A DNA stretch of 64,000 nucleotides. Origin: Acutalibacter sp. (GTDB taxonomy: Bacteria; Bacillota; Clostridia; Oscillospirales; Acutalibacteraceae). The stretch lies in assembly GCA_022511515.1 (NCBI GenBank), contig JAFLRP010000128.1, positions 3,851 through 67,850 on the forward strand. Reading direction: 5' to 3'. Below, one piece after another: positions 1-64,000 of this stretch; the first letter of the stretch is position 1; every line of letters starts with the position of its first letter. The translations under genes and the position numbers were made by a program. Under the pieces are notes generated by a model that ran no database searches, was not told where the DNA came from, and saw nothing but the letters and a program-made list of their open reading frames with translations.

Positions 1-1217
1 ACAAGGACCAAAGCAACGAAAACCCGGCCGACCAGCTCCATCAGACCGGCAAACATGGCTACGCGGCTGAAGCCCAGGCCCTGAATGGAGTTGCGGTAGA
101 TCAGTACGATAGCCAGCAGGAACGAAGTGGCCACCATGATATTCAGGTAGTGGGTGGCCATGTCCAGGATCTGCACCTCGCTGCTGTCGATAAACAGCAG
201 CGCGATCCATCTGCCCACAAAGGACTGGACCGCAAAGGCGAAAATGCAGTAGAAGAAAGAAATCAGCGTGATCCTGCGCACGCCCACACGTACCCGGTCA
301 AAGCGGCGCGCTCCCAAATTCTGTCCGCAGTAGGTGGCCATGGTCACGCCCACGGCCTCCAGCGGTGTGGTAAAGACAAATTGCACCTTCGCGCCTGCGC
401 CTACGGCCGCCACTGCCTGAGACCCCAGAGAGTTGACGGAGGCCTGCAAAATGGTGGAACCCACGGCGGTCACAGAGAATTGCAGTCCCATGGGAACGCC
501 GATGCCCAGCAGCCGTCTCATGATCTTGGCGTTGGCAGTCCATTCGTCCTTTTGGATATGCAGAATGTCAAATTTCCAATAAATCATTCCCATGCACAGC
601 AGGCCGGAAACCAACTGTGCCAGCACTGTCGCCGCTGCCGCCCCGGCAATGCCCATGTTGAAGGTCACCACAAACAGCAGGTCGAGAATGATATTCAAAA
701 CCGTACTGCACAACAGCATATAGAGGGACGTGCGGCCGTCTCCCACAGCGCGGAGCACTCCCGAAAGCAGATTGTACAGCACCGTGGCGGGAATGCCGAA
801 AAAGATCAGCCGGATGTAGGTGAGGGAATAGGGAAAGATGTTCTCCGGCGTGCCCATCAACCGGAGAATTTGAGGGGAGAGCAGCCCGGTGACAACCGCC
901 ATCACTGCTGCGATCACGGCAGCCATGATAATGCCGTTGGCAAAGCACCTGCGCATAGCGCTGTAATCTCCCGCGCCGAACTCCTGAGAGACCGGGATCG
1001 CAAAGCCGGAGCACAGCCCCAGCGCAAAGCCCAAAATCAGGAAATTGAGAGACCCCGTGGCGCTGACGCCGGAGAAGGCGTCCACGCCCAAATACCGGGA
1101 AACGATGATGCTGTCCGCCATGCTGTAAAACTGCTGCAGCAGATTTCCCAGCATCACGGGCAGAAAAAATTTCAAAATCCGCTTGATAGGATCGCCGGTG
1201 GTCATATCCATGACCAT
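1..1217 (-). CDS. MATE family efflux transporter (3' end runs off the window)
   Basis: My own minus-strand translation from the ATG at 1217 reads MVMDMTTGDPIKRILKFFLPVMLGNLLQQFYSMADSIIVSRYLG... The frame stays open to position 1 and is multi-TM hydrophobic, as in MatE/NorM proteins. It is missing from the ORF track because no stop lies in the window. The + ORF 150..1346 is its antisense shadow. Confidence 0.85.
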   Translation of the reverse strand, partial: MVMDMTTGDPIKRILKFFLPVMLGNLLQQFYSMADSIIVSRYLGVDAFSGVSATGSLNFLILGFALGLCSGFAIPVSQEFGAGDYSAMRRCFANGIIMAAVIAAVMAVVTGLLSPQILRLMGTPENIFPYSLTYIRLIFFGIPATVLYNLLSGVLRAVGDGRTSLYMLLCSTVLNIILDLLFVVTFNMGIAGAAAATVLAQLVSGLLCMGMIYWKFDILHIQKDEWTANAKIMRRLLGIGVPMGLQFSVTAVGSTILQASVNSLGSQAVAAVGAGAKVQFVFTTPLEAVGVTMATYCGQNLGARRFDRVRVGVRRITLISFFYCIFAFAVQSFVGRWIALLFIDSSEVQILDMATHYLNIMVATSFLLAIVLIYRNSIQGLGFSRVAMFAGLMELVGRVFVALVL

Positions 1218-1388
1218 GATCCATCGCCGCCTTTCTTCCTTGCATTGCCTACAAGTATAGCGCGTTTTTTCCGTTTGTTCCAGTCCTTTTTTAAAATAAG
1301 CGCCAATCTTTTTTGTCCTGCCCCGCAGGGCATTTACAGGATTTGAGAATAAGTGATATAATGGGAACATACTGGGAGGTGAGATCGC

Positions 1389-1961
1389 ATGGACGGCAAA
1401 AAGAATGTATACCGGCGCTTGTTCTTTTCCACTTTGAAATTGAGCGCCTGCACCTTTGGCGGCGGATTTGTCATCATTCCGCTGATGCGAAAAAAGTTTG
1501 TGGAGGAGCTGCATTGGATCGAAGAACAGGAAATGCTGGATCTCACCGCCATTGCTCAGTCCTCGCCCGGCGCTATCGCAGTTAACGCCTCCATCTTAGT
1601 GGGGTATCATGTGGCCGGCATTTTCGGCGCTTTTCTGGCTGTGCTGGGCACGATTCTGCCGCCCCTTGTAATCATTTCGGTCATTTCGTTTTTCTATGCC
1701 GCTGTCCGGGACAACCCCATTATCGACATGGCCATGACCGGTATGCTGGCCGGGGTCGCCGCAGTCATCTGCGATGTGGTCATCACCATGGGGACCGGGA
1801 TCGTCAAACAAAGGAGGGTTCTCCCCATCGTTGTCCTGCTTCTGTCCTTTGTTGCGGTTTGCTTTTTCCACGCCAATATCATGTTGGTCCTTCTGCTCTG
1901 CGGCGTTGTCGGGGCTGTCGACACCTATCTCCGAAGAAAGGGGGGTGTGTCTGCGAAATGA
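1389..1961 (+). CDS. chromate transporter family protein (ChrA half-size, first of pair)
   Basis: The translation ...LKLSACTFGGGFVIIPLMRKKFVEELHWIEEQEMLDLTAIAQSSPGAIAVN... matches the CHR family signature. An ATGA overlap joins it to the next half-size paralogue. Confidence 0.85.
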   Translation: MDGKKNVYRRLFFSTLKLSACTFGGGFVIIPLMRKKFVEELHWIEEQEMLDLTAIAQSSPGAIAVNASILVGYHVAGIFGAFLAVLGTILPPLVIISVISFFYAAVRDNPIIDMAMTGMLAGVAAVICDVVITMGTGIVKQRRVLPIVVLLLSFVAVCFFHANIMLVLLLCGVVGAVDTYLRRKGGVSAK

Positions 1962-2521
1962 TTTATTTAGAGCTTTTCTGGAGCTTTTTTCAAATCGGAC
2001 TTTTCAGCATCGGGGGCGGGTATGCGGCCATGCCGCTGATCCAGCATCAGGCGGTGGATCTGCACCAATGGCTGACGATGACACAGTTCGCGGACATCAT
2101 GACCATCGCGGAAATGACGCCCGGGCCCATCGCCATCAACTCCGCCACTTTTGTGGGGATACAGACAGCGGGGATCCCCGGAGCCATTGTCGCGACAGTC
2201 GGGTGCGTTTTGCCCTCCTGCGGGATCGTCACGGCGCTGGCTTATCTGTATTACCGTTTTCGGGGGCTTGCCATGGTGCAGGGCGTGTTGCAGGGACTTC
2301 GCCCGGCAGTGGTTGCCATGATCGCCTCCGCCGGCATTTCCCTTATCATCCTTTCATTTTTCGGACAGAGGACGATCCCCGGGGATCTCAGCGGGATCAA
2401 CCCCATTTCGGCGGTACTTTTTGGGGCCGGGCTGTTTGTTTTGCGAAAGTGGAAAGTGAATCCCATCTACGTCATGGCGGGAGCGGGGGTCGCCGGGGTG
2501 CTTTTGTATTCCGTCTTTTGA
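1958..2521 (+). CDS. chromate transporter family protein (ChrA half-size, second of pair)
   Basis: The ATG at 1958 overlaps the preceding stop. The translation MIYLELFWSFFQIGLFSIGGGYAAMPLIQHQAVD...FADIMTIAEMTPGPIAINSATF is typical of the CHR family. Confidence 0.85.
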   Translation: MIYLELFWSFFQIGLFSIGGGYAAMPLIQHQAVDLHQWLTMTQFADIMTIAEMTPGPIAINSATFVGIQTAGIPGAIVATVGCVLPSCGIVTALAYLYYRFRGLAMVQGVLQGLRPAVVAMIASAGISLIILSFFGQRTIPGDLSGINPISAVLFGAGLFVLRKWKVNPIYVMAGAGVAGVLLYSVF

Positions 2522-2548
2522 CCGCTTTACCGGAAAGGAAGTCTGTTC

Positions 2549-3667
2549 ATGCCTTCTCTCAATCTCTTACTCAAGCCCGCTTCCGGCGGCTGCAACATGC
2601 GGTGCAGCTACTGTTTTTACCACGACGAGCAAAAGAACCGCGATACCTTCTCCTACGGCTTGATGTCCGAGGAGACGCTGGAAATTTTGATCAAAAAAGC
2701 GCTGCAATACGCCACCCGGGAATGTTCCTTCGGCTTTCAGGGCGGCGAGCCCACTCTGCGGGGGCTGGATTTCTTCCGCAGGGCGGTGGAGCTGCAAAAG
2801 AAATATAATGTTCACGGTGCGAAAATCACCAACGCCCTTCAGACCAACGGATTGCTGATCGACGAGGAATGGGCGGAATTCCTGCGGGAAAATCACTTTC
2901 TGGTGGGGCTTTCCATTGACGGAACGAAAGACGTACACGACCGGAACCGTCTGGACACAGAAGGGAAAGGCACCTATTCCAGAGCCTTGCGGGCCGCTCA
3001 GCTTCTCCGTGCCCATCAGGTAGACTTTAACGTGTTGACGGTCATCACCGGCAAGGCGGCAGATTCCATCACAAAAATCTACAATTTCTACCGGCGCTCC
3101 GGGCTGCTGTACCAGCAGTACATCCCCTGTCTCGATCCGCTGGGGGAGGAGCGGGGCTCGTCTCCGTACTCCCTGACGCCGGAACAATACGGAAAATTCC
3201 TGAAAACGCTGTTTGACCTCTGGTACCGTGACGTGACCGCCGGGAATTTCATCTATATCCGGTATTTTGAGAATTTGCTTGGCATTCTGCTGGGGCACAG
3301 GCCGGAAAGCTGTACGCTGTGGGGGCATTGTACCATCCAGCACGTGTTGGAGTCGGACGGCTCCGTGTATCCCTGCGATTTCTACTGTCTGGATGAGTGG
3401 AAGTTGGGAAATGTACAGGAAGACGAGTTCGGGATATTTCCGGAAAAAAGCACTGCCCGAAGCTTTTTGGAACGGTCGGTGCAGGGCATGGAGGAATGCA
3501 AAGCCTGCCCGTATTTTGCCCTTTGTCGCGGCGGATGCTGCCGTGACCGGGAGCCGCTTCATATGGAAGGGCAAAGCAAAAATTATTTCTGTTCCGCCTA
3601 TCGGGAATTTTTTGAGTACGCCCTGCCCCGGCTGCGGCAAATTGCAGCGGCATTGCAGGCAAGATAA
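2549..3667 (+). CDS. anaerobic sulfatase-maturating enzyme (radical SAM, SPASM domain)
   Basis: It has the CNMRCSYC CxxxCxxC radical-SAM motif. It also has the conserved anSME strings FQGGEPTL, SIDG and ESDGSVYPCDFY, and a C-terminal Cys cluster CKACPYFALCRGGCC. It is convergent with a sulfatase gene. Confidence 0.88.
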   Translation: MPSLNLLLKPASGGCNMRCSYCFYHDEQKNRDTFSYGLMSEETLEILIKKALQYATRECSFGFQGGEPTLRGLDFFRRAVELQKKYNVHGAKITNALQTNGLLIDEEWAEFLRENHFLVGLSIDGTKDVHDRNRLDTEGKGTYSRALRAAQLLRAHQVDFNVLTVITGKAADSITKIYNFYRRSGLLYQQYIPCLDPLGEERGSSPYSLTPEQYGKFLKTLFDLWYRDVTAGNFIYIRYFENLLGILLGHRPESCTLWGHCTIQHVLESDGSVYPCDFYCLDEWKLGNVQEDEFGIFPEKSTARSFLERSVQGMEECKACPYFALCRGGCCRDREPLHMEGQSKNYFCSAYREFFEYALPRLRQIAAALQAR

Positions 3668-3700
3668 AATGACCCTGAGGAGATCCCTCAGGGTCATTTT
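3666..3700. terminator. bidirectional intrinsic terminator between convergent anSME and sulfatase genes
   Basis: AAAATGACCCTGAGG-AGATC-CCTCAGGGTCATTTT forms a perfect stem, with an A-tract on one side and a T-tract on the other. Confidence 0.6.
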
Positions 3701-3703
3701 CAA

Positions 3704-5158
3704 CTACTTCTGATGTCGTACCCGAAGCTTTTCCGCTCCTTCTTTTCTGCCGGTTTCTTCCAGCCGTTTCAGGTATGGTCCTAAATTATTGTTTGAAGCA
3801 TGGAACGGGCCGCCCTCCTTGAGCACGGTGAGCATGGGGTCAACTTGTCCGTCGGTTTTCAACATCTGCTCGTCGTGCCAATCCAGAATGAGCTTGGCGC
3901 CCCGGGCGCAAAGTTCGGGATACTGCCCCTTCATATCGCGCTGTTCGTGGGGGTCCTCCGTAATGTTGAACAACATTTCGTCATCAAAGAGATGGAAGCC
4001 GTCGTGGTAGGTGCGGACATAGAGCCAATCGCCGAACCGGGCGGAGCGCTGGCACACATGGGCCATCTGGGAAAGCACCAGATAGTCTCTGCCGGTCGGA
4101 ATCCCGTCCATGACCGCCTTGGCAAAGCTTTCGCCGTCCCAGTTGCCGCAGCGGGGAACGCCCAATAAATCCGCCGCAGTGGGCAGCAGGTCCAGATTGT
4201 AGTGAAGGGAATTTTCCGAAATGCCCTTTTGGCCCCCCGGCCATTTCATGATGAAGGGGATATGGCAGGTGGCGTGATCCGCCGTACCGTGCTCGCAGTA
4301 AATGCCCAACTCACCCATGTTTTCCCCGTGGTCCGAGGTGATGATAATGGCGGTGTCGTCGTAGATGCCCTGTTCCCGCAGGAGGTCGGCAAGCTGTCCC
4401 ACCAGATGATCCGCATACCGGATACCGGTGTCGTAGCCGTCGATGACCTTGCGGAGACCGGCCATATCGGAGGCGCTGCCGGGCATCCGGGGACAACCGG
4501 GAACCCCGTTGTCATCGTACATGTTCAACTCGTTGAGGGAGTGTGGCCCCACGTGCTTTTTATGCAGCTCCAGCGTTTCTTCATTCAGCCACGCAGGTAG
4601 CGGGTCATCGGCAAAGGGGTCCCCAAAATTCGCCGGGGCACGGTAGGGAGTGTGGGGATCCCAGAAATGCACGTGTAAAAACCAGTTGTCCCGGTCCCTG
4701 TTGCGGTTCAGCCAGTCCATGGCCACCGGGAGCACCGCTTCGCCGGATTCCAGCCCGTGACCGCCTACGTTGTGGCACTCGTTGAACCCGGCGTTGAACC
4801 ACCAGGAGGAATGCCGCTCCGCAAAGGTGCTGACGGAAGCGGTATACATCCCCGCCCTGCGGAAAATGTTGTGGAAATTGTTATCGTCCACCGAATCCCG
4901 GAACCCTCTGCCCGGTCCTGTCAGACGGCGGTCAGCGGCGGTACCGCCGTGGCCCACTGCGCCGTTTCGGATGCCGAACAGCCCGCTGACCAGCGCGGCC
5001 CGGGAGGGCAGACAGGGCGCGTCGCTGCAGTAATAGTTATCAAAGCGCACGCCGTCCCCGCAGATGCGGTCCATGTTGGGGGTGGTGTTCCGGTGGTAGC
5101 CATAGCACCCCATGTGATCCGGGCGCAGCGTGTCGATGTCGATGAACAGGATCCTCAT
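3704..5158 (-). CDS. sulfatase (Cys-type formylglycine motif, no signal peptide)
   Basis: The translation MRILFIDIDTLRPDHMGCYGY...YYCSDAPCLPSRAALVSG carries the C-x-P-x-R FGly motif. SDHGE is also present. The start at 5158 is preferred because AAAGGGG lies upstream; the ORF track start is 5221. Confidence 0.85.
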   Translation of the reverse strand: MRILFIDIDTLRPDHMGCYGYHRNTTPNMDRICGDGVRFDNYYCSDAPCLPSRAALVSGLFGIRNGAVGHGGTAADRRLTGPGRGFRDSVDDNNFHNIFRRAGMYTASVSTFAERHSSWWFNAGFNECHNVGGHGLESGEAVLPVAMDWLNRNRDRDNWFLHVHFWDPHTPYRAPANFGDPFADDPLPAWLNEETLELHKKHVGPHSLNELNMYDDNGVPGCPRMPGSASDMAGLRKVIDGYDTGIRYADHLVGQLADLLREQGIYDDTAIIITSDHGENMGELGIYCEHGTADHATCHIPFIMKWPGGQKGISENSLHYNLDLLPTAADLLGVPRCGNWDGESFAKAVMDGIPTGRDYLVLSQMAHVCQRSARFGDWLYVRTYHDGFHLFDDEMLFNITEDPHEQRDMKGQYPELCARGAKLILDWHDEQMLKTDGQVDPMLTVLKEGGPFHASNNNLGPYLKRLEETGRKEGAEKLRVRHQK

Positions 5159-5309
5159 ATTGCCAAAACCCCTTTCTGTGTTGTCTGAGAATATTGTAAA
5201 AAATGGGCCGTCTGCTGTCAATGGGACGATGATTTATTGCGCCCGGAATTGACAGGAATCTCCGATTTTGCTACGATAAGGGTGAAAATGTTCTCCCTGG
5301 GAAAGGAGT

Positions 5310-6347
5310 GTGGGTGTGGAAAACTCACAGAGAAATAACTGTGTGGACATTTTGCGGATCGTGTCCGCGTTCTGCATCATCAGCCTGCACAATTTCAGCG
5401 GCAGCGGCCACCCTTTGGGGGAAGAACTGACTGCCATGGCCCGGTTCGCAGTGCCCCTGTTTTTTATGGTTTCCGGCTACTTTGCTGCAGCCTTTGACAA
5501 ATCGCGGCGTGTCAGGCAGATCAAAAAGCTGCTGTTTTTGACGGTCGCTTCCAATATCGGGTATTTTCTTTACCGTATGCTGGACGCGGCGGCGGGGCGG
5601 TATCTGCCCGGTTTTTTCGAGGAAAAGTTCACGTTGAACGCCTTTTGGACCTTTTTCTGGTCGGGGGAATCCTCGGTGGCAGGCCATTTATGGTTTTTGT
5701 CTGCGCTGCTGTACGTGGTGATTTTGGACCATCTGCTGCTTTCCCGATTGCAGAAGATGAAACACGGCAGGGCCATTGTTTCGGCCGTGGCCGCAGTGCT
5801 GCTGATAGCGGGACTTTCCTATTACCATATCAACACCACCCTGCTCCACAGGGAGCTTCCCTATCAAAACTACCGAAATTTCCTGCTGATGGGGATGCCG
5901 TTCTACCTGTTCGGCAAACTGTTGCGAGGCAGTAAGCTCTTGGAAATCAAGCTGAATCCCCCGGTGCTGGCAATGCTTCTGGTAGTGCTTTTCGGTATCT
6001 GTCTGGGAGAGTATGGGCTTTTGGGCACGAAAGAGATTTATCTGTCATCTATCGTGACGGCTTTCGTTCTGCTGATTTTCGCCTTACAGCATCCCATGGA
6101 GCACGCCGGTAAAGTTGTCAAAGCCATAGCTGCGGCGGGTAGGAAGTACGCCCTTTCCGTTTACATCGTGCACATCTTCATGCTGGACAAGGTGCGGGGC
6201 GTGTACTTCAGCCATGTGCGGTGGGGCACGGTGGAGCCGGGATTCTACTTCATCCCGCTGGTCACGATGGCCCTTTCCTTACTGGCGGCAGTAGCCTACC
6301 GCGCAGTAAAGACAGCAATTGTGCGCCGCCGGAAATCTCAAAGATAG
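5310..6347 (+). CDS. acyltransferase family 3 integral membrane protein
   Basis: The N-terminus ...NCVDILRIVSAFCIISLHNF... and a ~10-TM hydrophobic profile are typical of Acyl_transf_3 (OatA-like) proteins. Confidence 0.7.
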   Translation: MGVENSQRNNCVDILRIVSAFCIISLHNFSGSGHPLGEELTAMARFAVPLFFMVSGYFAAAFDKSRRVRQIKKLLFLTVASNIGYFLYRMLDAAAGRYLPGFFEEKFTLNAFWTFFWSGESSVAGHLWFLSALLYVVILDHLLLSRLQKMKHGRAIVSAVAAVLLIAGLSYYHINTTLLHRELPYQNYRNFLLMGMPFYLFGKLLRGSKLLEIKLNPPVLAMLLVVLFGICLGEYGLLGTKEIYLSSIVTAFVLLIFALQHPMEHAGKVVKAIAAAGRKYALSVYIVHIFMLDKVRGVYFSHVRWGTVEPGFYFIPLVTMALSLLAAVAYRAVKTAIVRRRKSQR

Positions 6348-6985
6348 GGCTCTAACAAGTCGAGAACGCGCTCGTAGCCCGCAGGAGAGAAGTGGATGTC
6401 GTCCGTGGCGATGGCCGGGTCCATAAAACCGTCGGGGCCGGAGACGGCGGCGTTCAAGTTCAGGAAATCGAGACCCATCTCCCGGGCCAATTTTTCCAAC
6501 CTTTCGTTGGCCAGATTCACGTTTTCCTGGGTTCTGGCAATCATCCCCGGAATGGGCGGCGGCACAGGCGTTCCGGCGGTGCGGGGATAGTAGGCCAGCA
6601 GGGTGATCTTGCAGTCCGGCAGTTGTTCCATGACGATTTGCAGCAGCCGGCGGTACTTGACGATGATATTTCCTATCGTATCCCCCGGCAAGCTCAAGTC
6701 GTTGGTGCCGATGTTGATAAACAGCTTCGAGGGAGCCAAGTCCAGAATGACGGTTTGGACATTCTCAATGTACTGATCCAGCACCATTCCGCCGATCCCC
6801 CGGTTGTAAACGGTTTTCGTATTGCCTCTGGACATCAGCATTTCGTTGACGGGGAAATTCTCCATCAGAGAGCTGCCCGCCAACAATGTTTTTCCCTTGA
6901 TCACATGCTCGTTGAGCTCCCGGTAGCGCCGCAGCTTCGACTGCTGTTCCATTTCCATAAAATCTTGAATAGATAGTTCTGCCAT
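6338..6985 (-). CDS. SGNH/GDSL-type hydrolase
   Basis: Block I LLAGSSLMENFP (G-S-S), block III INIGTNDL, and a C-terminal DDIHFSPAGY (D-x-x-H) are present. Confidence 0.75.
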   Translation of the reverse strand: MAELSIQDFMEMEQQSKLRRYRELNEHVIKGKTLLAGSSLMENFPVNEMLMSRGNTKTVYNRGIGGMVLDQYIENVQTVILDLAPSKLFINIGTNDLSLPGDTIGNIIVKYRRLLQIVMEQLPDCKITLLAYYPRTAGTPVPPPIPGMIARTQENVNLANERLEKLAREMGLDFLNLNAAVSGPDGFMDPAIATDDIHFSPAGYERVLDLLEPYL

Positions 6986-7077
6986 AGTGCGATCATCCTT
7001 TCTCTGTTTTTCCTATCTTCCATATGGAAATTATGCTTGAATTTCTTGTATTTGTCAACTGAAATCCGGCCTTTACG

Positions 7078-7106
7078 GCGGGAGGGTTTGTCCCTCCCGC
7101 TTTTTT
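7078..7106 (+). terminator. intrinsic terminator-like hairpin upstream of sigK
   Basis: GCGGGAGGG-TTTGT-CCCTCCCGC is followed by TTTTTT. Confidence 0.5.
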
Positions 7107-7182
7107 GTTGAGAAAAGTTTGACAGCCGCCCATTCTCCAAAAGGAAAATCCAAGGGTACAGGCAGTTTCCGGCGGGGCGGGT

Positions 7183-7191
7183 CATACATAT
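7183..7191 (+). promoter_or_regulatory. candidate mother-cell sigma (E/K)-type -10 element for sigK
   Basis: CATACATAT lies ~40 nt upstream of the sigK ATG and resembles the CATACA-T / CATA---TA -10 consensus. ACA sits ~20 nt upstream. The match is by eye only. Confidence 0.3.
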
Positions 7192-7230
7192 TGGGAGCAG
7201 TACCACGCACACGGGAAATGGGGGAAAGCT

Positions 7231-7578
7231 ATGTTTTTGACGCAAATTCTGGACTTTCTATCGGGGATCATCTATCTATTCCTGCACGTCACAGGCGGGG
7301 GGACGTTCCCGAAAGCCCTCAGCGCGCAAGAGGAGAAAAAATGTCTGGAAGAAATGGCACAGGGAAACGAAGCCGCCCGGCGCAAGCTGATCGAACACAA
7401 CCTGCGGCTGGTGGCGCATATTATCAAAAAATATTACGCAAATCAGAACGATCAGGAAGACTTAATTTCCATCGGCACCATCGGGCTCATCAAGGCCGTG
7501 GACAGCTTCAACGCCGACAAGGGAATCAAGCTGTCCAGCTACGCGTCAAGGTGTATAGAAAATACTATTCTCACATAG
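7231..7578 (+). CDS. sigK: sigK 5' segment (pro-sequence plus regions 1.2-2.4; spoIVCB-like), truncated by the intervening element
   Basis: MFLTQILDFLSGIIYLFLHVTGGGTFPKALSAQEEKKCLEEMAQGNEAARRKLIEHNLRLVAHIIKKY...DLISIGTIGLIKAVDSF...SYASRCIEN aligns with B. subtilis pro-sigma-K. After the core at 7555..7563 the frame reads TILT-stop. Confidence 0.88.
   Translation: MFLTQILDFLSGIIYLFLHVTGGGTFPKALSAQEEKKCLEEMAQGNEAARRKLIEHNLRLVAHIIKKYYANQNDQEDLISIGTIGLIKAVDSFNADKGIKLSSYASRCIENTILT
7555..7563 (+). repeat. left copy of the 9-bp recombination core (attL) ATAGAAAAT
   Basis: The identical 9-mer recurs at 34418..34426. Joining the two copies restores RCIEN|EILM in frame. Confidence 0.8.
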
Positions 7579-7799
7579 CGGACTTTTTGGAGTCGGAACA
7601 GGGAAAAGATACTCCCTTTTTGACGGAAAAACCGAAATGGCATTTTGCGTACCAAATCAGCGGCGATTCTTATGTGCTTTCCAAGCGGAAAAATGGGCAG
7701 ACAATTTGCACTTTGCTGGCAGTTCACAGTTTTCCATTTCTCCGTCCGAAAAAACTGGTTGATGCCGAGAAGTTCAATCTCCAATATCCCAAACCAGAG

Positions 7800-8222
7800 A
7801 TGCTAACAACCACAGCGGACAAGCTGCGGTATTACCGCTATCAAAAATCCCTGCTCCAGCGGGAAGTGGCGGAATACGCAGGGATCAATGAAAGCACCTA
7901 TATCGACTATGAAAGCGGAAACAGGGACTATTATCCCATCGACAAAATCCGGCGGATCGCCGATCTGCTGGAAATTCCGACAGAGACACTTCTGGACGAG
8001 TACAATCTGTTCCTCTGTAATCAGACCAAAACGCTGAAAGCCCTGCGGGAGCAGTGCGGGTGGACACAAAGCCAGCTTGCCGAAAAACTTTCCATAAGAC
8101 TTCACACCGTCAAACAGTGGGAGCAGGGAAGGGTGAGAATGACAAGGAAAATGTGGGAAAGACTTCAAAACCTCATGCCATCCAAATCGGTACGATCAGG
8201 TTGTTGCTGTCAAAGGCACTGA
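7800..8222 (+). CDS. XRE-family protein with two helix-turn-helix modules (start uncertain; frame open back to the att core at 7563)
   Basis: The two HTH modules are LRYYRYQKSLLQREVAEYAGINESTYIDYESGNR and LKALREQCGWTQSQLAEKLSIRLHTVKQWEQGR. The first ATG is at 7800, but the frame has no stop from 7563 onward. Confidence 0.6.
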   Translation: MLTTTADKLRYYRYQKSLLQREVAEYAGINESTYIDYESGNRDYYPIDKIRRIADLLEIPTETLLDEYNLFLCNQTKTLKALREQCGWTQSQLAEKLSIRLHTVKQWEQGRVRMTRKMWERLQNLMPSKSVRSGCCCQRH

Positions 8223-9402
8223 GCTGTTCTGCCATACAGAGAACAGCGCCTGTGCCAAGCTGCAGAGGGGACTTGTCGATGACGCCGAAAACACGAGTCA
8301 GGCGTTTGTCGGGCGTGGCGGTTTTCTTAATTTCCAGAGGGCAGAGCTTCCCGTCGCTCTCTAAGATCACATCGATTTCCTTAGAATCACGATCACGATA
8401 GAAATAGAGGTACGGCTCCAGTCCTGCGTTCTGATAGCCTTTCATGATCTCCGATATGGCGAAATTCTCAAGCAGAGCGCCGCTCATGGCACCGCTTTCG
8501 GCTACTTCCGGGGAGGACCAGCGGGTCAGATAGCAAACCAGACCAGTGTCGTAAAAATACACTTTCGGAGTTTTGATCGTGCGCTTGAGGATATTGTTGG
8601 AGTAGGGGTGCAGCAGGAAGATGATCCCCAGCGTTTCCAGAATGTTGATCCATGCCTTTGAGGTTGAAATGTCGATATCTGCATCGTCGGCCAATGCTTT
8701 GTAGTTCAAAAGCTGGGAGCAGCGGGCGGCAACGGCAGTGACAAAGCGATTGAACTTCAGAGCGTCTACGCTGCCCGAAAGCTCCCGCACATCTCGCTCC
8801 ATGTAGGTGGAAAGATAGGACGAATAGAAGACATTTCGGTCATCGTACTGTCCGCTGATGAGACCCGGCATAGAACCTTTCCAAATTCGCCGAAACAGTT
8901 CTGGGGTGGTGACGGGTTGGATCTGATTTTTCTCCAAGAGAAGCTGATTTAGATCTGTTGTAAACGGCACACAGGGCGCACCGATAATCTCCCGCTGGGA
9001 CATGGGGGACATATGCAAAAGCGCAACACGACCTGCCAGAGATTCCTGCACGCCGCGCATGAGACGGAACATTTGCGAGCCGGTCAGCCAGAAATCACCG
9101 GGATTGTGATGCCGGTCAATGTGAATTTTGAGATAAGAGAACAGCTCAGGCGCATATTGAACCTCGTCAATGAGAACAGGCGGCTTGTGAAGCTGCAAGA
9201 ACAGGGCAGGGTCATTCTTTGCCATGTCCCGCTCTGCGAGGTCGTCCAGCGTCACATAGCTCCGTCCGATGTTTTCTTTCTCTGCCAGCTCCCGCAGCAT
9301 AGTCGTTTTTCCTGCCTGCCGAGGTCCGGTCAGCAGAATGGCAGAGTAGGATTTGCTCAATTCCAAGATGCGGTTTTCCATATGTCTGCGAATGTATTTC
9401 AT
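8173..9402 (-). CDS. AAA-family ATPase (AAA_14/DUF4143-type)
   Basis: MKYIRRHMENRILELSKSYSAILLTGPRQAGKTTML carries a Walker A motif and VLIDEVQ a Walker B motif. The architecture is common on mobile DNA. Confidence 0.8.
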   Translation of the reverse strand: MKYIRRHMENRILELSKSYSAILLTGPRQAGKTTMLRELAEKENIGRSYVTLDDLAERDMAKNDPALFLQLHKPPVLIDEVQYAPELFSYLKIHIDRHHNPGDFWLTGSQMFRLMRGVQESLAGRVALLHMSPMSQREIIGAPCVPFTTDLNQLLLEKNQIQPVTTPELFRRIWKGSMPGLISGQYDDRNVFYSSYLSTYMERDVRELSGSVDALKFNRFVTAVAARCSQLLNYKALADDADIDISTSKAWINILETLGIIFLLHPYSNNILKRTIKTPKVYFYDTGLVCYLTRWSSPEVAESGAMSGALLENFAISEIMKGYQNAGLEPYLYFYRDRDSKEIDVILESDGKLCPLEIKKTATPDKRLTRVFGVIDKSPLQLGTGAVLCMAEQLSAFDSNNLIVPIWMA

Positions 9403-9712
9403 AAAAGCACCACCTGTAAGATTATTTCGGCAATTTTTGGGTTTATTCATATTATAGCCGAAATGAGCTGTACAGTCAACAAAATTTCGGCAGATTTATG
9501 ATATAGACAAAAACCTGCCGAAATATCACTGATAAACTCTATTCTGTCAGGTAATGGGAGCAGGGAAGGATAAGGATAGCGAAGAAAATGTGGAAGAGAT
9601 TTCTGTGTAACGGTATAGACGAGAGATCGTTCTTGAGAGAAATACCTTGACATTTTTTTCGCGTCAACGATATTCTGATACTAATTGATCCTAATAATTA
9701 TCGGAGGACGGT

Positions 9713-10715
9713 ATGGACATTAAGAAATTCACGGAAATGCTTTGGGACGATAACTTTGCGAATTATTCGAGAATGGAATCTAAATACGAAGAAGTTTTTC
9801 GGACTTTTTGCAGACCTTAGAGGAACTGTATTATATTTCATTACCCCTTTTCGATTTTTGGGGTAAAAATGTTGTCTATCTTGAACCTCGCGGAGCGATC
9901 AGTCAGAGCTCTGTAAAACTGCTGCTGCAACTACAGAATCAGCGTTATGGCATCAAAGCGATTGAGGACGAAATTGTTGCAACCTTGGCGATTGATCACA
10001 TTAACGTCAACCGGGATAGTGTGCGCCGAATTCTCAAGGGAATGGCACCGAAGGACGAACAGGAGAATAGAATTGTCGGGCTCAAAAATGGGTTCGAGTT
10101 TATTGCCGATCCCGCTCACAAAATTACGGAAGAAAATCTGCATCGGCTCTATCTGATGACGGTGAATGATTTTCTGTCCGACGATTTGAAATGGGAGGAA
10201 GACTATCTATACGGACACAAAAAGTTTTACGTTGTCGGCGATCGCTAAAACCATCCCGGAGTGGACCCGGAAACCTTACAGGGGTTCATGAAGGTGCTAC
10301 TTGAGCTCATTCAGTGCGAGGACAAGATTAACGATCTTCTGAAAGCCTCGATTGTTCATTTTTATCTTCAATTTCTTCATCCGTATTTTAGCGGCAACGG
10401 AAGAATGGCTCGGCTGGTTCATCTGTGGTTTTTGATTCAAAAGGGGTATCAGTCAGCATTGTTTATTCTTTTTTCCAGTCAAATCGAAAAAGCCGCAAGG
10501 CATATTATGATGCTCTTGCGGCTGTGGAAGATAACAGGAAGTACAGTGGCAGAATCGATGTGACGCCGTTCCTACTGTATTTCATCGACAATGTTTACAA
10601 CAAGCTGAAGGAAGGTTCGACCCCGCTGGAAACCTTAATCGCATATGAAAAGGCCGTGAAAGATAGCAAGATCACAGGAAAGAAAACAAAGCTCTGGAAA
10701 TCTGTTTTGTCCTAA
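9713..10715 (+). pseudogene. Fic-domain (Fido) gene, decayed
   Basis: The Fic motif HPYFSGNGRMARL lies in the third fragment. The reading frame is broken by a shift near 9800-9810, an in-frame TAA at 10246 and a second shift between ~10440 and 10560, giving four fragments. GGAGGA precedes the ATG at 9713. Confidence 0.7.
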
Positions 10716-10906
10716 AGTTTCAGGACTTAGGTCTTCTCTCTTCCGCAAAGTACGGGGCGAGGATCAAGTATCGGGTAGCGGGATAGAGAGAGGTTCTTTG
10801 CGGACTCACAAATAGTGTGGTCTTCGTATGAGAGAAATTGACGCTAAATATATTCGAAAAGGTCTCCGTTACCGCAAAATTGCTATGATGGACGGGACGG
10901 TAAGCC

Positions 10907-11497
10907 GTGGTGGACATACACAGTATTGTGGGGATTTGCCACCATCGGGCGCATCCGGGATATGTTACGGTGAAGCTGTTTGAAAAGCACAAGTGTCTTG
11001 AGAAAAACTGCCAGTTCCTGAAAAAGTTCGAGGAGTATCCCTTTTGGGTGAAACAAGCAAATAGACAGAGGGATAAAGAAAATAAGCGAGCCAAAGCAAA
11101 CCGTGCAAAAGCAAGGAAAACAGCTGAACAAGCAGCGGTGGAGAGTCGCACTGCGCTTTTGAAAACTGTAGCACAGGAAACAGCCGTCCGCCTGGGATTT
11201 CCTATTATCATCACGAGGGTATCGTCGCAAGCAGATCGAAAGGGCTACTATATCATCAATTATGTATCAGAGGAGCGCCACCCCGATTGGAGCGACTATT
11301 TTGATCTTGCTTTAGAAATGCGAAGACAGTTTGGAGGCAAATACACGCTTCGCCATGTTCGAAGTATATCGGGTCGATTTATGACCATATCCGAATGGGA
11401 AGAGGCGACAGGGAAAATGACGGGAAGAAGTAAAAAACACCGGGAATGGGCAAAGGGTTTGCGGAGGACAATCCTCCCATTGCTTGTATGCCATTAG
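10907..11497 (+). CDS. hypothetical protein (Cys/His-rich N-terminus, basic coiled middle)
   Basis: This is a 196-codon ORF with a GTG start and a protein-like composition. I do not recognise a family. Confidence 0.45.
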   Translation: MVDIHSIVGICHHRAHPGYVTVKLFEKHKCLEKNCQFLKKFEEYPFWVKQANRQRDKENKRAKANRAKARKTAEQAAVESRTALLKTVAQETAVRLGFPIIITRVSSQADRKGYYIINYVSEERHPDWSDYFDLALEMRRQFGGKYTLRHVRSISGRFMTISEWEEATGKMTGRSKKHREWAKGLRRTILPLLVCH

Positions 11498-11526
11498 ATA
11501 TCTTTCTACAAAAATCGACATTCCTC

Positions 11527-11555
11527 TTGAATTTATAAAACCTACAGGTTATAAT
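11527..11555 (+). promoter_or_regulatory. sigma-A-like promoter upstream of the AT-rich operon
   Basis: TTGAAT, a 17-nt spacer, then TATAAT. Such hexamers are frequent in AT-rich DNA, so support is weak. Confidence 0.3.
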
Positions 11556-11648
11556 GTATTTATATTTGTAAAGATATATAATAACAATAATATATAGTAA
11601 AACTATAGTGTATAAAAACTACCATTTTTAAGGGATGCACACAATAAA

Positions 11649-11825
11649 ATGATCAGTCCGTCCCCTTGTTTTTCACAATGGTTTGAAGGCAATATACGGG
11701 TTCTTCCATGCGATGATAACTCTATTGAAAACCTTTTCTATAAAGATGTAACTAGATTTTTGTTTATTCAAAATAAAAAGTTGAATATGTATTTTTTTCA
11801 ACAAAAGGAGAGGTATGTGAAATGA
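11649..11825 (+). CDS. 58-aa small ORF, possibly translationally coupled (ATGA) to the first operon gene
   Basis: My own translation is MISPSPCFSQWFEGNIRVLPCDDNSIENLFYKDVTRFLFIQNKKLNMYFFQQKERYVK. It falls below the ORF-track length cut-off. It stays open for 58 codons in ~30% G+C DNA, and its stop overlaps the ATG at 11822. There is no good RBS. Confidence 0.2.
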   Translation: MISPSPCFSQWFEGNIRVLPCDDNSIENLFYKDVTRFLFIQNKKLNMYFFQQKERYVK

Positions 11826-12472
11826 ATGAAAAAGATATTATATCTTCTGAAACAACAAATATTGCACTGTCTGCGGCTAGCTCTTTGGTAGGTTTTGCAA
11901 TTGGCGGTCCTGTGGGGGCAGTTGTTGGAGGTATCATGACACCTACTGTGAAATTGACTCACCTATTGATTAGTTCATGGTATGAAAGGCGTCAAGCGCG
12001 GATTACAAGTGTTGTAGAAGAAGCATTTGCAAGCTCAGGAAGAGAAGAAGAAGATATACTTCAGGAACTGTTAGAAAAGCCAGAATGGGCAGATTCTGTT
12101 GTCTCTATTATTCAACAATTAGTTTATACCGATCCAGAATTAGATAAATTATTCGCTAAAATTCTGGCTTCAGCTATAAAAACGGATGATGATAATGAGA
12201 GAAATCGATTAATAGTGCTTAACAGTTCTATTAAAGGATTGAATAGTGTTCAAGTTCAGATTGTAAGATGTCTATTTGTAGAAAAAAATGGTACGCTATC
12301 TGCTACAGAAATTTCAAAAAAGGTTAATGTTCCAGAAATAGATTTGAGAAATGCGGTTAGGGACTTGGAGCTAAGAGGGATGATCATTGATAATAGAACG
12401 GAACCCACAGTCTGGAAGCTGAGGGAATTAGGGATCGCTGTAGCAAAAGCAATTGATGTTTTGGAGGTGTAA
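11822..12472 (+). CDS. glycine-zipper (GxxxGxxxGxxxG) protein with C-terminal winged-helix domain
   Basis: SLVGFAIGGPVGAVVGGIM forms a GxxxG ladder. The C-terminal LSATEISKKVNVPEIDLRNAVRDLELRGMIIDNR looks like a MarR/wHTH fold. The RBS is AGGAGAGG. Confidence 0.7.
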   Translation: MNEKDIISSETTNIALSAASSLVGFAIGGPVGAVVGGIMTPTVKLTHLLISSWYERRQARITSVVEEAFASSGREEEDILQELLEKPEWADSVVSIIQQLVYTDPELDKLFAKILASAIKTDDDNERNRLIVLNSSIKGLNSVQVQIVRCLFVEKNGTLSATEISKKVNVPEIDLRNAVRDLELRGMIIDNRTEPTVWKLRELGIAVAKAIDVLEV

Positions 12473-12474
12473 AA

Positions 12475-13617
12475 ATGGAGTATATGTATTTTAATAATGC
12501 AGGCGCAGGAATAATGAGTCCTGCAACCTATAAAACTGTGCTTGATCATATGGCCCTTGAAATGAAGATTGGCGGATATGCAGCCGCTAATGTTAAAAGT
12601 GATGAGGTGAATCAATTTTACTCACTTGCTGCTAATTTATTAAACGCCCGCTCAAAGGACGAAATAGCATTTATTGATAGTGCCAGTCGAGGTTGGAATC
12701 TGGTTATGTACGGGTTAAATATTTCTAAGGCTGATACGATTGTTACTTTAGCGAGTGAGTATGGAACCAATCTACTAACTATCTATGACATTGCAAACAA
12801 GACATGTTGTGGTGTTAAAATTGTTAAGTGTGATGATAAAGGAATCTTCAATCTCGAGGATGTTGAGCAAGCATTAATAAGTGGAGGTACTATTTTGGCT
12901 GTTAGTCATGTTGCAGCTCAAGGTTCTATTGTTAATCCAGTTATTGAACTTGGCGCGCTTGCTAAAAAATACAATGTAACATATATTGTGGATGGATGTC
13001 AGGCAGTAGGGCAGATAAGAGTAGATGTTCAGCAAATAAATTGTTGTGCGTATATTACTGCTGGTCGTAAATGGTTGAGAGGTCCCCGAGGTACTGGTAT
13101 TTTATATGTGAGAAAAGATGCACCGATTCATACCCCACAAATTGACTTGGCATCTGCAGATTTGGTTTTTGATGAATTAGGAGAGGTGATAGATGTTAAA
13201 ATTCGAGAAGATGCGAAACAATTTGAATTATGGGAAAAAAGCACGGCGTCTCTATTAGGCTTGAGGAACGCTATTCAAGAGTATTTAGACTTTGGCATTG
13301 AAAATGCAGAGAAAGAAATATATGAAAAGGCTAATTATATTAGGAAATCTATCGTTAACAATCCTAATCTTTCATTAGTGGGAAGTGAGGTTTCTTCTTC
13401 TGGAGTGGTCGGATTTTATGTAAAAAACCCCCAGAGCGAAAACCTTGTTAAAGAAAGACTTGAAAAGCACAACTTTATTATTTCCTACATTTGCGATTGG
13501 GATTGCCCTATTTTCTTTCCCAAAAATGGAATTCATTATGTCTTCCGAATTTCGCCCCATTATTATACTAGTAAAGAGGAAATCCAAGCCATTTGTCAAT
13601 TAATTCAGGAATTATAA
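12475..13617 (+). CDS. class V aminotransferase-fold PLP-dependent enzyme (cysteine desulfurase/epimerase-like)
   Basis: FNNAGAGIMS, VSHVAAQGSIVNPV and IVDGCQAVGQIRVDV are present. AGRKWLRGPRGTGILYV is the PLP-lysine loop pattern. The RBS is GGAGGTG. Confidence 0.8.
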   Translation: MEYMYFNNAGAGIMSPATYKTVLDHMALEMKIGGYAAANVKSDEVNQFYSLAANLLNARSKDEIAFIDSASRGWNLVMYGLNISKADTIVTLASEYGTNLLTIYDIANKTCCGVKIVKCDDKGIFNLEDVEQALISGGTILAVSHVAAQGSIVNPVIELGALAKKYNVTYIVDGCQAVGQIRVDVQQINCCAYITAGRKWLRGPRGTGILYVRKDAPIHTPQIDLASADLVFDELGEVIDVKIREDAKQFELWEKSTASLLGLRNAIQEYLDFGIENAEKEIYEKANYIRKSIVNNPNLSLVGSEVSSSGVVGFYVKNPQSENLVKERLEKHNFIISYICDWDCPIFFPKNGIHYVFRISPHYYTSKEEIQAICQLIQEL

Positions 13618-13651
13618 ATTGTCTTTTTAATAGACGCAGAGGATAACGAAT

Positions 13652-14698
13652 ATGAACAATTATCAGACAATACTAAGTAGGAATTTGCCACAGTACGCCG
13701 AAAATGAACAGGTTTGTATTACAGGAGTTATTTGTAAAAAATGGGGAAGCAAAAATCATTTTGGCATATCTGTTAAGGATATAACCGGGACTGTTAGTAT
13801 AAGTTTTTTCAATAGTACAAAAGGTTATTCTAAGGAGTTATTTGCTATCGGAAACCGAATACGGATATATGCTAGTGTTTGCATTGATCGCAGAGGTTCT
13901 AAATGTCTTGGTAATGTTGATAACGTGGAATTTCTTGAGGAAATCAGTCAGTTCAATAAAGAATTTGATATTCTTGAACAGGAATCACTCGTAATGCTGA
14001 GCATAATTAGCAATAAGATATGTGCACAATTAGTTAATCTTGGTTATATTGAAGTAAGTACGCGTGTTATATCAAGATTTTTAGGAGAAGAATTACTGGA
14101 GCCCCTTTTTGCAGAGTACCCCGGCTTTGGTACTCCAGCATACTTATCTCCTTCACCCTCATCTCAATTGTCGGAATTTTTAGCTGTCACATTATTACCA
14201 AAAGTGTTTACCGAAACAATTTCTTTTACTACAAGTCATCGTTTTCCGAATGGCTCAACTGAAATGCCAATTATTATGGCAAAAGCTATTAACATGCACA
14301 AGGCCGAAGAAAAAAATGCTGTTCTTCGCATTTCAAAAAGTATCGTTAACTCATTGTCAGATAAGACATTTCAAGTAGATACCATCTTTGGCAATTGGGA
14401 CGATGTATCACCGTTGAACCAAAATCGTACTAATGGCACTTTTACATACGGTATATATTCGTCCAATATTCCAACCGTTGGTCGCAAATGGAATTCCGTG
14501 GTTTGTACCATTTACAGATTTGAGGATGATAAAGGGAATTTATTAGTAGAAGGTTCAACTGAAGCAATAAATGATACTACAAGTATCACTACCTTTACAT
14601 TCTATCCTTCGCAATTTTTGAATTGGATATCAAAGGCACCGAAACGCCAGCTACTCAACTTGTGGAAGATGTATGACGGAGGAAGTATATATGGCTGA
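13652..14698 (+). CDS. class IIb aminoacyl-tRNA synthetase paralogue (Asp/Asn/Lys-RS-like), apparently catalytically degenerate
   Basis: It shows an N-terminal OB-fold pattern VCITGVICKKWGSKNHFGISVKDITGTVSISFF. Motif-1-like LGYIEVSTRVIS and YLSPSPSSQL are present. Motif 2 is replaced by SFTTSHR, and the protein ends at ...DGGSIYG, where motif 3 should lie. It is only 348 aa. Confidence 0.6.
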   Translation: MNNYQTILSRNLPQYAENEQVCITGVICKKWGSKNHFGISVKDITGTVSISFFNSTKGYSKELFAIGNRIRIYASVCIDRRGSKCLGNVDNVEFLEEISQFNKEFDILEQESLVMLSIISNKICAQLVNLGYIEVSTRVISRFLGEELLEPLFAEYPGFGTPAYLSPSPSSQLSEFLAVTLLPKVFTETISFTTSHRFPNGSTEMPIIMAKAINMHKAEEKNAVLRISKSIVNSLSDKTFQVDTIFGNWDDVSPLNQNRTNGTFTYGIYSSNIPTVGRKWNSVVCTIYRFEDDKGNLLVEGSTEAINDTTSITTFTFYPSQFLNWISKAPKRQLLNLWKMYDGGSIYG

Positions 14699-16577
14699 TA
14701 ATTATAGCATTGTAGAGCCGTTAGGTAATCAAGATCGAGACACCAAACTTGAACGATATTGGAAGAGTTTTGAAGGCAAATATGGACTTAGAACATCACG
14801 TATAATTCAATTTGATCCTTACGCTTCAATGTCAAGATCTCCAGTTCAGTATAAACTGGAGAAGTTCAATCTAAATAGGGATATCCCCAGTCAAGAATGG
14901 ATTAGAGACAATTTGAAACAGTTTATTCGAGAAGAGATAATGGTGTCTGCTTCCGAGATACCTCAATATTTTTCTCCCGAAATAGATGGCGAAATAATTC
15001 TTCCAGACGAATATCTTACTGATTTTTTGCATAATAGTGAATGGGATAATTTTTTGAAAGTTGAGCTGCCAAAAGATGATACTGATTCAGAGATGGCTAA
15101 TTGCATTTATAGACTCTTATGCAATCCTCAAATAGGGTCATCGAAAAATGCAGTCAATAACGACGAATCAGAATTTATTAACCACATTCTTCCCTTGATT
15201 GAGCAAAGAAAGCGTCTTCTATTTGTATTACCGGGTTTTCCATTTAAGGACCAGAACAAGTTTCGGGTTCCTTATGATGCGGCTCGCATTGATTTTAGCG
15301 AAATATCTTTCATAATACGTTTGCATAATCTCATTCAATCCTTATATCAAGTTCATCCATTTGGAGCGGAAGCGATCGTACTTTCTGATGGTCGCTTATA
15401 TCAGGATATCTTCTATATAGATCCCATAGAAGTAGAAGAGTACCAATGGAGATTACATGACTATAGAAATAAGCTGAACATTCAGGGGGATGTTTCCATT
15501 ATCGACTTGATGGATTTAATAGAGCGAGCAAATGAAGATGGAGAGATAACAAAATTGATCCAACATCTGGAAACTGTTATTTCAAATGATTATGCGCAAG
15601 AAGATTTTTTTCTTAATCTTATTCAGGGCATGAAATGGAACTTGAATTCAAGAAAGCTTCTCAAAGATTATGATGACATTGATTCATGGAATATAATTAA
15701 GAGTAATCGCTGTGATGTTAGAAGGGATTTGCTTAAAATTTGGAATGATTATCATAATATTGCAAAAGAAGCCGCAGTAAGATATGCGGCTGTTAATCTA
15801 ATGTTGAAGTGGACTGACTTGATTCGGAAATTTTTTCCTGAATCTATTAGGTGTACTGTCCATGCAAAAAAGAATCAATTTGCATTAGCAAAGAGTTACG
15901 CTTGGAATGGTATTGCATGGTCAGAAAGGTGGCCAAAGACATTGAGGGATATTACTACAGTACCATTTTACATGTTAGGAAAGTATGTTAAAGTTAAACT
16001 TGCAACGTTTCAAAGCACGAAGTTTCCTTGCTTTTTTACAACAGAGCGGTATAATCAAAATTTAGATTATGCGAAAAACATTCTTGAAGCAGATGGGTGG
16101 AATGTAGACAATATTTTTGGAAGAGAATTTAACATTTTTGATTTAGCGGAATTTGTTGAACTTGGTAGAGATGATGAAAATTTTGCATGGGAAAAGAAAG
16201 AAATGTCTGAAGAGTACTATAAAGCGCTACTTCAATTCCGCATTGGCCATTATAAAAAGTACGGTTTCGGTGTACATGCTATATTTATGGATGGTAATCT
16301 TATAGGCCAGATGGGATTACAGGTATTAGATGAGCAGAAAAACCAGATAGAATATGTAATCTTTCTCGGAAAAGATTATGTGCATAAGGGAATTGGCTCT
16401 AAACTATTGAAATATTTATTTTCTAGGTGCAAGGAAGAAGGTCTTACGACTGTGTTTGGCGTGATTCGTAGTGATAACGATATTTCAAGACACATTGTGG
16501 AGAAATTCGGAGGGAAAATGGTTAGGACAATGGCTCATTATCATCAATCTGGAGTTTTATATGAGATCGAACTATGA
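14691..16577 (+). CDS. DIT1/PvcA-family (isonitrile synthase / N-formyl-tyrosine family) domain fused to a C-terminal GNAT acetyltransferase
   Basis: LLFVLPGFPFKDQNKF...LYQVHPFGAEAIVLSDGRLYQDIF...EVEEYQ aligns by eye with PvcA IHFVLPAFPAKSPN...YAPGARLTICSDGRVFSD. FPESIRCTVHAKKNQ matches FP..LRLSIHPQ. The GNAT motif A is YVHKGIGSKLL. The start at 14691 has GGAGG 7 nt upstream and overlaps the previous stop by 8 nt. Confidence 0.7.
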   Translation: MADNYSIVEPLGNQDRDTKLERYWKSFEGKYGLRTSRIIQFDPYASMSRSPVQYKLEKFNLNRDIPSQEWIRDNLKQFIREEIMVSASEIPQYFSPEIDGEIILPDEYLTDFLHNSEWDNFLKVELPKDDTDSEMANCIYRLLCNPQIGSSKNAVNNDESEFINHILPLIEQRKRLLFVLPGFPFKDQNKFRVPYDAARIDFSEISFIIRLHNLIQSLYQVHPFGAEAIVLSDGRLYQDIFYIDPIEVEEYQWRLHDYRNKLNIQGDVSIIDLMDLIERANEDGEITKLIQHLETVISNDYAQEDFFLNLIQGMKWNLNSRKLLKDYDDIDSWNIIKSNRCDVRRDLLKIWNDYHNIAKEAAVRYAAVNLMLKWTDLIRKFFPESIRCTVHAKKNQFALAKSYAWNGIAWSERWPKTLRDITTVPFYMLGKYVKVKLATFQSTKFPCFFTTERYNQNLDYAKNILEADGWNVDNIFGREFNIFDLAEFVELGRDDENFAWEKKEMSEEYYKALLQFRIGHYKKYGFGVHAIFMDGNLIGQMGLQVLDEQKNQIEYVIFLGKDYVHKGIGSKLLKYLFSRCKEEGLTTVFGVIRSDNDISRHIVEKFGGKMVRTMAHYHQSGVLYEIEL

Positions 16578-16589
16578 AAGGAGCATATA

Positions 16590-17009
16590 ATGCCTGTTTG
16601 CTATATAACATTATCAGAAATCAAACCAGAACTAACTAACGAAGAAATTCAATGTATAAGAAAAATAGTAGCAAAGGGATTGGATTCGACTTCCAAAAAA
16701 CTTGATGAGACACATATTGTTACACGTACGCATTATTCAAGTCGAGAATCTATGCTAGGTGATATCGAGATTGATATTTTTTCGCAATTATATTTAAGGC
16801 GACTATTCTCAAGAGATAAACGAGCAAACTATATTTCAAAGCAAATTTCGGAATTTTTAGGATGTTGCTGCGCAACTTGGATAAATATGGAGATTGTTGG
16901 TTATTCAAGGGTTGCACTCGACGGTAATGTTTTCTATTCGGACTCCGATAATTTTTTCGTTCGTCTTTTTCAAAGGGTTAGAGGTGTATCTACACACAAG
17001 AACAAGTAG
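16590..17009 (+). CDS. 139-aa protein; possible tautomerase-superfamily member (N-terminal Pro1, two beta-alpha-beta units)
   Basis: MPVCYITLSEIKPELTNEEIQCIRKIVAKGL resembles the 4-OT-type MPxxxIxL...helix pattern. The RBS is AAAGGAG. The functional call is weak. Confidence 0.55.
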   Translation: MPVCYITLSEIKPELTNEEIQCIRKIVAKGLDSTSKKLDETHIVTRTHYSSRESMLGDIEIDIFSQLYLRRLFSRDKRANYISKQISEFLGCCCATWINMEIVGYSRVALDGNVFYSDSDNFFVRLFQRVRGVSTHKNK

Positions 17010-17353
17010 TGAAATTGCATGTCTGGAGATATCTTTCTTTGTGCGCAGTTTTTCTGCATCAACTTATATAAGTCATCTTAATGTTCTAAACTACGAAAAG
17101 TGCTTTTGCTTATCTGCAATAAGAAAAAATGATCCTATGTCTCGGTTTACCAAAAGCGAAGTCCTTCTATTCCTTCTTAAGAATTGCGCAATTCAGATCA
17201 TTTCCCCTATTATTTCTTTGAACAGTATCTATATGAAGATCAATTATTGGAAAAGTCAATGCGTACAATTTATCTGTTCTTTTTGAACCATTTTCTTCAC
17301 CGCTGGTTAGGCCAATTATTTACGTGATGTTAAGTCCTTTCCAAAAACTATAC

Positions 17354-17375
17354 AGGTGGTAGTACACTACCACCT
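17354..17375. repeat. perfect 22-bp palindrome AGGTGGTAGTACACTACCACCT
   Basis: I read it directly from the sequence. It lies in the non-coding tract between the AT-rich operon and the tyrosine integrase. Confidence 0.6.
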
Positions 17376-17558
17376 AGCAAAACTTTGATATACTGTCTTT
17401 GTTGTCTATGTCCATTCTGACCAAGGCAGAGCACCTATTCCGGGTATCATTTCTTACTTTGTCACCCATCGGCTGAGGTTTCTGTTTTTTCCAGAGCGTT
17501 ATACTCTCACACTTTCCTGTTTCGTGCCATTAGCCAGTCACAGAAAATGGTCATTTAC

Positions 17559-17601
17559 AAAAAGATCCGGGGTTTTGATGTTCAAAACCCCGGATCTTTT
17601 T
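17559..17601. terminator. strong bidirectional terminator hairpin
   Basis: AAAAAGATCCGGGGTTTTGA-TGT-TCAAAACCCCGGATCTTTTT has ~20-bp perfect arms flanked by A and T tracts. Confidence 0.65.
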
Positions 17602-17723
17602 GCATTATTACATTACCCGCTCCTCCAACATTTTGAAAGATATCATACGGCTTACATCTGTATGTTCTTCACCTGTGCAAAAACTGTACAGTTTATTGAT
17701 TTTTGACTAAGATGAAGTCTTAT

Positions 17724-17894
17724 CTATTCTTGCGAATGTTCCTCAAGTCTTTGCAACAGCTTTCCTTTTTGTTCCTGCGAACAGTCCATTTTTTGCAGAA
17801 AATACGAAATCACCTCCGCGTGGACGGTAGCCACCCGTTTTTGCAGTTCCTGCTGACCTTTTCCCGTCTTGGGCAAGTGAAAAATCAAATTCAA
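17724..17894 (-). CDS. 56-aa small ORF immediately downstream of the integrase (below track cut-off)
   Basis: My own translation is LNLIFHLPKTGKGQQELQKRVATVHAEVISYFLQKMDCSQEQKGKLLQRLEEHSQE. It looks protein-like. It has a TTG start with no clear RBS. Confidence 0.3.
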   Translation of the reverse strand: MNLIFHLPKTGKGQQELQKRVATVHAEVISYFLQKMDCSQEQKGKLLQRLEEHSQE

Positions 17895-17977
17895 CGGATC
17901 ACTGTCCTCCCGATTGCTTCAAGATAGAAATACTTACGGGGGAGGCTTTGTCCCGTATGTTTGAATGGGAGAAAATT

Positions 17978-18919
17978 TTACGCATCGTGCGAATCCCCCT
18001 TTTCTACTCCGGCCAGATAAATGCGCGTCACATCCAATCGCTCGTGCCCCAGCCACTTGGAAACCTGAAGGCGAGCGTGATTGTCGCTGAAACCCTGCCG
18101 AATCAGAGATTTGTACCACTCCGCCGCACAGGTATGCCTGAGACCGTGAAAGGTCAGCGGACTTGTAGAGTCGGGATCTCGAATCTCCTCCCGATGTACT
18201 GAAATGAAATTCTGCAACTCTCGGATGGCAATGTGGGTATCCTTGCCCTCTGGAACAAAAAGTTTCTGCCCCTGCGGGGTATGGTGCAGAGCGTTTTTCA
18301 GTGTCGTCTTGACCTTTTTGTTGATCGGAATCTCCCGGACTTTTCCGCCTTTTCCTTTGACGGTGATAATCCCGGAGCGCAAAGCCAACCGCGCCGCTGC
18401 GGTGTCGAGCCTCATGCACTCGTGAATTCGCAGCCCGGCGTACCGTGCCATTTTGGCGCAGCCGAGATACTCGTAGTGCTTTCTTTCCTGGCATAAGTCC
18501 AGTAGCTTGACAAATTCCGTCTCACTCCATGTACGGTTCACGCCCCCAAAGCTACGGCGCTCTAACTGGAATTCGTCGTTGCCCGGCACTTCATACCGGG
18601 CGCCTGGGATTTTGTCGTGCCAAAAACGGATCGCTGCCAAATCGGTCTTGATCGTGCTCGCAGCCAGTCCCTTTTCTTGCATTTGGGCGATGTATGCGGA
18701 AAGGTGTCTGCCGGAGAGATTGGAGAGCTTTTGCACTCCGTAGTTTTCTCCGACAAATTTCAGAAAGCGGCAGTAAGCTTCAAAGTACCGCTCCTTTGTC
18801 TTGAAGCTGCCCTGACGGTTGTGCCGGAACAGCTTCTTGGCTTGCTCATAAAGCGTCTGATATCTGTTGCTGATAAAGGTACCTCCTTTTTGATTATGGC
18901 GCACTTTCCCCAGTGACAC
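17978..18919 (-). CDS. tyrosine-type site-specific recombinase/integrase
   Basis: ARYAGLRIHECMRL (Arg I), HGLRHTCAAEW (H-x-x-R) and LGHERLDVTRIYL (His, Tyr nucleophile) are present. Confidence 0.88.
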   Translation of the reverse strand: MSLGKVRHNQKGGTFISNRYQTLYEQAKKLFRHNRQGSFKTKERYFEAYCRFLKFVGENYGVQKLSNLSGRHLSAYIAQMQEKGLAASTIKTDLAAIRFWHDKIPGARYEVPGNDEFQLERRSFGGVNRTWSETEFVKLLDLCQERKHYEYLGCAKMARYAGLRIHECMRLDTAAARLALRSGIITVKGKGGKVREIPINKKVKTTLKNALHHTPQGQKLFVPEGKDTHIAIRELQNFISVHREEIRDPDSTSPLTFHGLRHTCAAEWYKSLIRQGFSDNHARLQVSKWLGHERLDVTRIYLAGVEKGDSHDA

Positions 18920-19755
18920 CGGGACGCCGTTTCCGCCCGGTTTCTGCCGCTGCCCGTTCTGAAATCAGAGGATTTCCCGCTGCTTTTCAGTTGTTTTTCG
19001 GCTCTATCTCTGTCATGACCACCCGGGCGATGTGAAATTGTGAGCTGTTCAGTAAGTACCCCGCCGGGACTTGAAAAAGCCCCTGACCTGTGCGGTCTGC
19101 GGACAGCGCAGCCGGGTGAACCCGGTGATGGGGTGCGCCTTGATGTCCCCTTCGGCGGAAAGGGGACAGGTGGTGATTGCGGACCGAAGCCGCCGCTTCG
19201 GTGCGGATCTGCTGCCAAACAGACCCTATTGATTTTCCGTCCGTCGCGCCTCGCCTGGCACGCAGGGACTTCTTCATAGAAAAGATTTTCATTACTTATC
19301 ACTCCATTCGATTTCTTTCCCGTTCCGAATTGGCAGTTCGGAACACTCGGGACACATAGCAACGCCCCGTACTTCTCAAAAGCACAGGGGCGTTTTTGCG
19401 GAAACTGCACCGTCGTCTGCGAAAATGCGATTCCCTTTCCCACAACAGGCAAGGCGACAGGAGTTTTTCTCGGGTCTAACGATGCGGACGGAGACTCAGA
19501 TTGGCCGGGGAGCGAAAAGGAAACATTCCAGAGGGCGATCCAGTGCCGTGGGTTTCTGCTTTCAGTTCTTGCCGCCAAAAGGCAATTTCATCCGCATATC
19601 ATATCCACTTCTTTCTGCGCAGAAAACAAATTTTGCATTTCCACGCAGCACTTTAGAAAAACAAAAAAGCGCCAGTATCCTGCCGCCAAGGCATAGGTAT
19701 ACTAACGCTTATCTACTAACTTACATGGGCTGCGCAAAAGACACTTCGTGCCTTC

Positions 19756-19841
19756 CTGAAAAAGCCTGCGGCTTTTTCTCATGCAAAACATCTCCTCAGG
19801 ATACTCCGCATTTCTCTGAAAAGCCATGCAGCCTTTTCTCA
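19756..19841 (+). repeat. two 26-nt related inverted-repeat units exactly 60 bp apart
   Basis: CTGAAAAAGCCTGCGGCTTTTTCTCA (19756..19781) and CTGAAAAGCCATGCAGCCTTTTCTCA (19816..19841) share 21/26 positions. The first has a perfect 9-bp dyad GAAAAAGCC/GGCTTTTTC. Confidence 0.5.
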
Positions 19842-20019
19842 GGACGAATGTGCCTCCGCCCTTGCGAGGGGCTTGCGTAATCGCGGTTTTACAATGTCAT
19901 TATAGCAATCGGTTGTTTTTCCGTCAACAAAAATCGTTCGACACAAAATGACTGATCTAGGCTAATGAGGAATTTATGTCTGTATGATTTCATGTAAGAA
20001 CTCGTTTAATCCAATGTTT

Positions 20020-22950
20020 TTATTCCTCAAATTCGCTGAAAGCTTTTATCTGTGTCGAGCCTTGTTCCGTGGGGACGTGAATTGGCGGAGGAACAATTCC
20101 TGAGGAGAAAGCCTGTGCTGTCTTTGGGCAGACACGTCTCACGTCACAATTATCGCACTTCTCTCGACAGGGCCGCATCGGAAAATCATTATCAAGTATG
20201 CAGTCAACTGCCCAGCTAATATTTTCAATTGCTGCTGAAACTGCGGTATCATTAACCGGGATGTTTATTCGGGCGCTTGGACCGCTTTCTTTCAGCAAAT
20301 GGACCGAACCGGTTTTTGCATCTTCTCCTAGAACCTGATTAGCCGCATATGCATATAATTGTACCTGTAAGGACAAATCAATCCAGTCATTGGGAGTATC
20401 ATCGTCTGGGGCATCTAGCGACTTAAAGTCAATAACATGAGAATCGACAATATTACCATGTTCATCGCGTTTGAGTAATAAATCAATGGCACCGGAAACC
20501 ATAGCTTGTCCTATAGTTATCTCAAATCTCGCTTCGTCCTCACGCAATCGCTCAAAATCTGGTGAAAAAGCTGATACATAATTTTGTGCAATTTCCAATG
20601 CACTATTGTATGCCCGTTCATAGGGACCAAGACGCTGAGTTGGATCATTGCTCGGGAAAATGTGCTTAAGATGGAATGTCGATTCAACCAAGGCTGCCAC
20701 TTCTTGCTGTGAGGGGACACTGTCTGGATGCTGCTGGTGTAGACGTTCAATAATGGTGTGCGTTGTAAGACCAAAACCGAACAATTCCGGGACGGCCGGA
20801 TTAAAACCAAATAGCTTCTTCAATTTATATCCCATTGGGCAAACAAGATATTCCTTTATATCTGAATAACTTGTCGGCAGGATCGTTTCATCAATTCTAC
20901 GCTTTTGAACGATATACTCAATATTTTTCGGTAATGCTGGATCAGATGGTACTCCTAAATTATCAATTCTTCTCTTAAAATCAGAGGGAGTCTTAGGTTT
21001 TTGTGCATCAGGTTGCTGGGCTGCACCTGTAATGTATAAGAATCGTTCTGCGCGGGTCATGGCAGTATAAAAGAGTCGCGCTTCATCCTGACGGGTTGTA
21101 CAGTAGGCACCGCGGTCAATCGGGTCAGTCATTAGGGCTGCCGGCAACCAGCCGGAATATGTGCTTCTATCTGATGGGAAACGCCGATTGACAACATCGA
21201 CAATAAATACGACCGGGTACTCCAAGCCTTTCATTTTGTGAATAGTAGAAATCGTGACGGCATCTGGCCGCGCCATCACATCTAAAGTGCTTACATCATA
21301 GCCTGTTTCCGCAACATTTGATAGGAAGTTTAGAATTTCTACATATCTGGATGGAGAATCAATGCTTACATAGACCTTCTCAACATCAAGTATTATTTTA
21401 CTAAACACACCCAAATCACGTAAAACCACATCATCAAAGTGAGATCTCTCTACTCCAAATGCATTTAGGATTTGGTGCAACAATTCTTGCGGATAGACCT
21501 TCCTCCTAGCACCACCAGCGGGAGTATGTATCAACAAGTTCCAATCTGAGATGACCCGTGATAATTTGGTAAAGTCTGCTCTTGGAAAACAATCAATGAT
21601 TTCACTGTCAAATAGTGAGCGCATCGCTTCTCTTGTTGGAGACGGCTCTCGCAATAATTCCATTGTATTGCGTATTGCAACAGCATGAGGCCGCTCAAAT
21701 ATTCCGCCCTCCGCTTCAAGGGTATATGGAATTCCGGCAGCTCTAAGCGCGTTTGAAAATTCAACGTGACGATGGGGAAGATTGTGCGGATTATAACTTC
21801 GCTTAATGGACCGAAATAGTATAGCAAAATCTGCCGGCGTTAATCCTCGTTCCTCACGAACGGTTCCGTCAGCATTATATTCTGTATATTTTGTGCCCAA
21901 TAAATCATGAATCCTTTGGGCCACCCACGATGCCTCTTCGTCCCTTGTTGTAAACCACAAAGAACGAAAGTCTTGGATATTACCATCGCTATGTGAGGAT
22001 GGATTCTTAGTGTACCGGGCCGTGCTTAACTCTTGCTGGATAAATTGATCGGATGCTCTAACGATAGCAGTTGTACTTCGAAAATTGGTACTCAGTATAT
22101 GAATGCTGCTTTGGGGATAACGAGTTTGGAAACTCAAAATGTTGTTTACATCGGCTCCGCGCCATGCGTAAATTGATTGATCATCATCGCCAACAACCAT
22201 GAGTGTGTCTGAGCGATCACGCAGTTGGCGGATAAGGCGTTCCTGCATTGGATTAATATCTTGATATTCATCCACAAATATATGGCGTATGCCATGGAGT
22301 GCCTGATCTATCGCTGGGGAAGCTTGCTCCAATTTCTCAACTGCAAGACGAATCATAAGCGAAAAATCAATGTATTGATCATGATCCAAACTTGTATATA
22401 TTCTTTTCAGCAAGTTGCCAAGCGTTGCATTCTCATGCACTATGTCATCATAGTTCAATGCTTCATCGTTCGCTGTACTCCATGCACTTGAGACTTCACG
22501 TATTGTCGTAAACATTTTAGAATTTCGCTCTGCCCTAATAACACTGAGGCCAAGGGAACGATAACGGGACAGCAAGTACAGTTTTAAGCCATTTTCATCC
22601 AATACTTCAAATTGGCGATATCTAGCATCAACATTTCCTAGTAGATGCTGGCAATATGAATGTATTGTGCCAATATACATTGCTCCCACCAGTGTTTGGG
22701 GTAAGCCGAATTTAGATAGCGCCTCCGATACACGACGTTTAATTGATTCTGCAGCTTTGTCAGTAAATGTAAATGCTACGATTGAATCTGCCGGACACCC
22801 CGTGGCAATAAGGTAGGCTATCCTGAATGCTAATGTTCGCGATTTTCCAGATCCGGCACAAGCTAAACATAGGATATCACGATGGTCATCAAGGACAGCA
22901 AGCCGCTGCTCATCGGTTAAGTAGTGTTCCAAAACTTGCGTTATATCCAT
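20020..22950 (-). CDS. UvrD/Rep-family SF1 helicase fused to a C-terminal Cas4/AddB-type Fe-S PD-(D/E)xK nuclease
   Basis: The helicase motifs are ACAGSGKSRT (I), VDEYQD (II), VGDDDQSIYAWRGA (III), TIHKMKGLEYPVVF (V) and YTAMTRAERFLYI (VI). The nuclease part has GAIDLL, VIDFKS and QVQLYAYA. Cys at LVCPMGY plus CREKCDNCDVRRVC forms a four-Cys staple. Confidence 0.85.
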   Translation of the reverse strand: MDITQVLEHYLTDEQRLAVLDDHRDILCLACAGSGKSRTLAFRIAYLIATGCPADSIVAFTFTDKAAESIKRRVSEALSKFGLPQTLVGAMYIGTIHSYCQHLLGNVDARYRQFEVLDENGLKLYLLSRYRSLGLSVIRAERNSKMFTTIREVSSAWSTANDEALNYDDIVHENATLGNLLKRIYTSLDHDQYIDFSLMIRLAVEKLEQASPAIDQALHGIRHIFVDEYQDINPMQERLIRQLRDRSDTLMVVGDDDQSIYAWRGADVNNILSFQTRYPQSSIHILSTNFRSTTAIVRASDQFIQQELSTARYTKNPSSHSDGNIQDFRSLWFTTRDEEASWVAQRIHDLLGTKYTEYNADGTVREERGLTPADFAILFRSIKRSYNPHNLPHRHVEFSNALRAAGIPYTLEAEGGIFERPHAVAIRNTMELLREPSPTREAMRSLFDSEIIDCFPRADFTKLSRVISDWNLLIHTPAGGARRKVYPQELLHQILNAFGVERSHFDDVVLRDLGVFSKIILDVEKVYVSIDSPSRYVEILNFLSNVAETGYDVSTLDVMARPDAVTISTIHKMKGLEYPVVFIVDVVNRRFPSDRSTYSGWLPAALMTDPIDRGAYCTTRQDEARLFYTAMTRAERFLYITGAAQQPDAQKPKTPSDFKRRIDNLGVPSDPALPKNIEYIVQKRRIDETILPTSYSDIKEYLVCPMGYKLKKLFGFNPAVPELFGFGLTTHTIIERLHQQHPDSVPSQQEVAALVESTFHLKHIFPSNDPTQRLGPYERAYNSALEIAQNYVSAFSPDFERLREDEARFEITIGQAMVSGAIDLLLKRDEHGNIVDSHVIDFKSLDAPDDDTPNDWIDLSLQVQLYAYAANQVLGEDAKTGSVHLLKESGPSARINIPVNDTAVSAAIENISWAVDCILDNDFPMRPCREKCDNCDVRRVCPKTAQAFSSGIVPPPIHVPTEQGSTQIKAFSEFEE

Positions 22951-22968
22951 ACTATTCCCGCCTCCATC

Positions 22969-24402
22969 CTACTGCAAAAAATCAACGAGCTGCGATTTAA
23001 GATCTTCTACATTAGAAGTTTTTATGTCGCATTGCCATATGACAAGATATTGCCACCCTTTTTTTGTGCATTCATCATAATTTCGTTGATCTCTTGCAAC
23101 ATTACTTTGTATTTTTTCGGTCCAAAATTCCTTATTGGTTTCCGGCAAATGACCTCGTTTGCAATTATGCCCATGCCAAAAGCAACCATTAACAAATATG
23201 GCTTTTTTCCTCGAAGGAAAAACTATGTCAGGATGGCAACTAAGTTTCTTAGTTGAAAGACGATATCTATACCCAAGAATAGTCAACAACTTTCGAATAA
23301 ACAACTCTGGAGAGGTGTCTTTGTTTCTGACCCTTTTCATTATTTCAGAGCGCTTTTCCGAATCAAATATATCAGACATAAACACCTCGTCTAACTTTTG
23401 GCGTATTTGGACACTTTGAGCAGAGCAAAAAATCGGAGGCAAAGCGTTGCCAATCATCAGTGCTAAGTTTGTAAGGGGAATGTCTTCAGGGAAAATATAA
23501 TTTTTCCTAAACGTTTGCAATAGAGCAGCCTCTCTGGCCGTAATGCATCTGTTTTCCACAGGATGAAGGAATCGACCTTTAGATGGGTTTAGACATCCGC
23601 CAGTAATGGTTGATGAGACGTCATTCCAACGAAGTCTCCCATATACATCATTAAACCCGACCCCCTCTTTGCGATGGCACTCAAGAGTATATGCATCTGG
23701 AAGATCGCATCGGCTCCCGCCATCAATAGGAATAAGCCGTATTCTTTCCATAACCGCTTCTGAATGATGTGGATACCGGCGATGAACCGGATCAGTGGTC
23801 TCATCAACACTCTGCATTTTTCCAATATAATCTTTAACCGTGTAAAGCTTTGAATTGCCATCTGCAATAGATATATTTCCCAAAAGCGACCCAGTCATGA
23901 CCAGTCGCTTCCTTCGCTGAGGAACCCCATAATTCGCAACATTTACTATCTTATATTGCGGATTGTATCCAAGTTTTTTTAATCGAGTAAACACCCGCTT
24001 AAATAGTGTGTAGTTTTCTATGCCCGGCACGTTTTCCAGCATGATGCAAAGTGGTTGCAATTCCTCAACCATCCTACAATATTCAAGGATAAGACTATTC
24101 CTTGGATCCTTTGATGATTTTTTTCTATTCTTTTTTCTCAGTGATGAAAAACCCTGACAAGGTGGACAGCCTGCCAATAAATGTAAGGGTTCTCCATTTA
24201 GCAACTGAAGGATCTCATCAGACTGCAGTTGTCGAATATCGGTTTCAAACAAGGTGACCCCATTTTGTTCATGGTTAGCGCGGTATGTCTTAGCAGCAAA
24301 ATTATCTATTTCAACAGCAGCGACAACATGAAAGCCAGCGTTTATTAGCCCTTCGGTCATACCACCACAACCTGAGAACAAATCAACAGCATTATATGGC
24401 AT
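22969..24402 (-). CDS. DNA (cytosine-5)-methyltransferase fused to a Vsr-type very-short-patch repair endonuclease
   Basis: The m5C motifs are DLFSGCGG (I), GCPPCQGFS (IV), ENV (VI), QRRKR (VIII) and GNALPP (X). The C-terminal ~140 aa SEKRSEIMKRVRNKDTSPE...PDIVFPSRKKAIFVNGCFWHGH is Vsr-like. It lies 18 nt upstream of the helicase-nuclease, with GGAGG in the gap. Confidence 0.85.
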   Translation of the reverse strand: MPYNAVDLFSGCGGMTEGLINAGFHVVAAVEIDNFAAKTYRANHEQNGVTLFETDIRQLQSDEILQLLNGEPLHLLAGCPPCQGFSSLRKKNRKKSSKDPRNSLILEYCRMVEELQPLCIMLENVPGIENYTLFKRVFTRLKKLGYNPQYKIVNVANYGVPQRRKRLVMTGSLLGNISIADGNSKLYTVKDYIGKMQSVDETTDPVHRRYPHHSEAVMERIRLIPIDGGSRCDLPDAYTLECHRKEGVGFNDVYGRLRWNDVSSTITGGCLNPSKGRFLHPVENRCITAREAALLQTFRKNYIFPEDIPLTNLALMIGNALPPIFCSAQSVQIRQKLDEVFMSDIFDSEKRSEIMKRVRNKDTSPELFIRKLLTILGYRYRLSTKKLSCHPDIVFPSRKKAIFVNGCFWHGHNCKRGHLPETNKEFWTEKIQSNVARDQRNYDECTKKGWQYLVIWQCDIKTSNVEDLKSQLVDFLQ

Positions 24403-24719
24403 GGTTTCACCTCCCCCCGTTTTTTTTACTTAGCGCAAAAATCAAAATAATTATACCACATCTATAGTCCAATGCATAGACTTTTTTGAATTATCTGAGT
24501 TATGGCGATTTTCAACCCTCTTTGCTACATTTAAGATGGGGATGGGTCGAGAAAGGAGGTCATTCTTCAACAGTGGTTCAATGTGGATAGGTTTTTGTGA
24601 AGCCAAAAATGCTATCCGAAAGCTAAAACGATTGGTATTACGGGATTATTAACAAGTTCCTTAAAAAAATCAATGTCCCTCTTGCTTTTTACAGCCCGTG
24701 AATAGGGCCCCTTTTGACC

Positions 24720-25775
24720 TTACAGTGGCCCCTTGTTATGCTTTCGCATGGCAAAAATAACAATAACCGCGGTGTAAAGCAGGACGACACTGAGTGGCAA
24801 AAATAAGGGAATGCCGTTTCCCAGCCAGAGCAGCAGTTTGCTCCCGCAGAGCAGTCCGCTGTGGGTGAAGGACAGGAACGGGGCGTTCCACAGCATGGGA
24901 ACGACTAAGACGCACAACCCGAGGAAAATCATATTGGAGACATTTTTGCCCCAAACGGAACAGCCGAACACCAAGGCGGCAAACAGCAGAGCGGCGGCGC
25001 TGCGATGGAGCAAGCTGAACAGGTATCCCTGCAAAAGGGAAACATCCAAAGTACATTCTGTCATGGCGCTGACAGAATAGATGGGGACATGGGGATCGTT
25101 CAGCCAGCCCCGTAGGGAAAACACGGCAAGTTCCAGTCCGCCGAAAATCAGAGCGGCCATGAGACTTGTCAGCAGCAGGGCAAAGAGCTTTGCCCTGAAA
25201 AGCCGCCCTCTCCCGTTTCTTGCAGACAGCAGTACGGGAAGCATTCCGGCAGAAACTTCCATAGAAAAGCACTGGGCACTGAGCAATAATAAACCGGCGA
25301 TCAGGAAAATATCCGGGAATTGCTGGAGCGTGAAAACCGTCTGCCAGCCGTATTCGTAACTGTAATGAGCGGGGGGCAATTCCGAGGATTGTTCCGAAAA
25401 CTGATCTGCTTTTTCATAGAAAATTTCCGTGGCGTTTTTGTGGAGATAGGCGAGGCTTAATTTCTCCATATAGGCAGACCATTCCTCCTCGGCCAATTCG
25501 CCCCGCCGGTACTGATCTTCCATAAATTCCTGGTTGTTGATGACCGCCTTGCAGTTTTCGTATTCCGCTGTGATCCACGCCGTTTTCTCCGGCGTGTTTT
25601 CCCCTTGAAGCTCCGCAAGGTACTTGTCGTACTGCTTTTGGGAAAGGGCGATTCGGGAATCCTTTATCTCCGGAAAACAGTCCAGAAACAATGCTTTTAG
25701 AAGTAGACACACCAGCAGAATGAGAAGTCCCTTTTGGGTAAGAAGTAGTTTCTTTAATTCGGAACGAAACAGCAT
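24720..25775 (-). CDS. ABC-2-type transporter permease-like membrane protein
   Basis: It has an N-terminal TM, a ~130-aa extracytoplasmic loop and five or more further TMs. It overlaps the upstream permease gene and follows an ABC ATPase gene. Confidence 0.6.
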   Translation of the reverse strand: MLFRSELKKLLLTQKGLLILLVCLLLKALFLDCFPEIKDSRIALSQKQYDKYLAELQGENTPEKTAWITAEYENCKAVINNQEFMEDQYRRGELAEEEWSAYMEKLSLAYLHKNATEIFYEKADQFSEQSSELPPAHYSYEYGWQTVFTLQQFPDIFLIAGLLLLSAQCFSMEVSAGMLPVLLSARNGRGRLFRAKLFALLLTSLMAALIFGGLELAVFSLRGWLNDPHVPIYSVSAMTECTLDVSLLQGYLFSLLHRSAAALLFAALVFGCSVWGKNVSNMIFLGLCVLVVPMLWNAPFLSFTHSGLLCGSKLLLWLGNGIPLFLPLSVVLLYTAVIVIFAMRKHNKGPL

Positions 25776-27025
25776 TATACCACCCGGTCTTTCCGATGGT
25801 ACACCTTAGTTGTAACAATTGCCATTGCCACTGCAAAGATGCTCCATACCAGCGCCAGCACCACAACCCATGGTACGGAAAAGCCGAAAATGTTCGCGTC
25901 ATAGTACCGCTCAAAAAACCGCAGAGGAGAAGATAGTACCAGCGGACCAGCCAGCCATTCCGTTCTCGGTGGAAAGTAGACCGGCAAAAGGAAAAGACCC
26001 AGCAGGAGCGCACCGATACCACAAGAAATGAAACTAGGGCGGCTGAAAGCCGAAACAGACGTTAAGATGGTAGAGAAAAGCATTGCCGTGAAAATCTGAC
26101 AGCAAATGGACAGTAGGAAATATTGCCAAACTTGTATTGAATACGGACACAGAATCAATTGCTCAATCGCTGTCACGGGTTGATCGAATCCTAAAGTACC
26201 CCCCTTAAAATAATATGCGAGTATCGAGAAGACTTGAAGAATCACAGTCAGCACCATGCCAATGAGCCAACCGGAAATGTACTTTGCCAGCAGAGTTTTT
26301 CCCTTACCGTACTTTGCGGTATGTAACAGTAACCAAGTGCGGCGATCATGTTCTCCTGCTACACTTCTGGAAGCAGTCAACAATAGTAGCAGGAATACCA
26401 GCAACATGGCGGGAGATTCAAAAAACAAATCTCCGCCATAACGAATGTAAGTAGTAATTGCTTGTCGGGGAATCGAGTATAGCTGCTCAATACTCTCATT
26501 TTTGCGGACGCCATAGATGTCTTTTTCTAACTCCGCCTCTTGTCGAAAAGATTCAGCCGATTTTAGAACGTTAGATATTTTCTGGTTTGCGGAAGAGTTG
26601 ATTTTTTCTAACATTTCAATATTGGTGAGATACTCATAGTCACTTAGATTGGCAAGCACCCCTGGAACCTGGCGTATTGCATCTGATTCCAGAAAGGTAT
26701 AGTCACTTAACACTGTTTCTCCGTATTTCTCTTTGAGAGCGGCTACGGCTTCAGCATGTTCTTCTTCTGACATAAATTCTATAGAGGCGGATACCTCGCT
26801 CATAATACGGGTAACATTACGTTCTCCGCCCACATATTCAAAAAAAGTTTCAATGTGAGTAGGAGCCTCGTCGCCGACAGAGCGCATGGCATACAAATAT
26901 CCCTGATATTCCGCAATTCCACATTGAGTCAGGAAATTCACTAAAATCGCAACACAGAATACCAGCAGAAAAAATCGGCTTCTCACGGCCTTCTTTAACT
27001 CAAAACAAACTAGAGTTCCCATCAT
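25775..27025 (-). CDS. ABC-2-type transporter permease-like membrane protein with large external loop
   Basis: It has the same topology as the neighbouring permease. It overlaps the ATPase gene by 4 nt. Confidence 0.6.
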   Translation of the reverse strand: MMGTLVCFELKKAVRSRFFLLVFCVAILVNFLTQCGIAEYQGYLYAMRSVGDEAPTHIETFFEYVGGERNVTRIMSEVSASIEFMSEEEHAEAVAALKEKYGETVLSDYTFLESDAIRQVPGVLANLSDYEYLTNIEMLEKINSSANQKISNVLKSAESFRQEAELEKDIYGVRKNESIEQLYSIPRQAITTYIRYGGDLFFESPAMLLVFLLLLLTASRSVAGEHDRRTWLLLHTAKYGKGKTLLAKYISGWLIGMVLTVILQVFSILAYYFKGGTLGFDQPVTAIEQLILCPYSIQVWQYFLLSICCQIFTAMLFSTILTSVSAFSRPSFISCGIGALLLGLFLLPVYFPPRTEWLAGPLVLSSPLRFFERYYDANIFGFSVPWVVVLALVWSIFAVAMAIVTTKVYHRKDRVV

Positions 27026-27912
27026 ACCGCCGCCTCCTTTGAGGTCTCTCGGAAATGGTAGAGGTACAAATCTTCCAGATTGGGTTGGACGGGTACGCCA
27101 AGGGGACAGGAATCCCCCACAATTCGTAGTAGGACTTGTTCTCCCTGACTCTGCACATTGCCCACTAGAGCCTTAGCCTGCCAAGCGGTGACCTCCTTGG
27201 GCGCAACTGCAAGGGAAAATACCTTTCCCACCATGCTTTCCCGCAACGCTTGCGGTGTATCCCGGGCAATGAGCTTTCCCGCCCGCAGCATCAGAATGTC
27301 CTTGGCGATAAATTCAATGTCCGAGACAATGTGGGTGGTCCAGATCACGATTTTGTCCAGCGCCACCGTGGCGATAGTGTTTCTGAGCCGTACCCGCTCC
27401 TGGGGGTCCAGCCCTGCGGTGGGTTCGTCCAAAATCAGGAGCTTCGGGTCGTTTAAGAGGGCTTGGGCAATGCCCAATCTTTGGCGCATGCCGCCGGAAA
27501 ATTCCCCGATCTTCCGCCGTGCGTCCCCTTGGAGGTTTACCGTTTCCAGCAACCGGTCCACGGTAATTCCCAGTTCCTTCTTGCTCAGCTTCATGCCCTT
27601 TACCGCCGCCATATAGCAAAGAAATTCGTCCGCCCGGAAAGATTTGTACAGGGAGGGCGTCTGGGGCTGAAAGCCTAAGATATCCCGAAATCTCCAGTCA
27701 AGAACGGAAATGTCCTCTCCGTCCCATAACACTCTGCCACCAGTGGGTCGCAAAATGCCCGCAATGATATTCACCAGCGTGGTTTTCCCCGCGCCGTTTG
27801 GTCCAAGTAATCCGTGTACGCCCTCGTTTAGGGAGAAAGATACCGTATTAAGCGCCTTACAATTCCGATAGTCCTTTGTGATTTTCTCTACAGAAAGTTC
27901 CATATATAACAT
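27022..27912 (-). CDS. ABC transporter ATP-binding protein
   Basis: Walker A GPNGAGKTT, the signature FSGGMRQR and Walker B LLILDEPTAGLD are present. Confidence 0.9.
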   Translation of the reverse strand: MLYMELSVEKITKDYRNCKALNTVSFSLNEGVHGLLGPNGAGKTTLVNIIAGILRPTGGRVLWDGEDISVLDWRFRDILGFQPQTPSLYKSFRADEFLCYMAAVKGMKLSKKELGITVDRLLETVNLQGDARRKIGEFSGGMRQRLGIAQALLNDPKLLILDEPTAGLDPQERVRLRNTIATVALDKIVIWTTHIVSDIEFIAKDILMLRAGKLIARDTPQALRESMVGKVFSLAVAPKEVTAWQAKALVGNVQSQGEQVLLRIVGDSCPLGVPVQPNLEDLYLYHFRETSKEAAV

Positions 27913-28958
27913 TATCCTTTCCCATCATTCTTGATAAGCTGTATTTTTGCAGAAGCCATTGTATCAGGGGAAATGTTTTCCAGATCAAGCGGAACTGAAA
28001 CAGTATAAAAACTAACACTCTTTGCAGCTTCTAAATCAATCTGAATCGGCAACTGTAGCATTTCTTCCTCTTTTGACACCCAATCGCAATAACGGTAAAC
28101 ATTGCCGTTATATGTAAATGGTGTAAGAACCCCGTCTAGGAGGAGAATAGTCCGATACATTCCGGGTTTCGATGCAACAGCTTCAAAAAGGAAAGAATGA
28201 TTATTATTTATAAGTAATTCTCTTGACCCAATAGAATCGTTTTCTAATACGACATAATTATCTTCCCACAGCCAAGCGTTATAAGCTCCATCTGTATACA
28301 AGCCCTGAAGACCATTTCTTTGCACAACTGTCCCACATAAAGGGTCTGGTACAAGTGGAGTCTTTTCACTTTCATTCTGTATAATTTTTACTGTGTAGCT
28401 GGTCATGTGATAGTCAGACAGAGGGTCCTCATCGTAAAACAATAGAAAATCTAATCTCCCTATGTTTTCACAAAATTCAGGTTCCATTTTAACATCTAAT
28501 TCAGTTTGTTGGTTCGATAGCAAAAGCGGATATTTTGTATAACTGTCGCCATCTATGTCAAAAGCGGTAGGGATTCCATCTGCCAGTATAATCATGTAAT
28601 AGGCCTGTGATTGGTTCAGCCCATTTTGAATAACGACTCTTGCGTTTACTTCCCTACCGTTAATTTTGTATGTATCGCTCTGCAAGTTTTCGGAAGACCA
28701 TTGCTGTTCGTATTCTGAAAGGCTAACCCATATCCCTGCCATCCATTGTACCGCCGGATTTTGAGCTAATTTTCCCATGCCATCTGGCATTCTAAGACCA
28801 CTTTCAGATTCTGAATCATTATTTTTTCCTTCGGTTAGAAAATCCTTGGAAGATGTGACCGAAATTCTTGAAATCGCATTTGTACCTATCGCAATTATTG
28901 CAAAAGAAATGATGAAAACAAAGGTCCAAATCAATATGCTTTCTATTGCTCTTTTCAT
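27912..28958 (-). CDS. membrane-anchored extracytoplasmic protein, unknown function
   Basis: It has a single N-terminal TM (ILIWTFVFIISFAIIAIG). The rest is hydrophilic and beta-rich. It sits in an operon with the ABC genes. Confidence 0.55.
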   Translation of the reverse strand: MKRAIESILIWTFVFIISFAIIAIGTNAISRISVTSSKDFLTEGKNNDSESESGLRMPDGMGKLAQNPAVQWMAGIWVSLSEYEQQWSSENLQSDTYKINGREVNARVVIQNGLNQSQAYYMIILADGIPTAFDIDGDSYTKYPLLLSNQQTELDVKMEPEFCENIGRLDFLLFYDEDPLSDYHMTSYTVKIIQNESEKTPLVPDPLCGTVVQRNGLQGLYTDGAYNAWLWEDNYVVLENDSIGSRELLINNNHSFLFEAVASKPGMYRTILLLDGVLTPFTYNGNVYRYCDWVSKEEEMLQLPIQIDLEAAKSVSFYTVSVPLDLENISPDTMASAKIQLIKNDGKG

Positions 28959-28962
28959 AATG

Positions 28963-30045
28963 TCAATACCCTAACAAATCCACTCTTGATCCGGTCTTGG
29001 AAACATAATAAACAGCGTTTTCTGTATTGTTTTCCTCACTTATGCTTATGACAATCATTTCGTCTGCGTCGGGTTCAAGCATATAAATTTGATATACAGG
29101 AACCGGAAATTCCACAAGTTTCTCTATTTTGGTCGGATCATCTTTTGGGAATCGATAAATGTCATGGCTGTCCGCATTTGTCATATTGTTGTCCGTATAG
29201 TATCGGAAATAGAAATAATCTTTGTCAAAATTCCAACTTGCAACTAAAACAGGTCGATCTGTGATCTGTTCAGGATTGCTTCCGTCCATCTGACAACGAT
29301 ACAACAAGCCGTCGCCGTATTTTGCATAATAAAGATACTTTCCATCTGTTATATAATCCGCATTCTCGATAAGCGTTTCAGGTTCAGCTCCTTCCTCTGA
29401 TAAGTTTAGCCTATGTATGCCTCCATATTGGTAGTATAAATAATCGTCACAGATTGCCTCCCAATAGCCGGTATACTCCTCAATCAGAGTTCGGGAATTC
29501 TGTTGATTACCATCCTCAAAGACCACGAGCGAAGAATCCGTTGTTGCTACAAAAAGATCGTCTCTGCCGTGGAAAAAGTGGGAAACTCCGCCATTGATTA
29601 GGGGTTCAAAGCGTCCATCGTTCAACTTCATGACCCGACCTGCCTTCTGCTCGCTTTTTCCATATACCTCCCCATTAAAGAACTCCAAATTTGATTCTAC
29701 CCTTCCTGCTATGCAAGTATCTGATACGTGGTCACAAGTGGCATCCTTACAAAAATTTGTCACAGTATTCGTTGCCATATCATAACTTAACAGGTCTATA
29801 CGCCCCTGCTCTTGATTAGTTTTCGTGAAAATGAGTTTTCCGTCTACAGTAACGAAGTTGCCGGAAGGAACATTTTTTTGCATATTTCCGTTTTGAATAT
29901 CTAGATTATGGTGTTTAGCAATAGTTTCGTTATTTGTAGCAGAAAAGTCTTCCGAACTAGCGGATGGTTCTTTACTTGTTGTAGAACACGCCGTCATCAT
30001 ACCAATAATCACAAAGATAATTAGTGCACTCCATGTCTTTTTCAC
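28963..30045 (-). CDS. lipoprotein, beta-propeller-like (DUF5050-like repeats)
   Basis: The signal peptide carries the lipobox MMTAC. Repeated YLYY/YFYF-type blades occur (KYLYYAKYGDGLLYRCQMDGSNPEQI). Confidence 0.6.
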   Translation of the reverse strand: MKKTWSALIIFVIIGMMTACSTTSKEPSASSEDFSATNNETIAKHHNLDIQNGNMQKNVPSGNFVTVDGKLIFTKTNQEQGRIDLLSYDMATNTVTNFCKDATCDHVSDTCIAGRVESNLEFFNGEVYGKSEQKAGRVMKLNDGRFEPLINGGVSHFFHGRDDLFVATTDSSLVVFEDGNQQNSRTLIEEYTGYWEAICDDYLYYQYGGIHRLNLSEEGAEPETLIENADYITDGKYLYYAKYGDGLLYRCQMDGSNPEQITDRPVLVASWNFDKDYFYFRYYTDNNMTNADSHDIYRFPKDDPTKIEKLVEFPVPVYQIYMLEPDADEMIVISISEENNTENAVYYVSKTGSRVDLLGY

Positions 30046-30124
30046 AATTATCCCCCCAAAAAGTTAAAAAGGAACAAAGAGATTTAATCACACCAAATTT
30101 CTTTGTTCCTTTTTTATTCCTCGA

Positions 30125-30529
30125 CTACGCGTAGACCTTCAAATTAGTCGACCAGTTCCCCCATCTTGTACCTCCCTCAACTTTATGCTGAGAGGTGGCA
30201 TAATAGCCGGATCTTGTCGAGGTTGCTGAATAAGCAGAACTTGTGCCCCTGACGGTAGGATTTGTGTGTTCTAAGCCCGTCGAAGGCACGATGTAAGTAA
30301 AGGTGACATATGTCGTCAGAGATACCCCATCAGTCGTTCCAGCAGTTGTTGTGGCAGTTGCGGAATTTGGATCGACAGTCAAAGAGGCCCAAACGTTTAG
30401 TGTGCCGGATGTTCCAGTAGTGGTGCCGCTTTTTGAGGTGGATCCAGCAAAGGCAGACATGCTGAACGTCAAACAAATAGCGGCTGCCAGAACAGCAGAA
30501 ATAATCCTTTTTGCCATATTCATATGCAT
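30125..30529 (-). CDS. small secreted Thr/Ser/Gly-rich protein
   Basis: The signal peptide AKRIISAVLAAAICLTFSMSAFAGS is clear. Alternative starts lie at 30523 and 30517. I do not recognise a family. Confidence 0.55.
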   Translation of the reverse strand: MHMNMAKRIISAVLAAAICLTFSMSAFAGSTSKSGTTTGTSGTLNVWASLTVDPNSATATTTAGTTDGVSLTTYVTFTYIVPSTGLEHTNPTVRGTSSAYSATSTRSGYYATSQHKVEGGTRWGNWSTNLKVYA

Positions 30530-30780
30530 CTCTCCTCTTTTGAAAAAAGTAATTATTCCGGTTCTTCACCAACCGCAGTACCGGCTGCCTGCGTTCCTTT
30601 CAGAAAAAGGGCTCGGTTGATCATTCCGTTCCCCTGCGGGCTTGTACCCGACCGGCGTCGGCAATCCGCCGATCATATCATAAATGCTTGCCGTGCATTT
30701 ACGAACAACTAGAAAGGTTCATTTTGCAAAGAGAACGTTTCTAAGTCACTATAGATTACCTCTCTAAGCATATATTTTTA

Positions 30781-30805
30781 TTTTTATAATAATTTATTAT
30801 AAAAA
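30781..30805. promoter_or_regulatory. 25-bp palindrome (12-bp perfect arms) in the divergent control region; candidate operator
   Basis: TTTTTATAATAA-T-TTATTATAAAAA sits between the divergent secreted-protein/ABC operon and the padR operon. Confidence 0.35.
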
Positions 30806-30822
30806 ATTTGTCAAGAAAAATC

Positions 30823-30851
30823 TTTACATTCCCAATTTTTTTTGGTATAAT
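30823..30851 (+). promoter_or_regulatory. sigma-A-type promoter of the padR operon
   Basis: TTTACA, a 17-nt spacer, then TGgTATAAT (extended -10). Confidence 0.5.
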
Positions 30852-30883
30852 ACCTAATGGCAAGTGACGAAAGGATTTTTTCC

Positions 30884-31222
30884 ATGGGTTTACGAGACAG
30901 CTTCAAAAAGGGATCGTTGGAAATGCTGGTTTTGGCACTTCTGAAAAGCGGCGATAAATACGGATATGAGATTTCCCATCTGATTGGCGAGCGCGGCTCA
31001 AATGTTCTTGCCGTCCCGGAGGGGTCTCTTTATCCTACTTTTTACCGACTGGAAAACGAGAAATACATCAGTTCCTATAAAAAGCTGGTGGGGGAACGCC
31101 GTACTCGGGTGTATTATCATTTGGAGCCTAGCGGTGAACAACGACTTGATCTTTTGGTCAAAGAGTATCAAATTGTCAGTCAGTCTATTCAAAAAATACT
31201 GACCGGACTTGTAGAAGAATAG
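30884..31222 (+). CDS. PadR-family transcriptional regulator
   Basis: LEMLVLALLKSGDKYGYEISHLIGERG...VPEGSLYPTFYRLENEKYISSY...RVYYHLEPSG is present. The ATG at 30884 has GAAAGGA upstream. The track start at 30857 sits on the predicted transcription start. Confidence 0.85.
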   Translation: MGLRDSFKKGSLEMLVLALLKSGDKYGYEISHLIGERGSNVLAVPEGSLYPTFYRLENEKYISSYKKLVGERRTRVYYHLEPSGEQRLDLLVKEYQIVSQSIQKILTGLVEE

Positions 31223-31234
31223 AGGAGGATCACA

Positions 31235-31645
31235 GTGGAAAATGCCATCGCTTGTGAGTATTTGAAAGAGATCAAGCGTACTTTGCCTGAGACTATTGCC
31301 GACAGGCGTAAATTCCTTGAAGACTTTGAAGAAAATCTGGAATCCTACTTACAGGAAAATCCCAATGCGGTTCGGGAAGACCTCGTTCATAGATTTGGTT
31401 CTCCCGAAGTCATTGTGGAATCTTTTCTGCCGGAAGCCCCCACAGGGGAAGTGCTGAGGACGGAGAAACAAAAGAAATTGCGCAAAAGGCTTATCATCGC
31501 CTTTTTTGCCATTTGTGCGATCATTCTGATTGCGCTGTTCGCATATCGCGTGTGGGATATGCATGGTTTCTATCATGGATATGCTGCGACAACTGGTGGG
31601 GAAGGAGAGCCCCCCGAAGATACTTCCGCCCTAGTTATCTTTTGA
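31235..31645 (+). CDS. PadR-associated membrane protein (DUF1700-like)
   Basis: The N-terminal helix YLKEIKRTLPE... and the C-terminal TM LIIAFFAICAIILIALFAY fit the family. It has a GTG start with GAGGAGGA upstream. Confidence 0.6.
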   Translation: MENAIACEYLKEIKRTLPETIADRRKFLEDFEENLESYLQENPNAVREDLVHRFGSPEVIVESFLPEAPTGEVLRTEKQKKLRKRLIIAFFAICAIILIALFAYRVWDMHGFYHGYAATTGGEGEPPEDTSALVIF

Positions 31646-31695
31646 AGAGCTTCTACTTATATATAGAAACAAAAAATTAAAAGGAGTCTTATATT

Positions 31696-32154
31696 ATGAA
31701 ACGGGTTTTTACTCTTGCCTTGTCTGTCTTGTTGCTTCTAAGTGCCATCCCTGTGGCAGCGACCGCTGCATCAGTAGACAAACTGGTGTCCACTTCCACG
31801 GAGTATTTTGACGACGGCAGTTATGCAATCATCGATGTGTACGAATCAGCGATTCAACCGAGGACAGGAAAAACTGGCTATGCCGAAACAACATACTATT
31901 CCGCAAACGGAACTCGGATTTTTAAGGTTACTGTTACTGGTTCCTTTGAATATACCTACGGTGTAAGTGCTTCCGCCACCAGTGCAACGGTTTCTGTGGC
32001 TATATATAATTCCAATACGTCCTTTGTCAGTAAAAACGCCTATACCAGCGGGGCATCCGCCGTTGGAAGCGGAACGGTAAGTTATTCTGGTAGTACCATT
32101 ACCAAGACAGCAAGAGTTACTTGCGATAAGTATGGTACTCTTTCCTACAGTTGA
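31696..32154 (+). CDS. small secreted Ser/Thr-rich protein
   Basis: The signal peptide is MKRVFTLALSVLLLLSAIPVAATAAS. The RBS is AAAGGAG. Confidence 0.55.
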   Translation: MKRVFTLALSVLLLLSAIPVAATAASVDKLVSTSTEYFDDGSYAIIDVYESAIQPRTGKTGYAETTYYSANGTRIFKVTVTGSFEYTYGVSASATSATVSVAIYNSNTSFVSKNAYTSGASAVGSGTVSYSGSTITKTARVTCDKYGTLSYS

Positions 32155-32715
32155 CTATTTACATCTCGAAAGAGTGCATTATGAGGACCCTATCTTCCCG
32201 GCTGCCAAGAATTTAAGAACAGTGTGAATCTGAAGGTAGGACTGGAAGCACGTATGGTAGTGTGAGCGTAAAGCATGGAAGTGTAACTGCTTCCAAAATG
32301 TCAGATTTAACATGCAACGGTTACGATGACCTGTTGTAATTCGGTTGCAGCATGGGGTGTGTCTGATTGAATTGGTCTGAACATGAGACAAGTTACCAAA
32401 ACAGTTTACAGAATAATCTCCCGGTAGTCGAGTAGTATTAAGGCTGCCGGGTTTTGTTTATTGTTTGGGGGTTCAAAATCTGCTTTTCCCGTTTTGCGGA
32501 GACCTCATTGTGAGTCGCTGTAGTCGAAAGGCTCATATCCCGATATCTCTTTATTCTAAAACATCCGTTTATTTTAGCTAGATATCCCAGCTGAGCTTTT
32601 ACTTTTCTCACTAACGCCATTGCTTTTTCTCTTCATCTATTTTATAATAAACCATCATCAATCCAAAACGTGACATTAAATTTTAATTTATAACATTTGA
32701 AAGGGGGAGATCACC

Positions 32716-34428
32716 ATGAAACAACCAGACACCCGCAGTTTTGCCATCTATTCCCGGAAATCGAAGTTTACGGGGAGAGGGGAGAGCATCGAAAATCAAA
32801 TTGAGCTGTGCAGACAGCGGCTGCGGTCCATGGAAGTGCCGGAGGAGCAGATCGTTGTGTTCGAGGACGAGGGCTTTTCCGGCGGCAACACCCAGCGCCC
32901 GCAGTTTCAGGCAATGATGCGGGAGATCCGGGTGGGGAACATTCAGGGCGTGATCTGCTACCGTTTAGACCGCATCAGCCGCAACGTGCTGGATTTTGCG
33001 GAGATGCAAAAGGAGTTCGGCGAGCATGGGGTGGATTTCATTTCTCTGCGGGACAATTTCGACACTACCACCCCCACGGGCCGCGCCATGATGCTCATGT
33101 CCTCCGTCTTTGCCCAGTTGGAGCGGGAGACCATCGCAGAGCGGATCCGGGATAACATGTACGAGCTGGCGAAAAGCGGCAGATGGCTGGGCGGGCGCAC
33201 GCCCACCGGGTACAGGAGCATTCCGGTCACGGGCAGCGTGACGGTGGACGGGAAAGTCCGCAGGGCGTATCGGCTGGAAACGATCCCGGAGGAAGCGGAG
33301 ATCGTGCAGCTCATTTACCGCAAATTTTTGGAGACCTACTCTCTTACCAAGGTGGACGCCTATCTGCTGGAGCAGGGGATCAAAACGAAAAATGGCAGGG
33401 AGTTTACCCGCTTCTCCATCGGCAATATTCTCCGCAACCCGGTCTATGCGGTGGCGGACGAGGCGGCGTGGGAATACTTTGAGCAAAATCAAGTGGAGGT
33501 CTACGCGCAGCGCGGAGATTTTGACGGAAACTGCGGCGTGATGGCATACAACAAGACCTCCCAGAAGCCGGGGAAAACCAACCAGACGCGGGCCATGGAG
33601 GATTGGATCGTCTCGGTGGGCAGGCACCAAGGGTTGATCTCCGGCGCGGACTGGGTGCGGGTGCAGGAAATCCTGGACCGGAACAAATCGAAATCCTACC
33701 GAAAGCCGAAAAGCAATGTGGCGCTGCTGTCTGGTTTGCTGTTCTGCGGAAACTGCGGCAGCTATATGCGCCCCAAGTTGACCATTCGACAGAACGCCGC
33801 GGGCGAGTACATTTACACCTATCTGTGCGAAAAGAAGGAACGCAGCCACGGATCGGTATGCAAACAAAAGAACATAAACGGCAACGAGCTGGATAAAGCG
33901 GTTTGCAAGCAAATTTGTGCGTTGACGGAAGACACCTCCGAGTTTCAGAAACAGATGAAAAAGGTCAGGACGGCGTTTGAGGGCAGTAACAGCGGGCATA
34001 GGAGCCGCTTGGACGCGCTGATGAAAGAGAGCAAGGAAAACGAGGTGAAGATCAAAAATCTGGTGGCAAGTCTGGAAACCGCGGCGGGGACGGCTTCCGC
34101 CGAGTATATCACCGGGCAGATCAACGAGCTGCATGAAAAGCAGCAGAAGCTGGAAAGCCGGATCGCCGAACTGGAAAGCCTGACTTGGGACACCGCGTAT
34201 TCCGACGCCGATTTTGCCGTGCTGCAGGAGGCTCTGGAAAACTTCAGCGTTGCCTTTGACACCATGACCGTGGAACAGAAGCGGGCGGCGCTGCGGGTGT
34301 TCGTGCGGAAAATCGTCTGGGACGGGGAAAATATCCATGTCTATCTCTTCGGCGACCCGGAGGGAGAAGTCGATTTCAGCAGCTTTCCGGCGGAATGTGT
34401 AGAGCCGATCGGCACGGATAGAAAATGA
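32716..34428 (+). CDS. large serine recombinase (SpoIVCA-like) of the sigK intervening element
   Basis: FAIYSRKSKF...ESIENQ carries the Ser nucleophile region. VICYRLDRISRN, the zinc-ribbon cysteines CGNCGSYM...YLCEKK...SVCKQ and a C-terminal coiled coil are present. The stop TGA spans the core/sigK boundary. Confidence 0.9.
   Translation: MKQPDTRSFAIYSRKSKFTGRGESIENQIELCRQRLRSMEVPEEQIVVFEDEGFSGGNTQRPQFQAMMREIRVGNIQGVICYRLDRISRNVLDFAEMQKEFGEHGVDFISLRDNFDTTTPTGRAMMLMSSVFAQLERETIAERIRDNMYELAKSGRWLGGRTPTGYRSIPVTGSVTVDGKVRRAYRLETIPEEAEIVQLIYRKFLETYSLTKVDAYLLEQGIKTKNGREFTRFSIGNILRNPVYAVADEAAWEYFEQNQVEVYAQRGDFDGNCGVMAYNKTSQKPGKTNQTRAMEDWIVSVGRHQGLISGADWVRVQEILDRNKSKSYRKPKSNVALLSGLLFCGNCGSYMRPKLTIRQNAAGEYIYTYLCEKKERSHGSVCKQKNINGNELDKAVCKQICALTEDTSEFQKQMKKVRTAFEGSNSGHRSRLDALMKESKENEVKIKNLVASLETAAGTASAEYITGQINELHEKQQKLESRIAELESLTWDTAYSDADFAVLQEALENFSVAFDTMTVEQKRAALRVFVRKIVWDGENIHVYLFGDPEGEVDFSSFPAECVEPIGTDRK
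34418..34426 (+). repeat. right copy of the 9-bp recombination core (attR) ATAGAAAAT
   Basis: It is identical to 7555..7563 and is read in the same codon phase (xAT AGA AAA T). Confidence 0.8.
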
Positions 34429-34786
34429 AATCCTCATGTTTTTCCGCAGCGGGAAAAAGAGCGCGCAGGATATTTCCATCAACGAGCCTATTGAGACGGA
34501 CAAATCAGGGAACACGCTGACGCTGATGGATACCATGGCGGTGGACGACACCATCATCGACAATCTGGATATCAAGATGAAAAGCGAGAAGCTGTACGGG
34601 CTTCTGGACAGCGTGCTGACCCGGCGGGAAAGGAGCATCATCTGGCTGCGGTACGGCTTGGGCGGCGGAAAACCCTTGCCCCAGCGGGTGGTGGCGAAGA
34701 AACTGGGCATTTCCCGGAGCTATGTATCCCGCATCGAAAAAAAGGCCCTGCAAAAGCTGCGGGGGCAGTTTGATGAGGAAGAATGA
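34427..34786 (+). CDS. sigK: sigK 3' segment (regions 3-4; spoIIIC-like)
   Basis: EILMFFRSGKKSAQDISINEPIETDKSGNTLTLMD...RERSIIWLRYGLGGGKPLPQRVVAKKLGISRSYVSRIEKKALQKL contains the region 4.2 HTH. It continues the RCIEN frame of the 5' segment. Confidence 0.88.
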   Translation, partial: EILMFFRSGKKSAQDISINEPIETDKSGNTLTLMDTMAVDDTIIDNLDIKMKSEKLYGLLDSVLTRRERSIIWLRYGLGGGKPLPQRVVAKKLGISRSYVSRIEKKALQKLRGQFDEEE

Positions 34787-34804
34787 AAAGGGAGCGGCAA
34801 AAAA

Positions 34805-35476
34805 CTACCGCTCCTTTGGCACAATGTGATACTGCCCGTCCGAGCGGGCGGTCATGAGGAACACTTCCGACTGGGTGAGTCCCGCAGCCTTGACACGGCT
34901 GCGCACCCAGTCTTTGTCTTTGCCGCAGAGCTTTAGGGAACTTTCCGAGAGCTCCCCGTCGCTGACTACCACCAATTCCAAAAATTCCGGCTTTACCTTG
35001 ACTCCCGCCTGTTTTGGGGTGAGGGGGTCGTCCTTCACGTGGCGCGTCACGCTCATCATGCCGTTGGTCTCGATGACCGCGTAGGCCACCTCCTCCAAAA
35101 AGAACACACCGTTCTGCCGGAGCTGCTCGAATAAATCCTCGGTGCTCATGCGGAGCTTGCGCATCTGGTCCTGTAAAATTTTCCCGTTTTCGATGACGAG
35201 AATAGGCTTGCCGCAAATGAGCTGCCGGAATTTCCCGCTTTTCAGCATGAAAAAGGACACAATGATTTCGCAGACGATCAGCGTCAGCATGGGGACAATG
35301 CCGTTCCACAGGGGCTCGTCGTGCTCCTGAATGGGCATGACCGCCAGTTCGGAAATCAGCAGGGTCACCACCAGCTCGGAGGTTTGCAGTTGGCTGATCT
35401 GCCGTTTGCCCATAATGCGAACGCCCAGCAGGATGATGGCATACATCAAGAGGGTGCGAAGCAAGGAAATCACCAT
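34805..35476 (-). CDS. DUF421 (YetF-like) membrane protein
   Basis: LLGVRIMGKRQISQLQTSELVVTLLISE is the typical N-terminal signature. A C-terminal soluble domain follows. Confidence 0.8.
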   Translation of the reverse strand: MVISLLRTLLMYAIILLGVRIMGKRQISQLQTSELVVTLLISELAVMPIQEHDEPLWNGIVPMLTLIVCEIIVSFFMLKSGKFRQLICGKPILVIENGKILQDQMRKLRMSTEDLFEQLRQNGVFFLEEVAYAVIETNGMMSVTRHVKDDPLTPKQAGVKVKPEFLELVVVSDGELSESSLKLCGKDKDWVRSRVKAAGLTQSEVFLMTARSDGQYHIVPKER

Positions 35477-35705
35477 AAGGCACGCTCCTTTTTGCGTTTC
35501 ATATTGGGAATATTTTTCTCAGCACGGGAAAAAATATCAGCGTGTCAAAAAGTTTTTTGCCACGCTGAAAGGTTTCCCAAACTTTGAAAAGTTTGGGAAA
35601 ACCGTTGATTGAAACGCGAAAGACAACCCTGACGGTTTTCTTTCACACTATCTTTCCCTCCGAGCTCTCTGGTTTGCAGGTTTTTGACAGGCTGAGATCG
35701 AAAAA

Positions 35706-37187
35706 ATGAAGAAAGGAAGTGGGCAGGTGGAGGAGCTGAAGAAGGTTTCCGCCCTTGCGGCGGTGAATAAGAAATTTTTCCAGGATCAATTTCAAAATTC
35801 CATGGACTTTATGGCAAGAGATATGGATCTTTCCGGTGTCAAGGCGGTGCTCTTTGCGCTGGACGGTCTGGTGAGCAAGCAGAGCATCACCCTGAGTATT
35901 CTGAATCCCCTCATGCAAAGCGAAATGCCCAAGCACGTGGAGGACAGGCTGGCCTTTATCGAGGAGACCGTGCTGGGCACCATGGAGCAGAAGCGGGAAG
36001 ATAAAATGGACACTCTGCTGGTGCTCCTGATGAGCGGCTTTGCCGTGCTGTGTGTGGACGGCTGCCAGGAGGCGGTGGTGTTCGGGGTGCAGGGCTTCGA
36101 GAGCCGGGGACCGGAAGAACCCCAAAACGAAGTGATGCAGCGGGGGGCCAAGGACGGCTTCACCGAAAGCTACCAGAACAACATGGCCATGATCCGCCGG
36201 CGCATGAAGACCACTGCCCTGAAATTTGAAAAGGCGGAGGTGGGATCCCAAAGCCGCACGCCCCTGGCCTTGTGCTATTTGGAGGGTATCGCATCGGAGG
36301 AGATCTTAGAGCAGGTGCGGAAGCGGCTGCAGGAATGCGACTTGAAAACCGCCCTCGGCGCGGGGTATCTCACCAGCTTTTTGGAGCAGGGCGGGATGTT
36401 CAGCGGCGTGGGCATGACCGAGCGCCCGGATGTGGTCTGCGGGAAAATCGAGGAGGGCAGGATCGCCATTCTGGTGGAGGGCACGCCCAGCGTGCTCTTG
36501 GTGCCGTTCCTATTCGTGGAGAATTTCCAGACGCTGGACGATTACCTGACCCGGCCCTTTTACGCCGCCTTTGTCCGGTGGCTGAAGTACATTGCCTTTT
36601 TCGTCAGCATTCTGCTTTCCGGACTTTACGTGGCCATCACGTCCCACCACCCGGAGCTGCTGCCGGAAAGTCTCATGCTGAAAATCGCTCAAGCGGAAGC
36701 GGAAACACCTTTTCCCGTGCTGGCGGAAACGCTGCTGCTGTTCTTCCTCTACGAAATGCTGCGGGAAGCGGGACTCCGGGCGCCCGGGTCTCTCAGCACC
36801 ACGGTGAGCATCGTGGGAGGTCTTGTCATCGGCGACACGGCGGTTTCGGCAGGGCTGGTCAGCGCGCCGTCTCTCATGGTGGTGGCCCTCACCGCCATTG
36901 CGGGCTACGCCGTGCCGAGACTCTATGAGCCCCTGTCTCTTTTGCGATTAGGATTTCTGCTGGCAGGGGGATTTTTCGGCGTGTGGGGCGTGATGATCGG
37001 CTTTGCCCTGCTGCTCATGGACCTGTGCGGCACGGTGAGTTTCGGCGTGCCGCTGCTCACTCCCGTTTCCCCCTATCGGGGACGGCTTATCAGACGTGAC
37101 GTGGCGGGCAGAGAGGGCTGGAGCAGATTATCCCGCTGGGACGCAAAAGTGCAGGACATGCCCGGCAGCAGAGAGATAGGACAATAA
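35706..37187 (+). CDS. spore germination protein, GerA family A subunit
   Basis: The length and the conserved GerA-family blocks fit (LDGLVSKQSI, TPSVLLVPFLF, membrane C-terminal half). B and C subunit genes follow. Confidence 0.85.
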   Translation: MKKGSGQVEELKKVSALAAVNKKFFQDQFQNSMDFMARDMDLSGVKAVLFALDGLVSKQSITLSILNPLMQSEMPKHVEDRLAFIEETVLGTMEQKREDKMDTLLVLLMSGFAVLCVDGCQEAVVFGVQGFESRGPEEPQNEVMQRGAKDGFTESYQNNMAMIRRRMKTTALKFEKAEVGSQSRTPLALCYLEGIASEEILEQVRKRLQECDLKTALGAGYLTSFLEQGGMFSGVGMTERPDVVCGKIEEGRIAILVEGTPSVLLVPFLFVENFQTLDDYLTRPFYAAFVRWLKYIAFFVSILLSGLYVAITSHHPELLPESLMLKIAQAEAETPFPVLAETLLLFFLYEMLREAGLRAPGSLSTTVSIVGGLVIGDTAVSAGLVSAPSLMVVALTAIAGYAVPRLYEPLSLLRLGFLLAGGFFGVWGVMIGFALLLMDLCGTVSFGVPLLTPVSPYRGRLIRRDVAGREGWSRLSRWDAKVQDMPGSREIGQ

Positions 37188-37201
37188 CAGAGAGGAAAAC
37201 A

Positions 37202-38284
37202 ATGGAAACAGTAAAACACCGAATCAGCTCGTCCCAGTTTTTCATCATGATGTTCGTGTCCCGGGCGGTGGTGACAATCGCCCTGAACGCCCGGTATCTG
37301 GGCGGAGAAAATATGCTGGAAGCTATTCTTTCCTGCGGGCTTGCCATGCTGCTGGGAATAGCCATTGCCCTGCCCATTTGGGGACTGCACCGGGCATATC
37401 CCACTGATACCGTAGGGGACGCTGCCCAGCTCGCTTTGGGCAAGGCGGGGAAAATCGTGCCCCTGTGCTATATTCTGTATTTTATTCTGATCAACGGTTC
37501 GGCACTGGGGCTCTTTCACATCTTTCTGCTGGACACGGTGAACCCGGAGTTTTCCTCTCTGCTGACCATCACAGCGGTGCTGGCGGTGGCGGTGTACGGG
37601 GCGTACCGGGGAATCGAAACGGTGGCCCGGTGCGCCGTGTGCGTGTTTGCCATCTTGCTTCTGAGCACCGGGCTGACTTTTTTTCTTGTGGCGTTTCGGT
37701 TCGACCCGGAAAACTTAGAGCCCCTGTTCTACAACGGCTGGAAGCAGACATTTCAGGGCACAGCGCTGTTTCTGTCGAGAACTTCCGCCTTTGCGGATAT
37801 GGCGGTGCTGCTGCCCATGGTAAACGGCAAAAAAAGGAGAAGTTTTTTCTGCTGGGCAGGGGGGACATTCCTGTTTATCAGCGTGCTGCTTCTGCTGCTG
37901 GCGGGCTGTCTCGGCCCATACGCCGCCACCCAGAATTTTCCCGTCTTTGTGCTGTCATCCCTGACGGAAATCCGCTCCATGCAGCGGATGGACGCAGTGT
38001 TCGTGGGCGTTTGGATGACGGGTATGATCATCAAATTGGCCTGTGACCTGTACGCCTGCCGGGTGTGCTTTTCTTCCCTTACGGGGAAGCGCTGCCCCAA
38101 AACCGCCCTGTCTTTGGCGAGCATTGCCGTTTTGGCACTGGCTCTGTGGGCAACTGCAAGTCCGGAAGCGCAGAAGATGTTATTGGACACGGGACTGCTG
38201 TTCGGCGCTACGGTGGTTATCGGCGGCGGAGTTCCGCTGATTCTGTGGGTCATCAGCAGGCTTCGGAAAAGGAGAGGACAATGA
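37202..38284 (+). CDS. spore germination permease, GerAB-type B subunit
   Basis: ISSSQFFIMMFVSR and a 10-TM APC-like profile are present. Confidence 0.8.
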   Translation: METVKHRISSSQFFIMMFVSRAVVTIALNARYLGGENMLEAILSCGLAMLLGIAIALPIWGLHRAYPTDTVGDAAQLALGKAGKIVPLCYILYFILINGSALGLFHIFLLDTVNPEFSSLLTITAVLAVAVYGAYRGIETVARCAVCVFAILLLSTGLTFFLVAFRFDPENLEPLFYNGWKQTFQGTALFLSRTSAFADMAVLLPMVNGKKRRSFFCWAGGTFLFISVLLLLLAGCLGPYAATQNFPVFVLSSLTEIRSMQRMDAVFVGVWMTGMIIKLACDLYACRVCFSSLTGKRCPKTALSLASIAVLALALWATASPEAQKMLLDTGLLFGATVVIGGGVPLILWVISRLRKRRGQ

Positions 38285-39369
38285 GAAAAAGAGCGTTTTG
38301 CCTGCTGCTGTGCGGCATTCTTATCCTAACCCTCACCGGCTGCACCGGCAGAGAACTGTACGAGCGGCTGCTGATCCACGGTATCGGCGTGGACAAAGAA
38401 CCCGACGGCAGCTATACCGTTACGGTGCGCTCCTCCGTTTCGACGGAAGACGCGGGGGAAGAATATTTCAAATGTCAGGGCAAAACCGTGCTGGAGGCCC
38501 TCAACAGTCTTTCTTTATCTACCGGGCGGAAGCCCTTTTATGCTCACAATTATCTGGTGGTGTTCGGAAAAAGCTGCGCTGAGCAAGGACTGGACGGATG
38601 TCTGGATTTTTTTGTGCGGTACTATAACACCCGTCCCGCGGTACAGATGTATCTGGCGGAGGGAAAAGCGGAGGATATCCTGAGTTTTCAAAAGGATGGA
38701 AAATATCTGAAAATGGGAGAACTTCAGCAGTTGGGGGACAGCAGCCGGGACACCGGACGCACAGTAGGCACGGAAATCCTTGACTTCGTAGCAGGTGTAA
38801 AGCGTCAGGGCTTTTCACCTGTTCTGCCGGTACTGCGGGCGGAGGAGGACGGCGTCAAAATCGTCTCCACCGCCTATTTTGACAACTACGCCCTCAAGGG
38901 CTTTTTGACCTTGGACGAAACAAGGGGATATTTGGCCATCAAGGAAAAACTGAAAAACGGGGAAGCTGTGGTGGAGGCCGGAGGCAATCTGGGGACGGTG
39001 ACCCTGTCCCTTTCCGACGGCTGCGGGAAGATATCCTGCCCAAAAAAGAAAGACAACCCGCCCGGATTTTTTTTGCAGGTGCAGGTGACCGGAGACGTCA
39101 GCGCCGTGTCCGGCGGAAAAGAACTGCTGACAGAGGAGGATTATCTCAGGCTGGAAAAGCTGCTCGCCGAGGAATTGCGGCAGGAGATCGAGGGGGCGCT
39201 TGACAAAACTGTGCGCACCGATTCCTGCGACATTTTCGGCTTTGGGGCCTTGCTGTACCGGGAAGAACCGGACACCTGGCGGCAGATCTCCGGAGAATGG
39301 AAAACCCTGATGACCCAATGCAGCTATGAAATAGAGGTAACGGCAAAGGTCTGCCGGTTGGCGCAATAG
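38281..39369 (+). CDS. Ger(x)C family germination lipoprotein
   Basis: MRKRAFCLLLCGILILTLTGC provides the lipobox, followed by RELYERLLIHGIGVDKE. An ATGA overlap joins it to the B subunit gene. Confidence 0.8.
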   Translation: MRKRAFCLLLCGILILTLTGCTGRELYERLLIHGIGVDKEPDGSYTVTVRSSVSTEDAGEEYFKCQGKTVLEALNSLSLSTGRKPFYAHNYLVVFGKSCAEQGLDGCLDFFVRYYNTRPAVQMYLAEGKAEDILSFQKDGKYLKMGELQQLGDSSRDTGRTVGTEILDFVAGVKRQGFSPVLPVLRAEEDGVKIVSTAYFDNYALKGFLTLDETRGYLAIKEKLKNGEAVVEAGGNLGTVTLSLSDGCGKISCPKKKDNPPGFFLQVQVTGDVSAVSGGKELLTEEDYLRLEKLLAEELRQEIEGALDKTVRTDSCDIFGFGALLYREEPDTWRQISGEWKTLMTQCSYEIEVTAKVCRLAQ

Positions 39370-39449
39370 TTGACAAAGCGTTCCCTTCGCCAACTACGCA
39401 AAAAGGCGAAACTCCCTGTTTCGCCTTTTCATGGGAAATTGTGCTTCAT

Positions 39450-39944
39450 TTACGGGTTGTCCGCACGGGGCGGAACGACAAATGCGTAAAAAGTCAGCTT
39501 GTCTGTGAAAACACCTGCAGCAGGATGATCGGCCAAGGTAAAGACCATCGTTGCGGACAGATTTTCCGGTTCTGTCTCGTTCGTTACCCGAAGCACATCT
39601 TGGTAAGTTGAGGAAAGCGGTACACCGTCAACCGTTGCGGTATAGGCAAGGGTGGTGTCGCTGTTGTCAGAGGACAAGAGCCAGTTACCCTCACTGATAG
39701 CCGCCACTATCAGCGTAAAGCCGTCCTCAAGGGAAAGATCGCTGACGGTGACTGTGCCCGCAACACTCTCACCCTTCGGTTTGAGCTTGATCTCTGTCGG
39801 AATGGAGACCGTATAGCTGTCGGCAAAATCCGCAATAACAGTGGTCTCGTAAATGTCGTTTTTGAATTTCCCGTCCACGGCTGTAGAAGCTGTCATCATG
39901 GTGAAAAAGGCAGCGATCGCCGAGATCACAGACAGTATCTTCAT
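39450..39944 (-). CDS. secreted hypothetical protein
   Basis: The signal peptide is MKILSVISAIAAFFTMMTAST and the body is beta-rich. GGAGGGG lies upstream of the ATG at 39944. Confidence 0.5.
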   Translation of the reverse strand: MKILSVISAIAAFFTMMTASTAVDGKFKNDIYETTVIADFADSYTVSIPTEIKLKPKGESVAGTVTVSDLSLEDGFTLIVAAISEGNWLLSSDNSDTTLAYTATVDGVPLSSTYQDVLRVTNETEPENLSATMVFTLADHPAAGVFTDKLTFYAFVVPPRADNP

Positions 39945-39997
39945 CAAAGTGATCCCCTCCTTTCCAAATAGAATGGCTGCAAATCAGCCCTTTGAAG

Positions 39998-40543
39998 CTA
40001 CTCGACTTTGAGGACCGTTTGCATATCGGCGTTGTTGGTCGGGGTCAGATTGCCGTCCATTCGGTAGGGCTGAACGTGTATCACAGCGTTGTATGCGCCC
40101 GACGCAAGTCCGTGGGAGAGCGTGGCCGTTTTGACGTGCTTCCCCGGCTCGATGAACTGCGAGGTGTACAAGACCTCATAGCCCTGTTCGCTGTCGTCAA
40201 GAAGCCGAAGTTCAAATGTCAGATAACAGAATCCGCCGTTTTCCTCCGGGTTGTAAAAGTCTACAGCTATTTTGTCGGTATCCGCGGGGATCGTGATCGA
40301 ACCCCATCCGGGGATCGTCACACTCCGTATACCGGGCTTTTCAGGCGGCTGCAGGGCGGCGTCAGGGTCGAGGATCAGTTCAATTCCACCTGCCGGCGGT
40401 GAAGCGGCCTCAGGCGGGCCAAACGCCGATGTAAACGCGGCTATGCTCGCAGCCAGAAGAAAGATTGCCAGTATTAATATGATAATCAAATGTTTTGTCA
40501 CTCTACCCGGCTTGGTATCGGGAGAGGCAGTGTTTTGATTCAA
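39998..40543 (-). CDS. membrane-anchored hypothetical protein
   Basis: It has a single TM LIIILILAIFLLAASIAAF and an extracytoplasmic domain. It has a TTG start. Confidence 0.5.
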   Translation of the reverse strand: MNQNTASPDTKPGRVTKHLIIILILAIFLLAASIAAFTSAFGPPEAASPPAGGIELILDPDAALQPPEKPGIRSVTIPGWGSITIPADTDKIAVDFYNPEENGGFCYLTFELRLLDDSEQGYEVLYTSQFIEPGKHVKTATLSHGLASGAYNAVIHVQPYRMDGNLTPTNNADMQTVLKVE

Positions 40544-40624
40544 TGTGTCTCATCGCCTTTCACGTAGATGTATCAGAGGACAACCTTATTGTATGCCAAT
40601 ATGCCCCCGGGTGTTACGGGGCAT

Positions 40625-40657
40625 AAAAAACCGCCCTGCGCATCGTGCGCAGGGCGG
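40625..40657 (-). terminator. intrinsic terminator of asnB (copy 1)
   Basis: On the minus strand, CCGCCCTGCGCA-CGA-TGCGCAGGGCGG is followed by TTTTTT. Confidence 0.7.
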
Positions 40658-40695
40658 GACAAGGTCATATTTTCTTTCAGGACGAAGCGGGCGGG

Positions 40696-42552
40696 TCAGT
40701 TTTTCACAAAGAACTGCTCGTACCACACGATAAAGGTGTAGAAAGACCAGATTTTTTGCATGTTTAAGGCTTTGCCGGCCTTGTGGTCGTCGAGAAGCTT
40801 CATCAGCTCCCCGGTGACGAAGAATTTCTCCGCGATATCGCTTTGAAATGCTTCTTTCACTTTGTTGTAGTATTTGTCCTCCCTGAGCCAGTCGGACAGC
40901 GGCACGGGGAAGCCCAATTTCTTTTTGTTGGCTGTGCGCTCCGGCAGTTGCTTGATGGCGGCGCTGCGCAGGGCTTTTTTGGTGGTTTCCGTCTGGCAGT
41001 CCGCCCGGAAACGGGTGGGAATGCGGGTGGAAAGCTCCAGCATTTTCCTATCTAAAAAAGGCACCCGCAGCTCTAAGGAATTGGCCATGCTCATGCGGTC
41101 GGCTTTTAAGAGAATGTCATAAATCATCCAAGTGTGCATGTCCACATACTGAAGCTGGGTGGGCTCGTCCAGGTGGGAGACTTCATCGAAATAGCGCTTG
41201 CTGTATTCTTCCGGCAGTTTGGAAGTGATGGGGCGCTTCAAATACTTTTGGCGCTCACGGCTGTCGGTGAACACATAATTGGCCCGCATGAACCGCTGCC
41301 AGGGCTCTTTCGCTCCACGCACCAAAAAGTGCTTCCCCTTGAATTCCGGCAGCACGCCGGCCACCGCACCTGCCAGCCTCCGCAGGGGACGGGGCACTTT
41401 CCGGGTATATTCCGCAAAATGACCGCCCTGCAAATACATGGGATAGCCGCCGAACAGCTCGTCCGCACCCTCGCCGGACAGCACCACCTTTACGTAGTTT
41501 CGGGCGTTCTTCGCCAGAAAATACAGGGGTATCTCCGAGGGGTTGGGCAGGGGCTCGTCCATGAAATACTGGATTTCCGGCATAGCGTCGAAGAATTCGT
41601 CGGCGGAGACCTTGTTGGAAATGTTGGGCACGCCCACCACTTGAGAGAAATCCTGGGCGTAGGGCAGCTCACTGTACTTTTCCTCCTCGTAACCAACGGA
41701 GAAAGTCTTGACCTTCTTGGTGCCCTTGGAGATTTCCTTCACCACATAGCTGGAATCCACGCCGGAAGACAGGAAGCAGCCCACTTCCACGTCGCTGATC
41801 TGGTGCATTGCCACAGATTCGGTGAATTCCTTTGTAATTTCCTCCTCCCAGTATTCCAGGGATTTGTCCTCCTCCGGCTTATACTGGATGCGATAGTACC
41901 GCTCAGTGGTCAATTTTCCGTTTTGATATTCAAAGCAATGGGCGCCGGGAAGCTTGAACACATTCTTGAAAATGGTGGTTTCATTGGGAATGTATTCGTA
42001 GGAAAGATATTCGGGAATGCGTTCCTCATCCAGTTCTTTGTGAAAGCCGGGATGGGAAAGAAAACTCTTGATCTCCGAGCCGAACAGGAAAGTTTTGCCG
42101 TCCAGGTAGTAGTAAAAGGGCTTGATTCCGAAAATGTCCCGAGCGCCGAAGAGCTTTTTCGTTTCCTTGTCCCAAATGGCAAAAGCAAACATGCCCCGAA
42201 GCTTTTGCAAAATCCCCTTGCCGTATTCCTCAAATCCATGGAGGATCGTCTCGGAATCGGAACGGGTGGTAAAGGTGTGCCCGGCTTTGATCAGCTCCTC
42301 CCGCAGGGACTGATAGTTGTAGATTTCGCCGTTAAAGAGCAGGGCTTTTGTGCCGTCCTCATTGAGGATCGGCTGCCTGCCGCCCTCCAAATCGATGATG
42401 GACAGCCGCCGGAAGCCCAGAGAAATGTCCTCGTCCACATAATAGTGGGCGTCGTCCGGCCCCCGGTGGATAATTCGATTCGCCATATCGTGGATGACCT
42501 TTTCGGGGTCGCCCACCTCCGGGGTGTTAAAAAAACCTGCAAATCCGCACAT
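40696..42552 (-). CDS. asnB: asparagine synthase (glutamine-hydrolysing), copy 1
   Basis: MCGFAGF carries the Cys2 nucleophile. RGPDD and the SGGVDSS-like PP-loop LSSGVDSS are present. The length is 618 aa. Confidence 0.9.
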   Translation of the reverse strand: MCGFAGFFNTPEVGDPEKVIHDMANRIIHRGPDDAHYYVDEDISLGFRRLSIIDLEGGRQPILNEDGTKALLFNGEIYNYQSLREELIKAGHTFTTRSDSETILHGFEEYGKGILQKLRGMFAFAIWDKETKKLFGARDIFGIKPFYYYLDGKTFLFGSEIKSFLSHPGFHKELDEERIPEYLSYEYIPNETTIFKNVFKLPGAHCFEYQNGKLTTERYYRIQYKPEEDKSLEYWEEEITKEFTESVAMHQISDVEVGCFLSSGVDSSYVVKEISKGTKKVKTFSVGYEEEKYSELPYAQDFSQVVGVPNISNKVSADEFFDAMPEIQYFMDEPLPNPSEIPLYFLAKNARNYVKVVLSGEGADELFGGYPMYLQGGHFAEYTRKVPRPLRRLAGAVAGVLPEFKGKHFLVRGAKEPWQRFMRANYVFTDSRERQKYLKRPITSKLPEEYSKRYFDEVSHLDEPTQLQYVDMHTWMIYDILLKADRMSMANSLELRVPFLDRKMLELSTRIPTRFRADCQTETTKKALRSAAIKQLPERTANKKKLGFPVPLSDWLREDKYYNKVKEAFQSDIAEKFFVTGELMKLLDDHKAGKALNMQKIWSFYTFIVWYEQFFVKN

Positions 42553-42574
42553 AAACCGTCACTCCTCATTTGAG

Positions 42575-43198
42575 CTATATTGATTTCTCTAAAGTCAACA
42601 GTCCCGCGCAATGGGAAATCTGCTGGAATTCCATTTGGGGAAAAGCCTCTTTCAGTTCGTCAAACACGAAGTAGATTTCATCGCTGTCCCAACCATCGCC
42701 CACTTGAGCTTTACACTGCTCCAGCTCCCTGCGGGTCTGAAACGCCACATCTCCGATACAGATGCAGCCGCCCTCATTTAGCAGCGGCCAAAGCTCTTTC
42801 AGAAAATCGACTTTCTGCGGGTCTGTCAGGTGGTGCAGAGAATAGGTGGCGATTACCGCGTCGTAGCGATTCTGCTTCAATTCCTCCGCCAAGCCTTGAG
42901 AAAAATCTCCGAGATACAGATGTGCCTCCGGTATTTTCTCCTGTGCCAGCCGAAGCATCTCCGGGGAAAAATCCTGCCCGAAAATGTGACAGCCCTGCTC
43001 GTACAGCTTCGCGGTGAGAGTTCCCGTGCCGAAGCCAATATCCAGTACGGTTTTTCCGGGGAGAGAAAGCACCCGGTTATAAATTTCATTCAAAATATCC
43101 CGATATCCGGCAAAGGGATAGGTTCCATCTTCGTCGGAGAGACCGACGCTTTTGTCATATCCATTTGCCCATAAATCGAAACCTTTACTACTTAGCAT
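42575..43198 (-). CDS. class I SAM-dependent methyltransferase
   Basis: VLDIGFGTGTLTAKL is motif I. The start at 43198 has AGGAGG upstream; the track start is 43219. Confidence 0.8.
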   Translation of the reverse strand: MLSSKGFDLWANGYDKSVGLSDEDGTYPFAGYRDILNEIYNRVLSLPGKTVLDIGFGTGTLTAKLYEQGCHIFGQDFSPEMLRLAQEKIPEAHLYLGDFSQGLAEELKQNRYDAVIATYSLHHLTDPQKVDFLKELWPLLNEGGCICIGDVAFQTRRELEQCKAQVGDGWDSDEIYFVFDELKEAFPQMEFQQISHCAGLLTLEKSI

Positions 43199-43215
43199 GG
43201 TTCCTCCTGCAATTA

Positions 43216-43929
43216 TCAAATCAGCTTTTTGTACTCCTGCTTTAAGGGCGCGCCGCAGACCTCCACCGCACGCTTGGAAAGGACCTCCAACGCGTCCAGA
43301 TATTCCGGTCCCAGCCCGGCGGCTTTTTTGATAAGGGAAAGCTCCGTGCAGCCCAGCACGATGCAGTCGCAGCCGTTTTGATGCAGCGCTTCCGACACTT
43401 CCCGGAATTTCTCAGGATCGGCGGGCTTTCCCGCCTTGATATCGTCGTAAATCAAGCTCATCACAAGCTTTTGCCCCTGCTCATCGGGCAGGACAGCGGT
43501 AAGCCCCTGGGCTTCAAAAGCCGATTGGAACAGCCCGGTGCTCACCGTGCCGGTGGTGGCCAAAATGCCGGGATGTTTCTTCCCGGCGACTTTTAACTCT
43601 TTCGCCGTTTCCTCCACCATATTGAGGAAAGGGACGGAAACGGAATCCGCCAGCTCCCGGTAAAAATAGTGGGAAGTGACGCAGGGGGCGCAGAGACAGC
43701 CCGCCCCCAACTGCTCCAGCGTTTTCGCCGTGGCGGTCATGGAGGGCAGGGGAGAGGGTTTTTGGGGATCTAAAATATGGGCGGTGCGGTCCGGCACATT
43801 GGGACGGTCAAACACGATCACGTCCAAGTGTTCCTGATCGGTTTTCGCGTCGGTCATTTCGATAATAAGCTGTAAAAGATAAGCGGTAGCCATGGGCCCC
43901 AGCCCGCCGATAATGCCCAATGTTTTCAT
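43216..43929 (-). CDS. aspartate racemase family protein
   Basis: MKTLGIIGGLGPMATAYLLQLII is present. The two catalytic-Cys regions are CAPCVTSH and VLGCTELS. Confidence 0.85.
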   Translation of the reverse strand: MKTLGIIGGLGPMATAYLLQLIIEMTDAKTDQEHLDVIVFDRPNVPDRTAHILDPQKPSPLPSMTATAKTLEQLGAGCLCAPCVTSHYFYRELADSVSVPFLNMVEETAKELKVAGKKHPGILATTGTVSTGLFQSAFEAQGLTAVLPDEQGQKLVMSLIYDDIKAGKPADPEKFREVSEALHQNGCDCIVLGCTELSLIKKAAGLGPEYLDALEVLSKRAVEVCGAPLKQEYKKLI

Positions 43930-43961
43930 ACGCGCACCCCCTTTTTAGTCTGCAATCAAAA

Positions 43962-45197
43962 TTAATCCCGTAGCCCTTTATTTCCAAAATAGCGCCTGTA
44001 TTTCTCAAAATAGTGGAACTGATTTTTCATAAAGTTGACCCAGCGCTTCAGGGAACGGTCGCCCTTGTAATAGTAGGACTGGCAGTACTTCCCCTGCCGG
44101 ATCAGCTCCTTGGCCTCCGCTTTGCGGGCGGGGTCTTTCACATACTGGAAAATGATGCGCTTCGGAATAATGGACCACAGCACTTTTTTATCTGCCACCG
44201 TGCAAGGCATATCCTTGTGGTAAATCACATCATCGACAAGCCACTTTGCTAAATTGTACCCGGCGGCGGTCACAAAGAAGCTGCTTCTGCCCTGCCGCAG
44301 GTTCATTTCAAAGAGTTTATACGAGCCGTCCCGGGAATCGTACTTCATGTCGAAATTGGCAAAGCCCACGTAGCCGATGCCTTCCAAAAAGCCCTTCATC
44401 ATGTCACTGAGCTTTTCGTCGTACCCGTTGATGATGGCGGCATAGCTGCCGATGCCCTCGGGGGAATGCTCCTCCAGCAGGGCATTGCCCAAGGCAATGA
44501 GCTTGACCTTTTTATCCCTGCCGCAATAGCAGTTCATCACCCGCATATTGCTGTCGTCCCCGGGAATGTATTCCTGGAGGATCAAGTGGTCGTGGTAGGA
44601 GGAAGAATAGATGGCCTTGAGAATGGCTTCAAATTCCTCTCTGGTTTCCGCTACAAACACCTTTTTCTTGTGGGGGAAGCGGCAGTTCCAGTAGGCCACG
44701 GAATTGGAGGGCTTTATGATGACAGGAAAGTCAAAGGGAAGCTCCAGATTTTCGTGATTTTCATAGGAGCAGGTAGTGGTTTTCGGGAAAGAAAATCCGT
44801 GTTCGGTGCAGACCTGATAGAAGCTCTCCTTGATGGACAGCTTCATCAGCAGATCTTCGCTGATGCATTCAAATTCGTAAACGCCCCGCAATTTCTCCTG
44901 ATTGCGCACCAAGAGCTTGATGTAATTATCCCCGCAGGGCACGAGGAGCAGTTTTTTGCCGCTGTTTTCATACCGCTTCGCAAACTCCAAAAGGGTGGAG
45001 ACAAACACCTCATCGTCTTCCAGATTCGGTTCCACGACCTCCACCGTCACGATCTTGCTGGCGGTGCAGGGGCCCAAAATCCCCTTGCCGACGGCAACGG
45101 AGGAAATCCCGTACTCCTCGTGAAAGGAACGGGCCATGCCGTACACGTTGATATCGCTGCCCAGCAGCACTGGAATAAACTCAATTTTCTCTGCCAT
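43962..45197 (-). CDS. ATP-grasp carboxylate-amine ligase (candidate D-aspartate ligase)
   Basis: The ATP-grasp core pattern is VIIKPSNS...LILQEYIPG...FANFDMKYD...KLFEMNLRQGRS. An Asp racemase gene is adjacent. Confidence 0.7.
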   Translation of the reverse strand: MAEKIEFIPVLLGSDINVYGMARSFHEEYGISSVAVGKGILGPCTASKIVTVEVVEPNLEDDEVFVSTLLEFAKRYENSGKKLLLVPCGDNYIKLLVRNQEKLRGVYEFECISEDLLMKLSIKESFYQVCTEHGFSFPKTTTCSYENHENLELPFDFPVIIKPSNSVAYWNCRFPHKKKVFVAETREEFEAILKAIYSSSYHDHLILQEYIPGDDSNMRVMNCYCGRDKKVKLIALGNALLEEHSPEGIGSYAAIINGYDEKLSDMMKGFLEGIGYVGFANFDMKYDSRDGSYKLFEMNLRQGRSSFFVTAAGYNLAKWLVDDVIYHKDMPCTVADKKVLWSIIPKRIIFQYVKDPARKAEAKELIRQGKYCQSYYYKGDRSLKRWVNFMKNQFHYFEKYRRYFGNKGLRD

Positions 45198-47037
45198 GGG
45201 ATACTGCCTCCGGGAAGAATTGCCTGTACCAAATGAGGAAGGTGTACACCGTCCAGACTCGCCGGCTGTTGTCGGCCTTGCCGTTTTTGTGGTCGTCCAA
45301 AAGTTTTACCAAAGCGGCGGTGTGGAAGAATTGTTCCGCTACTTCGCTCTGAAATTCCTGCTTCACGATGTCGTAATACTTGTCCTCTTTCAGCCACACT
45401 CTGGTGGGCACGGGGAAGCCCAGTTTTTTCTTGCCCGCCCACTTTTCCGGCATTCTCCGGAGGGCCGCTTTCCGCATGGCGAATTTGGTGTTTTCCGAAT
45501 TGACCCGATGCTTCGTCGGAATGCGCTCTGCCAGCGCCATGATTTCCTTGTCTAAGAACGGCACCCGCAGCTCCAGCGAATTTGCCATGCTCATTTTGTC
45601 GGCTTTTAAGAGGATATCGCCCACCATCCACATATTCAGGTCCACAAATTGCATTTTCGTTACAGCGTCCTTGTCCTGCACCATGTCGTAGTAGGGCTTG
45701 ACCATGGCGGCGGGGGAGAGGGCGTCCGTGGGATTTTTGAGAAGCGCTTTGCGTTCCTTTTCCGTGAACATATAGGCGTTGCCGATAAAGCGGTCTTCCA
45801 GCTTCTTGCCTCTGCGCACCAGGAAATTCAGTCCCCGATGAGCGGGCAGCAGTCCGGCAATTTTGCCGATGAGCTTTCGGATGGGGAAGGGGATCTTGTC
45901 GTACCAGGGCAGCTCCAACGGCTCTTTGTAGATGTTATAGCCGCCGAAAATCTCGTCCGCGCCCTCGCCGGACAGCACCACCTTTAAATGCTGAGAGGCG
46001 GTGTTACACACAAAGTATAGCGCCACAGCGGAGGGGTCGGCCAAGGGCTCGTCCATGTGGTACTGGATTTTCGGGAACGTGCCCCAGAATTCTTCCGGGG
46101 TGATGACCTTGCTGATATTCTTGACCGGAATTTGCTCGGAAAGCTCCTGGGCGTAGCTGATCTCGTTGTATTTCGTACCGTTGTCAAAGCCCACGGTAAA
46201 GGTCTTGTCCACATGGGCGGAGCAGGCCACGTAGCTGGAATCCACGCCGGAGGACAGGAACGAGCCCACTTCCACGTCGCTGACCTTGTGGGCTTCCACC
46301 GAATCGTCAAAGACTTTTTCGATTTCATCCACCCAATAGTCCAGAGATTTATCTTCTTCCCCGTGGAATTCCGGGATCCAGTATCTTGTCAATTCCAGCT
46401 TGCCGTTTTGATATTCAAAATAGTGGGCGGGGGGCATTTTGTACACGTTTTTGAAAAAAGTCTCCGGGCCGGGAGAATACTGGAAGGACAGGTAATGCTC
46501 CAGCGCCCGTTGGTTCAGTTCCTTCTTGAAATCGGGATGGTGCAGAAAGCTTTTGATCTCCGAGCCGAAGAGAAACGTGCCGTCCATCTCCGCGTAGTAC
46601 AGGGGCTTGATGCCGAAGAAATCCCTTGCGCCGAACAGCTTCTTTGCCGTCTTATCCCAAATCACAAAGGCAAACATGCCCCGAAGTTTCTTGAACAGCT
46701 CTGTGCCGTACTCTTCGTATCCGTGGAGGACGACTTCGGAATCGGCCTTAGTGGTAAAGGTGTGCCCGGCCTTGAGGAGTTCCTCCCGCAGGGACTTGTA
46801 ATTATAGATTTCGCCGTTAAAGAGCAGGGCTTTCGTGCCGTCTTCATTCAAAATCGGCTGCCGGCCGCCCTCCAAATCGATGATGGACAGCCGCCGGAAG
46901 CCCAGAGAGATAGAATCGTCCACATAGTAGTGGGCGTCATCGGGCCCTCTGTGCCGGATCGCGTCCGTCATGGAGCGCAGGACGCCGTCATCGTGCCGGA
47001 CGCCGTCCCTGTCGATAAAGCCAACAAAGCCACACAT
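45181..47037 (-). CDS. asnB: asparagine synthase (glutamine-hydrolysing), copy 2
   Basis: MCGFVGF is at 47037 and LSSGVDSS is present. It is clearly paralogous to copy 1 along its whole length. Confidence 0.9.
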   Translation of the reverse strand: MCGFVGFIDRDGVRHDDGVLRSMTDAIRHRGPDDAHYYVDDSISLGFRRLSIIDLEGGRQPILNEDGTKALLFNGEIYNYKSLREELLKAGHTFTTKADSEVVLHGYEEYGTELFKKLRGMFAFVIWDKTAKKLFGARDFFGIKPLYYAEMDGTFLFGSEIKSFLHHPDFKKELNQRALEHYLSFQYSPGPETFFKNVYKMPPAHYFEYQNGKLELTRYWIPEFHGEEDKSLDYWVDEIEKVFDDSVEAHKVSDVEVGSFLSSGVDSSYVACSAHVDKTFTVGFDNGTKYNEISYAQELSEQIPVKNISKVITPEEFWGTFPKIQYHMDEPLADPSAVALYFVCNTASQHLKVVLSGEGADEIFGGYNIYKEPLELPWYDKIPFPIRKLIGKIAGLLPAHRGLNFLVRRGKKLEDRFIGNAYMFTEKERKALLKNPTDALSPAAMVKPYYDMVQDKDAVTKMQFVDLNMWMVGDILLKADKMSMANSLELRVPFLDKEIMALAERIPTKHRVNSENTKFAMRKAALRRMPEKWAGKKKLGFPVPTRVWLKEDKYYDIVKQEFQSEVAEQFFHTAALVKLLDDHKNGKADNSRRVWTVYTFLIWYRQFFPEAVSHGREN

Positions 47038-47153
47038 AATATCACTACCTTCTTTCGGTTTTGCAAAAGAAAAGCAGGGCAGCAATCGATACCCTGCTGG
47101 TATTTAGTATTGTACCATGAGAAGCAAAAAATGACAATTTATATTTTCCCTCA

Positions 47154-47897
47154 CTAAAACCCTGCCTTTTCGGATTGTTCTACCGCCTTGATCAGCGTCA
47201 TCAGCGCCGGCGTGCTTTGGGGAAATTCCTTGATGAGCCCGTCCAGAGTCACGGAGGGCAGAGATTCTTTTTTTACGCCGATGCTGTCTCCGATGGTTTG
47301 TCCGCTGAGAATGTACCGAATTTTCGTTTCCGCCATGGACCTTGCCGAAGTCATGGCAGCGCCGAACAGAAAAGCGTCCAGACCGAAAATATCCTGAGGA
47401 TTCTCGGGATTGGAAGAATAGAGCAGCCTGAGCACCGTATACACCGAAGTGTACAAATAGGCGGCGGTCTGCTCCGTCAAGCTTTCACTGTTGATTTTTT
47501 TCAAAATACCGAATACAATATTGAGGGAATGGGAAATGACCCGGCGTTCGTATTCCACGGAAGACTTGTCTGCGGCAGCTTTGGCCTCTTGTCCTTTGCG
47601 GGACAAGTCATCACTGGGAAGGTCCTGTATGGCGAGTACTGCCCCGGTGCGGTGGAGCGTGCGGCCCAAGAGGTAATCGCAGGAGACGTTGTAATAATCC
47701 GCCGCCCGCAGGACAAAATCCAGCCCGCATTCCCGGATGCCCTTTTCATAATGGGAAAGCAGGGCTTGGGAAATGCCCAGCTCAGCGGCAACCTTTTTCT
47801 GGCTGTAACCTCTTTCTTTTCGCAGAAGCGTCAGGATGCGGGGAAAATCCTTGTTCAGCTTCAACTTGCCATGATGCCTGCCGTTGTCGGTGGCCAT
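47154..47897 (-). CDS. XRE-family helix-turn-helix protein with extended C-terminal domain
   Basis: LLRKERGYSQKKVAAELGISQALLSHYEKGIRE is the HTH. The start is probably MATDNG at 47897. Confidence 0.75.
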   Translation of the reverse strand: MATDNGRHHGKLKLNKDFPRILTLLRKERGYSQKKVAAELGISQALLSHYEKGIRECGLDFVLRAADYYNVSCDYLLGRTLHRTGAVLAIQDLPSDDLSRKGQEAKAAADKSSVEYERRVISHSLNIVFGILKKINSESLTEQTAAYLYTSVYTVLRLLYSSNPENPQDIFGLDAFLFGAAMTSARSMAETKIRYILSGQTIGDSIGVKKESLPSVTLDGLIKEFPQSTPALMTLIKAVEQSEKAGF

Positions 47898-48128
47898 GAA
47901 AAACTCTCCTTGTCTCCCCCGAATTTCCATGCCGCGTGAAATCCGGGTGTGGTGTTGCTTGAAGTATACAATAAGTAAATTGGAAAGTAAAGGGAAAAAC
48001 CGGGAAAAATCTCGATATTTTCAAAATATTTCCGGTTTTTTGTGCTTTTTTTGCTCCACGAGAGGCAGAACCAGCCACAATTTCCGTAGAAAGGAGGCTT
48101 TCGCAAAAGCGAAAGAAATGATAAAAAT

Positions 48129-48845
48129 ATGAAATCCTATGTGATTCACCTGCTTCGCAATATGCCCTGCGAGGGGAATTTGGAGGGCAGGTACATCGGG
48201 CGGACGGAATCGCCCTTGGCAGAAAGCTCCATCGCCCAGCTTTTGGACCTGAAGCGCCAATACAATTATCCCACTGCCGGGGCTTTTTACGCCAGTCCGT
48301 CTACCCGATGTGTGGATACCTTACGGCTGTTGTATCCCCGGTCCGACCCGGAAGTCATTCTGGAAATGGCGGAATGTGATTTCGGCGACTGGGAAAACAA
48401 GACGGCGGAGGAACTCCGGGAAGAACCCGCCTTTACCGAATGGATGGCAAGCGGCGGGCAGACGGCTCCGCCAAACGGCGAAAGCGGCAGCGTGTTTGTG
48501 CAGCGGGTCTGCCGGGGCTTTGAAATGCTGGTGCAGAATCTGATGGCTCAGGGGAAAACTTCCGCTGTGCTGGTGACCCACGCGGGAGTGTTGTCAACTA
48601 TTTTGGCGGCGTACGGCCTGCCCAGAGCCGATCCCTTTGAATGGATGTGCGCTCCCGGCTGCGGCTACACGGTGCGGATCACTCCCAGCCTGTGGATGCG
48701 TTCCGGGGTAATGGAAGTGGTGGACACCCTGCCCGAAGGCGAGGACAAGACCCGCCCTGACCACTATGTGGTGGACGTGGCAAGAGAAGCCGCCAACCGG
48801 GCTTACGGAAACGGGCAACCGGACAAAGAAGATGGGGAAGAATGA
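48129..48845 (+). CDS. histidine phosphatase superfamily protein (non-canonical N-terminal motif)
   Basis: ...GRYIGRTESPLAE... and VLVTHAGVL fit the fold, but the RHG motif position reads LLRNMPCEG. Confidence 0.65.
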   Translation: MKSYVIHLLRNMPCEGNLEGRYIGRTESPLAESSIAQLLDLKRQYNYPTAGAFYASPSTRCVDTLRLLYPRSDPEVILEMAECDFGDWENKTAEELREEPAFTEWMASGGQTAPPNGESGSVFVQRVCRGFEMLVQNLMAQGKTSAVLVTHAGVLSTILAAYGLPRADPFEWMCAPGCGYTVRITPSLWMRSGVMEVVDTLPEGEDKTRPDHYVVDVAREAANRAYGNGQPDKEDGEE

Positions 48846-49408
48846 AAATGGGATTATTCGGGGAAATCAAAAAATATGAACCGTGTAACGAGCAGGAGGA
48901 GCAGGACAAAGAGGTCATGCTTCGATTCATGGAGCGCGGCGAAAACTGTCTGGTGCGGGAGAATCAAATCGCCCATTTCACCACATCCATCTGGACGGTG
49001 AACCGGGAACGCACCAAGACGCTGCTGGTCTACCACAATATTTTCGATTCCTGGACGTGGATCGGCGGCCATGCCGACGGAGAAGAAAATCTCCGCGCTG
49101 TGGCCCTGCGGGAATTACAGGAAGAAACCGGCGTAAAAAATGCCGTTCTTCTCACTCCGGATATGGTCAGTCTGGAGATCCTCACCGTGGACGGCCATGT
49201 GAAGCGGGGGGCTTATGTGCCCAGCCACCTGCACCTGAACATCACCTATTTGGCGGAGGCAGAGGAAAGCGAGGAGCTGCTCATCAATCCCGAGGAAAAT
49301 ACCGGCGTGAAATGGTGGACCTTTGAGGAAGCGCTGCAGGCGTCCAAAGAGCCCTGGTTCGTGGAGAGGATCTATCCGAAGCTGATTGAGAAATGTAAAT
49401 TGTGGTAG
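48842..49408 (+). CDS. NUDIX hydrolase
   Basis: The Nudix box is GGHADGEENLRAVALRELQEETGV. Confidence 0.8.
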   Translation: MKMGLFGEIKKYEPCNEQEEQDKEVMLRFMERGENCLVRENQIAHFTTSIWTVNRERTKTLLVYHNIFDSWTWIGGHADGEENLRAVALRELQEETGVKNAVLLTPDMVSLEILTVDGHVKRGAYVPSHLHLNITYLAEAEESEELLINPEENTGVKWWTFEEALQASKEPWFVERIYPKLIEKCKLW

Positions 49409-49417
49409 GCGAAATGC

Positions 49418-49446
49418 TTGACAAAGCGGGCCTCGTGGCCTATAAT
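49418..49446 (+). promoter_or_regulatory. consensus sigma-A promoter of leuA
   Basis: TTGACA, a 17-nt spacer, then TATAAT. Confidence 0.6.
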
Positions 49447-49534
49447 CCCAGATAAGAATGACCTCTTCGCCCCGGATGCTTGAGGAAAGTGTCCAGGGCG
49501 TTTTTCCACTTTGTTTTGCGAAAGGAAGATTTCT

Positions 49535-51226
49535 ATGAATCAAGGCTTCAAAAAATACAGGCCGTTTGCGCCTATCGCCTTGCCGGACCGCACCTGGCCC
49601 GACAAGGTCATCACCAAAGCGCCTGTGTGGTGCAGCGTGGACCTGCGGGACGGCAATCAGGCTCTGGTGAATCCCATGAATCTGGAGCAGAAGCTGGAAT
49701 TTTTCCAATTGCTCTGCGACATCGGCTTCAAGGAGATTGAGGTTGGTTTTCCCTCGGCCTCTGAGACAGAATATGAAATTCTCCGGGCGCTGATCGAGCA
49801 GGACCTGATTCCCGATGACGTGACGGTGCAGGTGCTGGTCCAGGCCAGAGAACACCTGATCCGCCGGACCTTTGAAGCCATCGACGGGGCGAAAAATGTC
49901 ATCGTCCACTTCTACAATTCCACTTCCACGCTCCAGCGGAAGGTGGTGTTTGAAACGGATATGCAGGGCGTCATCGACATTGCCGTCAGCGGTGCAAAAC
50001 TCATTCGGGAGCTGACCGAGGAGATCACCAAAAACAGCGATATCAATATCCGCTACGAGTATTCTCCGGAAAGCTTTTCCGGCACGGAGATGGAAAACGC
50101 CGTGCTCATCTGCGACCGGGTCTTAGAGGAGTTAGGCGCTACCCCGGAGAACAAGGTCATCATCAATCTGCCCAACACCGTGGAGATGTGTACGCCCAAC
50201 ACCTACGCCGACCAGGTGGAATACTGCCACAGAAATATGAAGCACCGGGACTGTGCAGTACTGAGTATCCATCCCCACAACGACCGGGGAACCTGCACCG
50301 CCGCCACCGAGCTTGGCGTGATGGCCGGCGCGGAGCGGGTAGAGGGCACACTGTTCGGCAACGGCGAGCGTACCGGCAACGCGGACATCATGAATCTCGC
50401 CATGAATCTATACTCTCAGGGCGTGGACCCGGAGCTGGATTTCACCCACATGAACCATATCCGAAAGGTCTACGAAGAATGCACCCAGATGAAGGTACAC
50501 CAACGCCATCCCTATGCGGGAGAGCTGGTGTTCACCGCCTTTTCCGGCTCCCATCAGGACGCCATCAACAAGGGGATCAACTATATCCATAAGGAGAATT
50601 CTCCCTACTGGGAAGTTCCCTATCTGCCCATCGACCCGGCGGATTTGGGGCGGCAGTACGAGCCCATTATCCGCATTAACAGCCAGTCCGGCAAGGGCGG
50701 CGCGGCGTTTGTCATGCGGCAGAGCTTCGGCTACGACCTGCCCAAGGCCATGCACCCGGAGTTTGGCACGCTGGTCAAGCAGGCCTGCGACAGTTGCGGC
50801 AGGGAGCTGACCCCCGGCGAGGTGTTTGAAATCTTTAAGAAGGAATATTTAGAGGTCTCCCAGCCCTATCACCTGCTGACCTATAAAATCTTTGAAGAAA
50901 ACACCGGCAGCGAGCAGGTGTTGGTGGACTTTGAGGGCACCGTCCGCTACGATCACAGCACCCATGCAGTGTCCGGCAAGGGCAACGGTCCCATCGATGC
51001 TTTCTTCAATGCCCTGTCTACCATTGGGCTGACGGAGTACGAATTTGTCTCCTACAGCGAGCATGCGGTGTCCACCGGCGCGGATTCCAAGGCGGTGTCC
51101 TATATCCAGCTCCGCCACAGGGGAGAGACGATTTTCGGCGTGGGCATGGACAGCAATATCAGCATCGCTTCCGTCAAGGGCATCATCTGTGCCATCAACC
51201 GTTGGGAGAAGAAGAATAGAAAATAA
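49535..51226 (+). CDS. leuA: 2-isopropylmalate synthase (long form)
   Basis: MNQGFKKYRPFAPIALPDRTWPDKVITKAPVWCSVDLRDGNQAL... is present, with HPHNDRG and a C-terminal regulatory domain. Confidence 0.92.
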   Translation: MNQGFKKYRPFAPIALPDRTWPDKVITKAPVWCSVDLRDGNQALVNPMNLEQKLEFFQLLCDIGFKEIEVGFPSASETEYEILRALIEQDLIPDDVTVQVLVQAREHLIRRTFEAIDGAKNVIVHFYNSTSTLQRKVVFETDMQGVIDIAVSGAKLIRELTEEITKNSDINIRYEYSPESFSGTEMENAVLICDRVLEELGATPENKVIINLPNTVEMCTPNTYADQVEYCHRNMKHRDCAVLSIHPHNDRGTCTAATELGVMAGAERVEGTLFGNGERTGNADIMNLAMNLYSQGVDPELDFTHMNHIRKVYEECTQMKVHQRHPYAGELVFTAFSGSHQDAINKGINYIHKENSPYWEVPYLPIDPADLGRQYEPIIRINSQSGKGGAAFVMRQSFGYDLPKAMHPEFGTLVKQACDSCGRELTPGEVFEIFKKEYLEVSQPYHLLTYKIFEENTGSEQVLVDFEGTVRYDHSTHAVSGKGNGPIDAFFNALSTIGLTEYEFVSYSEHAVSTGADSKAVSYIQLRHRGETIFGVGMDSNISIASVKGIICAINRWEKKNRK

Positions 51227-51250
51227 TACTGTAAAGGGGAATTGCTTCAC

Positions 51251-52327
51251 ATGAAAAGCTATCAAATTGCTGTATTGGAGGGGGACGGCATCGGCCCGGA
51301 GATTGTGGGGGAAGCCGTCAAGGTATTGAAAAAAGCCGGAGAACGTTTCGGTTTCAATGTGGAGCTCACCCGCGCATTGCTGGGCGGCGCGGCCATTGAC
51401 GAGACCGGCGTACCCCTGCCCGAGGAGACCGTAACGGTCTGCAAAGCTGCCGACGCCGTGCTGCTGGGTGCGGTGGGCGGCCCGAAGTGGGATTCCCAGC
51501 CCGGTGCGAACCGCCCGGAGAAGGGGCTCTTGGGCATTCGCAAGGCACTGAATCTGTATGCCAATCTCCGCCCCGCCGTGATTTTTGCCCCCCTGCGGGA
51601 CGCTTCCCCGCTGAAACCAGAGATCATCGGGGAGAGCATGGATATTCTGATCGTCCGGGAGCTCACCGGCGGCATCTACTTCGGCGAGCATACCACCGGC
51701 GAGGAAAACGGCGTGCCTGCCGCTTGGGACGTGGAAAAATACAGCTTGCCGGAAATTGAACGCATTGCCCGAGTGGCGTTTGCCATGGCGCAGAAGCGGA
51801 ACAAGCGCCTTTGCAGCGTGGACAAGTCCAATGTGCTGGACACCTCCCGGCTGTGGAGAAAGACCGTGACGGAAATGGCCAAAGAGTACCCGGACGTGGA
51901 GGTCACCCACATGTATGTGGACAACTGCGCCATGCAGTTAGTGCGGAATCCCGCCCAGTTCGACGTGATCGTCACCTCCAACATGTTCGGCGATATCCTG
52001 TCCGACGAAGCTTCCATGATCAGCGGTTCCATCGGTATGCTGGCTTCCGCCAGTCTGGGAGACAGCGGATTCGGGCTGTACGAGCCCATTCACGGCTCTG
52101 CCCCCGACATTGCCGGGCAGAACGTGGCAAATCCCCTTGCCACCATTCTTTCCGTCGCCATGATGCTCCGCTATTCTCTGGACGAGCCCGCTGCCGCCGA
52201 CGCCATCGAAGCCGCCTGCGCTAAAGCGCTGGAGACTGCCCGCACCCCGGACATCTACACCCCGGATTGTGGGGCGGCCAAGGTGACCTGCACCGAAATG
52301 GGCGACTTGGTGACAAAGCTGCTCTAA
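51251..52327 (+). CDS. leuB: 3-isopropylmalate dehydrogenase
   Basis: [19 protein letters not shown] and [26 protein letters not shown] are present. Confidence 0.92.
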
Positions 52328-52357
52328 TGGATAACTGCCGGTAAAAAAAGAAAACAA

Positions 52358-52392
52358 GGGACAAGCACCCCACAGGTGCTTGTCCCTTTTCT
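52358..52392 (+). terminator. intrinsic terminator after leuB
   Basis: GGGACAAGCAC-loop-GTGCTTGTCCC is followed by TTTTCTGTTT. Confidence 0.65.
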
Positions 52393-52417
52393 GTTTCTGA
52401 ACCGAAGCAGGTATCAG

Positions 52418-53179
52418 TTATCCTGCGATGTACCGCGCCAATTCCAACGCGATATCAAAATGACCTGTATCGTGCTGAGTACCCTCGTTTTCTCCCGCCT
52501 TGTGCCGTTCGTCCCATTCGGGGGCATCGAGCAGATCGCCGCTTGTAAAAAATGCGTATAAGTTCAGTCCCCTGAAATCGCACATCGCTTGCAAAGCGGC
52601 ACATTCCATCTCAACGGAGATGCAGCCGTCCGCCTTATGTTTATTGAAGTTGTTGACGGTTTCCCTGTAAAAAGAATCGGTCGTCCATGTTTTCCCTGTC
52701 ACATAAGGAATCCCGTTTTCTTTCATAAAGCTCTCAACAATATTTGCGTTTTTTACGGTGATATAATCCGACGCAGGCGCGTAATGGTAAGAAGTTCCCT
52801 CGTCACGATAAGCCTCGGTTGGAATCATGACCTTGCCGTGGGCGATTTCCTTATCGAGACAGCCCGCGCCGCCAAAGACAACATATTTGTCGGTTTTGAT
52901 TTCCGACAAAGTATCTTCCACCGTACCGACACACGCGGGAGCGCCCACATAGGTTTTATAAAACGCAAAGGTTTTTCCCTGATACTCAATACGATAGATC
53001 GGAGTTTCGCCCGTTGCAAACCAAAAAGAAGCGATTTGTTTACAATCGTAATTTTTCAGAACAAAATCCTCGATCACATGGGAAAAGGTCAAAATGCACG
53101 CATCGACTTTCGGCGCATTTTCTTTGATCTGTGGATTTATTATTGCAGCGGACTGATTATCAAAACTGTCGGTTATCAT
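52418..53179 (-). CDS. nucleoside phosphorylase family protein (PNP/UDP-1 fold)
   Basis: GAPACVGTVEDL-like, VVFGGAGCL and ISVEMECAAL are present. Confidence 0.7.
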   Translation of the reverse strand: MITDSFDNQSAAIINPQIKENAPKVDACILTFSHVIEDFVLKNYDCKQIASFWFATGETPIYRIEYQGKTFAFYKTYVGAPACVGTVEDTLSEIKTDKYVVFGGAGCLDKEIAHGKVMIPTEAYRDEGTSYHYAPASDYITVKNANIVESFMKENGIPYVTGKTWTTDSFYRETVNNFNKHKADGCISVEMECAALQAMCDFRGLNLYAFFTSGDLLDAPEWDERHKAGENEGTQHDTGHFDIALELARYIAG

Positions 53180-53198
53180 TTTTTGTACCCTTTTTAGT

Positions 53199-54890
53199 TT
53201 ACATAACTTCCGGCGCGCTCACTTGGAACAGCGCCAGCCCGTTTTCCAGCACCGTCTTTGTGGCGACACAGAGATTCAGCCGGGCAGCGGTCAAGGCTTC
53301 GTTGTCGCCCTTGACCCGGCAGTTGTTGTAGAATTTGTGGAACAGGGTGGAGACGTTTGTCACGTACCGGGTGATGCGGGAGGGCTCCATGGCCTTGGCG
53401 GCTCCGGCGATCTCTCCGGTAAAGTTGGACAGCAACCGGATCAGCTCGATCTCCTCCGGAGAGGAAAGGAGCAGCAATTCCTCCGGCGTGCAGTCTCTGA
53501 CCTCAATGCCGTCCGCCTTGAGATTCTTCAAAATGCTGCAAATTCTGGCGTGGGCGTACTGCACGTAGTACACGGGGTTCTGAGCGTCCTGCTGCACTGC
53601 CAGGTCCAGATCGAAATCCATTCTGGTGTTGGGTTCCAAGGAATTGAACAGGAAGCGGGCGGCGTCCACCGGCACTTCCTCTAAGAGGGTCACCAGCGTG
53701 ATGGCCTTGCCGCTGCGCTTGCTGGCCTTGACGATTTCCCCGTCCCGCACCAGCCGGACCATCTGCATCATGACCACTTGCAGCCGGGTGGCGTCCACGC
53801 CCAAGGCGGTAAGGGCTGCCTTCAGCCGGGGCACGTAGCCGTGGTGGTCAGCGCCCAGCACGTCGATAGCAATGTCAAAATTTCTGGTCACCAGCTTGTC
53901 GTAATGGTAGGCAATGTCCGGCACCACGTAGGTGGGCACGCCGTTGGAGCGCACCAGCACGAAATCTTCCGAGCCGTATTCCTCGCCCTTAAACCATACC
54001 GCGCCGTCCTTTTCATAGGTGGCGCCTTTTTCCTGGAACAGCTTGACAACTTGCTGTACCGCGCCGTTTTCGTGGAGGGTGGATTCCTTGAACCAGTTGT
54101 CGTATTCCACCCGGTAGCGGAGAAGGTCATCGTGGAGTCCCTGAATGTTCAGGGGCAGGGCATAATCCACCAACGCCTGCCGGCGGGTTTCCGAATCTTT
54201 GTTTACATAACTATCGCCGTACTTCTCCGCGAAGCCCTTGGCATTTTCAATCACGTCAGGTCCGAGATAGCCGTCTTCCGGGAATTCCACTGCGTCCTCG
54301 CCAAGATAAATCTGGAGATACCGGGCTTCCAGAGACAGGCCGTAACGATTGACCTGATTGCCTGCATCGTTTACATAAAATTCCCGCTCCACCTGATACC
54401 CGGCGGCGCTGAGCAGGTTGGAAAGGGCGTCGCCCAGCACGCCGCCCCGGGCGTTGCCGATATGCATAGGGCCGGTGGGATTGGCGGAAACGTACTCCAC
54501 TAACACCCGCTTGTTTTCTCCCACACTGCTTTTGCCGTAATCGTCGCCTAAACGGCGGATATCCTGCAGAACTTCCCCGTAAAACCGGGGGTCGTAGGTG
54601 AAATTCAAAAAGCCCGGTCCGGCGATTTCGCAGGACTGGAACCAGGTGTTTTCCAAATCCAGCTTGTCCGTGATGGCCTCGGCGATTTTTCTCGGCGCGG
54701 CATGAAAGGCTTTCGCCCCGGCCATGGCGGCGTTGCAGGCCCAGTCGCCGTGAGAGCGGTCGGCGGGGACTTCCAATACAAATTCCGGCAGGGGGGCTTC
54801 CGGCAGAATGCCGTCCTCGATCGCCGCATTCAAGGCGTTTGTGACCGCCTCCCGCAGTTGCTGTTGAGCTTTTTCCACAAGTTGAGACAT
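53199..54890 (-). CDS. argS: arginine--tRNA ligase
   Basis: EYVSANPTGPMHIGNARGG is the HIGH region. The length is 563 aa and the protein has a C-terminal DALR domain ending ...APEVM. Confidence 0.93.
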   Translation of the reverse strand: MSQLVEKAQQQLREAVTNALNAAIEDGILPEAPLPEFVLEVPADRSHGDWACNAAMAGAKAFHAAPRKIAEAITDKLDLENTWFQSCEIAGPGFLNFTYDPRFYGEVLQDIRRLGDDYGKSSVGENKRVLVEYVSANPTGPMHIGNARGGVLGDALSNLLSAAGYQVEREFYVNDAGNQVNRYGLSLEARYLQIYLGEDAVEFPEDGYLGPDVIENAKGFAEKYGDSYVNKDSETRRQALVDYALPLNIQGLHDDLLRYRVEYDNWFKESTLHENGAVQQVVKLFQEKGATYEKDGAVWFKGEEYGSEDFVLVRSNGVPTYVVPDIAYHYDKLVTRNFDIAIDVLGADHHGYVPRLKAALTALGVDATRLQVVMMQMVRLVRDGEIVKASKRSGKAITLVTLLEEVPVDAARFLFNSLEPNTRMDFDLDLAVQQDAQNPVYYVQYAHARICSILKNLKADGIEVRDCTPEELLLLSSPEEIELIRLLSNFTGEIAGAAKAMEPSRITRYVTNVSTLFHKFYNNCRVKGDNEALTAARLNLCVATKTVLENGLALFQVSAPEVM

Positions 54891-54908
54891 AATGATGATT
54901 CCCTTCTT

Positions 54909-55340
54909 TTAAGACTGATAAGGCTTGATTTCCACTTCGATCTCGTTGCGGCTGGACAAATTGGAATCGATGTCCAGCGTGTATTTGACCTTGAGCCTGC
55001 CGCCCTCTCTGCGGAGAGAGGAGCGCAGTTCGCTGGTGAACACGCCTACGGAAAGGGTGCCAAACCCGGTGTCGTAGAGGCACAGATGTCGTCGCCCCTG
55101 TTCCAGGATCAGACGGGTGGAGGAGCCGGAACGCATCATGGTCACCCTGCCCGGTTCCACCTTCAAAACGGAGGTGTAGGTGATCTTCGGGTCATCCTCG
55201 TCGTATTCCTTGTAGGCGATAAATCCCGCGCCGCCCCGTTCCGTATAGGTACCGGTGGTGTTTAGCGTGATTTCCCCCGGTTCTTCCTCGTCGTAAAACT
55301 GTTTGCCGACGATGTTGATTTTGTAATCTTCCTTTAACAT
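54909..55340 (-). CDS. DUF1934 (YwiB-like) protein
   Basis: Its conserved position upstream of argS in Firmicutes and the beta-barrel-like sequence MLKEDYKINIVGKQ... support the call. Confidence 0.7.
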   Translation of the reverse strand: MLKEDYKINIVGKQFYDEEEPGEITLNTTGTYTERGGAGFIAYKEYDEDDPKITYTSVLKVEPGRVTMMRSGSSTRLILEQGRRHLCLYDTGFGTLSVGVFTSELRSSLRREGGRLKVKYTLDIDSNLSSRNEIEVEIKPYQS

Positions 55341-55352
55341 AACTCTATCCTT

Positions 55353-56165
55353 TTAGATTTTTTCGATGTTGATCCGCTCCGTACGGCCCTCGATGCTGTG
55401 TCCGAGAAAAAGTCCTGCCACAGAGGTGAAGCCTTCGGGATCGTCCGTCACAAAATAGCTTGCTTTTCTGGGGACATTCCCGTCGCAGAGCAGCCCCTGC
55501 TCCTGTAAGGCGGAAGCCAGCGCCAGCGCCGCTTCCCGGCCACTGTCGATCAGAGTGACGGATTTGCCCATCACAGAGCCGATGGTGGCGCTGATGATGG
55601 GGTAATGGGTGCAGCCCAAAATCAGTGTATCCACACCCTTTTCCCGAATGGGGGCAAGGTATCGCTCCGCCACCAAGCGAGTGATCTCCTCCTGCGGGGA
55701 GATAAAGGCGTTTTCCACCAGGGGCACAAACAGGGGACAGGCCTGGGGGTAGACCTCCAATTCGGAATGGATCGCCAAAAGCGCCTGACGGTAGGAATCG
55801 CTGTGAATGGTGGCGCTTGTGCCGATAATGCCGATTTTTCCGTTTTTGGTGGCGGCGGCCGCGGCCTTGGCGGTGGGGACGACCACGTCAAAATAGGGGA
55901 CGGGCAAACTTGCGCCGATGTCTGCGGCAGTGGAGCTGACTGTGCCGCAGGCGGCAAGGACCGCCTTCACATTTTGCCCGATGAGGAAGTCCATATCCTG
56001 TTTCGCGTAGGTCCGAACTGTCTCCCGGCTGCGGGTGCCGTAGGGGACACGCCCCGTGTCGCCGAAATAGACGATGCTCTCCTTTGGCAGCGCCAGTTCC
56101 AGTTCCTTCACGGCGGTGAGCCCGCCCAGCCCGGAATCAAATACGCCGATGGGACGGTTATCCAT
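55353..56165 (-). CDS. murI: glutamate racemase
   Basis: IGVFDSGLGGLT, ACGTVS and LGCTHYP are present. Confidence 0.92.
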   Translation of the reverse strand: MDNRPIGVFDSGLGGLTAVKELELALPKESIVYFGDTGRVPYGTRSRETVRTYAKQDMDFLIGQNVKAVLAACGTVSSTAADIGASLPVPYFDVVVPTAKAAAAATKNGKIGIIGTSATIHSDSYRQALLAIHSELEVYPQACPLFVPLVENAFISPQEEITRLVAERYLAPIREKGVDTLILGCTHYPIISATIGSVMGKSVTLIDSGREAALALASALQEQGLLCDGNVPRKASYFVTDDPEGFTSVAGLFLGHSIEGRTERINIEKI

Positions 56166-57261
56166 TTGCTTTCAGCGACCTTTCCTTTTTCTGAAACGCC
56201 AGTTCCACCAGCCGATCTAACAATTCGCTGTAGCTCATGCCGGCGTGCATCCACAGCTTGGGATACATGCTGATGGAGGTGAAGCCCGGCAAGGTATTGA
56301 TCTCGTTCAAAATCACCCGGTGGTCGCCCTCGGTGACAAAAAAGTCTACGCGGGCAAGGCCGGAGCACCCCAGCCAGCGGTAGGCCCGCACGGCCGTCTG
56401 CCGGATTTTTTCCGCTGTTTCCTCATCGATCCTTGCGGGAATAAACAACTGGCTGGTGCCGTTGATGTATTTGTCCTCATAGTCGTAGAAAGCAGCGGAA
56501 GCCCCGATCTCTCCCACGGGGGAGGCATCTGCTTCCCGGTTGCCCAGCACGGCGCATTCTACTTCCTGCCCGACAATGCCCTCTTCCACCACGATCTTGG
56601 AATCTTCTTTCATGGCCTTGCGGATGGCCTCGTCCAAGTCCTCCTTGCGGTCCACCTTGCTGACGCCGACAGAAGAACCGGCGTTGGCGGGCTTGACGAA
56701 CACGGGGAAGTTGAGGCGGGCTTCGATCTTAGCTTTAATCGTATCTGCCGCCACGTCGAAGCGGTCGGCGTAGAACCACAAATAATGGGCCTGCTCAATA
56801 TTGGCGGCAGACAGCAGAGTGTGGGTGACGGCTTTGTCCATGCACACGGCAGAGGACAAGGTGTTGCAGCCCACGTAGGGAATGCCGGAGAGCTGGAACA
56901 GCCCCTGAATGGTGCCGTCCTCGCCGTTCTTTCCGTGGAGGGCGGGGAAGATACAATCCAGCGGGATGATCTGCGCCCCGGTGTCTTTCAGGATTACCAG
57001 CCCGTGAACGGTGGGATCGGGGGACAAAAAGGCGGGGGTGGTGAGTTCCGGCGTTTCCCATTCTCCGGCGGACAGCATTTTCGTGTCCCCGGTGTAGAGC
57101 AGCCATTTTCCCTCTTTGGTGATACCCACCCGATAGATTTCGTACTTTTCGGCGTCCAAATTGTCAATGATGGACGCGGCGGACATGAGGGAGACCTCGT
57201 GCTCGGAAGAGACCCCGCCGAAAATCACGGCGATTTTGATTTTTTGCCCTGTGGAAGTCAT
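56158..57261 (-). CDS. ddl: D-alanine--D-alanine ligase
   Basis: KIAVIFGGVSSEHEVSL, HGKNGEDGTIQGL and NEINTLPGFTSISMYPKLW are present. The start is probably MTSTGQ at 57261. Confidence 0.9.
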   Translation of the reverse strand: MTSTGQKIKIAVIFGGVSSEHEVSLMSAASIIDNLDAEKYEIYRVGITKEGKWLLYTGDTKMLSAGEWETPELTTPAFLSPDPTVHGLVILKDTGAQIIPLDCIFPALHGKNGEDGTIQGLFQLSGIPYVGCNTLSSAVCMDKAVTHTLLSAANIEQAHYLWFYADRFDVAADTIKAKIEARLNFPVFVKPANAGSSVGVSKVDRKEDLDEAIRKAMKEDSKIVVEEGIVGQEVECAVLGNREADASPVGEIGASAAFYDYEDKYINGTSQLFIPARIDEETAEKIRQTAVRAYRWLGCSGLARVDFFVTEGDHRVILNEINTLPGFTSISMYPKLWMHAGMSYSELLDRLVELAFQKKERSLKANG

Positions 57262-57362
57262 GCTGTGATCACATCCCGGTTTCAAAATTTATTTAGTAAT
57301 ATAAAGATCGCGTAGAGTCAAATCCCAAACATTATACAGTATGAAGGAAAAATTATCAACCA

Positions 57363-58535
57363 CTAAGAATTCTTCCCGGAGAAAAAAGTGTTGAGCCGTT
57401 CGCAGAAGACGGTCATCAGGCCGATGGTCAGCAGCAAAAACCAAGGAAAAATGGAGATGGAAGTCCGCACCGCTAAAAAACCCAGCAGCGGCGGCATGAC
57501 GGTGGAGCCGAAATATTGTATCGCCATTTGCAGCCCCATGACCGTCTGGGAAGCGGATCTGCCGAAGCGGACAGGGGTCTCCCGGAGCATGGCGGGGTAC
57601 AGCGGCGCGCACCCCAGTCCGAACAGCGTGAGCCCTGTTACCGTCACCGGCAGGGGGAAGGGCAGCAGCAGGAAAACCGCCCCCACGCCGCAAAGTCCCT
57701 GTCCTATGCGGGTGAGCAGCCTGCCGGAGAGCTTTTCGGAAAGCAGTCCGGATAAAAATCTGCCTGCGGCAATTCCGCCGTAAAACAGAGAGGTGCACAA
57801 GGCCGCGTCCTCTGCCGGCACGCCCCGCTGCTCCGCCAGAAAACTGCTGGCCCAGAGCCCGGTGGAGATTTCCAGCGAGCAATAGCAGAACAGGGCGATC
57901 AGCGATGTCCTGACCCCCGGCAGCTTCAGGGCAAACAGGTTTCCCATGGGCTTTTCCCGTTCTTTTTCGCTGCTCTGCACCACGATTTCCTGACGCTTCC
58001 ACAGCGGCAGAGAAACTCCCAAGATCAGCACCAGTCCAAATTGAAGGAACGCCACGGTGCGGTAGCCCATGCGCCAGCTTTCCCCCTGTGCCAGCCAGAA
58101 GGACATGATGACAGGCCCGCTCATGGCTCCCAAGCCCCAAAAACAATGGAGAAAATTCATGTGGCAAGGCTTGTAATGGAGCGCCACGAAATTGTTGAGC
58201 CCCGCGTCCACTGCCCCCGCCCCCAAGCCCAGAGGGACAGCGGGCAGAAGCAGCCAGAAAAACCGATGGGAGCAGGAAAAGCCCAGCAGCGACAAGGCGG
58301 TGAGCAGCACGCTGAAAAAGGCCACTTTTCCCGTGCCGAAGCGGTGCAGCAGCCGGCTGCTGAGCAGGCTGGAAACCATAGTTCCCAGAGAGATCACCAA
58401 AGAGACCGCCCCCGCCATGTCCAGTCCCACGCCCAAGTCGCTCCGCATGGCGGGCCAGCCCGCGCCCAGCATGGTGTCCGGCAGCCCCAGACTGACAAAG
58501 GCAAGATAAATCACAAGCAGCAAAGCGGTAGTCAT
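57363..58535 (-). CDS. MFS transporter
   Basis: It has a 12-TM profile and MFS loop motifs (GRLLTRIG-like). Confidence 0.8.
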   Translation of the reverse strand: MTTALLLVIYLAFVSLGLPDTMLGAGWPAMRSDLGVGLDMAGAVSLVISLGTMVSSLLSSRLLHRFGTGKVAFFSVLLTALSLLGFSCSHRFFWLLLPAVPLGLGAGAVDAGLNNFVALHYKPCHMNFLHCFWGLGAMSGPVIMSFWLAQGESWRMGYRTVAFLQFGLVLILGVSLPLWKRQEIVVQSSEKEREKPMGNLFALKLPGVRTSLIALFCYCSLEISTGLWASSFLAEQRGVPAEDAALCTSLFYGGIAAGRFLSGLLSEKLSGRLLTRIGQGLCGVGAVFLLLPFPLPVTVTGLTLFGLGCAPLYPAMLRETPVRFGRSASQTVMGLQMAIQYFGSTVMPPLLGFLAVRTSISIFPWFLLLTIGLMTVFCERLNTFFSGKNS

Positions 58536-58627
58536 GGTATTCCTCCCAGATTTGTGTTAGGTTTTTTCCCTAGTGATACCCGTTGCGCAGGCCAGTGTGT
58601 GCCTATTTTCAGTGTCATAGTTGGGCG

Positions 58628-58675
58628 GAAGATAGCCCAAAGGCTATCTTCTCGAAGTTTCCTTTCGGAAACTTC
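58628..58675 (-). promoter_or_regulatory. two tandem perfect hairpins in the 5' leader of the MFS gene
   Basis: GAAGATAGCC-CAAA-GGCTATCTTC (58628..58651) and GAAGTTTCC-TTTC-GGAAACTTC (58654..58675) lie 2 nt apart, ~100 nt upstream of the MFS start. Confidence 0.35.
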
Positions 58676-58963
58676 CCTTCATTTGGAATGTGGGCTTCGC
58701 CCCCTATGAACCCTTTTTTCAAAGCAGATAGTTTGCGACCTTCCGTGGGTCTTTTAGGGAGCGGAGCTCCCTGAAAGCGTCCTCGCACGCGGCACTACTG
58801 ACGAAAGAGTAGAGATTGGAACGTGCGAAAGCAGGAAGCAGGGGAAAGAATTTTCAACGGCAAATGCAGGTCAACTCAGTCGTCCTGTGGAAAAAAAGAT
58901 AGACTTTTTCCCGGCGCCGTGTTATACTGTTAGCCGAAAAAAGCTAATGGAGTTGATTTCATT

Positions 58964-59746
58964 TTGGATTTTCAAGCGTTTACTTTGATACAGGATGGGT
59001 TGGCGGAAGAGCTTCAAAAACAGGGCTTCCACGGTCCTGAGCCGTTGGAGTTTGAAAAGGGCACAGCGGTATCCTACGCCACGGAAGAAGTGGCGTACTG
59101 TCTGCGGTATGACAATTCCGCTCAGCGCTTTGAGCTCTGCTCCGCTCTGATCTCCCCCTCCGGCGAAGTGGGAGACTGGCGCAGCCTTTCCCTGTGGCTC
59201 TTTGACGAAAAAGAGGGAGACCGCCGGGACGCGGAAAGCATTTTGAACGATTTTCTGGATGTGGTGCGCGGCCCGAAGCGGGTCGCCGTGGTGCAGCAAA
59301 AGCGCAAGCGGGGCAAGGATGACGAGAGAAATGTAGATCCCATGTTCTTCATAAACCGCCTGGCAGGCCTGTTTCCTGAGCTGAAAAACGACCTGAACGA
59401 GGAAAGGATCCTGTACGGGCAGGTGCGGTATGTCACATTCGTCAAGCAGAAGGTTTCGCCTCTCTGTGAGGAGCTGGCGGCGAAGAATCCCGACAGCGAC
59501 CTTTGCAAAAAGCTCTGTGCCCTCTTAGACGATATGTACAAGAACGGCGATCTGAACGTGCGCTCCATCGTCACCTGTTCCCTCCTTAATACTATGAGCG
59601 ACGGGGCCTTTGCGTCACTGCAGGACAGGCTGGGCGAAGAGCTGCAGAAGGATATCAAACACACCAGAAAGCTGAAAGATAAGAAAATCAAGCCCGAAAA
59701 GCCCAAGAAGGAAAAGAAAAAGGTGCAGGCCCGTTTAGGAGGCTAA
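58964..59746 (+). CDS. hypothetical protein with Lys-rich C-terminal tail
   Basis: This is a 260-codon ORF with a TTG start and host-like composition. I do not recognise a family. Confidence 0.5.
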   Translation: MDFQAFTLIQDGLAEELQKQGFHGPEPLEFEKGTAVSYATEEVAYCLRYDNSAQRFELCSALISPSGEVGDWRSLSLWLFDEKEGDRRDAESILNDFLDVVRGPKRVAVVQQKRKRGKDDERNVDPMFFINRLAGLFPELKNDLNEERILYGQVRYVTFVKQKVSPLCEELAAKNPDSDLCKKLCALLDDMYKNGDLNVRSIVTCSLLNTMSDGAFASLQDRLGEELQKDIKHTRKLKDKKIKPEKPKKEKKKVQARLGG

Positions 59747-59829
59747 AGATTGCAAACGCTGGGGAGGATATCCCCAGCGTTTCAGCGCAACGCCTTTTTT
59801 GCACATAGGAAAAGTTTTGAAAAAATATA

Positions 59830-59858
59830 TTGACAGACTGGACAGACCATGGTATACT
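59830..59858 (+). promoter_or_regulatory. sigma-A promoter upstream of rpmG-secE-nusG
   Basis: TTGACA, a 17-nt spacer, then TGgTATACT (extended -10). Confidence 0.5.
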
Positions 59859-59958
59859 TGCCTTACCTCGGAAAAGAGGTTCTTTTTTTGCTACGGATTT
59901 TTCGCAGCCCGAGGGAGGCAAGCAAGAAAAAAATATCCGAGTAACGGAGGTGCCGACA

Positions 59959-60108
59959 ATGAGAGTGAAGATCGTTTTGGCCTGCACGGAATGCAAGCAG
60001 AGAAACTATCTGAGCAAGAAGGAAAAGAAAAACAATCCCGACAGACTGGAAATGAACAAGTATTGCAGATTCTGCCGGAAGCACACCCTGCACAGGGAAA
60101 CCAAGTAA
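59959..60108 (+). CDS. rpmG: 50S ribosomal protein L33
   Basis: The translation is [54 protein letters not shown] lies upstream. Confidence 0.92.
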
Positions 60109-60120
60109 GGAGCGGAGAAC

Positions 60121-60357
60121 ATGGCAGAGAATGAGAAGAAGACCAATGCCGTTGTCAAATTCTTTCAGCGTGTCATCAAGTTTTTCCGTGACTGCAAGGG
60201 CGAACTGAAGAAGATCGTGTGGCCTACCCCCAAGTCGGTATTTAAAAGCACCGGCGTTGTGTTGGTCACCATCGTGATCCTGGGTCTGTTCGTCTTTCTC
60301 CTGGACACGGGCTTCATGAACCTGTTGGGTTTGGTAATGGACGTCGCCAAAGTCTAA
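60121..60357 (+). CDS. secE: preprotein translocase subunit SecE
   Basis: ...FFRDCKGELKKIVWPTPKSV... is followed by a single TM. The position between rpmG and nusG is conserved. Confidence 0.85.
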   Translation: MAENEKKTNAVVKFFQRVIKFFRDCKGELKKIVWPTPKSVFKSTGVVLVTIVILGLFVFLLDTGFMNLLGLVMDVAKV

Positions 60358-60449
60358 AAATGATCGCAAAGCAATCATTTTTGACGGCGCGAAACGCGCC
60401 AATGATAATTTGGCGGCAATTCCGTTTGACTTGAAACGGAGGGTACAAA

Positions 60450-60971
60450 GTGGCAGACGAAGCGAAATGGTATGTGGTGCATACCTATTCCGGTTACGAA
60501 AACAAGGTGGCTTCCAATCTGGAGAAGACGGTGGAAAACCGGCAGCTCCAGGACTTGATTCAGGAAATTCGCGTGCCCACTGAGACGGTGACGGAGATCA
60601 CTGAGGCGGGCAAGCGCAAGGAAGTGGAGCGCAAAATTTTCCCCGGCTATGTCATCGTCAAGATGATCATGACCGATGAATCCTGGTACGCGGTCCGGAA
60701 TATCCGGGGCTGCACCGGGTTCGTGGGCCCCTCCTCCAAGCCCGTCCCCCTGACGGAGGACGAGGTGGAGAGATTGGGTATCGAGCAGCGCAGCGTGGAA
60801 GTCAGCTATCAGGTGGGCGATTCCGTGAACATCGTAGACGGTCCTCTGGAGGGCTTTATCGGCACTGTGGAGGAGATGGACGTGGCGAAGAACCGTGTCC
60901 GCGTGGTGGTTTCCATGTTCGGACGGGACACCCCGGTGGAATTGGAGCTGGATCAGGCAGAGCCTGTGTAA
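60450..60971 (+). CDS. nusG: transcription termination/antitermination factor NusG
   Basis: KWYVVHTYSGYENKV and the KOW region GDSVNIVDGPLEGFIGTVEEMD are present. Confidence 0.93.
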   Translation: MADEAKWYVVHTYSGYENKVASNLEKTVENRQLQDLIQEIRVPTETVTEITEAGKRKEVERKIFPGYVIVKMIMTDESWYAVRNIRGCTGFVGPSSKPVPLTEDEVERLGIEQRSVEVSYQVGDSVNIVDGPLEGFIGTVEEMDVAKNRVRVVVSMFGRDTPVELELDQAEPV

Positions 60972-61176
60972 CGGCGAAATTCCGCAAGACAAAAGTTCCA
61001 GTCAAAAGGTTTCCGCAAGGAAACTTTGAGAAGGTCGTCCGCAGGACGAACTTTTGCGGTTTATCCGCTTTGAGCCGGGACGGTTTCAATGAGACTTGTC
61101 CCCTTGTGGGAGGCGCAGACGAAATCTTATCTCACGGCTGTGCCGCAATTACCACGTTTTTTGGAGGTGCAAAAAC

Positions 61177-61602
61177 ATGGCACAAAAGGTTGTGGGCTTC
61201 ATTAAGCTCCAGATCCCTGCCGGAAAAGCGACCCCGGCACCGCCTGTCGGTCCTGCACTGGGTCAGCACGGCGTAAACATCATGGCATTCACGAAGGAAT
61301 TCAACGAGCGCACCAAGAATGACATCGGGCTTATCATCCCCGTGGTCATCACCGTGTACGCCGATCGTTCCTTCACCTTTATCACCAAGACGCCCCCTGC
61401 CGCCGTTCTCATCAAGAAGGCCTGCGGCATTGAGACTGCCTCCGGTGAGCCCAACAAGAAGAAAGTTGCAAAGATCACCCGTGAGCAGGTGCAGAAGATC
61501 GCCGAGCAGAAAATGCCCGACTTGAACGCTGCTACCCTTGAAACGGCGATGAGCATGATCGCAGGTACTGCCCGCAGCATGGGCGTTGAAGTAGAAGACT
61601 GA
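61177..61602 (+). CDS. rplK: 50S ribosomal protein L11
   Basis: The translation begins [43 protein letters not shown]. Confidence 0.95.
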
Positions 61603-61655
61603 TCCCTTGGTGGGAGGAAATACTTCATCCGATATTTACCACTGGAGGAAATACT

Positions 61656-62348
61656 ATGAAACACGGAAAGAAATATGTGGAAGGCGCGAAGCAGATTGAT
61701 CGCGCCAAGCTCTATGATACCAACGAGGCTCTGGACCTCTGCATCAAGACCGGCACGGCGAAGTTCGACGAGACCGTGGAGCTTCACGTCAAGCTGGGCG
61801 TTGACGGCCGTCACGCCGACCAGCAGGTCCGCGGCGCTCTGGTGCTGCCCAACGGCACCGGCAAAAACGTGCGTGTGCTGGCCATTTGCAAGGGCGATAA
61901 TATCGACGCCGCAACGGCTGCCGGTGCGGATTACGCCGGCGCTGAAGAAATGGTACAGAAGATCCAGTCCGAGGGCTGGATGGACTTCGACGTGCTGATC
62001 ACCACGCCCGACATGATGGGTCTGGTAGGCCGTCTCGGTAAGGTCCTTGGCCCCCGGGGCCTGATGCCCAACCCCAAGGCCGGTACCGTGACCCCCGACA
62101 TTGCCAAGGCCGTTCAGGAAGCCAAGGCCGGTAAGATCGAGTACCGTCTGGACAAGACCAACATCATCCATTGCTCCATCGGCAAGGTATCCTTCGGCGC
62201 TGAAAAGCTCCAGGAGAACTTCGACGCCGTTATGGACGCCATCGTGAAGGCAAAGCCCTCCGCAGCGAAAGGACAGTACGTCCGCTCCTGCGTGGTCAGC
62301 TCCACCATGGGCCCCGGCGTGAAGATCAACCCCGCCAAGTTTGTCTGA
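61656..62348 (+). CDS. rplA: 50S ribosomal protein L1
   Basis: ...[34 protein letters not shown]... is present. Confidence 0.95.
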
Positions 62349-62429
62349 TTTTTTGAAAGAATGCATACCCGCCGGATTTTCACTCGGCGGGTATTTTCTC
62401 TTTTCATGAAAGAAAAATGCGAAAAAGGA

Positions 62430-62458
62430 TTGACAACCTGTATCCTTTATGATATGAT
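62430..62458 (+). promoter_or_regulatory. sigma-A promoter of rplJ-rplL
   Basis: TTGACA, a 17-nt spacer, then TGaTATGAT (extended -10). Confidence 0.5.
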
Positions 62459-62761
62459 ACTTTCGCTGTCCAACCAAAGACAGCAGGCGTCCGCAGGCGG
62501 GCTGAGCAAGGGAACCGAATACGGGAACCGTGCTAAGGGACCGAAATGGAACCTGTCCGCAGTGGACTGAAATGGGAAACCGGCCTGCCGAGGAAAGAAT
62601 AGCGCATGGAAAAGGGGGGGGGCGCTCGTTTAGAGCATACCCTGAGGAATATCTCAGAAGTCCCTCTGCCAATAGCTTGCATTCCAGCGTCTTTCCCGGT
62701 CTTTCCGGCGGAAAGACGCTTTTTGATTTGGACAATCCCATCTTATCGGAGGTGAAACGAT
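62459..62761 (+). ncRNA. probable L10(L12)4 autoregulatory leader of rplJL
   Basis: A ~300-nt structured, GC-rich untranslated leader lies between the promoter and the rplJ start, as in other Firmicutes. I did not verify the structure. Confidence 0.35.
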
Positions 62762-63292
62762 TTGCCCAGCGAGAAGGTTCTGGAACAAAAGAAGCAGCAT
62801 GTGGCCGATTTGGCGGAAGCCTTCAAGAATGCCAACGTAGGCGTATTGGTCAACTACAAAGGCATCACCGTGGAGGAAGACACCAAGCTGAGAAAGCAGT
62901 TGCGCGAGGCCGGATGCCAGTATAAGGTGATCAAGAACACCCTGCTGCACCGCGCTTTTGAGAAGGCTGAGATCGACGGCATGGACGAGTACCTGACCGG
63001 TACCACCGCCGTGGCTTACAGCGAGAACGGCTACACCGAGGCCCCTAAGATCCTGTCCGACTATGCGAAGGGTCACGAGGATTTCCAGATCAAGTCCGGC
63101 TTTATCGACGGCAGTGCAGTGGATGCCGCAGGCATCAACGAACTGGCTAAGCTGCCCTCTAAGGAAGTCCTTATTGCTCAGGTTCTGGGCGGCTTCAATG
63201 CCCCGATTCAGGGCTTCGCCAATGTGCTCAGCGGCACTGTGCGCGGTCTGGTCATTGCCCTGAATGCCATCGCGGAAAAGCAGTCTGCTTGA
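62762..63292 (+). CDS. rplJ: 50S ribosomal protein L10
   Basis: (M)PSEKVLEQKKQHVADLAEAFKNANVGVLVNYKGITVEEDTKLRKQLREAG is present. It has a TTG start. Confidence 0.92.
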   Translation: MPSEKVLEQKKQHVADLAEAFKNANVGVLVNYKGITVEEDTKLRKQLREAGCQYKVIKNTLLHRAFEKAEIDGMDEYLTGTTAVAYSENGYTEAPKILSDYAKGHEDFQIKSGFIDGSAVDAAGINELAKLPSKEVLIAQVLGGFNAPIQGFANVLSGTVRGLVIALNAIAEKQSA

Positions 63293-63386
63293 TTTTCCGC
63301 CCATCATTGATCGTCAAAAGCAAGTAAAAAACATTTGGGATTTTTGAAATGGATCCCACATCTAAACAAAACGGAGGTTTTTTATC

Positions 63387-63770
63387 ATGTCTGAGAAGGT
63401 AACCAATCTGATTGAAGAAGTTAAGGCTCTTACTGTTCTGGAACTGTCCGAGCTGGTCAAGGCTCTGGAAGAGGAGTTCGGCGTTTCCGCCGCTGCTCCC
63501 GCCGCTGTTGCTGTTGCTGCTCCCGCTGCCGGTGGCGCTGCCCCCGCTGCTGAGGAGAAGTCCGAGTTCGACGTGATCCTGAAGTCCGCCGGCGCCAACA
63601 AGATCAACGTGATCAAGGTTGTCAAGGAAGCCACCGGCCTGGGCCTGAAGGAAGCCAAGGCTCTGGTCGACGAGGCCCCCAAGACCGTCAAGGAAGGCGC
63701 TTCCAAGGACGACGCGGAAGCCCTGAAGAAGTCTCTGGAAGAGGCCGGCGCAGAGGTCGAGCTGAAGTAA
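63387..63770 (+). CDS. rplL: 50S ribosomal protein L7/L12
   Basis: [24 protein letters not shown] is followed by an Ala/Pro hinge, then [28 protein letters not shown]. Confidence 0.95.
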
Positions 63771-63792
63771 TTTCACGCCCCGTAAAAAATCA

Positions 63793-63825
63793 GATGGACT
63801 GCCAAAAGGCAGCCCATCTTTTTTT
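63793..63825 (+). terminator. intrinsic terminator after rplL
   Basis: GATGGACTGCC-AAAA-GGCAGCCCATC (one mismatch) is followed by TTTTTTT. Confidence 0.6.
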
Positions 63826-64000
63826 ATTCGTCTGCTTCCGGAAAAACCGGCTGCGGGTCTTCCAGCCAATAGCGGCTGCCGTTTGCTTCCCGGTCCAAAA
63901 AGCGGTTATTGTACAGCTCGCGGCGCAGAGTGGCGGGGTCCCCAAACAGGTGCCACCGGTTCAAAAGTTCGTTGACTTCCTGCTCCGTGTAGACTTTCCC
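63824..64000 (-). CDS. C-terminal end of a DUF2087-like protein (5' part outside the window)
   Basis: My own minus-strand translation is ...GKVYTEQEVNELLNRWHLFGDPATLRRELYNNRFLDREANGSRYWLEDPQPVFPEADE-stop. Confidence 0.5.
   Translation of the reverse strand, partial: GKVYTEQEVNELLNRWHLFGDPATLRRELYNNRFLDREANGSRYWLEDPQPVFPEADE

Follow-up and report, generated by a model that had tools for sequence, protein, structure and literature searches.

Skin elements are the textbook example of developmentally programmed DNA rearrangement in bacteria, and to our knowledge the wiring that sets timing and directionality is known for only two of them. In the B. subtilis element (skinBs; SpoIVCA/Skr), a 48-kb defective prophage in a pro-sigma-K gene, the large serine recombinase (LSR) gene spoIVCA abuts the 5' half of sigK in the opposite orientation, and spoIVCA and skr are sigmaE-controlled (PMC6957869). 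In C. difficile (skinCd; CD1231 LSR and CD1234 recombination directionality factor, RDF), sigma-K has no pro-sequence, the LSR gene is co-oriented with sigK and read from a sigmaA-type promoter, and timing is given by a separate sporulation-specific factor (PMC5025042); CD1234 stands apart as a short gene read from a sigmaE/SpoIIID promoter of its own. A survey of Firmicutes found skin elements of 2.6-48 kb, commonly with the recombinase at the edge immediately upstream of spoIIIC, with cargo unrelated between elements and with a phage-related recombinase as the only shared gene (Galperin et al., bioRxiv 10.1101/2022.02.25.481979).

The window analysed here is a 64-kb (64,000-nucleotide) stretch of Acutalibacter sp. 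DNA. An initial annotation had read it as a skin-like, LSR-bearing element precisely interrupting a pro-sigma-K gene, and this central reading is upheld by the breakpoints at empty sites, by LSR relatives at the same site and by dN/dS. The features of the split gene and its junctions are:

7231..7563, plus strand: sigK 5' half (sigK-N), pro-sequence-like extension and regions 1.2-2.4; the frame continues to TAG 7576-7578
34427..34786, plus strand: sigK 3' half (sigK-C), regions 3-4; 119 codons plus stop
7156..7191, plus strand: sigK promoter region, conserved GTACAGGCA (7156-7164) and CATA-type -10 TCATACATAT (7182-7191)
7536..7588, plus strand: attL, inferred crossover AA 7561-7562; the ~50-bp extent is an estimate
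34398..34450, plus strand: attR, inferred crossover AA 34424-34425

As annotated, the 111 codons of sigK-N end in ...SYASRCIEN, after which the frame reads TILT-stop, sigK-C opens with EILMFFRSGKK, and the 9-mer ATAGAAAAT stands at 7555-7563 and 34418-34426 in identical codon phase. The two co-oriented halves join in frame into the 230-aa sigma factor that had been proposed, which matched the NCBIfam SigK model NF004471 in one stretch over residues 3-229 with 293.6 bits (cutoff 252) compared to 216.8 bits for the SigE model, and which fell slightly under the stricter TIGR02846 cutoff (281.7 vs 298.65). Its N-terminal extension aligned with the pro-sequence region of B. subtilis. The two coding segments together make up a single sigK gene, and no second sigK-like gene was found within the 64-kb window. 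In an alignment of the upstream regions of related, mostly uninterrupted sigK genes, GTACAGGCA and TCATACATAT were the conserved blocks, with C-A-T-A invariant, and from what is known in B. subtilis we take this promoter to be of the sigmaE/sigmaK type with a SpoIIID-like box. Work on C. difficile (PMC5025042) was also used for this assignment.

The alignment to insert-free relatives that the annotation had proposed was made by blastn against related genomes with an uninterrupted sigK, of which 8 out of 80 were inspected. All eight stop at window position 7562/7563 and restart at 34418, at the predicted junctions, and in those alignments that reach 7563 the two subject segments share exactly 9 bp. 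These breakpoints are much stronger evidence than the repeat, since the window contains 5 copies of the 9-mer where 0.63 would be expected. The insert, given earlier as ~26.9 kb, measures 26,863 bp from crossover to crossover, and the G+C content drops from ~0.55 outside to 0.35-0.50 inside it, a foreign base composition.

The recombinase and its promoter lie at the right edge of the insert:

32716..34428, plus strand: LSR, 570 aa as integrated; Resolvase, Recombinase and Zn_ribbon_recom domains
32620..32648, plus strand: LSR promoter, TTGCTT (32620-25), 17-nt spacer, TATAAT (32643-48)

The protein matched PF00239, PF07508 and PF13408 as well as the PHROG 95 integrase (E 8e-120). Its Ser16 aligned with the catalytic Ser of SpoIVCA, and YSRKS is invariant across the LSR family; the catalytic Ser, Recombinase and zinc-ribbon domains place it in the large serine recombinase class, and a coiled-coil insert is predicted from its position after the zinc ribbon. 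The LSR gene, which had been said to end exactly on the right core, does abut sigK-C, but its TGA (34426-28) takes one base from the end of the 9-mer and two from the start of sigK-C; the stop codon is thus supplied by sigK DNA, on the host side of the attR crossover. The promoter looks sigmaA-type and was not listed by a sigma-70 scan because its -35 matches the consensus at only 3/6 positions. It is kept in 8/9 elements aligned, the free form L095 among them, and a conserved AACGTGA...ATAACAT block and a strong RBS come after it; the DNA block common to the window and L082-L085 starts at 32620/32642.

An LSR of this family (43-95% identity) was present at the same sigK site in 21/21 integrated loci examined, with different cargo in each. 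The LSR genes of L081-L092 (55-94% identity where measured) and of the IMG/VR loci L097-L103, L107 and L112 (43-58% to the query fusion) all border on sigK-C at one and the same codon, and at least 120 full-length homologues with 54-95% identity were among the matches listed. The family is widespread in the Oscillospiraceae/Acutalibacteraceae group and abundant in its gut members; its backbone consists only of the promoter-LSR unit and an ORF with two helix-turn-helix domains (dHTH), with no further conserved gene. The source of the window appears to be a metagenome-assembled genome (P0128), in which strain heterogeneity is possible, and unrelated contigs might in principle have been joined or binned together inside sigK. 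We regard such an artefact as extremely improbable, since both junctions are family-specific base for base (the LSR stop at the sigK-C boundary, the attP arms, the dHTH ORF) and the same split architecture occurs in more than 20 independent assemblies, including the isolate genome L091.

Serine-integrase attachment sites are imperfect dyads centred on a non-palindromic dinucleotide, and we examined the junctions in this respect. The annotation had proposed a 9-bp core; the repeat is present, but the functional core is most likely the 2-bp AA, as judged from L088 and L089, where attL and attR have only AA in common within the 9-mer, and from attP symmetry. In reconstructed attP sites of three elements the dyad symmetry peaked on this AA, with 11, 13 and 17/22 matches, compared to off-centre scores mostly of 2-8 with two outliers of 10-11. 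Two natural attP sites scored 12/22 and 16/22 at AA, and the reconstructed attP matches these natural free-form sites. The attB of the window is weak in symmetry (6/22), which is common among serine-integrase attB sites. The sites agree with the expected ~40-50 bp, imperfect dyad and central dinucleotide. Crossover probably takes place at AA 7561-62 / 34424-25 and not over the whole 9-mer, whose 9-bp identity arises because the host ATA-GAA-AAT resembles the left arm of attP. The target is the stretch of sigK codons for R-C-I-E-N-E-I-L, which the LSR recombines with a ~50-bp attP. Both att arms are intact in the window element, and the predicted excision junction in the rejoined sigK reads ...TGTATAGAAAATGAAATC...

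At the left edge, directly 3' of sigK-N and co-oriented with it, lies the second backbone gene, of which part of a second copy was found downstream:

7563..8222, plus strand: dHTH ORF; disordered linker, small beta unit, two XRE-type HTH domains
9546..9603, plus strand: remnant of a second dHTH 3' end (WEQGRIRIAKKMWKRF), 76% identical to 8109-8166

The dHTH ORF matched Pfam HTH_31/HTH_19/HTH_3, and Foldseek with its AF2 model (pLDDT 84.7) returned single XRE domains only; the modelled protein looks like an ordinary XRE DNA-binding protein. It adjoins sigK-N in six independent elements, with homologues directly after sigK-N in L088, L089, L091, L092 and L093. The space after sigK-N is too small to hold a separate promoter, and no plus-strand terminator was found from sigK-N to the end of dHTH. 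The frame, out of phase with that of sigK-N, has no ATG before 7800 and offers as possible starts GTG 7551 (within sigK-N), TTG 7587 and TTG 7620. The start codon is often made of sigK bases, and many gene calls begin MYRK/MYRE, the +2 frame of sigK codons. In the window the protein carries an aberrant 15-aa tail after insertion of a cassette, and the 3' remnant suggests either insertion of the PDC-S01 cassette at the gene's end or recombination between two elements.

When excision was simulated, dHTH came in frame with the LSR to give an open ORF of 789 aa in the window element, and in-frame ORFs of 776-800 aa resulted in 4/5 elements. Such fusions also occur naturally: P0046 (773 aa) and P0117 (771 aa) are encoded on sigK-free contigs with the predicted attP, one of them an 11-kb Rep element and the other an 82-kb phage. 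In these free forms attP lies inside a continuous LSR-linker-dHTH ORF, and integration therefore cuts the integrase gene. A protein-cluster census gave about ten representatives of at least 700 aa, whose length and two matched stretches suggest that they are fusions; P0385 alone was seen matching over its full length. While skin elements are known, a split integrase of this kind appears undescribed.

The relatives include a genuine large phage and small elements with a Rep gene, the LSR promoter is of the vegetative type, and the stretch targeted is where sigK is most conserved, a choice that favours a wide range of hosts. These points would also fit an ordinary integrative element that uses sigK as a convenient attB, excises through its own stress or transfer circuit and imposes the interruption as a cost, with no switch. 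We consider this quite improbable, as the window copy lacks phage, replication or transfer genes that could be induced, a permanently broken sigK is not tolerable for a spore-former, the dHTH behind the sigK promoter recurs in six elements, and excision is mother-cell specific in the experimentally studied sigK elements (PMC5025042, PMC6957869).

Between the two edges, domain searches recovered the cargo listed by the initial annotation (helicase-nuclease/Dcm-Vsr, operon, ABC/PadR module and tyrosine integrase), which it had called different from that of skin and skinCd:

8173..9450, minus strand: AAA_14/DUF4143 ATPase, PADLOC candidate defence gene PDC-S01 (E 1e-108)
11822..17009, plus strand: cargo operon, G+C ~35%; TrmB/Abi_alpha-like, class-V aminotransferase, unknown gene, DIT1_PvcA-GNAT fusion, 139-aa ORF
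17978..18919, minus strand: tyrosine recombinase, R, H-x-x-R and Y catalytic residues kept; Pfam and PHROGs integrase
20020..24402, minus strand: UvrD-type helicase with PD-(D/E)XK nuclease (976 aa) and Dcm-Vsr fusion (477 aa)
24720..31645, both strands: ABC/PadR region; minus, ABC-2 permeases, ABC ATPase, unknown gene, DUF5050; plus, PadR, DUF6120

The helicase-nuclease and Dcm-Vsr genes form a candidate defence or restriction-modification-like pair. The tyrosine recombinase had been called nested, but it has a counterpart at 70% aa identity in the family element L086, so that it counts as cargo that recurs in the family and does not clearly point to a nested element. The window element also contains a Fic fragment, and its G+C profile is mosaic. 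We infer that the cargo is variable accessory DNA with no part in the switch.

Such accretion and rearrangement (the dHTH 3' remnant, the Fic fragment, the mosaic G+C), the lack of a recognisable RDF, the failure to find replication, phage or transfer genes among the annotated genes of the window element, and the failure to find an excised form in a metagenome scan might describe a decaying island, which entered sigK by its LSR, cannot excise and leaves sigK effectively a pseudogene in a host that sporulates poorly or not at all. This is improbable in our view. A full-length LSR retains both the catalytic Ser and the conserved promoter, the att arms are intact and the simulated fusion stays open over 789 aa. 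Both sigK halves are free of frameshifts and stops and are under strong purifying selection, with dN/dS against the intact L001 orthologue of 0.026 for sigK-N and 0.08 for sigK-C, and of 0.03-0.14 overall, also between two split alleles. The adjoining gerA-type germinant receptor operon is intact and, with the YetF-family gene beside sigK-C, indicates a spore-former.

As a whole, the locus is likely to be a 26,863-bp skin-type element with a family LSR and a split integrase, excised during sporulation. In the integrated state the 570-aa LSR keeps its own sigmaA-type promoter and takes its stop from sigK-C DNA; in the mother cell, constitutively made LSR would recombine attL with attR, which would restore the in-frame pro-sigma-K gene and re-fuse the integrase. 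Excision during sporulation stays an inference because no excised form of this strain (attB or attP) was found in the metagenome scan, which yielded only intact attB sites of other species and one foreign attL.

What would direct excision is less certain. The small ORFs offered earlier as RDF candidates, such as 32438..32620 (minus strand), had no family match and are unsupported; this one lies just outside the conserved block starting at 32620/32642. No Skr-like overlapping ORF is conserved in the family, and dHTH, with its XRE-type fold and natural fusion to the LSR in free forms, is the sole conserved candidate. We put at a little under an even chance the proposal that dHTH, made only when the sigK promoter fires, triggers or directs excision. 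It is doubtful, and offered as a working model, that transcription of the broken sigK triggers its own repair through dHTH while the integrase toggles between two isoforms with its integration state. In that model dHTH, which has no promoter of its own and so would be silent in vegetative cells, would be made once sigmaE/SpoIIID fire the sigK promoter, starting at a sigK-derived codon or by coupling to sigK-N translation; it would set the direction of the constitutively present 570-aa LSR, or trigger it, for attL x attR, and excision would re-fuse it to the LSR. Engineered C-terminal integrase-RDF fusions block attP x attB (PMC12286644), and phages with the fused form must still integrate, which argues against dHTH as a classical RDF, at least in cis.

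Compared with skinBs, the window element likewise combines an LSR with a split pro-sigma-K gene that keeps a pro-sequence-like N-terminus. The likeness to skin/SpoIVCA that had been noted holds for the skin type and not for orthology: the LSR is 26% identical to SpoIVCA, a level equal to that between SpoIVCA and SprA (PMC4191935), it abuts sigK-C in the same orientation, and SpoIVCA relatives at 48-98% identity form a set separate from this family. The spoIVCB product breaks at ...RCIENEI|VITKGG (L094), two codons from RCIEN|EILM here, so that two LSR lineages with only generic homology target the same few conserved sigK codons. The co-orientation of LSR and sigK is shared with skinCd, and so, by prediction, are the sigmaA-type LSR promoter and the handing of timing to a factor made separately and only in sporulation. 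That group, which is set apart by literature description (PMC3442830, PMC5025042), does not include the present element: skinCd, skinCt and phiS63 insert near sigK nt 427 (PMC3442830) and the window element at nt 333, in a gene with a pro-sequence-like extension, and its counterpart candidate to CD1234 is a detached C-terminal part of the integrase behind the sigK promoter.

Size, LSR position and orientation, and unrelated cargo agree with the survey of Galperin et al., but the present family has a second shared gene, dHTH, which in the free form belongs to the integrase ORF. The sigK site is a docking point for interchangeable cargo in gut spore-formers, much of it with anti-phage defence signatures. 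In SPbeta, integrase SprA and its partner SprB also lie at opposite ends and become neighbours across attP after excision (PMC6957869), and excision during sporulation restores the mother-cell gene spsM, as it would sigK here; SprB, however, is encoded by a short gene of its own that is read from stress and sporulation promoters, unfused in nature, the fusion in PDB 9dxd being engineered. A similar integration-dependent gene splitting is that of intP/intX in Myxococcus phage Mx8. In mycobacteriophage BPs attP lies inside the repressor gene, and free and integrated states encode different isoforms (PMC4557955); here, too, attP lies inside an ORF and integration changes the encoded product. The BPs and Mx8 systems rely on tyrosine integrases, and what they shorten is a repressor or the tail of an integrase, whereas here an LSR is separated from its dHTH module and, unlike in either, the stop of one new ORF and the start of the other are completed by host sporulation-gene DNA. 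Should the detached HTH module prove to control excision, the system would amount to a self-timed genetic switch with a minimum of parts and to a split serine integrase that occurs in nature, of interest to integrase engineering. Beside the two known wirings, the family thus presents a third that can be read from sequence, with attP in the integrase ORF and the host gene completing both ends.

The two parts of sigK, its 5′ half (sigK-N) and its 3′ half (sigK-C), and the located features of the element between them are as follows:

7156-64: motif GTACAGGCA upstream of sigK, conserved with relatives having intact sigK
7182-91: CATA-type −10 TCATACATAT of sigK, likewise conserved with relatives having intact sigK
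7231-7563 (+): sigK-N, 111 codons up to ...SYASRCIEN, then TILT-stop in the same frame
7563-8222 (+): double-HTH ORF (dHTH), two XRE-type HTH domains, no ATG before 7800
11822-17009: operon of 35% G+C with a class-V aminotransferase, a 348-aa protein and a DIT1_PvcA (isonitrile/dityrosine-type synthase)-GNAT acetyltransferase fusion
17978-18919 (−): tyrosine recombinase, catalytic R/H-x-x-R/Y conserved
32620-48: promoter of the large serine recombinase (LSR), TTGCTT-17 nt-TATAAT, kept in 8/9 aligned elements including the free form
32716-34428 (+): ORF of the LSR, 570 aa, with Resolvase, Recombinase and zinc-ribbon domains
34427-34786 (+): sigK-C, encoding EILMFFRSGKK...QKLRGQFDEEE

The 9-mer ATAGAAAAT is present at 7555-7563 and 34418-34426 in identical codon phase. 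The 230-aa product of the joined halves matched the NCBIfam SigK model NF004471 in a single stretch over residues 3-229 with 293.6 bits (cutoff 252), compared to 216.8 bits with the SigE model, and narrowly missed the stricter SigK model TIGR02846 (281.7 vs 298.65). On its own the 9-mer is weak evidence, since the window holds five copies against 0.63 expected. A scan of reference genomes yielded 80 related sigK loci, essentially all uninterrupted; the sigK protein of L001, a Bacillota MAG, is 93% identical, and relatives at ~76% are labelled Acutalibacter, Neglectibacter and Oscillospiraceae. With blastn against eight of the intact loci, the alignment ended at 7562/7563 and restarted at 34418, those reaching 7563 overlapping in subject coordinates by exactly 9 bp, and the insertion is therefore fixed to the base. 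None of the 80 loci (blastn) shared DNA with the element interior, the G+C content is ~0.55 in the flanks vs 0.35-0.50 within the element, and no second sigK-like gene was found within the 64 kb. The initial annotation had proposed this split pro-sigma-K, with the 9-mer in phase at both junctions and a 230-aa sigma factor on joining; the sequence is as it described, the alignment with insert-free loci agrees, and the finding is real and its reading right in outline.

Full-length homologues of the LSR numbered at least 120 among the matches listed, with 54-95% identity. The genomic context of seven of them (55-94% identity) was fetched, giving ten loci (L081-L090). In 10/10 the first residue of the sigK 3′ half is the E of EILM, with the LSR gene ending at this point or running over it. 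L091, from Ca. Soleaferrea massiliensis, and L092 are arranged likewise, and nine IMG/VR loci (L097-L103, L107 and L112; 43-58% to the query fusion) show the same abutment to sigK-C. L098 was considered as an exception lacking sigK-C and rejected, as it abuts a sigK-C with the diverged start NEFRMQF. These IMG/VR matches came from an alignment-based scan, a single-protein query with the database protein P0046 having returned none. The window DNA common to the closest relatives consists of two blocks only, 7215-8157 with sigK-N and the adjoining ORF (L093, 80%) and 32620/32642-34779 with promoter, LSR and sigK-C (L081 87%, L082-85 84%). The cargo of relatives differs every time: SIR2/STALD/TIR genes; AbiEii with a Cap4 nuclease and an SMC-like gene; GmrSD; D5 primase; rolling-circle Rep; IS elements. 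In L088 (1055-2820; GCA_964322635.1, CAYDHZ010000101.1) sigK apparently consists of three or more fragments: a second LSR, of 563 aa, has its end within a middle sigK fragment (aa ~66-110, starting ~KKYY), and sigK residues 1-65 are absent from the 10 kb upstream. This second LSR would target a different site of the same gene.

We found also that the crossover can be placed within the 9-mer. Both junctions, attL and attR, are visible in L088 and L089, where the 9-mers differ, and their only common bases are the AA at 9-mer positions 7-8; crossover at this AA restores I-E-N-E. When attP, the site on the free element, was rebuilt by joining the left arm of attR to the right arm of attL, its dyad symmetry peaked exactly on the AA (11, 13 and 17 of 22), with off-centre values mostly of 2-8 and two outliers of 10 and 11. 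On these two grounds the crossover was placed at 7561-62 / 34424-25, and the insert measures 26,863 bp from crossover AA to crossover AA. The host Ile codon at the site is ATA, as in 13 intact metagenomic sigK genes, and the match of this ATA to the attP left arm (ggATAGnnAA) accounts for the 9-bp identity in the window. The predicted attB, the intact sigK site, contains ...GTCAAGGTGTATAGAAAATGAAATCCTCATG... and the predicted attP ...GATCGGCACGGATAGAAAATACTATTCTCACATAGCGG...; neither was found for the window strain in the metagenome scan, which returned other species only. These 13 intact sigK genes, which belong to other species, most of them from the human gut (metagenome contigs L177-L190), carry exactly TGTATAGAAAATGAAAT(C/T)CTCATG and would be ready-made attB sites for the element family; contig L187 is the attL of another family member. 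A scan of the window at the Rfam gathering thresholds and a tRNA scan gave no matches, and the target of the element is therefore not a tRNA or ncRNA.

The LSR ends at a stop codon (TGA, 34426-28) placed beyond the crossover, in host DNA. After simulated excision at the AA, the LSR runs in frame into the long ORF following sigK-N, giving a 789-aa ORF; the same operation gave 800, 780 and 776 aa in L088, L089 and L092, and in L091 the LSR is closed by a stop of its own, one codon short of the crossover. Natural fusions are present in databases (P0046, 773 aa; P0117, 771 aa), colinear with the simulated excision products, junction included. Their source contigs carry no sigK fragment: L095, 11.2 kb long, has a rolling-circle Rep gene beside the fused ORF and shows no terminal overlap of at least 15 bp that would mark it as circular, and L096, which is a phage, is an 82-kb contig with endolysin, NrdD, DNA polymerase III beta clamp, dUTPase and methylases beside the fused ORF. 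Within each fused ORF is a homologue of the rebuilt attP, its dyad again centred on this AA (12 and 16 of 22). In a census of 1.84 billion cluster representatives, ~10 of the best 150 are at least 700 aa long; their length and a second matched stretch suggest that they are fusions, P0385 (760 aa) alone having been seen to match over its full length. We conclude that attP is inside the integrase ORF and that integration cuts this ORF.

Among deposited phage genomes the best matches were 35-40% identical over the LSR part only, none fused. A distant group of ~100-kb IMG/VR phages shows a related LSR-att-HTH order, with no target gene identified. The contigs of this group (L127-L142, ~85-116 kb) encode an LSR of 540 aa with 38% identity that terminates at a stop of its own. 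The free forms L131/L133/L134 have an ORF with an HTH that spans a junction ~60 bp past the LSR stop. These ~60 bp recur in L129 and L138, which end there, and in L135, which differs from that point on.

The detached part of the ORF is dHTH. Among its homologues (206 matches), all those whose context was examined (L088, L089/90, L091, L092 and L093) directly follow a truncated sigK-N. The AlphaFold model (pLDDT 84.7) shows disorder in the first 20 residues, which the attP arm encodes, followed by a beta unit of three strands and two helical HTH domains. Foldseek matched single generic XRE domains only (SinR, ImmR, P22 c2, C-proteins), and none of the 50 matches listed was described as a recombination directionality factor (RDF). 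Many independent gene calls of dHTH start MYRK-, MYRE- or MHRK-, a +2-frame reading of sigK codons (xxA TGT ATn GAA AAn), and the start codon there is thus host DNA. The window equivalent is GTG 7551; TTG 7587, another possible start, lies 9 nt past the sigK-N stop, TTG 7620 is a third candidate, and no + strand terminator was found between sigK-N and the end of the dHTH ORF. The dHTH of L091 is translatable in the integrated state only. P0167 (318 aa) is an in-frame chimera of sigma-K residues 1-111 and the dHTH module; its element, when integrated, would make a truncated sigma factor fused to a DNA-binding protein. The dHTH frame is open for 444 nt upstream, across the whole of sigK-N in the +2 frame (367-aa ORF, TTG 7119 to 8222, +), with similar extensions of 260-360 aa in several database gene calls, probably a composition effect. 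A 58-nt direct repeat (8109-8166 / 9546-9603, 76% identical), whose second copy encodes no more than the last ~16 residues of a dHTH protein, flanks the gene of the PDC-S01 ATPase, and the window dHTH has an aberrant 15-aa tail; this suggests cassette insertion or recombination of two related elements.

The motifs upstream of sigK are putatively a sigmaE/sigmaK promoter and a SpoIIID-like box. For the LSR, the conserved TTGCTT-17-TATAAT suggests constitutive expression, as for the C. difficile LSR CD1231 (PMC5025042). Between the LSR −10 and RBS, a conserved block AACGTGA-(~14 nt)-ATAACAT (32655-32700; aligned positions in L081-L095; TGTGA-N12-TCACA in L088) looks like an operator and could be a binding site of dHTH. 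Several candidate directionality factors were rejected. The ORF 32438-32620(−), named as an example in the initial annotation, is unsupported: like 32179-32391(−), it has no Pfam/NCBIfam match and lies outside the conserved block. A Skr-like ORF over the LSR 5′ end, a TTG ORF at +25 in some loci, is an alternate frame of the conserved LSR N-terminus and is missing from L086, L088, L095 and L096. The small gene with one HTH that precedes the LSR in compact relatives (L086, L088, L089, L091 and L095) is not family-wide, as the window has no such ORF at 32154-32716 and none is called directly upstream of the LSR in L081-L085.

dHTH is the sole conserved partner of the LSR, and its position relative to the LSR is that of SprB relative to SprA in SPbeta (PMC6957869). 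A classical RDF role is disfavoured: an integrase joined to its RDF by engineering no longer integrates (PMC12286644), yet the fused form is the one that free phages encode. The main alternative is that dHTH acts in the free state, for example by autoregulation at the conserved block before the LSR; the integrated-only dHTH of L091 and the host-donated starts favour a role in the integrated state. Within the main explanation, dHTH driven by the sigK promoter would serve as excision trigger or directionality factor, a tentative assignment that we hold with slightly less than even confidence.

The split gene bears the marks of constraint in its dN/dS values, 0.026 and 0.083 for the two halves when compared with the uninterrupted gene of L001 and 0.06-0.14 in comparisons to other split alleles. 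Neither the LSR nor either att arm nor the fusion frame is disrupted. Excision of the element is an inference, as neither attB nor attP of the window strain was found. Directly 3′ of sigK-C (34805-39369) are a YetF-family (DUF421) gene and a complete gerA-type germinant receptor operon (GerA, spore permease, GerAC), and the host therefore looks like a spore-former; beyond these are two paralogous asparagine synthase genes (40696-42552 and 45181-47085). The element also carries:

AAA_14/DUF4143 ATPase (PADLOC PDC-S01, E 1e-108)
Fic fragment
UvrD-PD-(D/E)XK helicase-nuclease adjoining a Dcm-Vsr fusion
ABC-2 transporter set, DUF5050, PadR and DUF6120

The helicase-nuclease/Dcm-Vsr, ABC/PadR and tyrosine integrase cargo named in the first reading is all present, with the amendment that the integrase recurs in L086 (2852-3766, 70% aa identity); it may act in dimer resolution, as a second integration module or as a regulator. 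That of L081 is unrelated (22% identity, weak MrpR_C_cat match), and a PDB sequence search with the window tyrosine recombinase gave no match. As to the DIT1_PvcA-GNAT fusion, the yeast namesake DIT1 makes a spore-wall precursor, a parallel that may be coincidence. No phage, replication or transfer genes were found in the element.

Skin elements that split sigK and carry a recombinase are already known, and the window element is one more member. They were reported in 15 Firmicutes, with the recombinase usually directly upstream of spoIIIC and no other gene stated to be in common (Galperin et al., bioRxiv 10.1101/2022.02.25.481979). What makes this one worth experiment is that the LSR-dHTH gene is split, that host DNA completes the ORF ends, that the whole family keeps to this site and that the site nearly coincides with the one used in B. 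subtilis. No description of a serine integrase divided in this manner came up in literature searches. By analogy, the closest systems for an attP inside an ORF are Mx8 intP/intX, with a tyrosine integrase, and mycobacteriophage BPs. The attP of BPs is inside an ORF as here, BPs using a tyrosine integrase (PMC4557955). skinCd, skinCt and phiS63 insert near nt 427 of sigK (PMC3442830). B. subtilis SpoIVCA (P0241) is 26% identical to the window LSR, and the skinBs recombinase sits at the opposite end and is oppositely oriented; the spoIVCB product has the sequence ...RCIENEI|VITKGG, so that skinBs breaks sigK two codons from the break in the window.

Follow-up and report, generated by a model that had tools for sequence, protein, structure and literature searches.

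Serine integrases are prized for their strict directionality, and reversal normally needs a separate, hard-to-find factor. In archaeal integrases of the SSV1 type, which belong to the tyrosine family, attP lies inside the int gene and integration partitions this gene; the split separates essential parts, and the integrated gene is inactive. The tyrosine integrase IntP/IntX of the Myxococcus phage Mx8 also has attP within its coding sequence. Here, the 3′ end of the gene becomes a different one on integration, and the altered enzyme reportedly stays active, with changed specificity (PMC6070905).

A serine integrase gene spanning attP has been described once, in the SPbeta-like phage vB_BsuS-Goe14, whose integrase is related to SpoIVCA and integrates into spoVK (bioRxiv 10.1101/2021.11.22.469490). 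The attP of Goe14 lies in the 3′ coding region of the integrase, and integration removes 131 residues, leaving a 97-residue ORF which is the lost C-terminus (10.1101/2021.11.22.469490). As a speculation, its authors assign integration to the long form and excision to the short one (bioRxiv 10.1101/2021.11.22.469490). In C. difficile the direction of the skinCd element is set by a separate small RDF, CD1234 (PMC5025042), and in the literature on skin, skinCd, and gin that we searched no attP-spanning recombinase ORF was found described. In engineered integrase-RDF fusions, direction is set by a polypeptide that a flexible linker joins to the integrase C-terminus and that binds at DBD2 and the coiled-coil hinge (PMC12286644, PMC11722253). 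It has also been suggested that in some integrases the RDF site is filled by long C-terminal extensions (PMC12286644).

We analyzed a window of 64,000 nucleotides from the genome of Acutalibacter sp., in which a 26.9-kb element (26,863 bp, 7563-34425) interrupts the sigK gene, with junctions at 7562/7563 and 34425/34426. The features to which we refer below are the following.

7231..7562, plus strand: 5′ part of sigK, pro-sigma-K N-terminus and region 2 (Pfam Sigma70_r2).
7555..7563, no strand: attL core ATAGAAAAT, a 9-mer identical at attR, with the likely crossover AA at 7561-7562.
7563..8222, plus strand: whole tail ORF, 219 codons and stop, the C-terminal part of the split recombinase gene.
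7563..7625, plus strand: tail codons 1-21, in a disordered linker, of which codons 1-8 form the P′ arm of attP.
7629..7742, plus strand: tail residues 23-60, a three-strand beta module (KW...YVLSK...LLAVHSFPFL) as modelled by AF2.
7812..8174, plus strand: two tandem XRE-type HTH domains, tail residues 84-204 (Pfam HTH_31, HTH_19, HTH_3, in two stretches).
32716..34428, plus strand: large serine recombinase, 570 residues as integrated (Pfam Resolvase, Recombinase, Zn_ribbon_recom).
34418..34426, no strand: attR core ATAGAAAAT, with the likely crossover AA at 34424-34425.
34427..34786, plus strand: 3′ part of sigK, regions 3-4 (Pfam Sigma70_r4), colinear with the intact sigK of G061.

The two sigK parts abut in the intact 232-residue homologue, ..ARCIQNEILMHFR.., and join into one intact sigma-K ORF; as integrated, the frame of the 5′ part continues to a TAG at 7576-7578. 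A site-specific recombinase lies at one end of the element, and a short identical core is present at both junctions, as in elements of the skin type. In relatives the identity between attL and attR goes down to the dinucleotide AA, so AA is the likely crossover. Imperfect inverted-repeat arms flank this 2-bp crossover, which is the arrangement of att sites of large serine recombinases. The P′ arm motif ..CTAT.C....C..A.CGG was kept across 70 loci, and ..CCG.T..G....G.ATAG at the 3′ end of the recombinase gene mirrors it in a by-eye reading. A degenerate attP pattern had no match within the window, as is expected of an integrated copy, and the exact predicted attP junction of this element had no match in JGI metagenome contigs.

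The element lacks phage genes and can be described as a cargo island. Its cargo comprises a DUF4143 ATPase, a Fic fragment, an aminotransferase/DIT1-GNAT operon, a tyrosine integrase, a UvrD-nuclease plus Dcm-Vsr pair, an ABC-2 exporter operon, and PadR. In a phage collection the tail was carried by no phage, and the recombinase core had distant relatives only, at ≤40% identity; Goe14 did not appear among the hits listed.

The domains that characterize large serine recombinases are present in the enzyme, namely the catalytic domain, DBD1, and DBD2, into which a coiled-coil is probably inserted; its Pfam domains lie at residues 10-157 (PF00239), 191-323 (PF07508), and 337-400 (PF13408). We infer a coiled-coil at about residues 400-500, because a heptad-rich stretch can be read there from the sequence. 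The ATG of the gene is preceded by a strong Shine-Dalgarno sequence (GGGGGAG), and in the upstream region, read by eye, no convincing promoter of sigma-E or sigma-K type was seen. In a PDB sequence search with the recombinase only the catalytic domain aligned (SPbeta, phiC31, and TP901-1 integrases) and the C-terminal domains remained unaligned, so that residues contacting an RDF are not mappable by sequence.

How does this gene end? Its last codons are ...GGC ACG GAT AGA AAA TGA. The first-pass annotation had claimed that the stop codon comes from the sigK flank, and we can confirm this: the TGA at 34426-34428 is made from the sigK codons AAT GAA, the GA at 34427-34428 belonging to the sigK GAA. 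With the crossover probably at AA, all three bases of the TGA, the T among them, may be assigned to the host; the attP of the window element also has T at the crossover-adjacent stop position. Joining of the right end to the left end in silico gives ...GAT AGA AAA TAC TAT TCT CAC ATA GCG GAC..., and the joined frame is that of the ORF ending at 8222. The predicted attP junction was thus correctly read as being in frame with this ORF, which adds 219 sense codons.

The polypeptide encoded by these codons was compared at the level of structure and of sequence. The AF2 model of the tail has a mean pLDDT of 83, falling to about 40 for residues 1-21 and rising above 90 for residues 84-204. Within the last region there are two five-helix domains of HTH_3 type; Foldseek relates them to SinR, C-protein, and HipB-like structures, each domain having TM values of 0.8-0.9 against SinR and C.AhdI. 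The strands of the beta module (27-33, 36-43, and 46-53) are modelled as antiparallel. Foldseek of the tail model and an Atlas search with residues 20-82 gave no match to this module and returned only generic XRE HTH proteins. The crossover falls in a disordered linker of about 45 residues.

Of 143 database homologues of the tail, most have 160-210 residues and span 85-92% of the ORF, with the region 5′ of the ATG at 7800 among what they span. Their alignment has a conserved N-terminal block, KW..YVLSK..G....PL.VHSFPFLRP.KL.DAEKFN, in which L52, F57, F59, L60, and P62 are nearly invariant. Against two close relatives, about 81% identical, residues 23-79 had a pN/pS of 0.18-0.24, the HTH part one of 0.16-0.18, and codons 9-22, with few sites, one of about 1.2-1.5. 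As judged from these ratios, the N-terminal beta module and the HTH pair are under purifying selection. In codons 1-8 the constraint acts at the level of DNA rather than protein: the least variable positions are the third ones, and of the frames the coding one has the smallest synonymous share, as expected of the P′ arm of attP. Codons 9-21 show a coding pattern. The 79 stop-free codons upstream of the ATG had been thought unlikely to arise by chance; conserved as protein and with a low pN/pS (residues 23-79), they are real coding sequence.

It is useful to trace the same arrangement across the relatives. We scanned one genome per species and found 231 relatives of the tail, of which the best 80 were examined. 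In 72 of these 80 loci a sigK 5′ fragment lies immediately upstream of the tail, and in 69 of the 72 the tail is in sigK frame +2. About 67 of the 72 left ends continue from the crossover in frame and without a stop, over a range of 41-87% identity; as anchored the count was 66, and two of the six exceptions were anchoring errors. The others are L068, which has TGA as its first codon, and L081, L090, and L105, which have single-base frameshifts in the linker. Either the fusion is dispensable, or the copies in these few relatives are decaying or mis-assembled.

Both junctions could be paired where attR was also located, that is, in eight other genomes with a tail (four cultured isolates, one complete genome), including Anaeromassilibacillus senegalensis An867, Dysosmobacter segnis BX15, Flintibacter faecis BX5, and Ruminococcaceae bacterium D5. 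In all eight the recombinase ends ...GAT AGC GAA TGA, the TGA coming from sigK AAT GAR, and the joined frame runs for 201-209 further residues to the natural stop of the tail. Continuity of the frame across attP in homologues, a check set beforehand, was accordingly found in nine of nine paired elements, the window included, and in the left ends counted above.

With the window tail as query no fused form was found among longer proteins, a limit of the word index; the tail of L101 as query yielded about 20 single proteins, 747-812 residues long, in which Resolvase, Recombinase, Zn_ribbon, and HTH domains occur together. A search of a representative library with the tail gave 39 clusters at E ≤1e-30, nearly all of 160-210 residues, fused forms being hidden there because they cluster with recombinases. 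Residues 1-568 of the window recombinase align to residues 1-569 of the unsplit homologues, in which residues 570-572 are the counterparts of tail residue 1. Both ORFs of the window are colinear with the unsplit proteins, with neither gap nor overlap at the junction, which shows them to be pieces of one gene cut exactly at attP. Both these homologues and the joined frames place the crossover inside the integrase ORF of the free form. They also lend support to the proposal that on excision the recombinase, 570 residues long as integrated, would gain a double-HTH tail and reach about 790 residues.

The genomic setting of the unsplit genes varies. L101 is an 8.2-kb contig with one 794-residue ORF consisting of recombinase, low-complexity linker, and tail; it has no terminal overlap, so it is not demonstrably circular. 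The MAG of L101 contains an intact 232-residue sigK, with the reservation that MAG binning can err. Some unsplit genes lie on long scaffolds among Mob, RepA_N, and TnpV genes, and a tandem array (L037) contains one junction with a frameshift. In a related 8-kb element there is also a gene for a Rep protein (PF23343), which suggests that a replicating free form may belong to the life cycle of small elements.

The next level of comparison concerned contacts between the two products. Recombinase residues 320-570 and the tail entered the model as separate chains, with one alignment for each. The complex reached an ipSAE of 0.71 (runs 0.71, 0.74, and 0.63) versus 0.07 for the best control; in calibration, this level was attained by 58 of 80 solved complexes and by 2 of 110 mismatched pairs. 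The three runs had at least 60% of contacts in common, and the pLDDT of the partners was at least 73. In the model, tail residues 48-60 (ICTLLAVHSFPFL) lie antiparallel to recombinase residues 537-547 (GENIHVYLFGD), the last strand of DBD2, and further contacts link tail residues 23-39 and 48-60 to residues 387-417 and 495-503 of the recombinase. The latter two stretches are, by sequence, the helices leaving and re-entering the coiled-coil. On the recombinase side, contacts comprise residues 387-417, 495-503, and 537-561; on the tail side, they are made by the most conserved residues of the family. The beta module is predicted by the model to dock on the final strand of DBD2 and on the coiled-coil base, and we infer that this surface would be the one where RDFs act in other serine integrases. 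The earlier suggestion that a changed recombinase C-terminus could affect directionality is thereby supported indirectly. The model may merely recall the intramolecular packing of the unsplit homologues.

The explanation that very probably accounts for these observations is that attP lies inside the recombinase gene, which integration splits; the beta module would dock on the recombinase, and the long and short forms would differ in direction. In the free form the gene encodes the recombinase core, a disordered linker, the beta module, and two XRE HTH domains, with attP inside. Integration into sigK cuts it within the linker, so that the 570-residue core remains at the right end, closed by a TGA made from sigK. 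The tail, 219 codons long, ends up at the opposite, left extremity of the element, immediately after the sigK 5′ fragment, where it has no conserved start or ribosome binding site. Excision would restore sigK on the chromosome and, on the circle, a recombinase gene of 789 codons, whose product would have the predicted junction peptide ..GTDRKYYSHIADF... As excision and integration join or split the recombinase gene, the reaction edits the gene of its own enzyme. The beta module may pack on the DBD2/coiled-coil hinge, giving the long and short forms different preferred directions; for example, the long form could serve integration or block re-integration, and the short form could serve excision. 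The HTH pair may add DNA binding, at an operator or beside att. We have high confidence in the conserved, attP-spanning architecture of the recombinase gene as it is read from the sequences, and moderate confidence in the directional role which the model suggests for the tail.

A stronger form of the same idea can be put forward only tentatively, and it may well prove to go too far. The recombinase would possess its own directionality module, attached and detached by recombination, and would be a self-resetting switch that needs no separate RDF. Resting on the DBD2/coiled-coil hinge, the tethered beta module would fix one direction on the circle, and integration would sever the module and free the other direction. 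If this is true, developmental excision in sigK elements would be irreversible.

Is the tail expressed while the element is integrated? It could then act in trans, as an RDF which triggers excision, produced by read-through from the sigK promoter and from a weak TTG start; we regard this as a rather unlikely account. The start would be the TTG at 7620 or at 7587, perhaps by re-initiation after the stop of the sigK fragment at 7576-7578. The mother-cell-specific sigK promoter would set time and place, and the fusion on the circle would only keep the factor attached. The tail ORF does lie directly 3′ of the sigK 5′ part and in the same orientation, and the interval contains no terminator-like site; the complex passed with its partners given as separate chains; and in other systems fusions of Int with an RDF can carry out excision (PMC12286644). 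The first ATG in the frame of the tail is codon 80 (7800), and the other candidates 5′ of it are only the TTG codons 9, 20, and 51 and the GTG codon 38. It had been stated earlier that the first 79 codons contain no ATG and no convincing ribosome binding site, and this proved correct: no four-base Shine-Dalgarno match precedes any candidate start of the tail in the window. Such a match was found for 15 of 36 long ORFs of the window, a control set that includes non-genes, so its lack in the tail is only weak evidence. The TTG at 7620 (codon 20) is conserved in the closest relatives, and gene callers often start homologues nearby, but the TTG at 7587 (codon 9) is TTC in those relatives. Other subfamilies have GTG or ATG candidate starts, and about 21 of the 80 loci, from three subfamilies, have no ATG, GTG, or TTG 5′ of the beta module. 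This disfavours a tail acting in trans as a general rule; in the subfamily of the window an independent start in the integrated state, and with it a tail acting in trans, may exist. Moreover, a tail that is an RDF would lock the full-length form on the circle towards excision, and integration would then be hard to explain.

It is improbable that the tail is an ordinary independent XRE regulator, read from the ATG at 7800 or from an upstream TTG, for which continuity with the recombinase would be a functionless relic and the long protein either would not be made or would act no differently. The genome annotation calls a 140-residue protein from the ATG at 7800 (P0011), tandem XRE HTH domains are typical of stand-alone regulators, and a few relatives lack continuity. 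However, M80 is not conserved across the family, whereas residues 23-79, which lie 5′ of this ATG, are conserved and under purifying selection, and the most conserved N-terminal residues are the predicted contacts with the recombinase. The continuity of nine of nine paired elements and of most left ends at 41-87% identity, as well as the unsplit genes in about 20 database proteins, are also against this reading.

That the frame match and the long open stretch arose by chance is refuted by the left ends, the unsplit genes, the paired elements, and pN/pS, even though the frame match alone has a 1-in-3 chance and the same frame is open for 148 codons further upstream inside sigK, a sign that other reading frames can also stay open over long distances in this region.

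For the preferred explanation, in which integration at attP splits the recombinase gene, several consequences follow. In this family a DNA rearrangement rewrites the gene of the very enzyme that carries it out, with a tail predicted at the site of the directionality factor being gained or lost. If the long and short forms differ in direction, this would be a natural one-gene toggle, a compact design of memory switch for synthetic biology, and it would explain how re-insertion of elements in sporulation genes is avoided after developmental excision. Several hundred "orphan" double-HTH ORFs beside split sigK in gut Clostridia are detached recombinase C-termini and not independent regulators. The same design occurs in several cultured relatives and is thus directly testable.

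How does this locus compare with the known systems? Like the skin element of B. subtilis with SpoIVCA and like skinCd, it is an element with a large serine recombinase which splits sigK at a short core, and in all of them excision presumably takes place in the mother cell and rebuilds sigK. The described skin-type elements, unlike the one in the window, have a complete recombinase gene and a separate small RDF. SSV1-type integrases lose essential parts on integration, whereas the 570 residues retained here hold every known serine-integrase domain. Mx8 has a tyrosine recombinase of unrelated chemistry whose C-terminus is replaced, not cut by a host stop, and it leaves behind no separate tail ORF with DNA-binding domains. 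The engineered fusions are artificial and constitutive; the fusion proposed for the window would be natural, made and broken by recombination itself.

The likeness to Goe14 is one of gene layout: a large serine integrase, attP within its gene, and a sporulation gene as target. Goe14, however, is an active phage of 130 kb with the core AAG, and its tail was reported to be without a recognisable domain, while the window element is a cargo island in sigK with a beta module, two XRE HTH domains, and a stop donated by the host. New in the present work are this host-donated stop together with the frame continuity in nine paired elements, the exact colinearity with unsplit genes, the placing of attP in a disordered linker, and a controlled prediction that the detached module would dock on the DBD2/coiled-coil hinge.

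The reading frame of the tail ORF (the C-terminal part of the split recombinase gene) also stays open on the sigK side of the crossover, for 148 more codons within the sigK 5' coding region (window 7119-7562), and the GTG at 7552 is part of this stretch. The open frame here looks accidental, because in relatives the openness of the tail frame upstream hangs on sigK codon choice (ATT GAA giving TGA). At its 3' end, the final 50 bp of the tail ORF (8173-8222) overlap the 3' end of the following gene:

8173-9450, minus strand: DUF4143/AAA_14 ATPase gene, convergent with the tail ORF

The additional C-terminal residues of the window tail (..PSKSVRSGCCCQRH) occur elsewhere only in its nearest homologue, P0004.

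Among loci with tail relatives in other genomes, L068 has TGA as the first post-crossover codon (near 1823) where its relatives have TGC, and by this codon its rejoined recombinase-tail gene would end at the junction. In L083, L096, L103 and relatives, a perfect SD plus ATG (GAGGTGGAAAACCATG) lies in the linker between the recombinase core and the beta module, about 40 nt past the crossover and out of frame; it opens only a 13-codon mini-ORF, which overlaps the beta module start.

Three database homologues carry the tail within one called ORF together with unrelated N-terminal parts:

P0139, P0142, P0148: FtsX-like permease, SpaA-type domain, poly(A) polymerase/HD

These fusions suggest that relatives use other host genes as in-frame insertion sites. 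Non-sigK sequences resembling the core precede the tail ORF at L052, L064, L085 and L106 (upstream of 2501), e.g. ..ATTGATAA|TGCTATAC.., and they may be secondary or pseudo-attachment sites.

An 8-kb sigK element of another genome (L131) encodes a replication gene:

L131 3149-4192, minus strand: replication-associated protein (PF23343 REP_ORF2-G2P)

Free, circular copies of the small sigK elements may replicate; in the 27-kb element of the window, a replication-associated gene like that of L131 was not recognised. On contig CAJTNL010000019.1, which holds both L036 and L037, a single sigK 5' fragment is followed by two related elements in tandem, and where one element meets the next, the two parts of the recombinase-tail gene are connected in an attP-like manner, but with a frameshift:

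L037 663-2237 and 2093-3118: ORFs of the frameshifted recombinase-tail gene

In the complete genome AP018533.1, about 140 kb separate the tail at attL from the recombinase at attR (L056/L124), and the element interrupting sigK is very large or composite. An unsplit recombinase-tail gene of 812 residues was detected on a 401-kb scaffold (L129), where it is flanked by two Mob/RepA_N gene sets and adjoins TnpV; these surroundings look like an accretion of mobilisable elements.

Follow-up and report, generated by a model that had tools for sequence, protein, structure and literature searches.

PvcA forms an isonitrile at the α-amino group of an amino acid, and to our knowledge all known substrates of the PvcA family are free amino acids. 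GNAT toxins such as AtaT, TacT and ItaT stop translation by acetylating the α-amine of aminoacyl-tRNA, and the acetyltransferases MccE and RimL detoxify aminoacyl-adenylate mimics. In class IIb aminoacyl-tRNA synthetases (aaRSs), a Gln of the OB domain reads U35; EpmA (PoxA) and AsnA have no OB domain. Yeast Dit1 acts on a free amino acid, whose α-amino group it modifies to give N-formyl-tyrosine (PMC7345447). Our analysis of a 64,000-nt stretch of an Acutalibacter sp. contig (the window) reveals a five-gene cassette, g1–g5, in which a PvcA-like enzyme is paired with an aaRS-fold protein; we regard the cassette as a strong candidate for a novel type of bacterial conflict system.

The five open reading frames of the cassette all lie on the forward strand (g1, 11822..12472; g2, 12475..13617; g3, 13652..14698; g4, 14691..16577; g5, 16590..17009) and are spaced by 2, 34, −8 and 12 nt, the arrangement that a preliminary description of this DNA had reported. 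The −8 overlap of g3 and g4 hinges on ATG 14691, which lies 7 nt downstream of GGAGGA and is the start chosen in the public gene call. The preliminary description had also placed a GGAGG-type ribosome-binding site before every gene and had put the G+C content at 28–35%. AGGAG/GGAGG-type sites are present at g1, g2, g4 and g5, but g3 has only a weaker AGAGGA; the block is indeed far poorer in G+C than its flanks (52–58%), but the measured values, 34.5–37.5% per gene and 35.6% over 11500–17700, are slightly above those claimed. A 58-aa upstream reading frame (11649–11825), proposed as a sixth gene, is conserved solely in identical contigs and falls outside the unit.

The leader upstream of g1 has a G+C content of 28% and holds a candidate σ70-like promoter, the best match being TTGAAT-17-TATAAT at 11527..11555 on the forward strand (10 of 12 positions, a consensus match only). 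At the other end, a perfect 21-nt inverted repeat at 17558..17602, preceded by an A-run and followed by a T-run, separates the operon from a convergent integrase gene and is a candidate bidirectional terminator; miRNA-like Rfam matches near the block arise from this same hairpin and were discarded as spurious. An imperfect 24-nt direct repeat brackets the AT-rich block, with the left copy at 11484..11507 on the forward strand and the right copy at 17015–17038, 6 nt past the g5 stop. The copies share 79% identity and the exact core AGATATCTTTCT; they may be an insertion scar or may match by chance. Longer flanking direct repeats are found in two relatives (54 nt in L009 and 46 nt in L007). The cassette is cargo of a skin-like element that interrupts sigK, in line with the earlier view that it rides on an element removed from the mother-cell chromosome at sporulation.

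The g4 product is a 628-aa fusion composed of a family-specific N-terminus of ~165 aa, a DIT1/PvcA domain (~nt 15195–15875) and a GNAT domain (~nt 16122–16514). Both domains are recognized by Pfam, DIT1_PvcA with an E-value of 2.6e-21 (76.8 bits; gathering score 26.4) and GNAT with an E-value of 5e-10. In addition, g4 matches the isonitrile synthase 9dh4 (E 4.5e-13) and PvcA 3e59 (E 6.7e-9), and keeps the motifs FPxK..N, SDG and IRxxxHP in alignment with solved isonitrile synthases; the family alignment shows a conserved N-terminal region and invariant columns. The PvcA-like domain scores 42 bits against a PvcA equivalog cut-off of 600, and its chemistry may therefore differ from isonitrile or N-formyl formation. 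The GNAT domain carries an acyl-CoA-type signature, KGIGSKLL, and matches Acetyltransf_3 (RimJ/RimL type), and its closest solved relatives are N-α-acetyltransferases of the Naa50/RimI type. No toxin–antitoxin model matches the cassette GNAT, nor does any PADLOC model.

The 348-aa product of g3 is a truncated paralogue of the class IIb aaRSs, built from an OB fold at the N-terminus and a class II core. The AF2 model has a pLDDT of 74, and the best 50 Foldseek matches are all AsnRS, AspRS or LysRS (E about 1e-14, probability 1.0); the family profile matches LysRS (E 1.4e-4). Furthermore, a g3 homologue in Kribbella passes the Pfam tRNA_anti-codon threshold (40.8 bits; cut-off 27), and one homologue at JGI carries the annotation 'truncated, possibly inactive lysyl-tRNA synthetase'. 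The claim that the catalytic motifs are eroded holds only in part. Specifically, the canonical fRxE of motif 2 is replaced by F-T-S-S in the HMM alignment, but four residues further downstream the motif-2 loop has an Arg that is nearly invariant, and an 'SPSxQ' stretch, the counterpart of the amino-acid-binding segment, is conserved throughout the g3 superfamily and presumably recalls the 'SPQ' amino-acid-binding motif of AspRS. Inspection of the C-terminal sequence by eye gave no recognisable G-rich motif 3; the family has a C-terminal tail of its own (P330, R332, N336, L337 and W338). The most conserved stretch of g3, residues 139–167, is of low confidence in the AF2 model, and the U35-reading Gln is not conserved.

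The remaining three genes encode a PLP enzyme, a tautomerase-fold protein and a putative regulator. The g2 product is a 380-aa class-V enzyme of the kind exemplified by SufS and CsdA (type II cysteine desulfurases) that matches Aminotran_5 (Pfam E 1.7e-43), aligns over its full length to cysteine desulfurase 5b7s (E 7.7e-27), and has its PLP lysine (GRKW) and loop cysteine (DWDCP) invariant across 11 cassettes. It resembles SufS (E 1.4e-34) and EgtE (E 3.8e-34), with scores far under the equivalog cut-offs, and also DndA (E 4e-24), SspA (E 1e-23) and, weakly, SepCysS (E 9.6e-5); the likeness to DndA and SspA is generic, SufS scoring better. The 139-aa g5 product has a tautomerase-superfamily fold of two β-α-β units (pLDDT 95) and matches Cg10062, cis-CaaD and MIF in structure (probability 1.0, TM 0.5–0.6, identity 9–16%). 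No Pfam tautomerase family is matched by any of 39 g5 members, which makes g5 a new sequence family; Pro1, C4, D39, H42, E60, R71, R75, D76 and R78 are invariant in its alignment. The 216-aa g1 product has an N-terminal glycine-zipper hydrophobic segment, whose GxxxG ladder is invariant (G24, G28, G29, G32 and G36, plus P41), and a C-terminal MarR/TrmB-type winged helix, matched as TrmB-type in 11 of 13 homologues and by HTH_24 down to an E-value of 7e-9. It is probably a regulator or sensor, or alternatively a membrane effector; its assignment as Abi_alpha, matched in one of the 13 homologues, was dropped. For all five proteins, the folds and domains thus agree with those assigned in the preliminary description.

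The operon had been called an orphan, but g3, g4 and g5 each have more than 100 homologue clusters, and the same gene order and strand recur at 12 independent loci spread over six or more phyla. The five-gene form is present in Bacillota (gut Firmicutes among them, and with a complete cassette in Catenibacillus scindens DSM 106146), Bacteroidota, Ignavibacteria, Armatimonadota and Actinomycetota, and a Thermoplasmatales MAG has four of the genes, lacking g1. That other genomes conserve the genes together is thus decisively established, and an early parallel with the spore-wall role of yeast Dit1 finds no support, the cassette occurring also in non-sporulating phyla. Occurrence is very patchy (about 10 of 185,579 species genomes), and searches of phage genomes, 2.9 million viral contigs and PLSDB plasmids gave no instance of the cassette. 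DNA homology to relatives spans from the g1 start to the g5 stop, and all five genes are under purifying selection (dN/dS about 0.05–0.17 in the closest comparisons). The g3 and g4 frames overlap by 4–20 nt in all nine gene-called loci. In no host does the cassette exceed both its flanks in G+C content, and 9 of the 14 cassettes compared are poorer in G+C than either flank.

Variants delimit the core of the module. One form (L021) consists of g3-like and PvcA-like genes only; another (L027) has an HTH–g3 fusion, a PvcA-like gene, a Dabb gene and a GNAT gene; and in two more (L026 and L020) the GNAT is a separate gene. Apart from L021, every variant seen has a GNAT of the RimJ/Naa50 type, either fused to g4 or next to it, and g2 is missing from L021 and L027. 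The core that these variants define is the aaRS-like g3 plus the PvcA-like g4.

Known defence genes, the usual neighbours of the cassette, lie within about 0.5–8 kb, lending strong support to the earlier idea of defence or abortive-infection-like cargo. Specifically, these neighbours include Lamassu LmuA/B, DISARM DrmA and Hma HmaB/C, QatABCD with Abi_2, and PDC-S06 and DrmMI, and the two-gene L021 form sits next to Shedu SduA; in the window itself, PDC-S01, a GajB-like helicase-nuclease and Dcm-Vsr lie near the cassette. Other settings include an ICE and recombinase-bearing islands, and one cassette (L024) lies beside antibiotic-resistance-type genes (APH, a GNAT and an adenylyltransferase). 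No recognised defence gene was seen in contexts L007, L014, L015, L016 and L019. PADLOC has no model for g3–g5, only g2 resembling any of its models, and the g1–g5 combination appears as no described pathway or defence system in the literature searched, in accordance with the preliminary description.

Our preferred, still tentative, explanation is that the block is a single functional module, spread by horizontal transfer, with an anti-phage or anti-mobile-element role exerted through α-amino chemistry. The core is a pseudo-class-IIb aaRS-fold protein, g3, translationally coupled to the PvcA-like g4, to which the five-gene form adds the SufS-like g2, the Pro1 tautomerase-fold g5 and the glycine-zipper winged-helix g1. 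In the proposed mechanism, g3 would no longer charge tRNA but would hold an amino acid or aminoacyl compound in a remodelled aaRS pocket, and the PvcA-like domain would convert the α-amino group of the held compound to an isonitrile or N-formyl group. The GNAT would acetylate a free α-amine, as self-protection or a second tailoring step, while g2 and g5 potentially supply or tailor the substrate and g1 potentially serves in regulation or sensing. The module has no exporter, and the product would act inside the cell as an effector or signal. Defence is the most likely role given the genomic location of the module, an argument from guilt by association, which is not proof. A fortuitous grouping of genes that are unrelated or decaying, within an AT-rich island, which nothing but the unusual gene combination suggests, is refuted by the synteny in at least 12 loci and the purifying selection, together with the conserved overlaps and invariant catalytic residues; its likelihood is negligible.

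A compact secondary-metabolite cluster with an ecological role apart from phage, located in islands through mere horizontal transfer, is an unlikely account. Its product could, for example, be an isonitrile or N-formyl derivative of an amino acid that binds metal or is antimicrobial; the GNAT would serve for self-resistance, and g3 would be a ligase that activates a carboxylate, a role suggested by the fungal isocyanide-synthase/NRPS-like hybrid CrmA. All the enzymes come from small-molecule families, the resistance-type neighbours of L024 would fit, and swappable tailoring genes (PLP enzyme and tautomerase versus Dabb) would be just as typical of a small biosynthetic cluster of the ordinary kind. 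However, about 18 cassette contexts contain no exporter, carrier protein or oxygenase, the ATP-binding residues of g3 motifs 2 and 3 are not recognisably kept, perfect five-gene synteny across phyla with very patchy occurrence fits defence or conflict cassettes better, and known defence systems recur beside the cassette. That defence setting also suits aminoacyl-tRNA poisoning of the abortive-infection or toxin type, to which we give similarly little credence: g3 would capture a specific charged tRNA with its anticodon-binding OB domain and aaRS core, and the PvcA-like and GNAT domains of g4 would block the α-amino group of the attached amino acid, turning it into an isonitrile, formylating it or acetylating it, so that elongation stops as it does with AtaT, TacT and ItaT; g2 could act like SepCysS, its weak relative, on the amino acid while it is attached to tRNA. 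The full class IIb architecture of g3 including the OB domain, the Kribbella homologue above the anticodon-domain threshold, the N-α-acetyltransferase kinship of the GNAT and the Shedu-associated two-gene form, which needs no tailoring enzymes, all favour it. Against it stand the non-conserved U35-reading Gln, the free amino acids used by known PvcA-family enzymes, and the absence of an antitoxin-like partner from the cassette and of any tRNA gene associated with it; a tautomerase, a Dabb protein and a cysteine-desulfurase-like enzyme fit pure tRNA blocking poorly. Sulfur-using nucleic-acid modification, Dnd/Ssp-like or tRNA-thiolation-like, with g2 giving persulfide sulfur and g3 targeting tRNA or DNA, is very improbable. 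The desulfurase lysine and cysteine of g2, its matches to DndA and SspA and the nucleic-acid-binding OB fold of g3 are compatible with it, but those matches are generic, there are no DndC/D/E, SspB-D, ThiI or MnmA-like partners, and no part in nucleic-acid chemistry is known for the PvcA-like enzyme of the core. Since g2 is missing from L021 and L027, sulfur transfer cannot be the core function.

Comparison with known systems sets the module apart while tying each part to a familiar family. Like PvcA/IsnA and yeast Dit1, g4 has a true DIT1_PvcA domain with the family motifs; in contrast to PvcABCD, IsnAB and Dit1/Dit2, neither the window cassette nor any related one has a PvcB/IsnB-type Fe(II)/2-oxoglutarate oxygenase, an absence noted before for this DNA, or a P450 (Dit2), and the PvcA-like gene has the extra conserved N-terminus and a fused or adjacent GNAT, is always paired with an aaRS-fold protein, and resides in defence-island or mobile-element settings. 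The cassette shares a RimJ/RimL-type GNAT with N-α-acetyltransferase relatives with AtaT/TacT/ItaT and MccE/RimL, but has no antitoxin gene or MccA/B-type genes, and its GNAT is fused to or directly follows the PvcA-like enzyme; the class IIb aaRS-like partner recalls AspRS, the target of microcin C, which we take as a lead. The OB plus class II core of g3 is that of AsnRS, AspRS and LysRS, but g3 is 80–140 residues shorter than true class IIb enzymes and its tail is family-specific; unlike EpmA and AsnA it retains the OB domain, and, as in BirA (HTH plus class-II-like ligase), an N-terminal HTH occurs on distant family members. With cis-CaaD, Cg10062 and MIF, g5 shares the two-repeat fold, Pro1 and an invariant arginine pair, R71/R75, apparently placed like the carboxylate-binding Arg70/Arg73 of cis-CaaD (a mapping made without superposition), but differs in its invariant set C4, D39, H42, E60, D76 and R78. 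Among the libraries searched, no described defence system has a pseudo-aaRS plus PvcA-like core. Nevertheless, like other enzyme-based defence systems the cassette carries no obvious nuclease or pore-forming effector, it resembles Dnd/Ssp (DndA/SspA desulfurases) in having a cysteine-desulfurase-like PLP enzyme, and, like Dnd/Ssp, prokaryotic viperins and Qat (QueC-like QatC), it is compact, enzyme-rich and located in defence islands.

The cassette comprises five genes on the plus strand of the window, g1 (11822–12472, 216 aa), g2 (12475–13617, 380 aa), g3 (13652–14698, 348 aa), g4 (14691–16577, 628 aa) and g5 (16590–17009, 139 aa), separated in this order by 2, 34, −8 and 12 nt. For g4, the public gene call of an identical contig likewise places the start at 14691, and a GGAGGA lies 7 nt upstream of it; AGGAG or GGAGG sites precede g1, g2 and g5, and a weaker AGAGGA precedes g3. 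The G+C content of the individual genes is 34.5–37.5%, compared with 52–58% in the outer window, and the leader, with 28% G+C, holds the best plus-strand promoter-like site (11527–11555). A perfect 21-nt inverted repeat (17558–17602; arms CAAAAAGATCCGGGGTTTTGA and TCAAAACCCCGGATCTTTTTG, 3 nt apart) separates the operon from the convergent integrase gene; it is a terminator-like hairpin and looks like a candidate bidirectional terminator. This hairpin accounts for two sub-threshold miRNA-like Rfam matches; Rfam and tRNA scans detected no RNA genes in the region. A 58-aa upstream ORF, proposed earlier as a possible sixth gene, is conserved in identical contigs only and was rejected.

Direct repeats of 24 nt at 11484–11507 and 17015–17038 (79% identity, exact core AGATATCTTTCT) bracket the cassette in the window, and an inverted copy is located at 17635–17656. 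Bracketing direct repeats also occur in two related loci, being 54 nt long in L009 (4722/10518) and 46 nt long in L007 (4695/10402), and their sequences differ from host to host. Such repeats may be insertion-site duplications, hinting at dedicated mobility of the cassette; the 24-nt match in the window may be due to chance.

The five genes form a module that is conserved far beyond this host. The preliminary description regarded the operon as an orphan, which is wrong: there are 122 homologue clusters for g4, 84 for g3 and 118 for g5, and the order g1-g2-g3-g4-g5 on one strand is kept in all sufficiently long loci examined. Carriers include Oscillospiraceae and Eubacterium MAGs, a Mucilaginibacter MAG (Bacteroidota), Ignavibacteria, Fimbriimonas (Armatimonadota), Acidimicrobiia and Leucobacter (both Actinomycetota), a Thermoplasmatales archaeal MAG that has the cassette without g1, and the cultured isolate Catenibacillus scindens DSM 106146 (locus L013, a 5.6-kb contig that ends within g2, so that any g1 would lie beyond it). 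Because the cassette is also present in non-sporulating phyla, the analogy once drawn with the spore-wall enzyme Dit1 of yeast is left without support. The distribution is rare and very patchy; a pattern-based scan recovered the family in 10 loci, a lower bound, among 185,579 species-representative genomes. No member was found in 50,697 phage genomes, 2.9 million viral contigs (IMG/VR) or PLSDB plasmids, and the Paenarthrobacter plasmid homologue P0118 has no exact-sequence match on record.

Within this distribution, the genes behave as a unit. Compared with its closest relatives, the window is ~73% identical at the nucleotide level from ~11822–11853 to ~16952–17008, limits that coincide with the positions where g1 begins and g5 ends. 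Furthermore, the amino-acid identities of all five genes drop in parallel with distance, and dN/dS is ~0.05–0.17 in the closest comparisons, a rough estimate with dS near saturation. In all nine gene-called loci g3 and g4 overlap, by 4–20 nt, and this overlap suggests conserved translational coupling of the two genes. In no host does the cassette exceed both of its flanks in G+C content; of 14 cassettes compared, 9 are lower in G+C than either flank, as in Actinobacteria, with 54% in the cassette and 62–64% in the flanks.

The largest protein, g4, begins with a conserved region of ~165 residues that has no known relative, followed by a DIT1_PvcA domain (PF05141; 76.8 bits, gathering cut-off 26.4), which is annotated in all 37 aligned homologues. 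The g4 domain matches solved isonitrile synthases, 9dh4 with an E of 4.5e-13 and PvcA (3e59) with an E of 6.7e-9. Specifically, LPGFPFKDQN, SDG and IRCTVHPK of g4 are aligned to LPAFPTKSPN, SDG and IRLSIHPQ of 9dh4, and the motifs FPxK..N, SDG and IRxxxHP are invariant in the family. For the PvcA equivalog NF045653 (cut-off 600 bits), g4 scores 42.1 bits and is not a PvcA orthologue. Its GNAT domain (Acetyltransf_1/3) has Naa50, RimI and ARD1, all N-alpha-acetyltransferases, as nearest solved relatives.

As a single sequence, g3 has no significant Pfam or PDB match; it does not match Pfam tRNA-synt_2 and scores 16.2 bits against a cut-off of 27 for tRNA_anti-codon. Its fold matches were obtained by profile and fold searches only, not by plain sequence search. 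A profile built from 39 g3 homologues extends to LysRS, AspRS and AsnRS, with LysRS as the best match (E 1.4e-4), and with the AlphaFold2 model (pLDDT 74) the top 50 Foldseek matches are class IIb aaRSs (AsnRS, AspRS or LysRS) throughout, over the full length, with E ~1e-14 and probability 1.0. Together with the profile, these 50 matches bear out the earlier assignment of g3 to the aaRS fold, comprising an N-terminal OB anticodon-binding domain and a class II catalytic fold.

By its sub-threshold Pfam and NCBIfam scores, g3 is not a functional aaRS orthologue. Class IIb aaRSs are 80–140 residues longer than g3. In an ungapped HMM alignment to LysRS, FRNE of motif 2 lies opposite F-T-S-S of g3, and the ATP-contacting His and Phe lie opposite Gly and Met. 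R197 of g3, positioned four residues past the canonical motif-2 position, is nearly invariant; for the motif-2 Arg, the ungapped alignment and one shifted by four residues are equally parsimonious, and the motif-2 loop is a low-confidence part of the AlphaFold2 model. The 'YPGFG', 'SPSxQL' and 'SFTTxYR' motifs and a C-terminal 'PxRxLxxL' tail are kept even in relatives that are ~20% identical. As judged from these sequences, the pocket appears to be remodelled, not decayed.

The most conserved gene of the cassette is g5, whose invariant residues are M1-P2 (over 39 sequences), C4, S9, D39, H42, E60, Q66, R71, R75, D76 and R78. Its AlphaFold2 model (pLDDT 95) is composed of two beta-alpha-beta units and matches Cg10062, cis-CaaD and MIF with probability 1.0 and a TM of 0.5–0.6. 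None of the 39 members matches the Pfam tautomerase families (Tautomerase, Tautomerase_2/3 and MIF), even at E up to 1. With a tautomerase fold, the hallmark Pro1 and no such match, g5 therefore represents a new sequence family. The g5 profile retrieved nothing useful from PDB sequences, and a fold search of BFVD returned nothing significant.

The remaining two genes encode a putative DNA-binding protein and a PLP enzyme. The hydrophobic N-terminal segment of g1 contains an invariant glycine ladder (G24, G28, G29, G32 and G36, then P41), and its C-terminal winged helix is of TrmB type in 11 of 13 homologues, with HTH_24 or MarR_2 matches in some (down to E 7e-9). An Abi_alpha assignment for g1 was dropped, the match being weak in the window protein and found in only 1 of 13 homologues. 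The g2 product is a class-V PLP enzyme (Aminotran_5, E 1.7e-43). Its nearest models are SufS/CsdA-type cysteine desulfurases and EgtE, and it falls far under every equivalog cut-off, for example with 119.6 bits against 475 for the NCBIfam SufS subfamily. Its alignment to the cysteine desulfurase 5b7s runs end to end, with an E of 7.7e-27. Two residues are invariant across 11 cassettes: the PLP lysine (GRKW), which aligns to the GHK lysine of 5b7s, and a cysteine (DWDCP) that is located, with a one-residue offset, in the loop aligned to GHHCA, where desulfurases have their catalytic cysteine. No sulfur-acceptor gene (SufE/SufU/TusA-like) is present in the cassette. Searches of PADLOC-DB v2.0 gave weak winged-helix matches for g1 and generic DndA/SspA matches for g2; for g3, g4 and g5, neither PADLOC-DB v2.0 nor PHROGs gave an informative match.

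Variant operons delimit the core of the module. In two loci (L026 and L020), the GNAT is a gene of its own straight after the PvcA-like gene. In a third (L027, 679–4338), a g3-like protein fused to an XRE-type HTH, a fusion of HTH and aaRS fold that recalls BirA, is followed by a PvcA-like protein, encoded with a 4-nt overlap, and then by a Dabb-domain protein and a free-standing GNAT; the operon is devoid of the PLP enzyme, g1 and g5. Searches with the g3 and g4 profiles pick up its proteins, with E values of 7e-25, 8e-82 and 4e-29. The simplest form, in Kribbella sp. (L021, 5595–11389), consists only of a g3-like gene and a PvcA-like gene that lacks the GNAT, and its g3-like protein passes the Pfam tRNA_anti-codon threshold with 40.8 bits. 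The core is therefore an aaRS-fold protein plus a PvcA-like enzyme, usually with a GNAT. By the same comparison, a DNA-binding HTH comes either as g1 or as a g3 fusion, and the PLP enzyme and a small alpha+beta enzyme (tautomerase-fold or Dabb) are interchangeable accessories.

In the window, a ~27 kb skin-like element of lower G+C content (35–50%), which splits a sigK-type gene, carries the cassette as cargo. The N-terminal half of this gene (7231–7578) ends with SYASRCIENTILT and a stop at 7578, and the C-terminal half, with regions 3–4, is located at 34436–34786, directly downstream of a large serine recombinase gene (32716–34428, 570 aa). The same element carries a tyrosine integrase and, on the minus strand, a PDC-S01 candidate defence ATPase (AAA_14/DUF4143; 8173–9450, E 1e-108), a fusion of a UvrD/GajB-like helicase with a PD-(D/E)XK nuclease (20020–22950) and a fusion of a Dcm cytosine methylase with a Vsr endonuclease (22969–24402). 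A further minus-strand block of 38–44% G+C (24720–30045) contains an ABC transporter ATPase/permease pair (25775–27912) flanked by three 350-aa ORFs (24720–25775, 27912–28958 and 28963–30045) with no Pfam or PADLOC match.

A defence-island location recurs in other hosts, where the neighbours include Lamassu, DISARM, Hma, Qat, Shedu, PDC-S06, Abi_2 and methyltransferases, besides PDC-S01 in the window. Specifically, the cassette lies near QatABCD and Abi_2 in L009, two DNA methyltransferases and Abi_2 in L010, PDC-S06 and a serine recombinase in L004, Lamassu LmuA/LmuB in L012, DISARM DrmA (E 6.5e-277) in L018, Hma HmaB/HmaC in L020, SNF2/NOV_C/SWI2-SNF2 helicases and a WYL regulator in L024, and an AAA_15 ATPase in L026; two neighbour proteins, from a pool that spans several loci, match DrmMI models. 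The two-gene Kribbella form sits directly beside genes for a Shedu SduA nuclease, a PIN_4 protein and an Imm1 immunity protein, and the HTH-fused operon of L027 has a Fic gene and a serine recombinase as neighbours. By raw count, a recognised defence system is found within a few kb in at least 8 of ~18 independent contexts. Most other contexts are those of mobile elements, such as L023, in which the cassette is embedded in a conjugative element that encodes type IV secretion. In an Ignavibacteria MAG (L014, 12592–18752), ORFs of 1559 and 495 aa with no Pfam or PADLOC match lie immediately downstream, possibly a further pair of uncharacterised island genes.

Enzymes of the PvcA family act on the alpha-amine of an amino acid, which PvcA/IsnA turn into an isonitrile and Dit1 turns into an N-formyl group (PMC7345447). 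We infer the following chemistry for the module as a whole. The aaRS-fold protein g3 would retain the amino-acid-binding portion of the class IIb pocket and present an amino acid or aminoacyl compound to g4, which would modify its alpha-amine, and the N-alpha-type GNAT would cap unmodified amine, for self-protection or tailoring. The substrate would be made or tailored by g2 and g5. Isonitriles react with sulfane sulfur to give isothiocyanates, and g2 could be a persulfide sulfur source for such a step. Regulation would be exerted by g1 or, in L027, by the HTH fused to g3. An exporter is never present with the module, and the product should therefore act intracellularly.

Given also the genomic contexts, our leading but still tentative interpretation, taken as one combined statement, is that the cassette is an alpha-amine-chemistry module with a role in defence or conflict. 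More specific, and doubtful on its own, is the proposal of a new prokaryotic immune system in which a repurposed aaRS scaffold and an isonitrile-synthase-like enzyme make a reactive N-modified amino acid as poison, effector or signal. Here the scaffold would offer a free or tRNA-bound amino acid, and the product in the infected cell, an isonitrile or, if g2 adds sulfur, an isothiocyanate, would poison translation or serve as a chemical effector or signal. The main rival of the leading interpretation takes aminoacyl-tRNA captured by g3 as the true substrate, with translation arrested in the manner of GNAT toxins. The two-gene form in Kribbella, whose OB domain is well preserved, fits this idea, but accessories such as a tautomerase, a Dabb protein and a desulfurase-like enzyme suit it poorly, and we consider it unlikely. 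We give a similarly low weight to an ordinary secondary-metabolite cluster. A sulfur-dependent nucleic-acid modification system would give g2 a central role and is highly improbable, since variants do without this gene.

Should the module serve in defence or conflict, it would embody a new enzymatic principle of prokaryotic immunity, pseudo-aaRS-directed alpha-amine chemistry (isonitrile or N-formyl), and would provide the first biological role for a widespread, unstudied DIT1/PvcA branch, as well as for one new family of class IIb aaRS paralogues and one new family with the tautomerase fold. If the immune proposal is true, it would be the first isonitrile-type chemistry and the first pseudo-aaRS in antiviral defence. 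Even a small biosynthetic cluster would amount to an unrecognised isonitrile-type pathway without the canonical oxygenase, spread horizontally among gut Firmicutes, soil Actinobacteria, Bacteroidota and an archaeon. Since Catenibacillus scindens DSM 106146 is a cultured carrier, the hypothesis is directly testable.

The module differs from each known system that it resembles. Canonical isonitrile clusters (PvcAB/IsnAB), which make their isonitrile from an amino acid and ribulose-5-phosphate, contain an Fe(II)/2-oxoglutarate oxygenase (PvcB/IsnB), whereas the cassette has none; this absence, already pointed out for the operon, holds throughout the window and ~18 related contexts. Unlike PvcA proper, g4 is not a PvcA equivalog, and unlike a real aaRS, g3 stays below the tRNA-synt_2 and NCBIfam aaRS thresholds. 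SufS systems have a sulfur acceptor, whereas the cassette lacks one and g2 is under the SufS cut-offs. GNAT toxin-antitoxin systems (AtaT/TacT/ItaT) pair the toxin, which acetylates aminoacyl-tRNA, with a small antitoxin, whereas the GNAT of the cassette is fused to a PvcA-like domain; the cassette contains no conserved ORF that resembles an antitoxin, and PADLOC gives no toxin-antitoxin match. The cassette fits none of the systems in PADLOC-DB v2.0. In full-text searches of a library with few subscription-journal papers, nothing connected phage defence with isonitrile/isocyanide synthases, DIT1/PvcA, tautomerases or aaRS-like proteins, and this set of genes was nowhere described. On the evidence available, we regard the module as a type of system not described before, although its folds are known ones.
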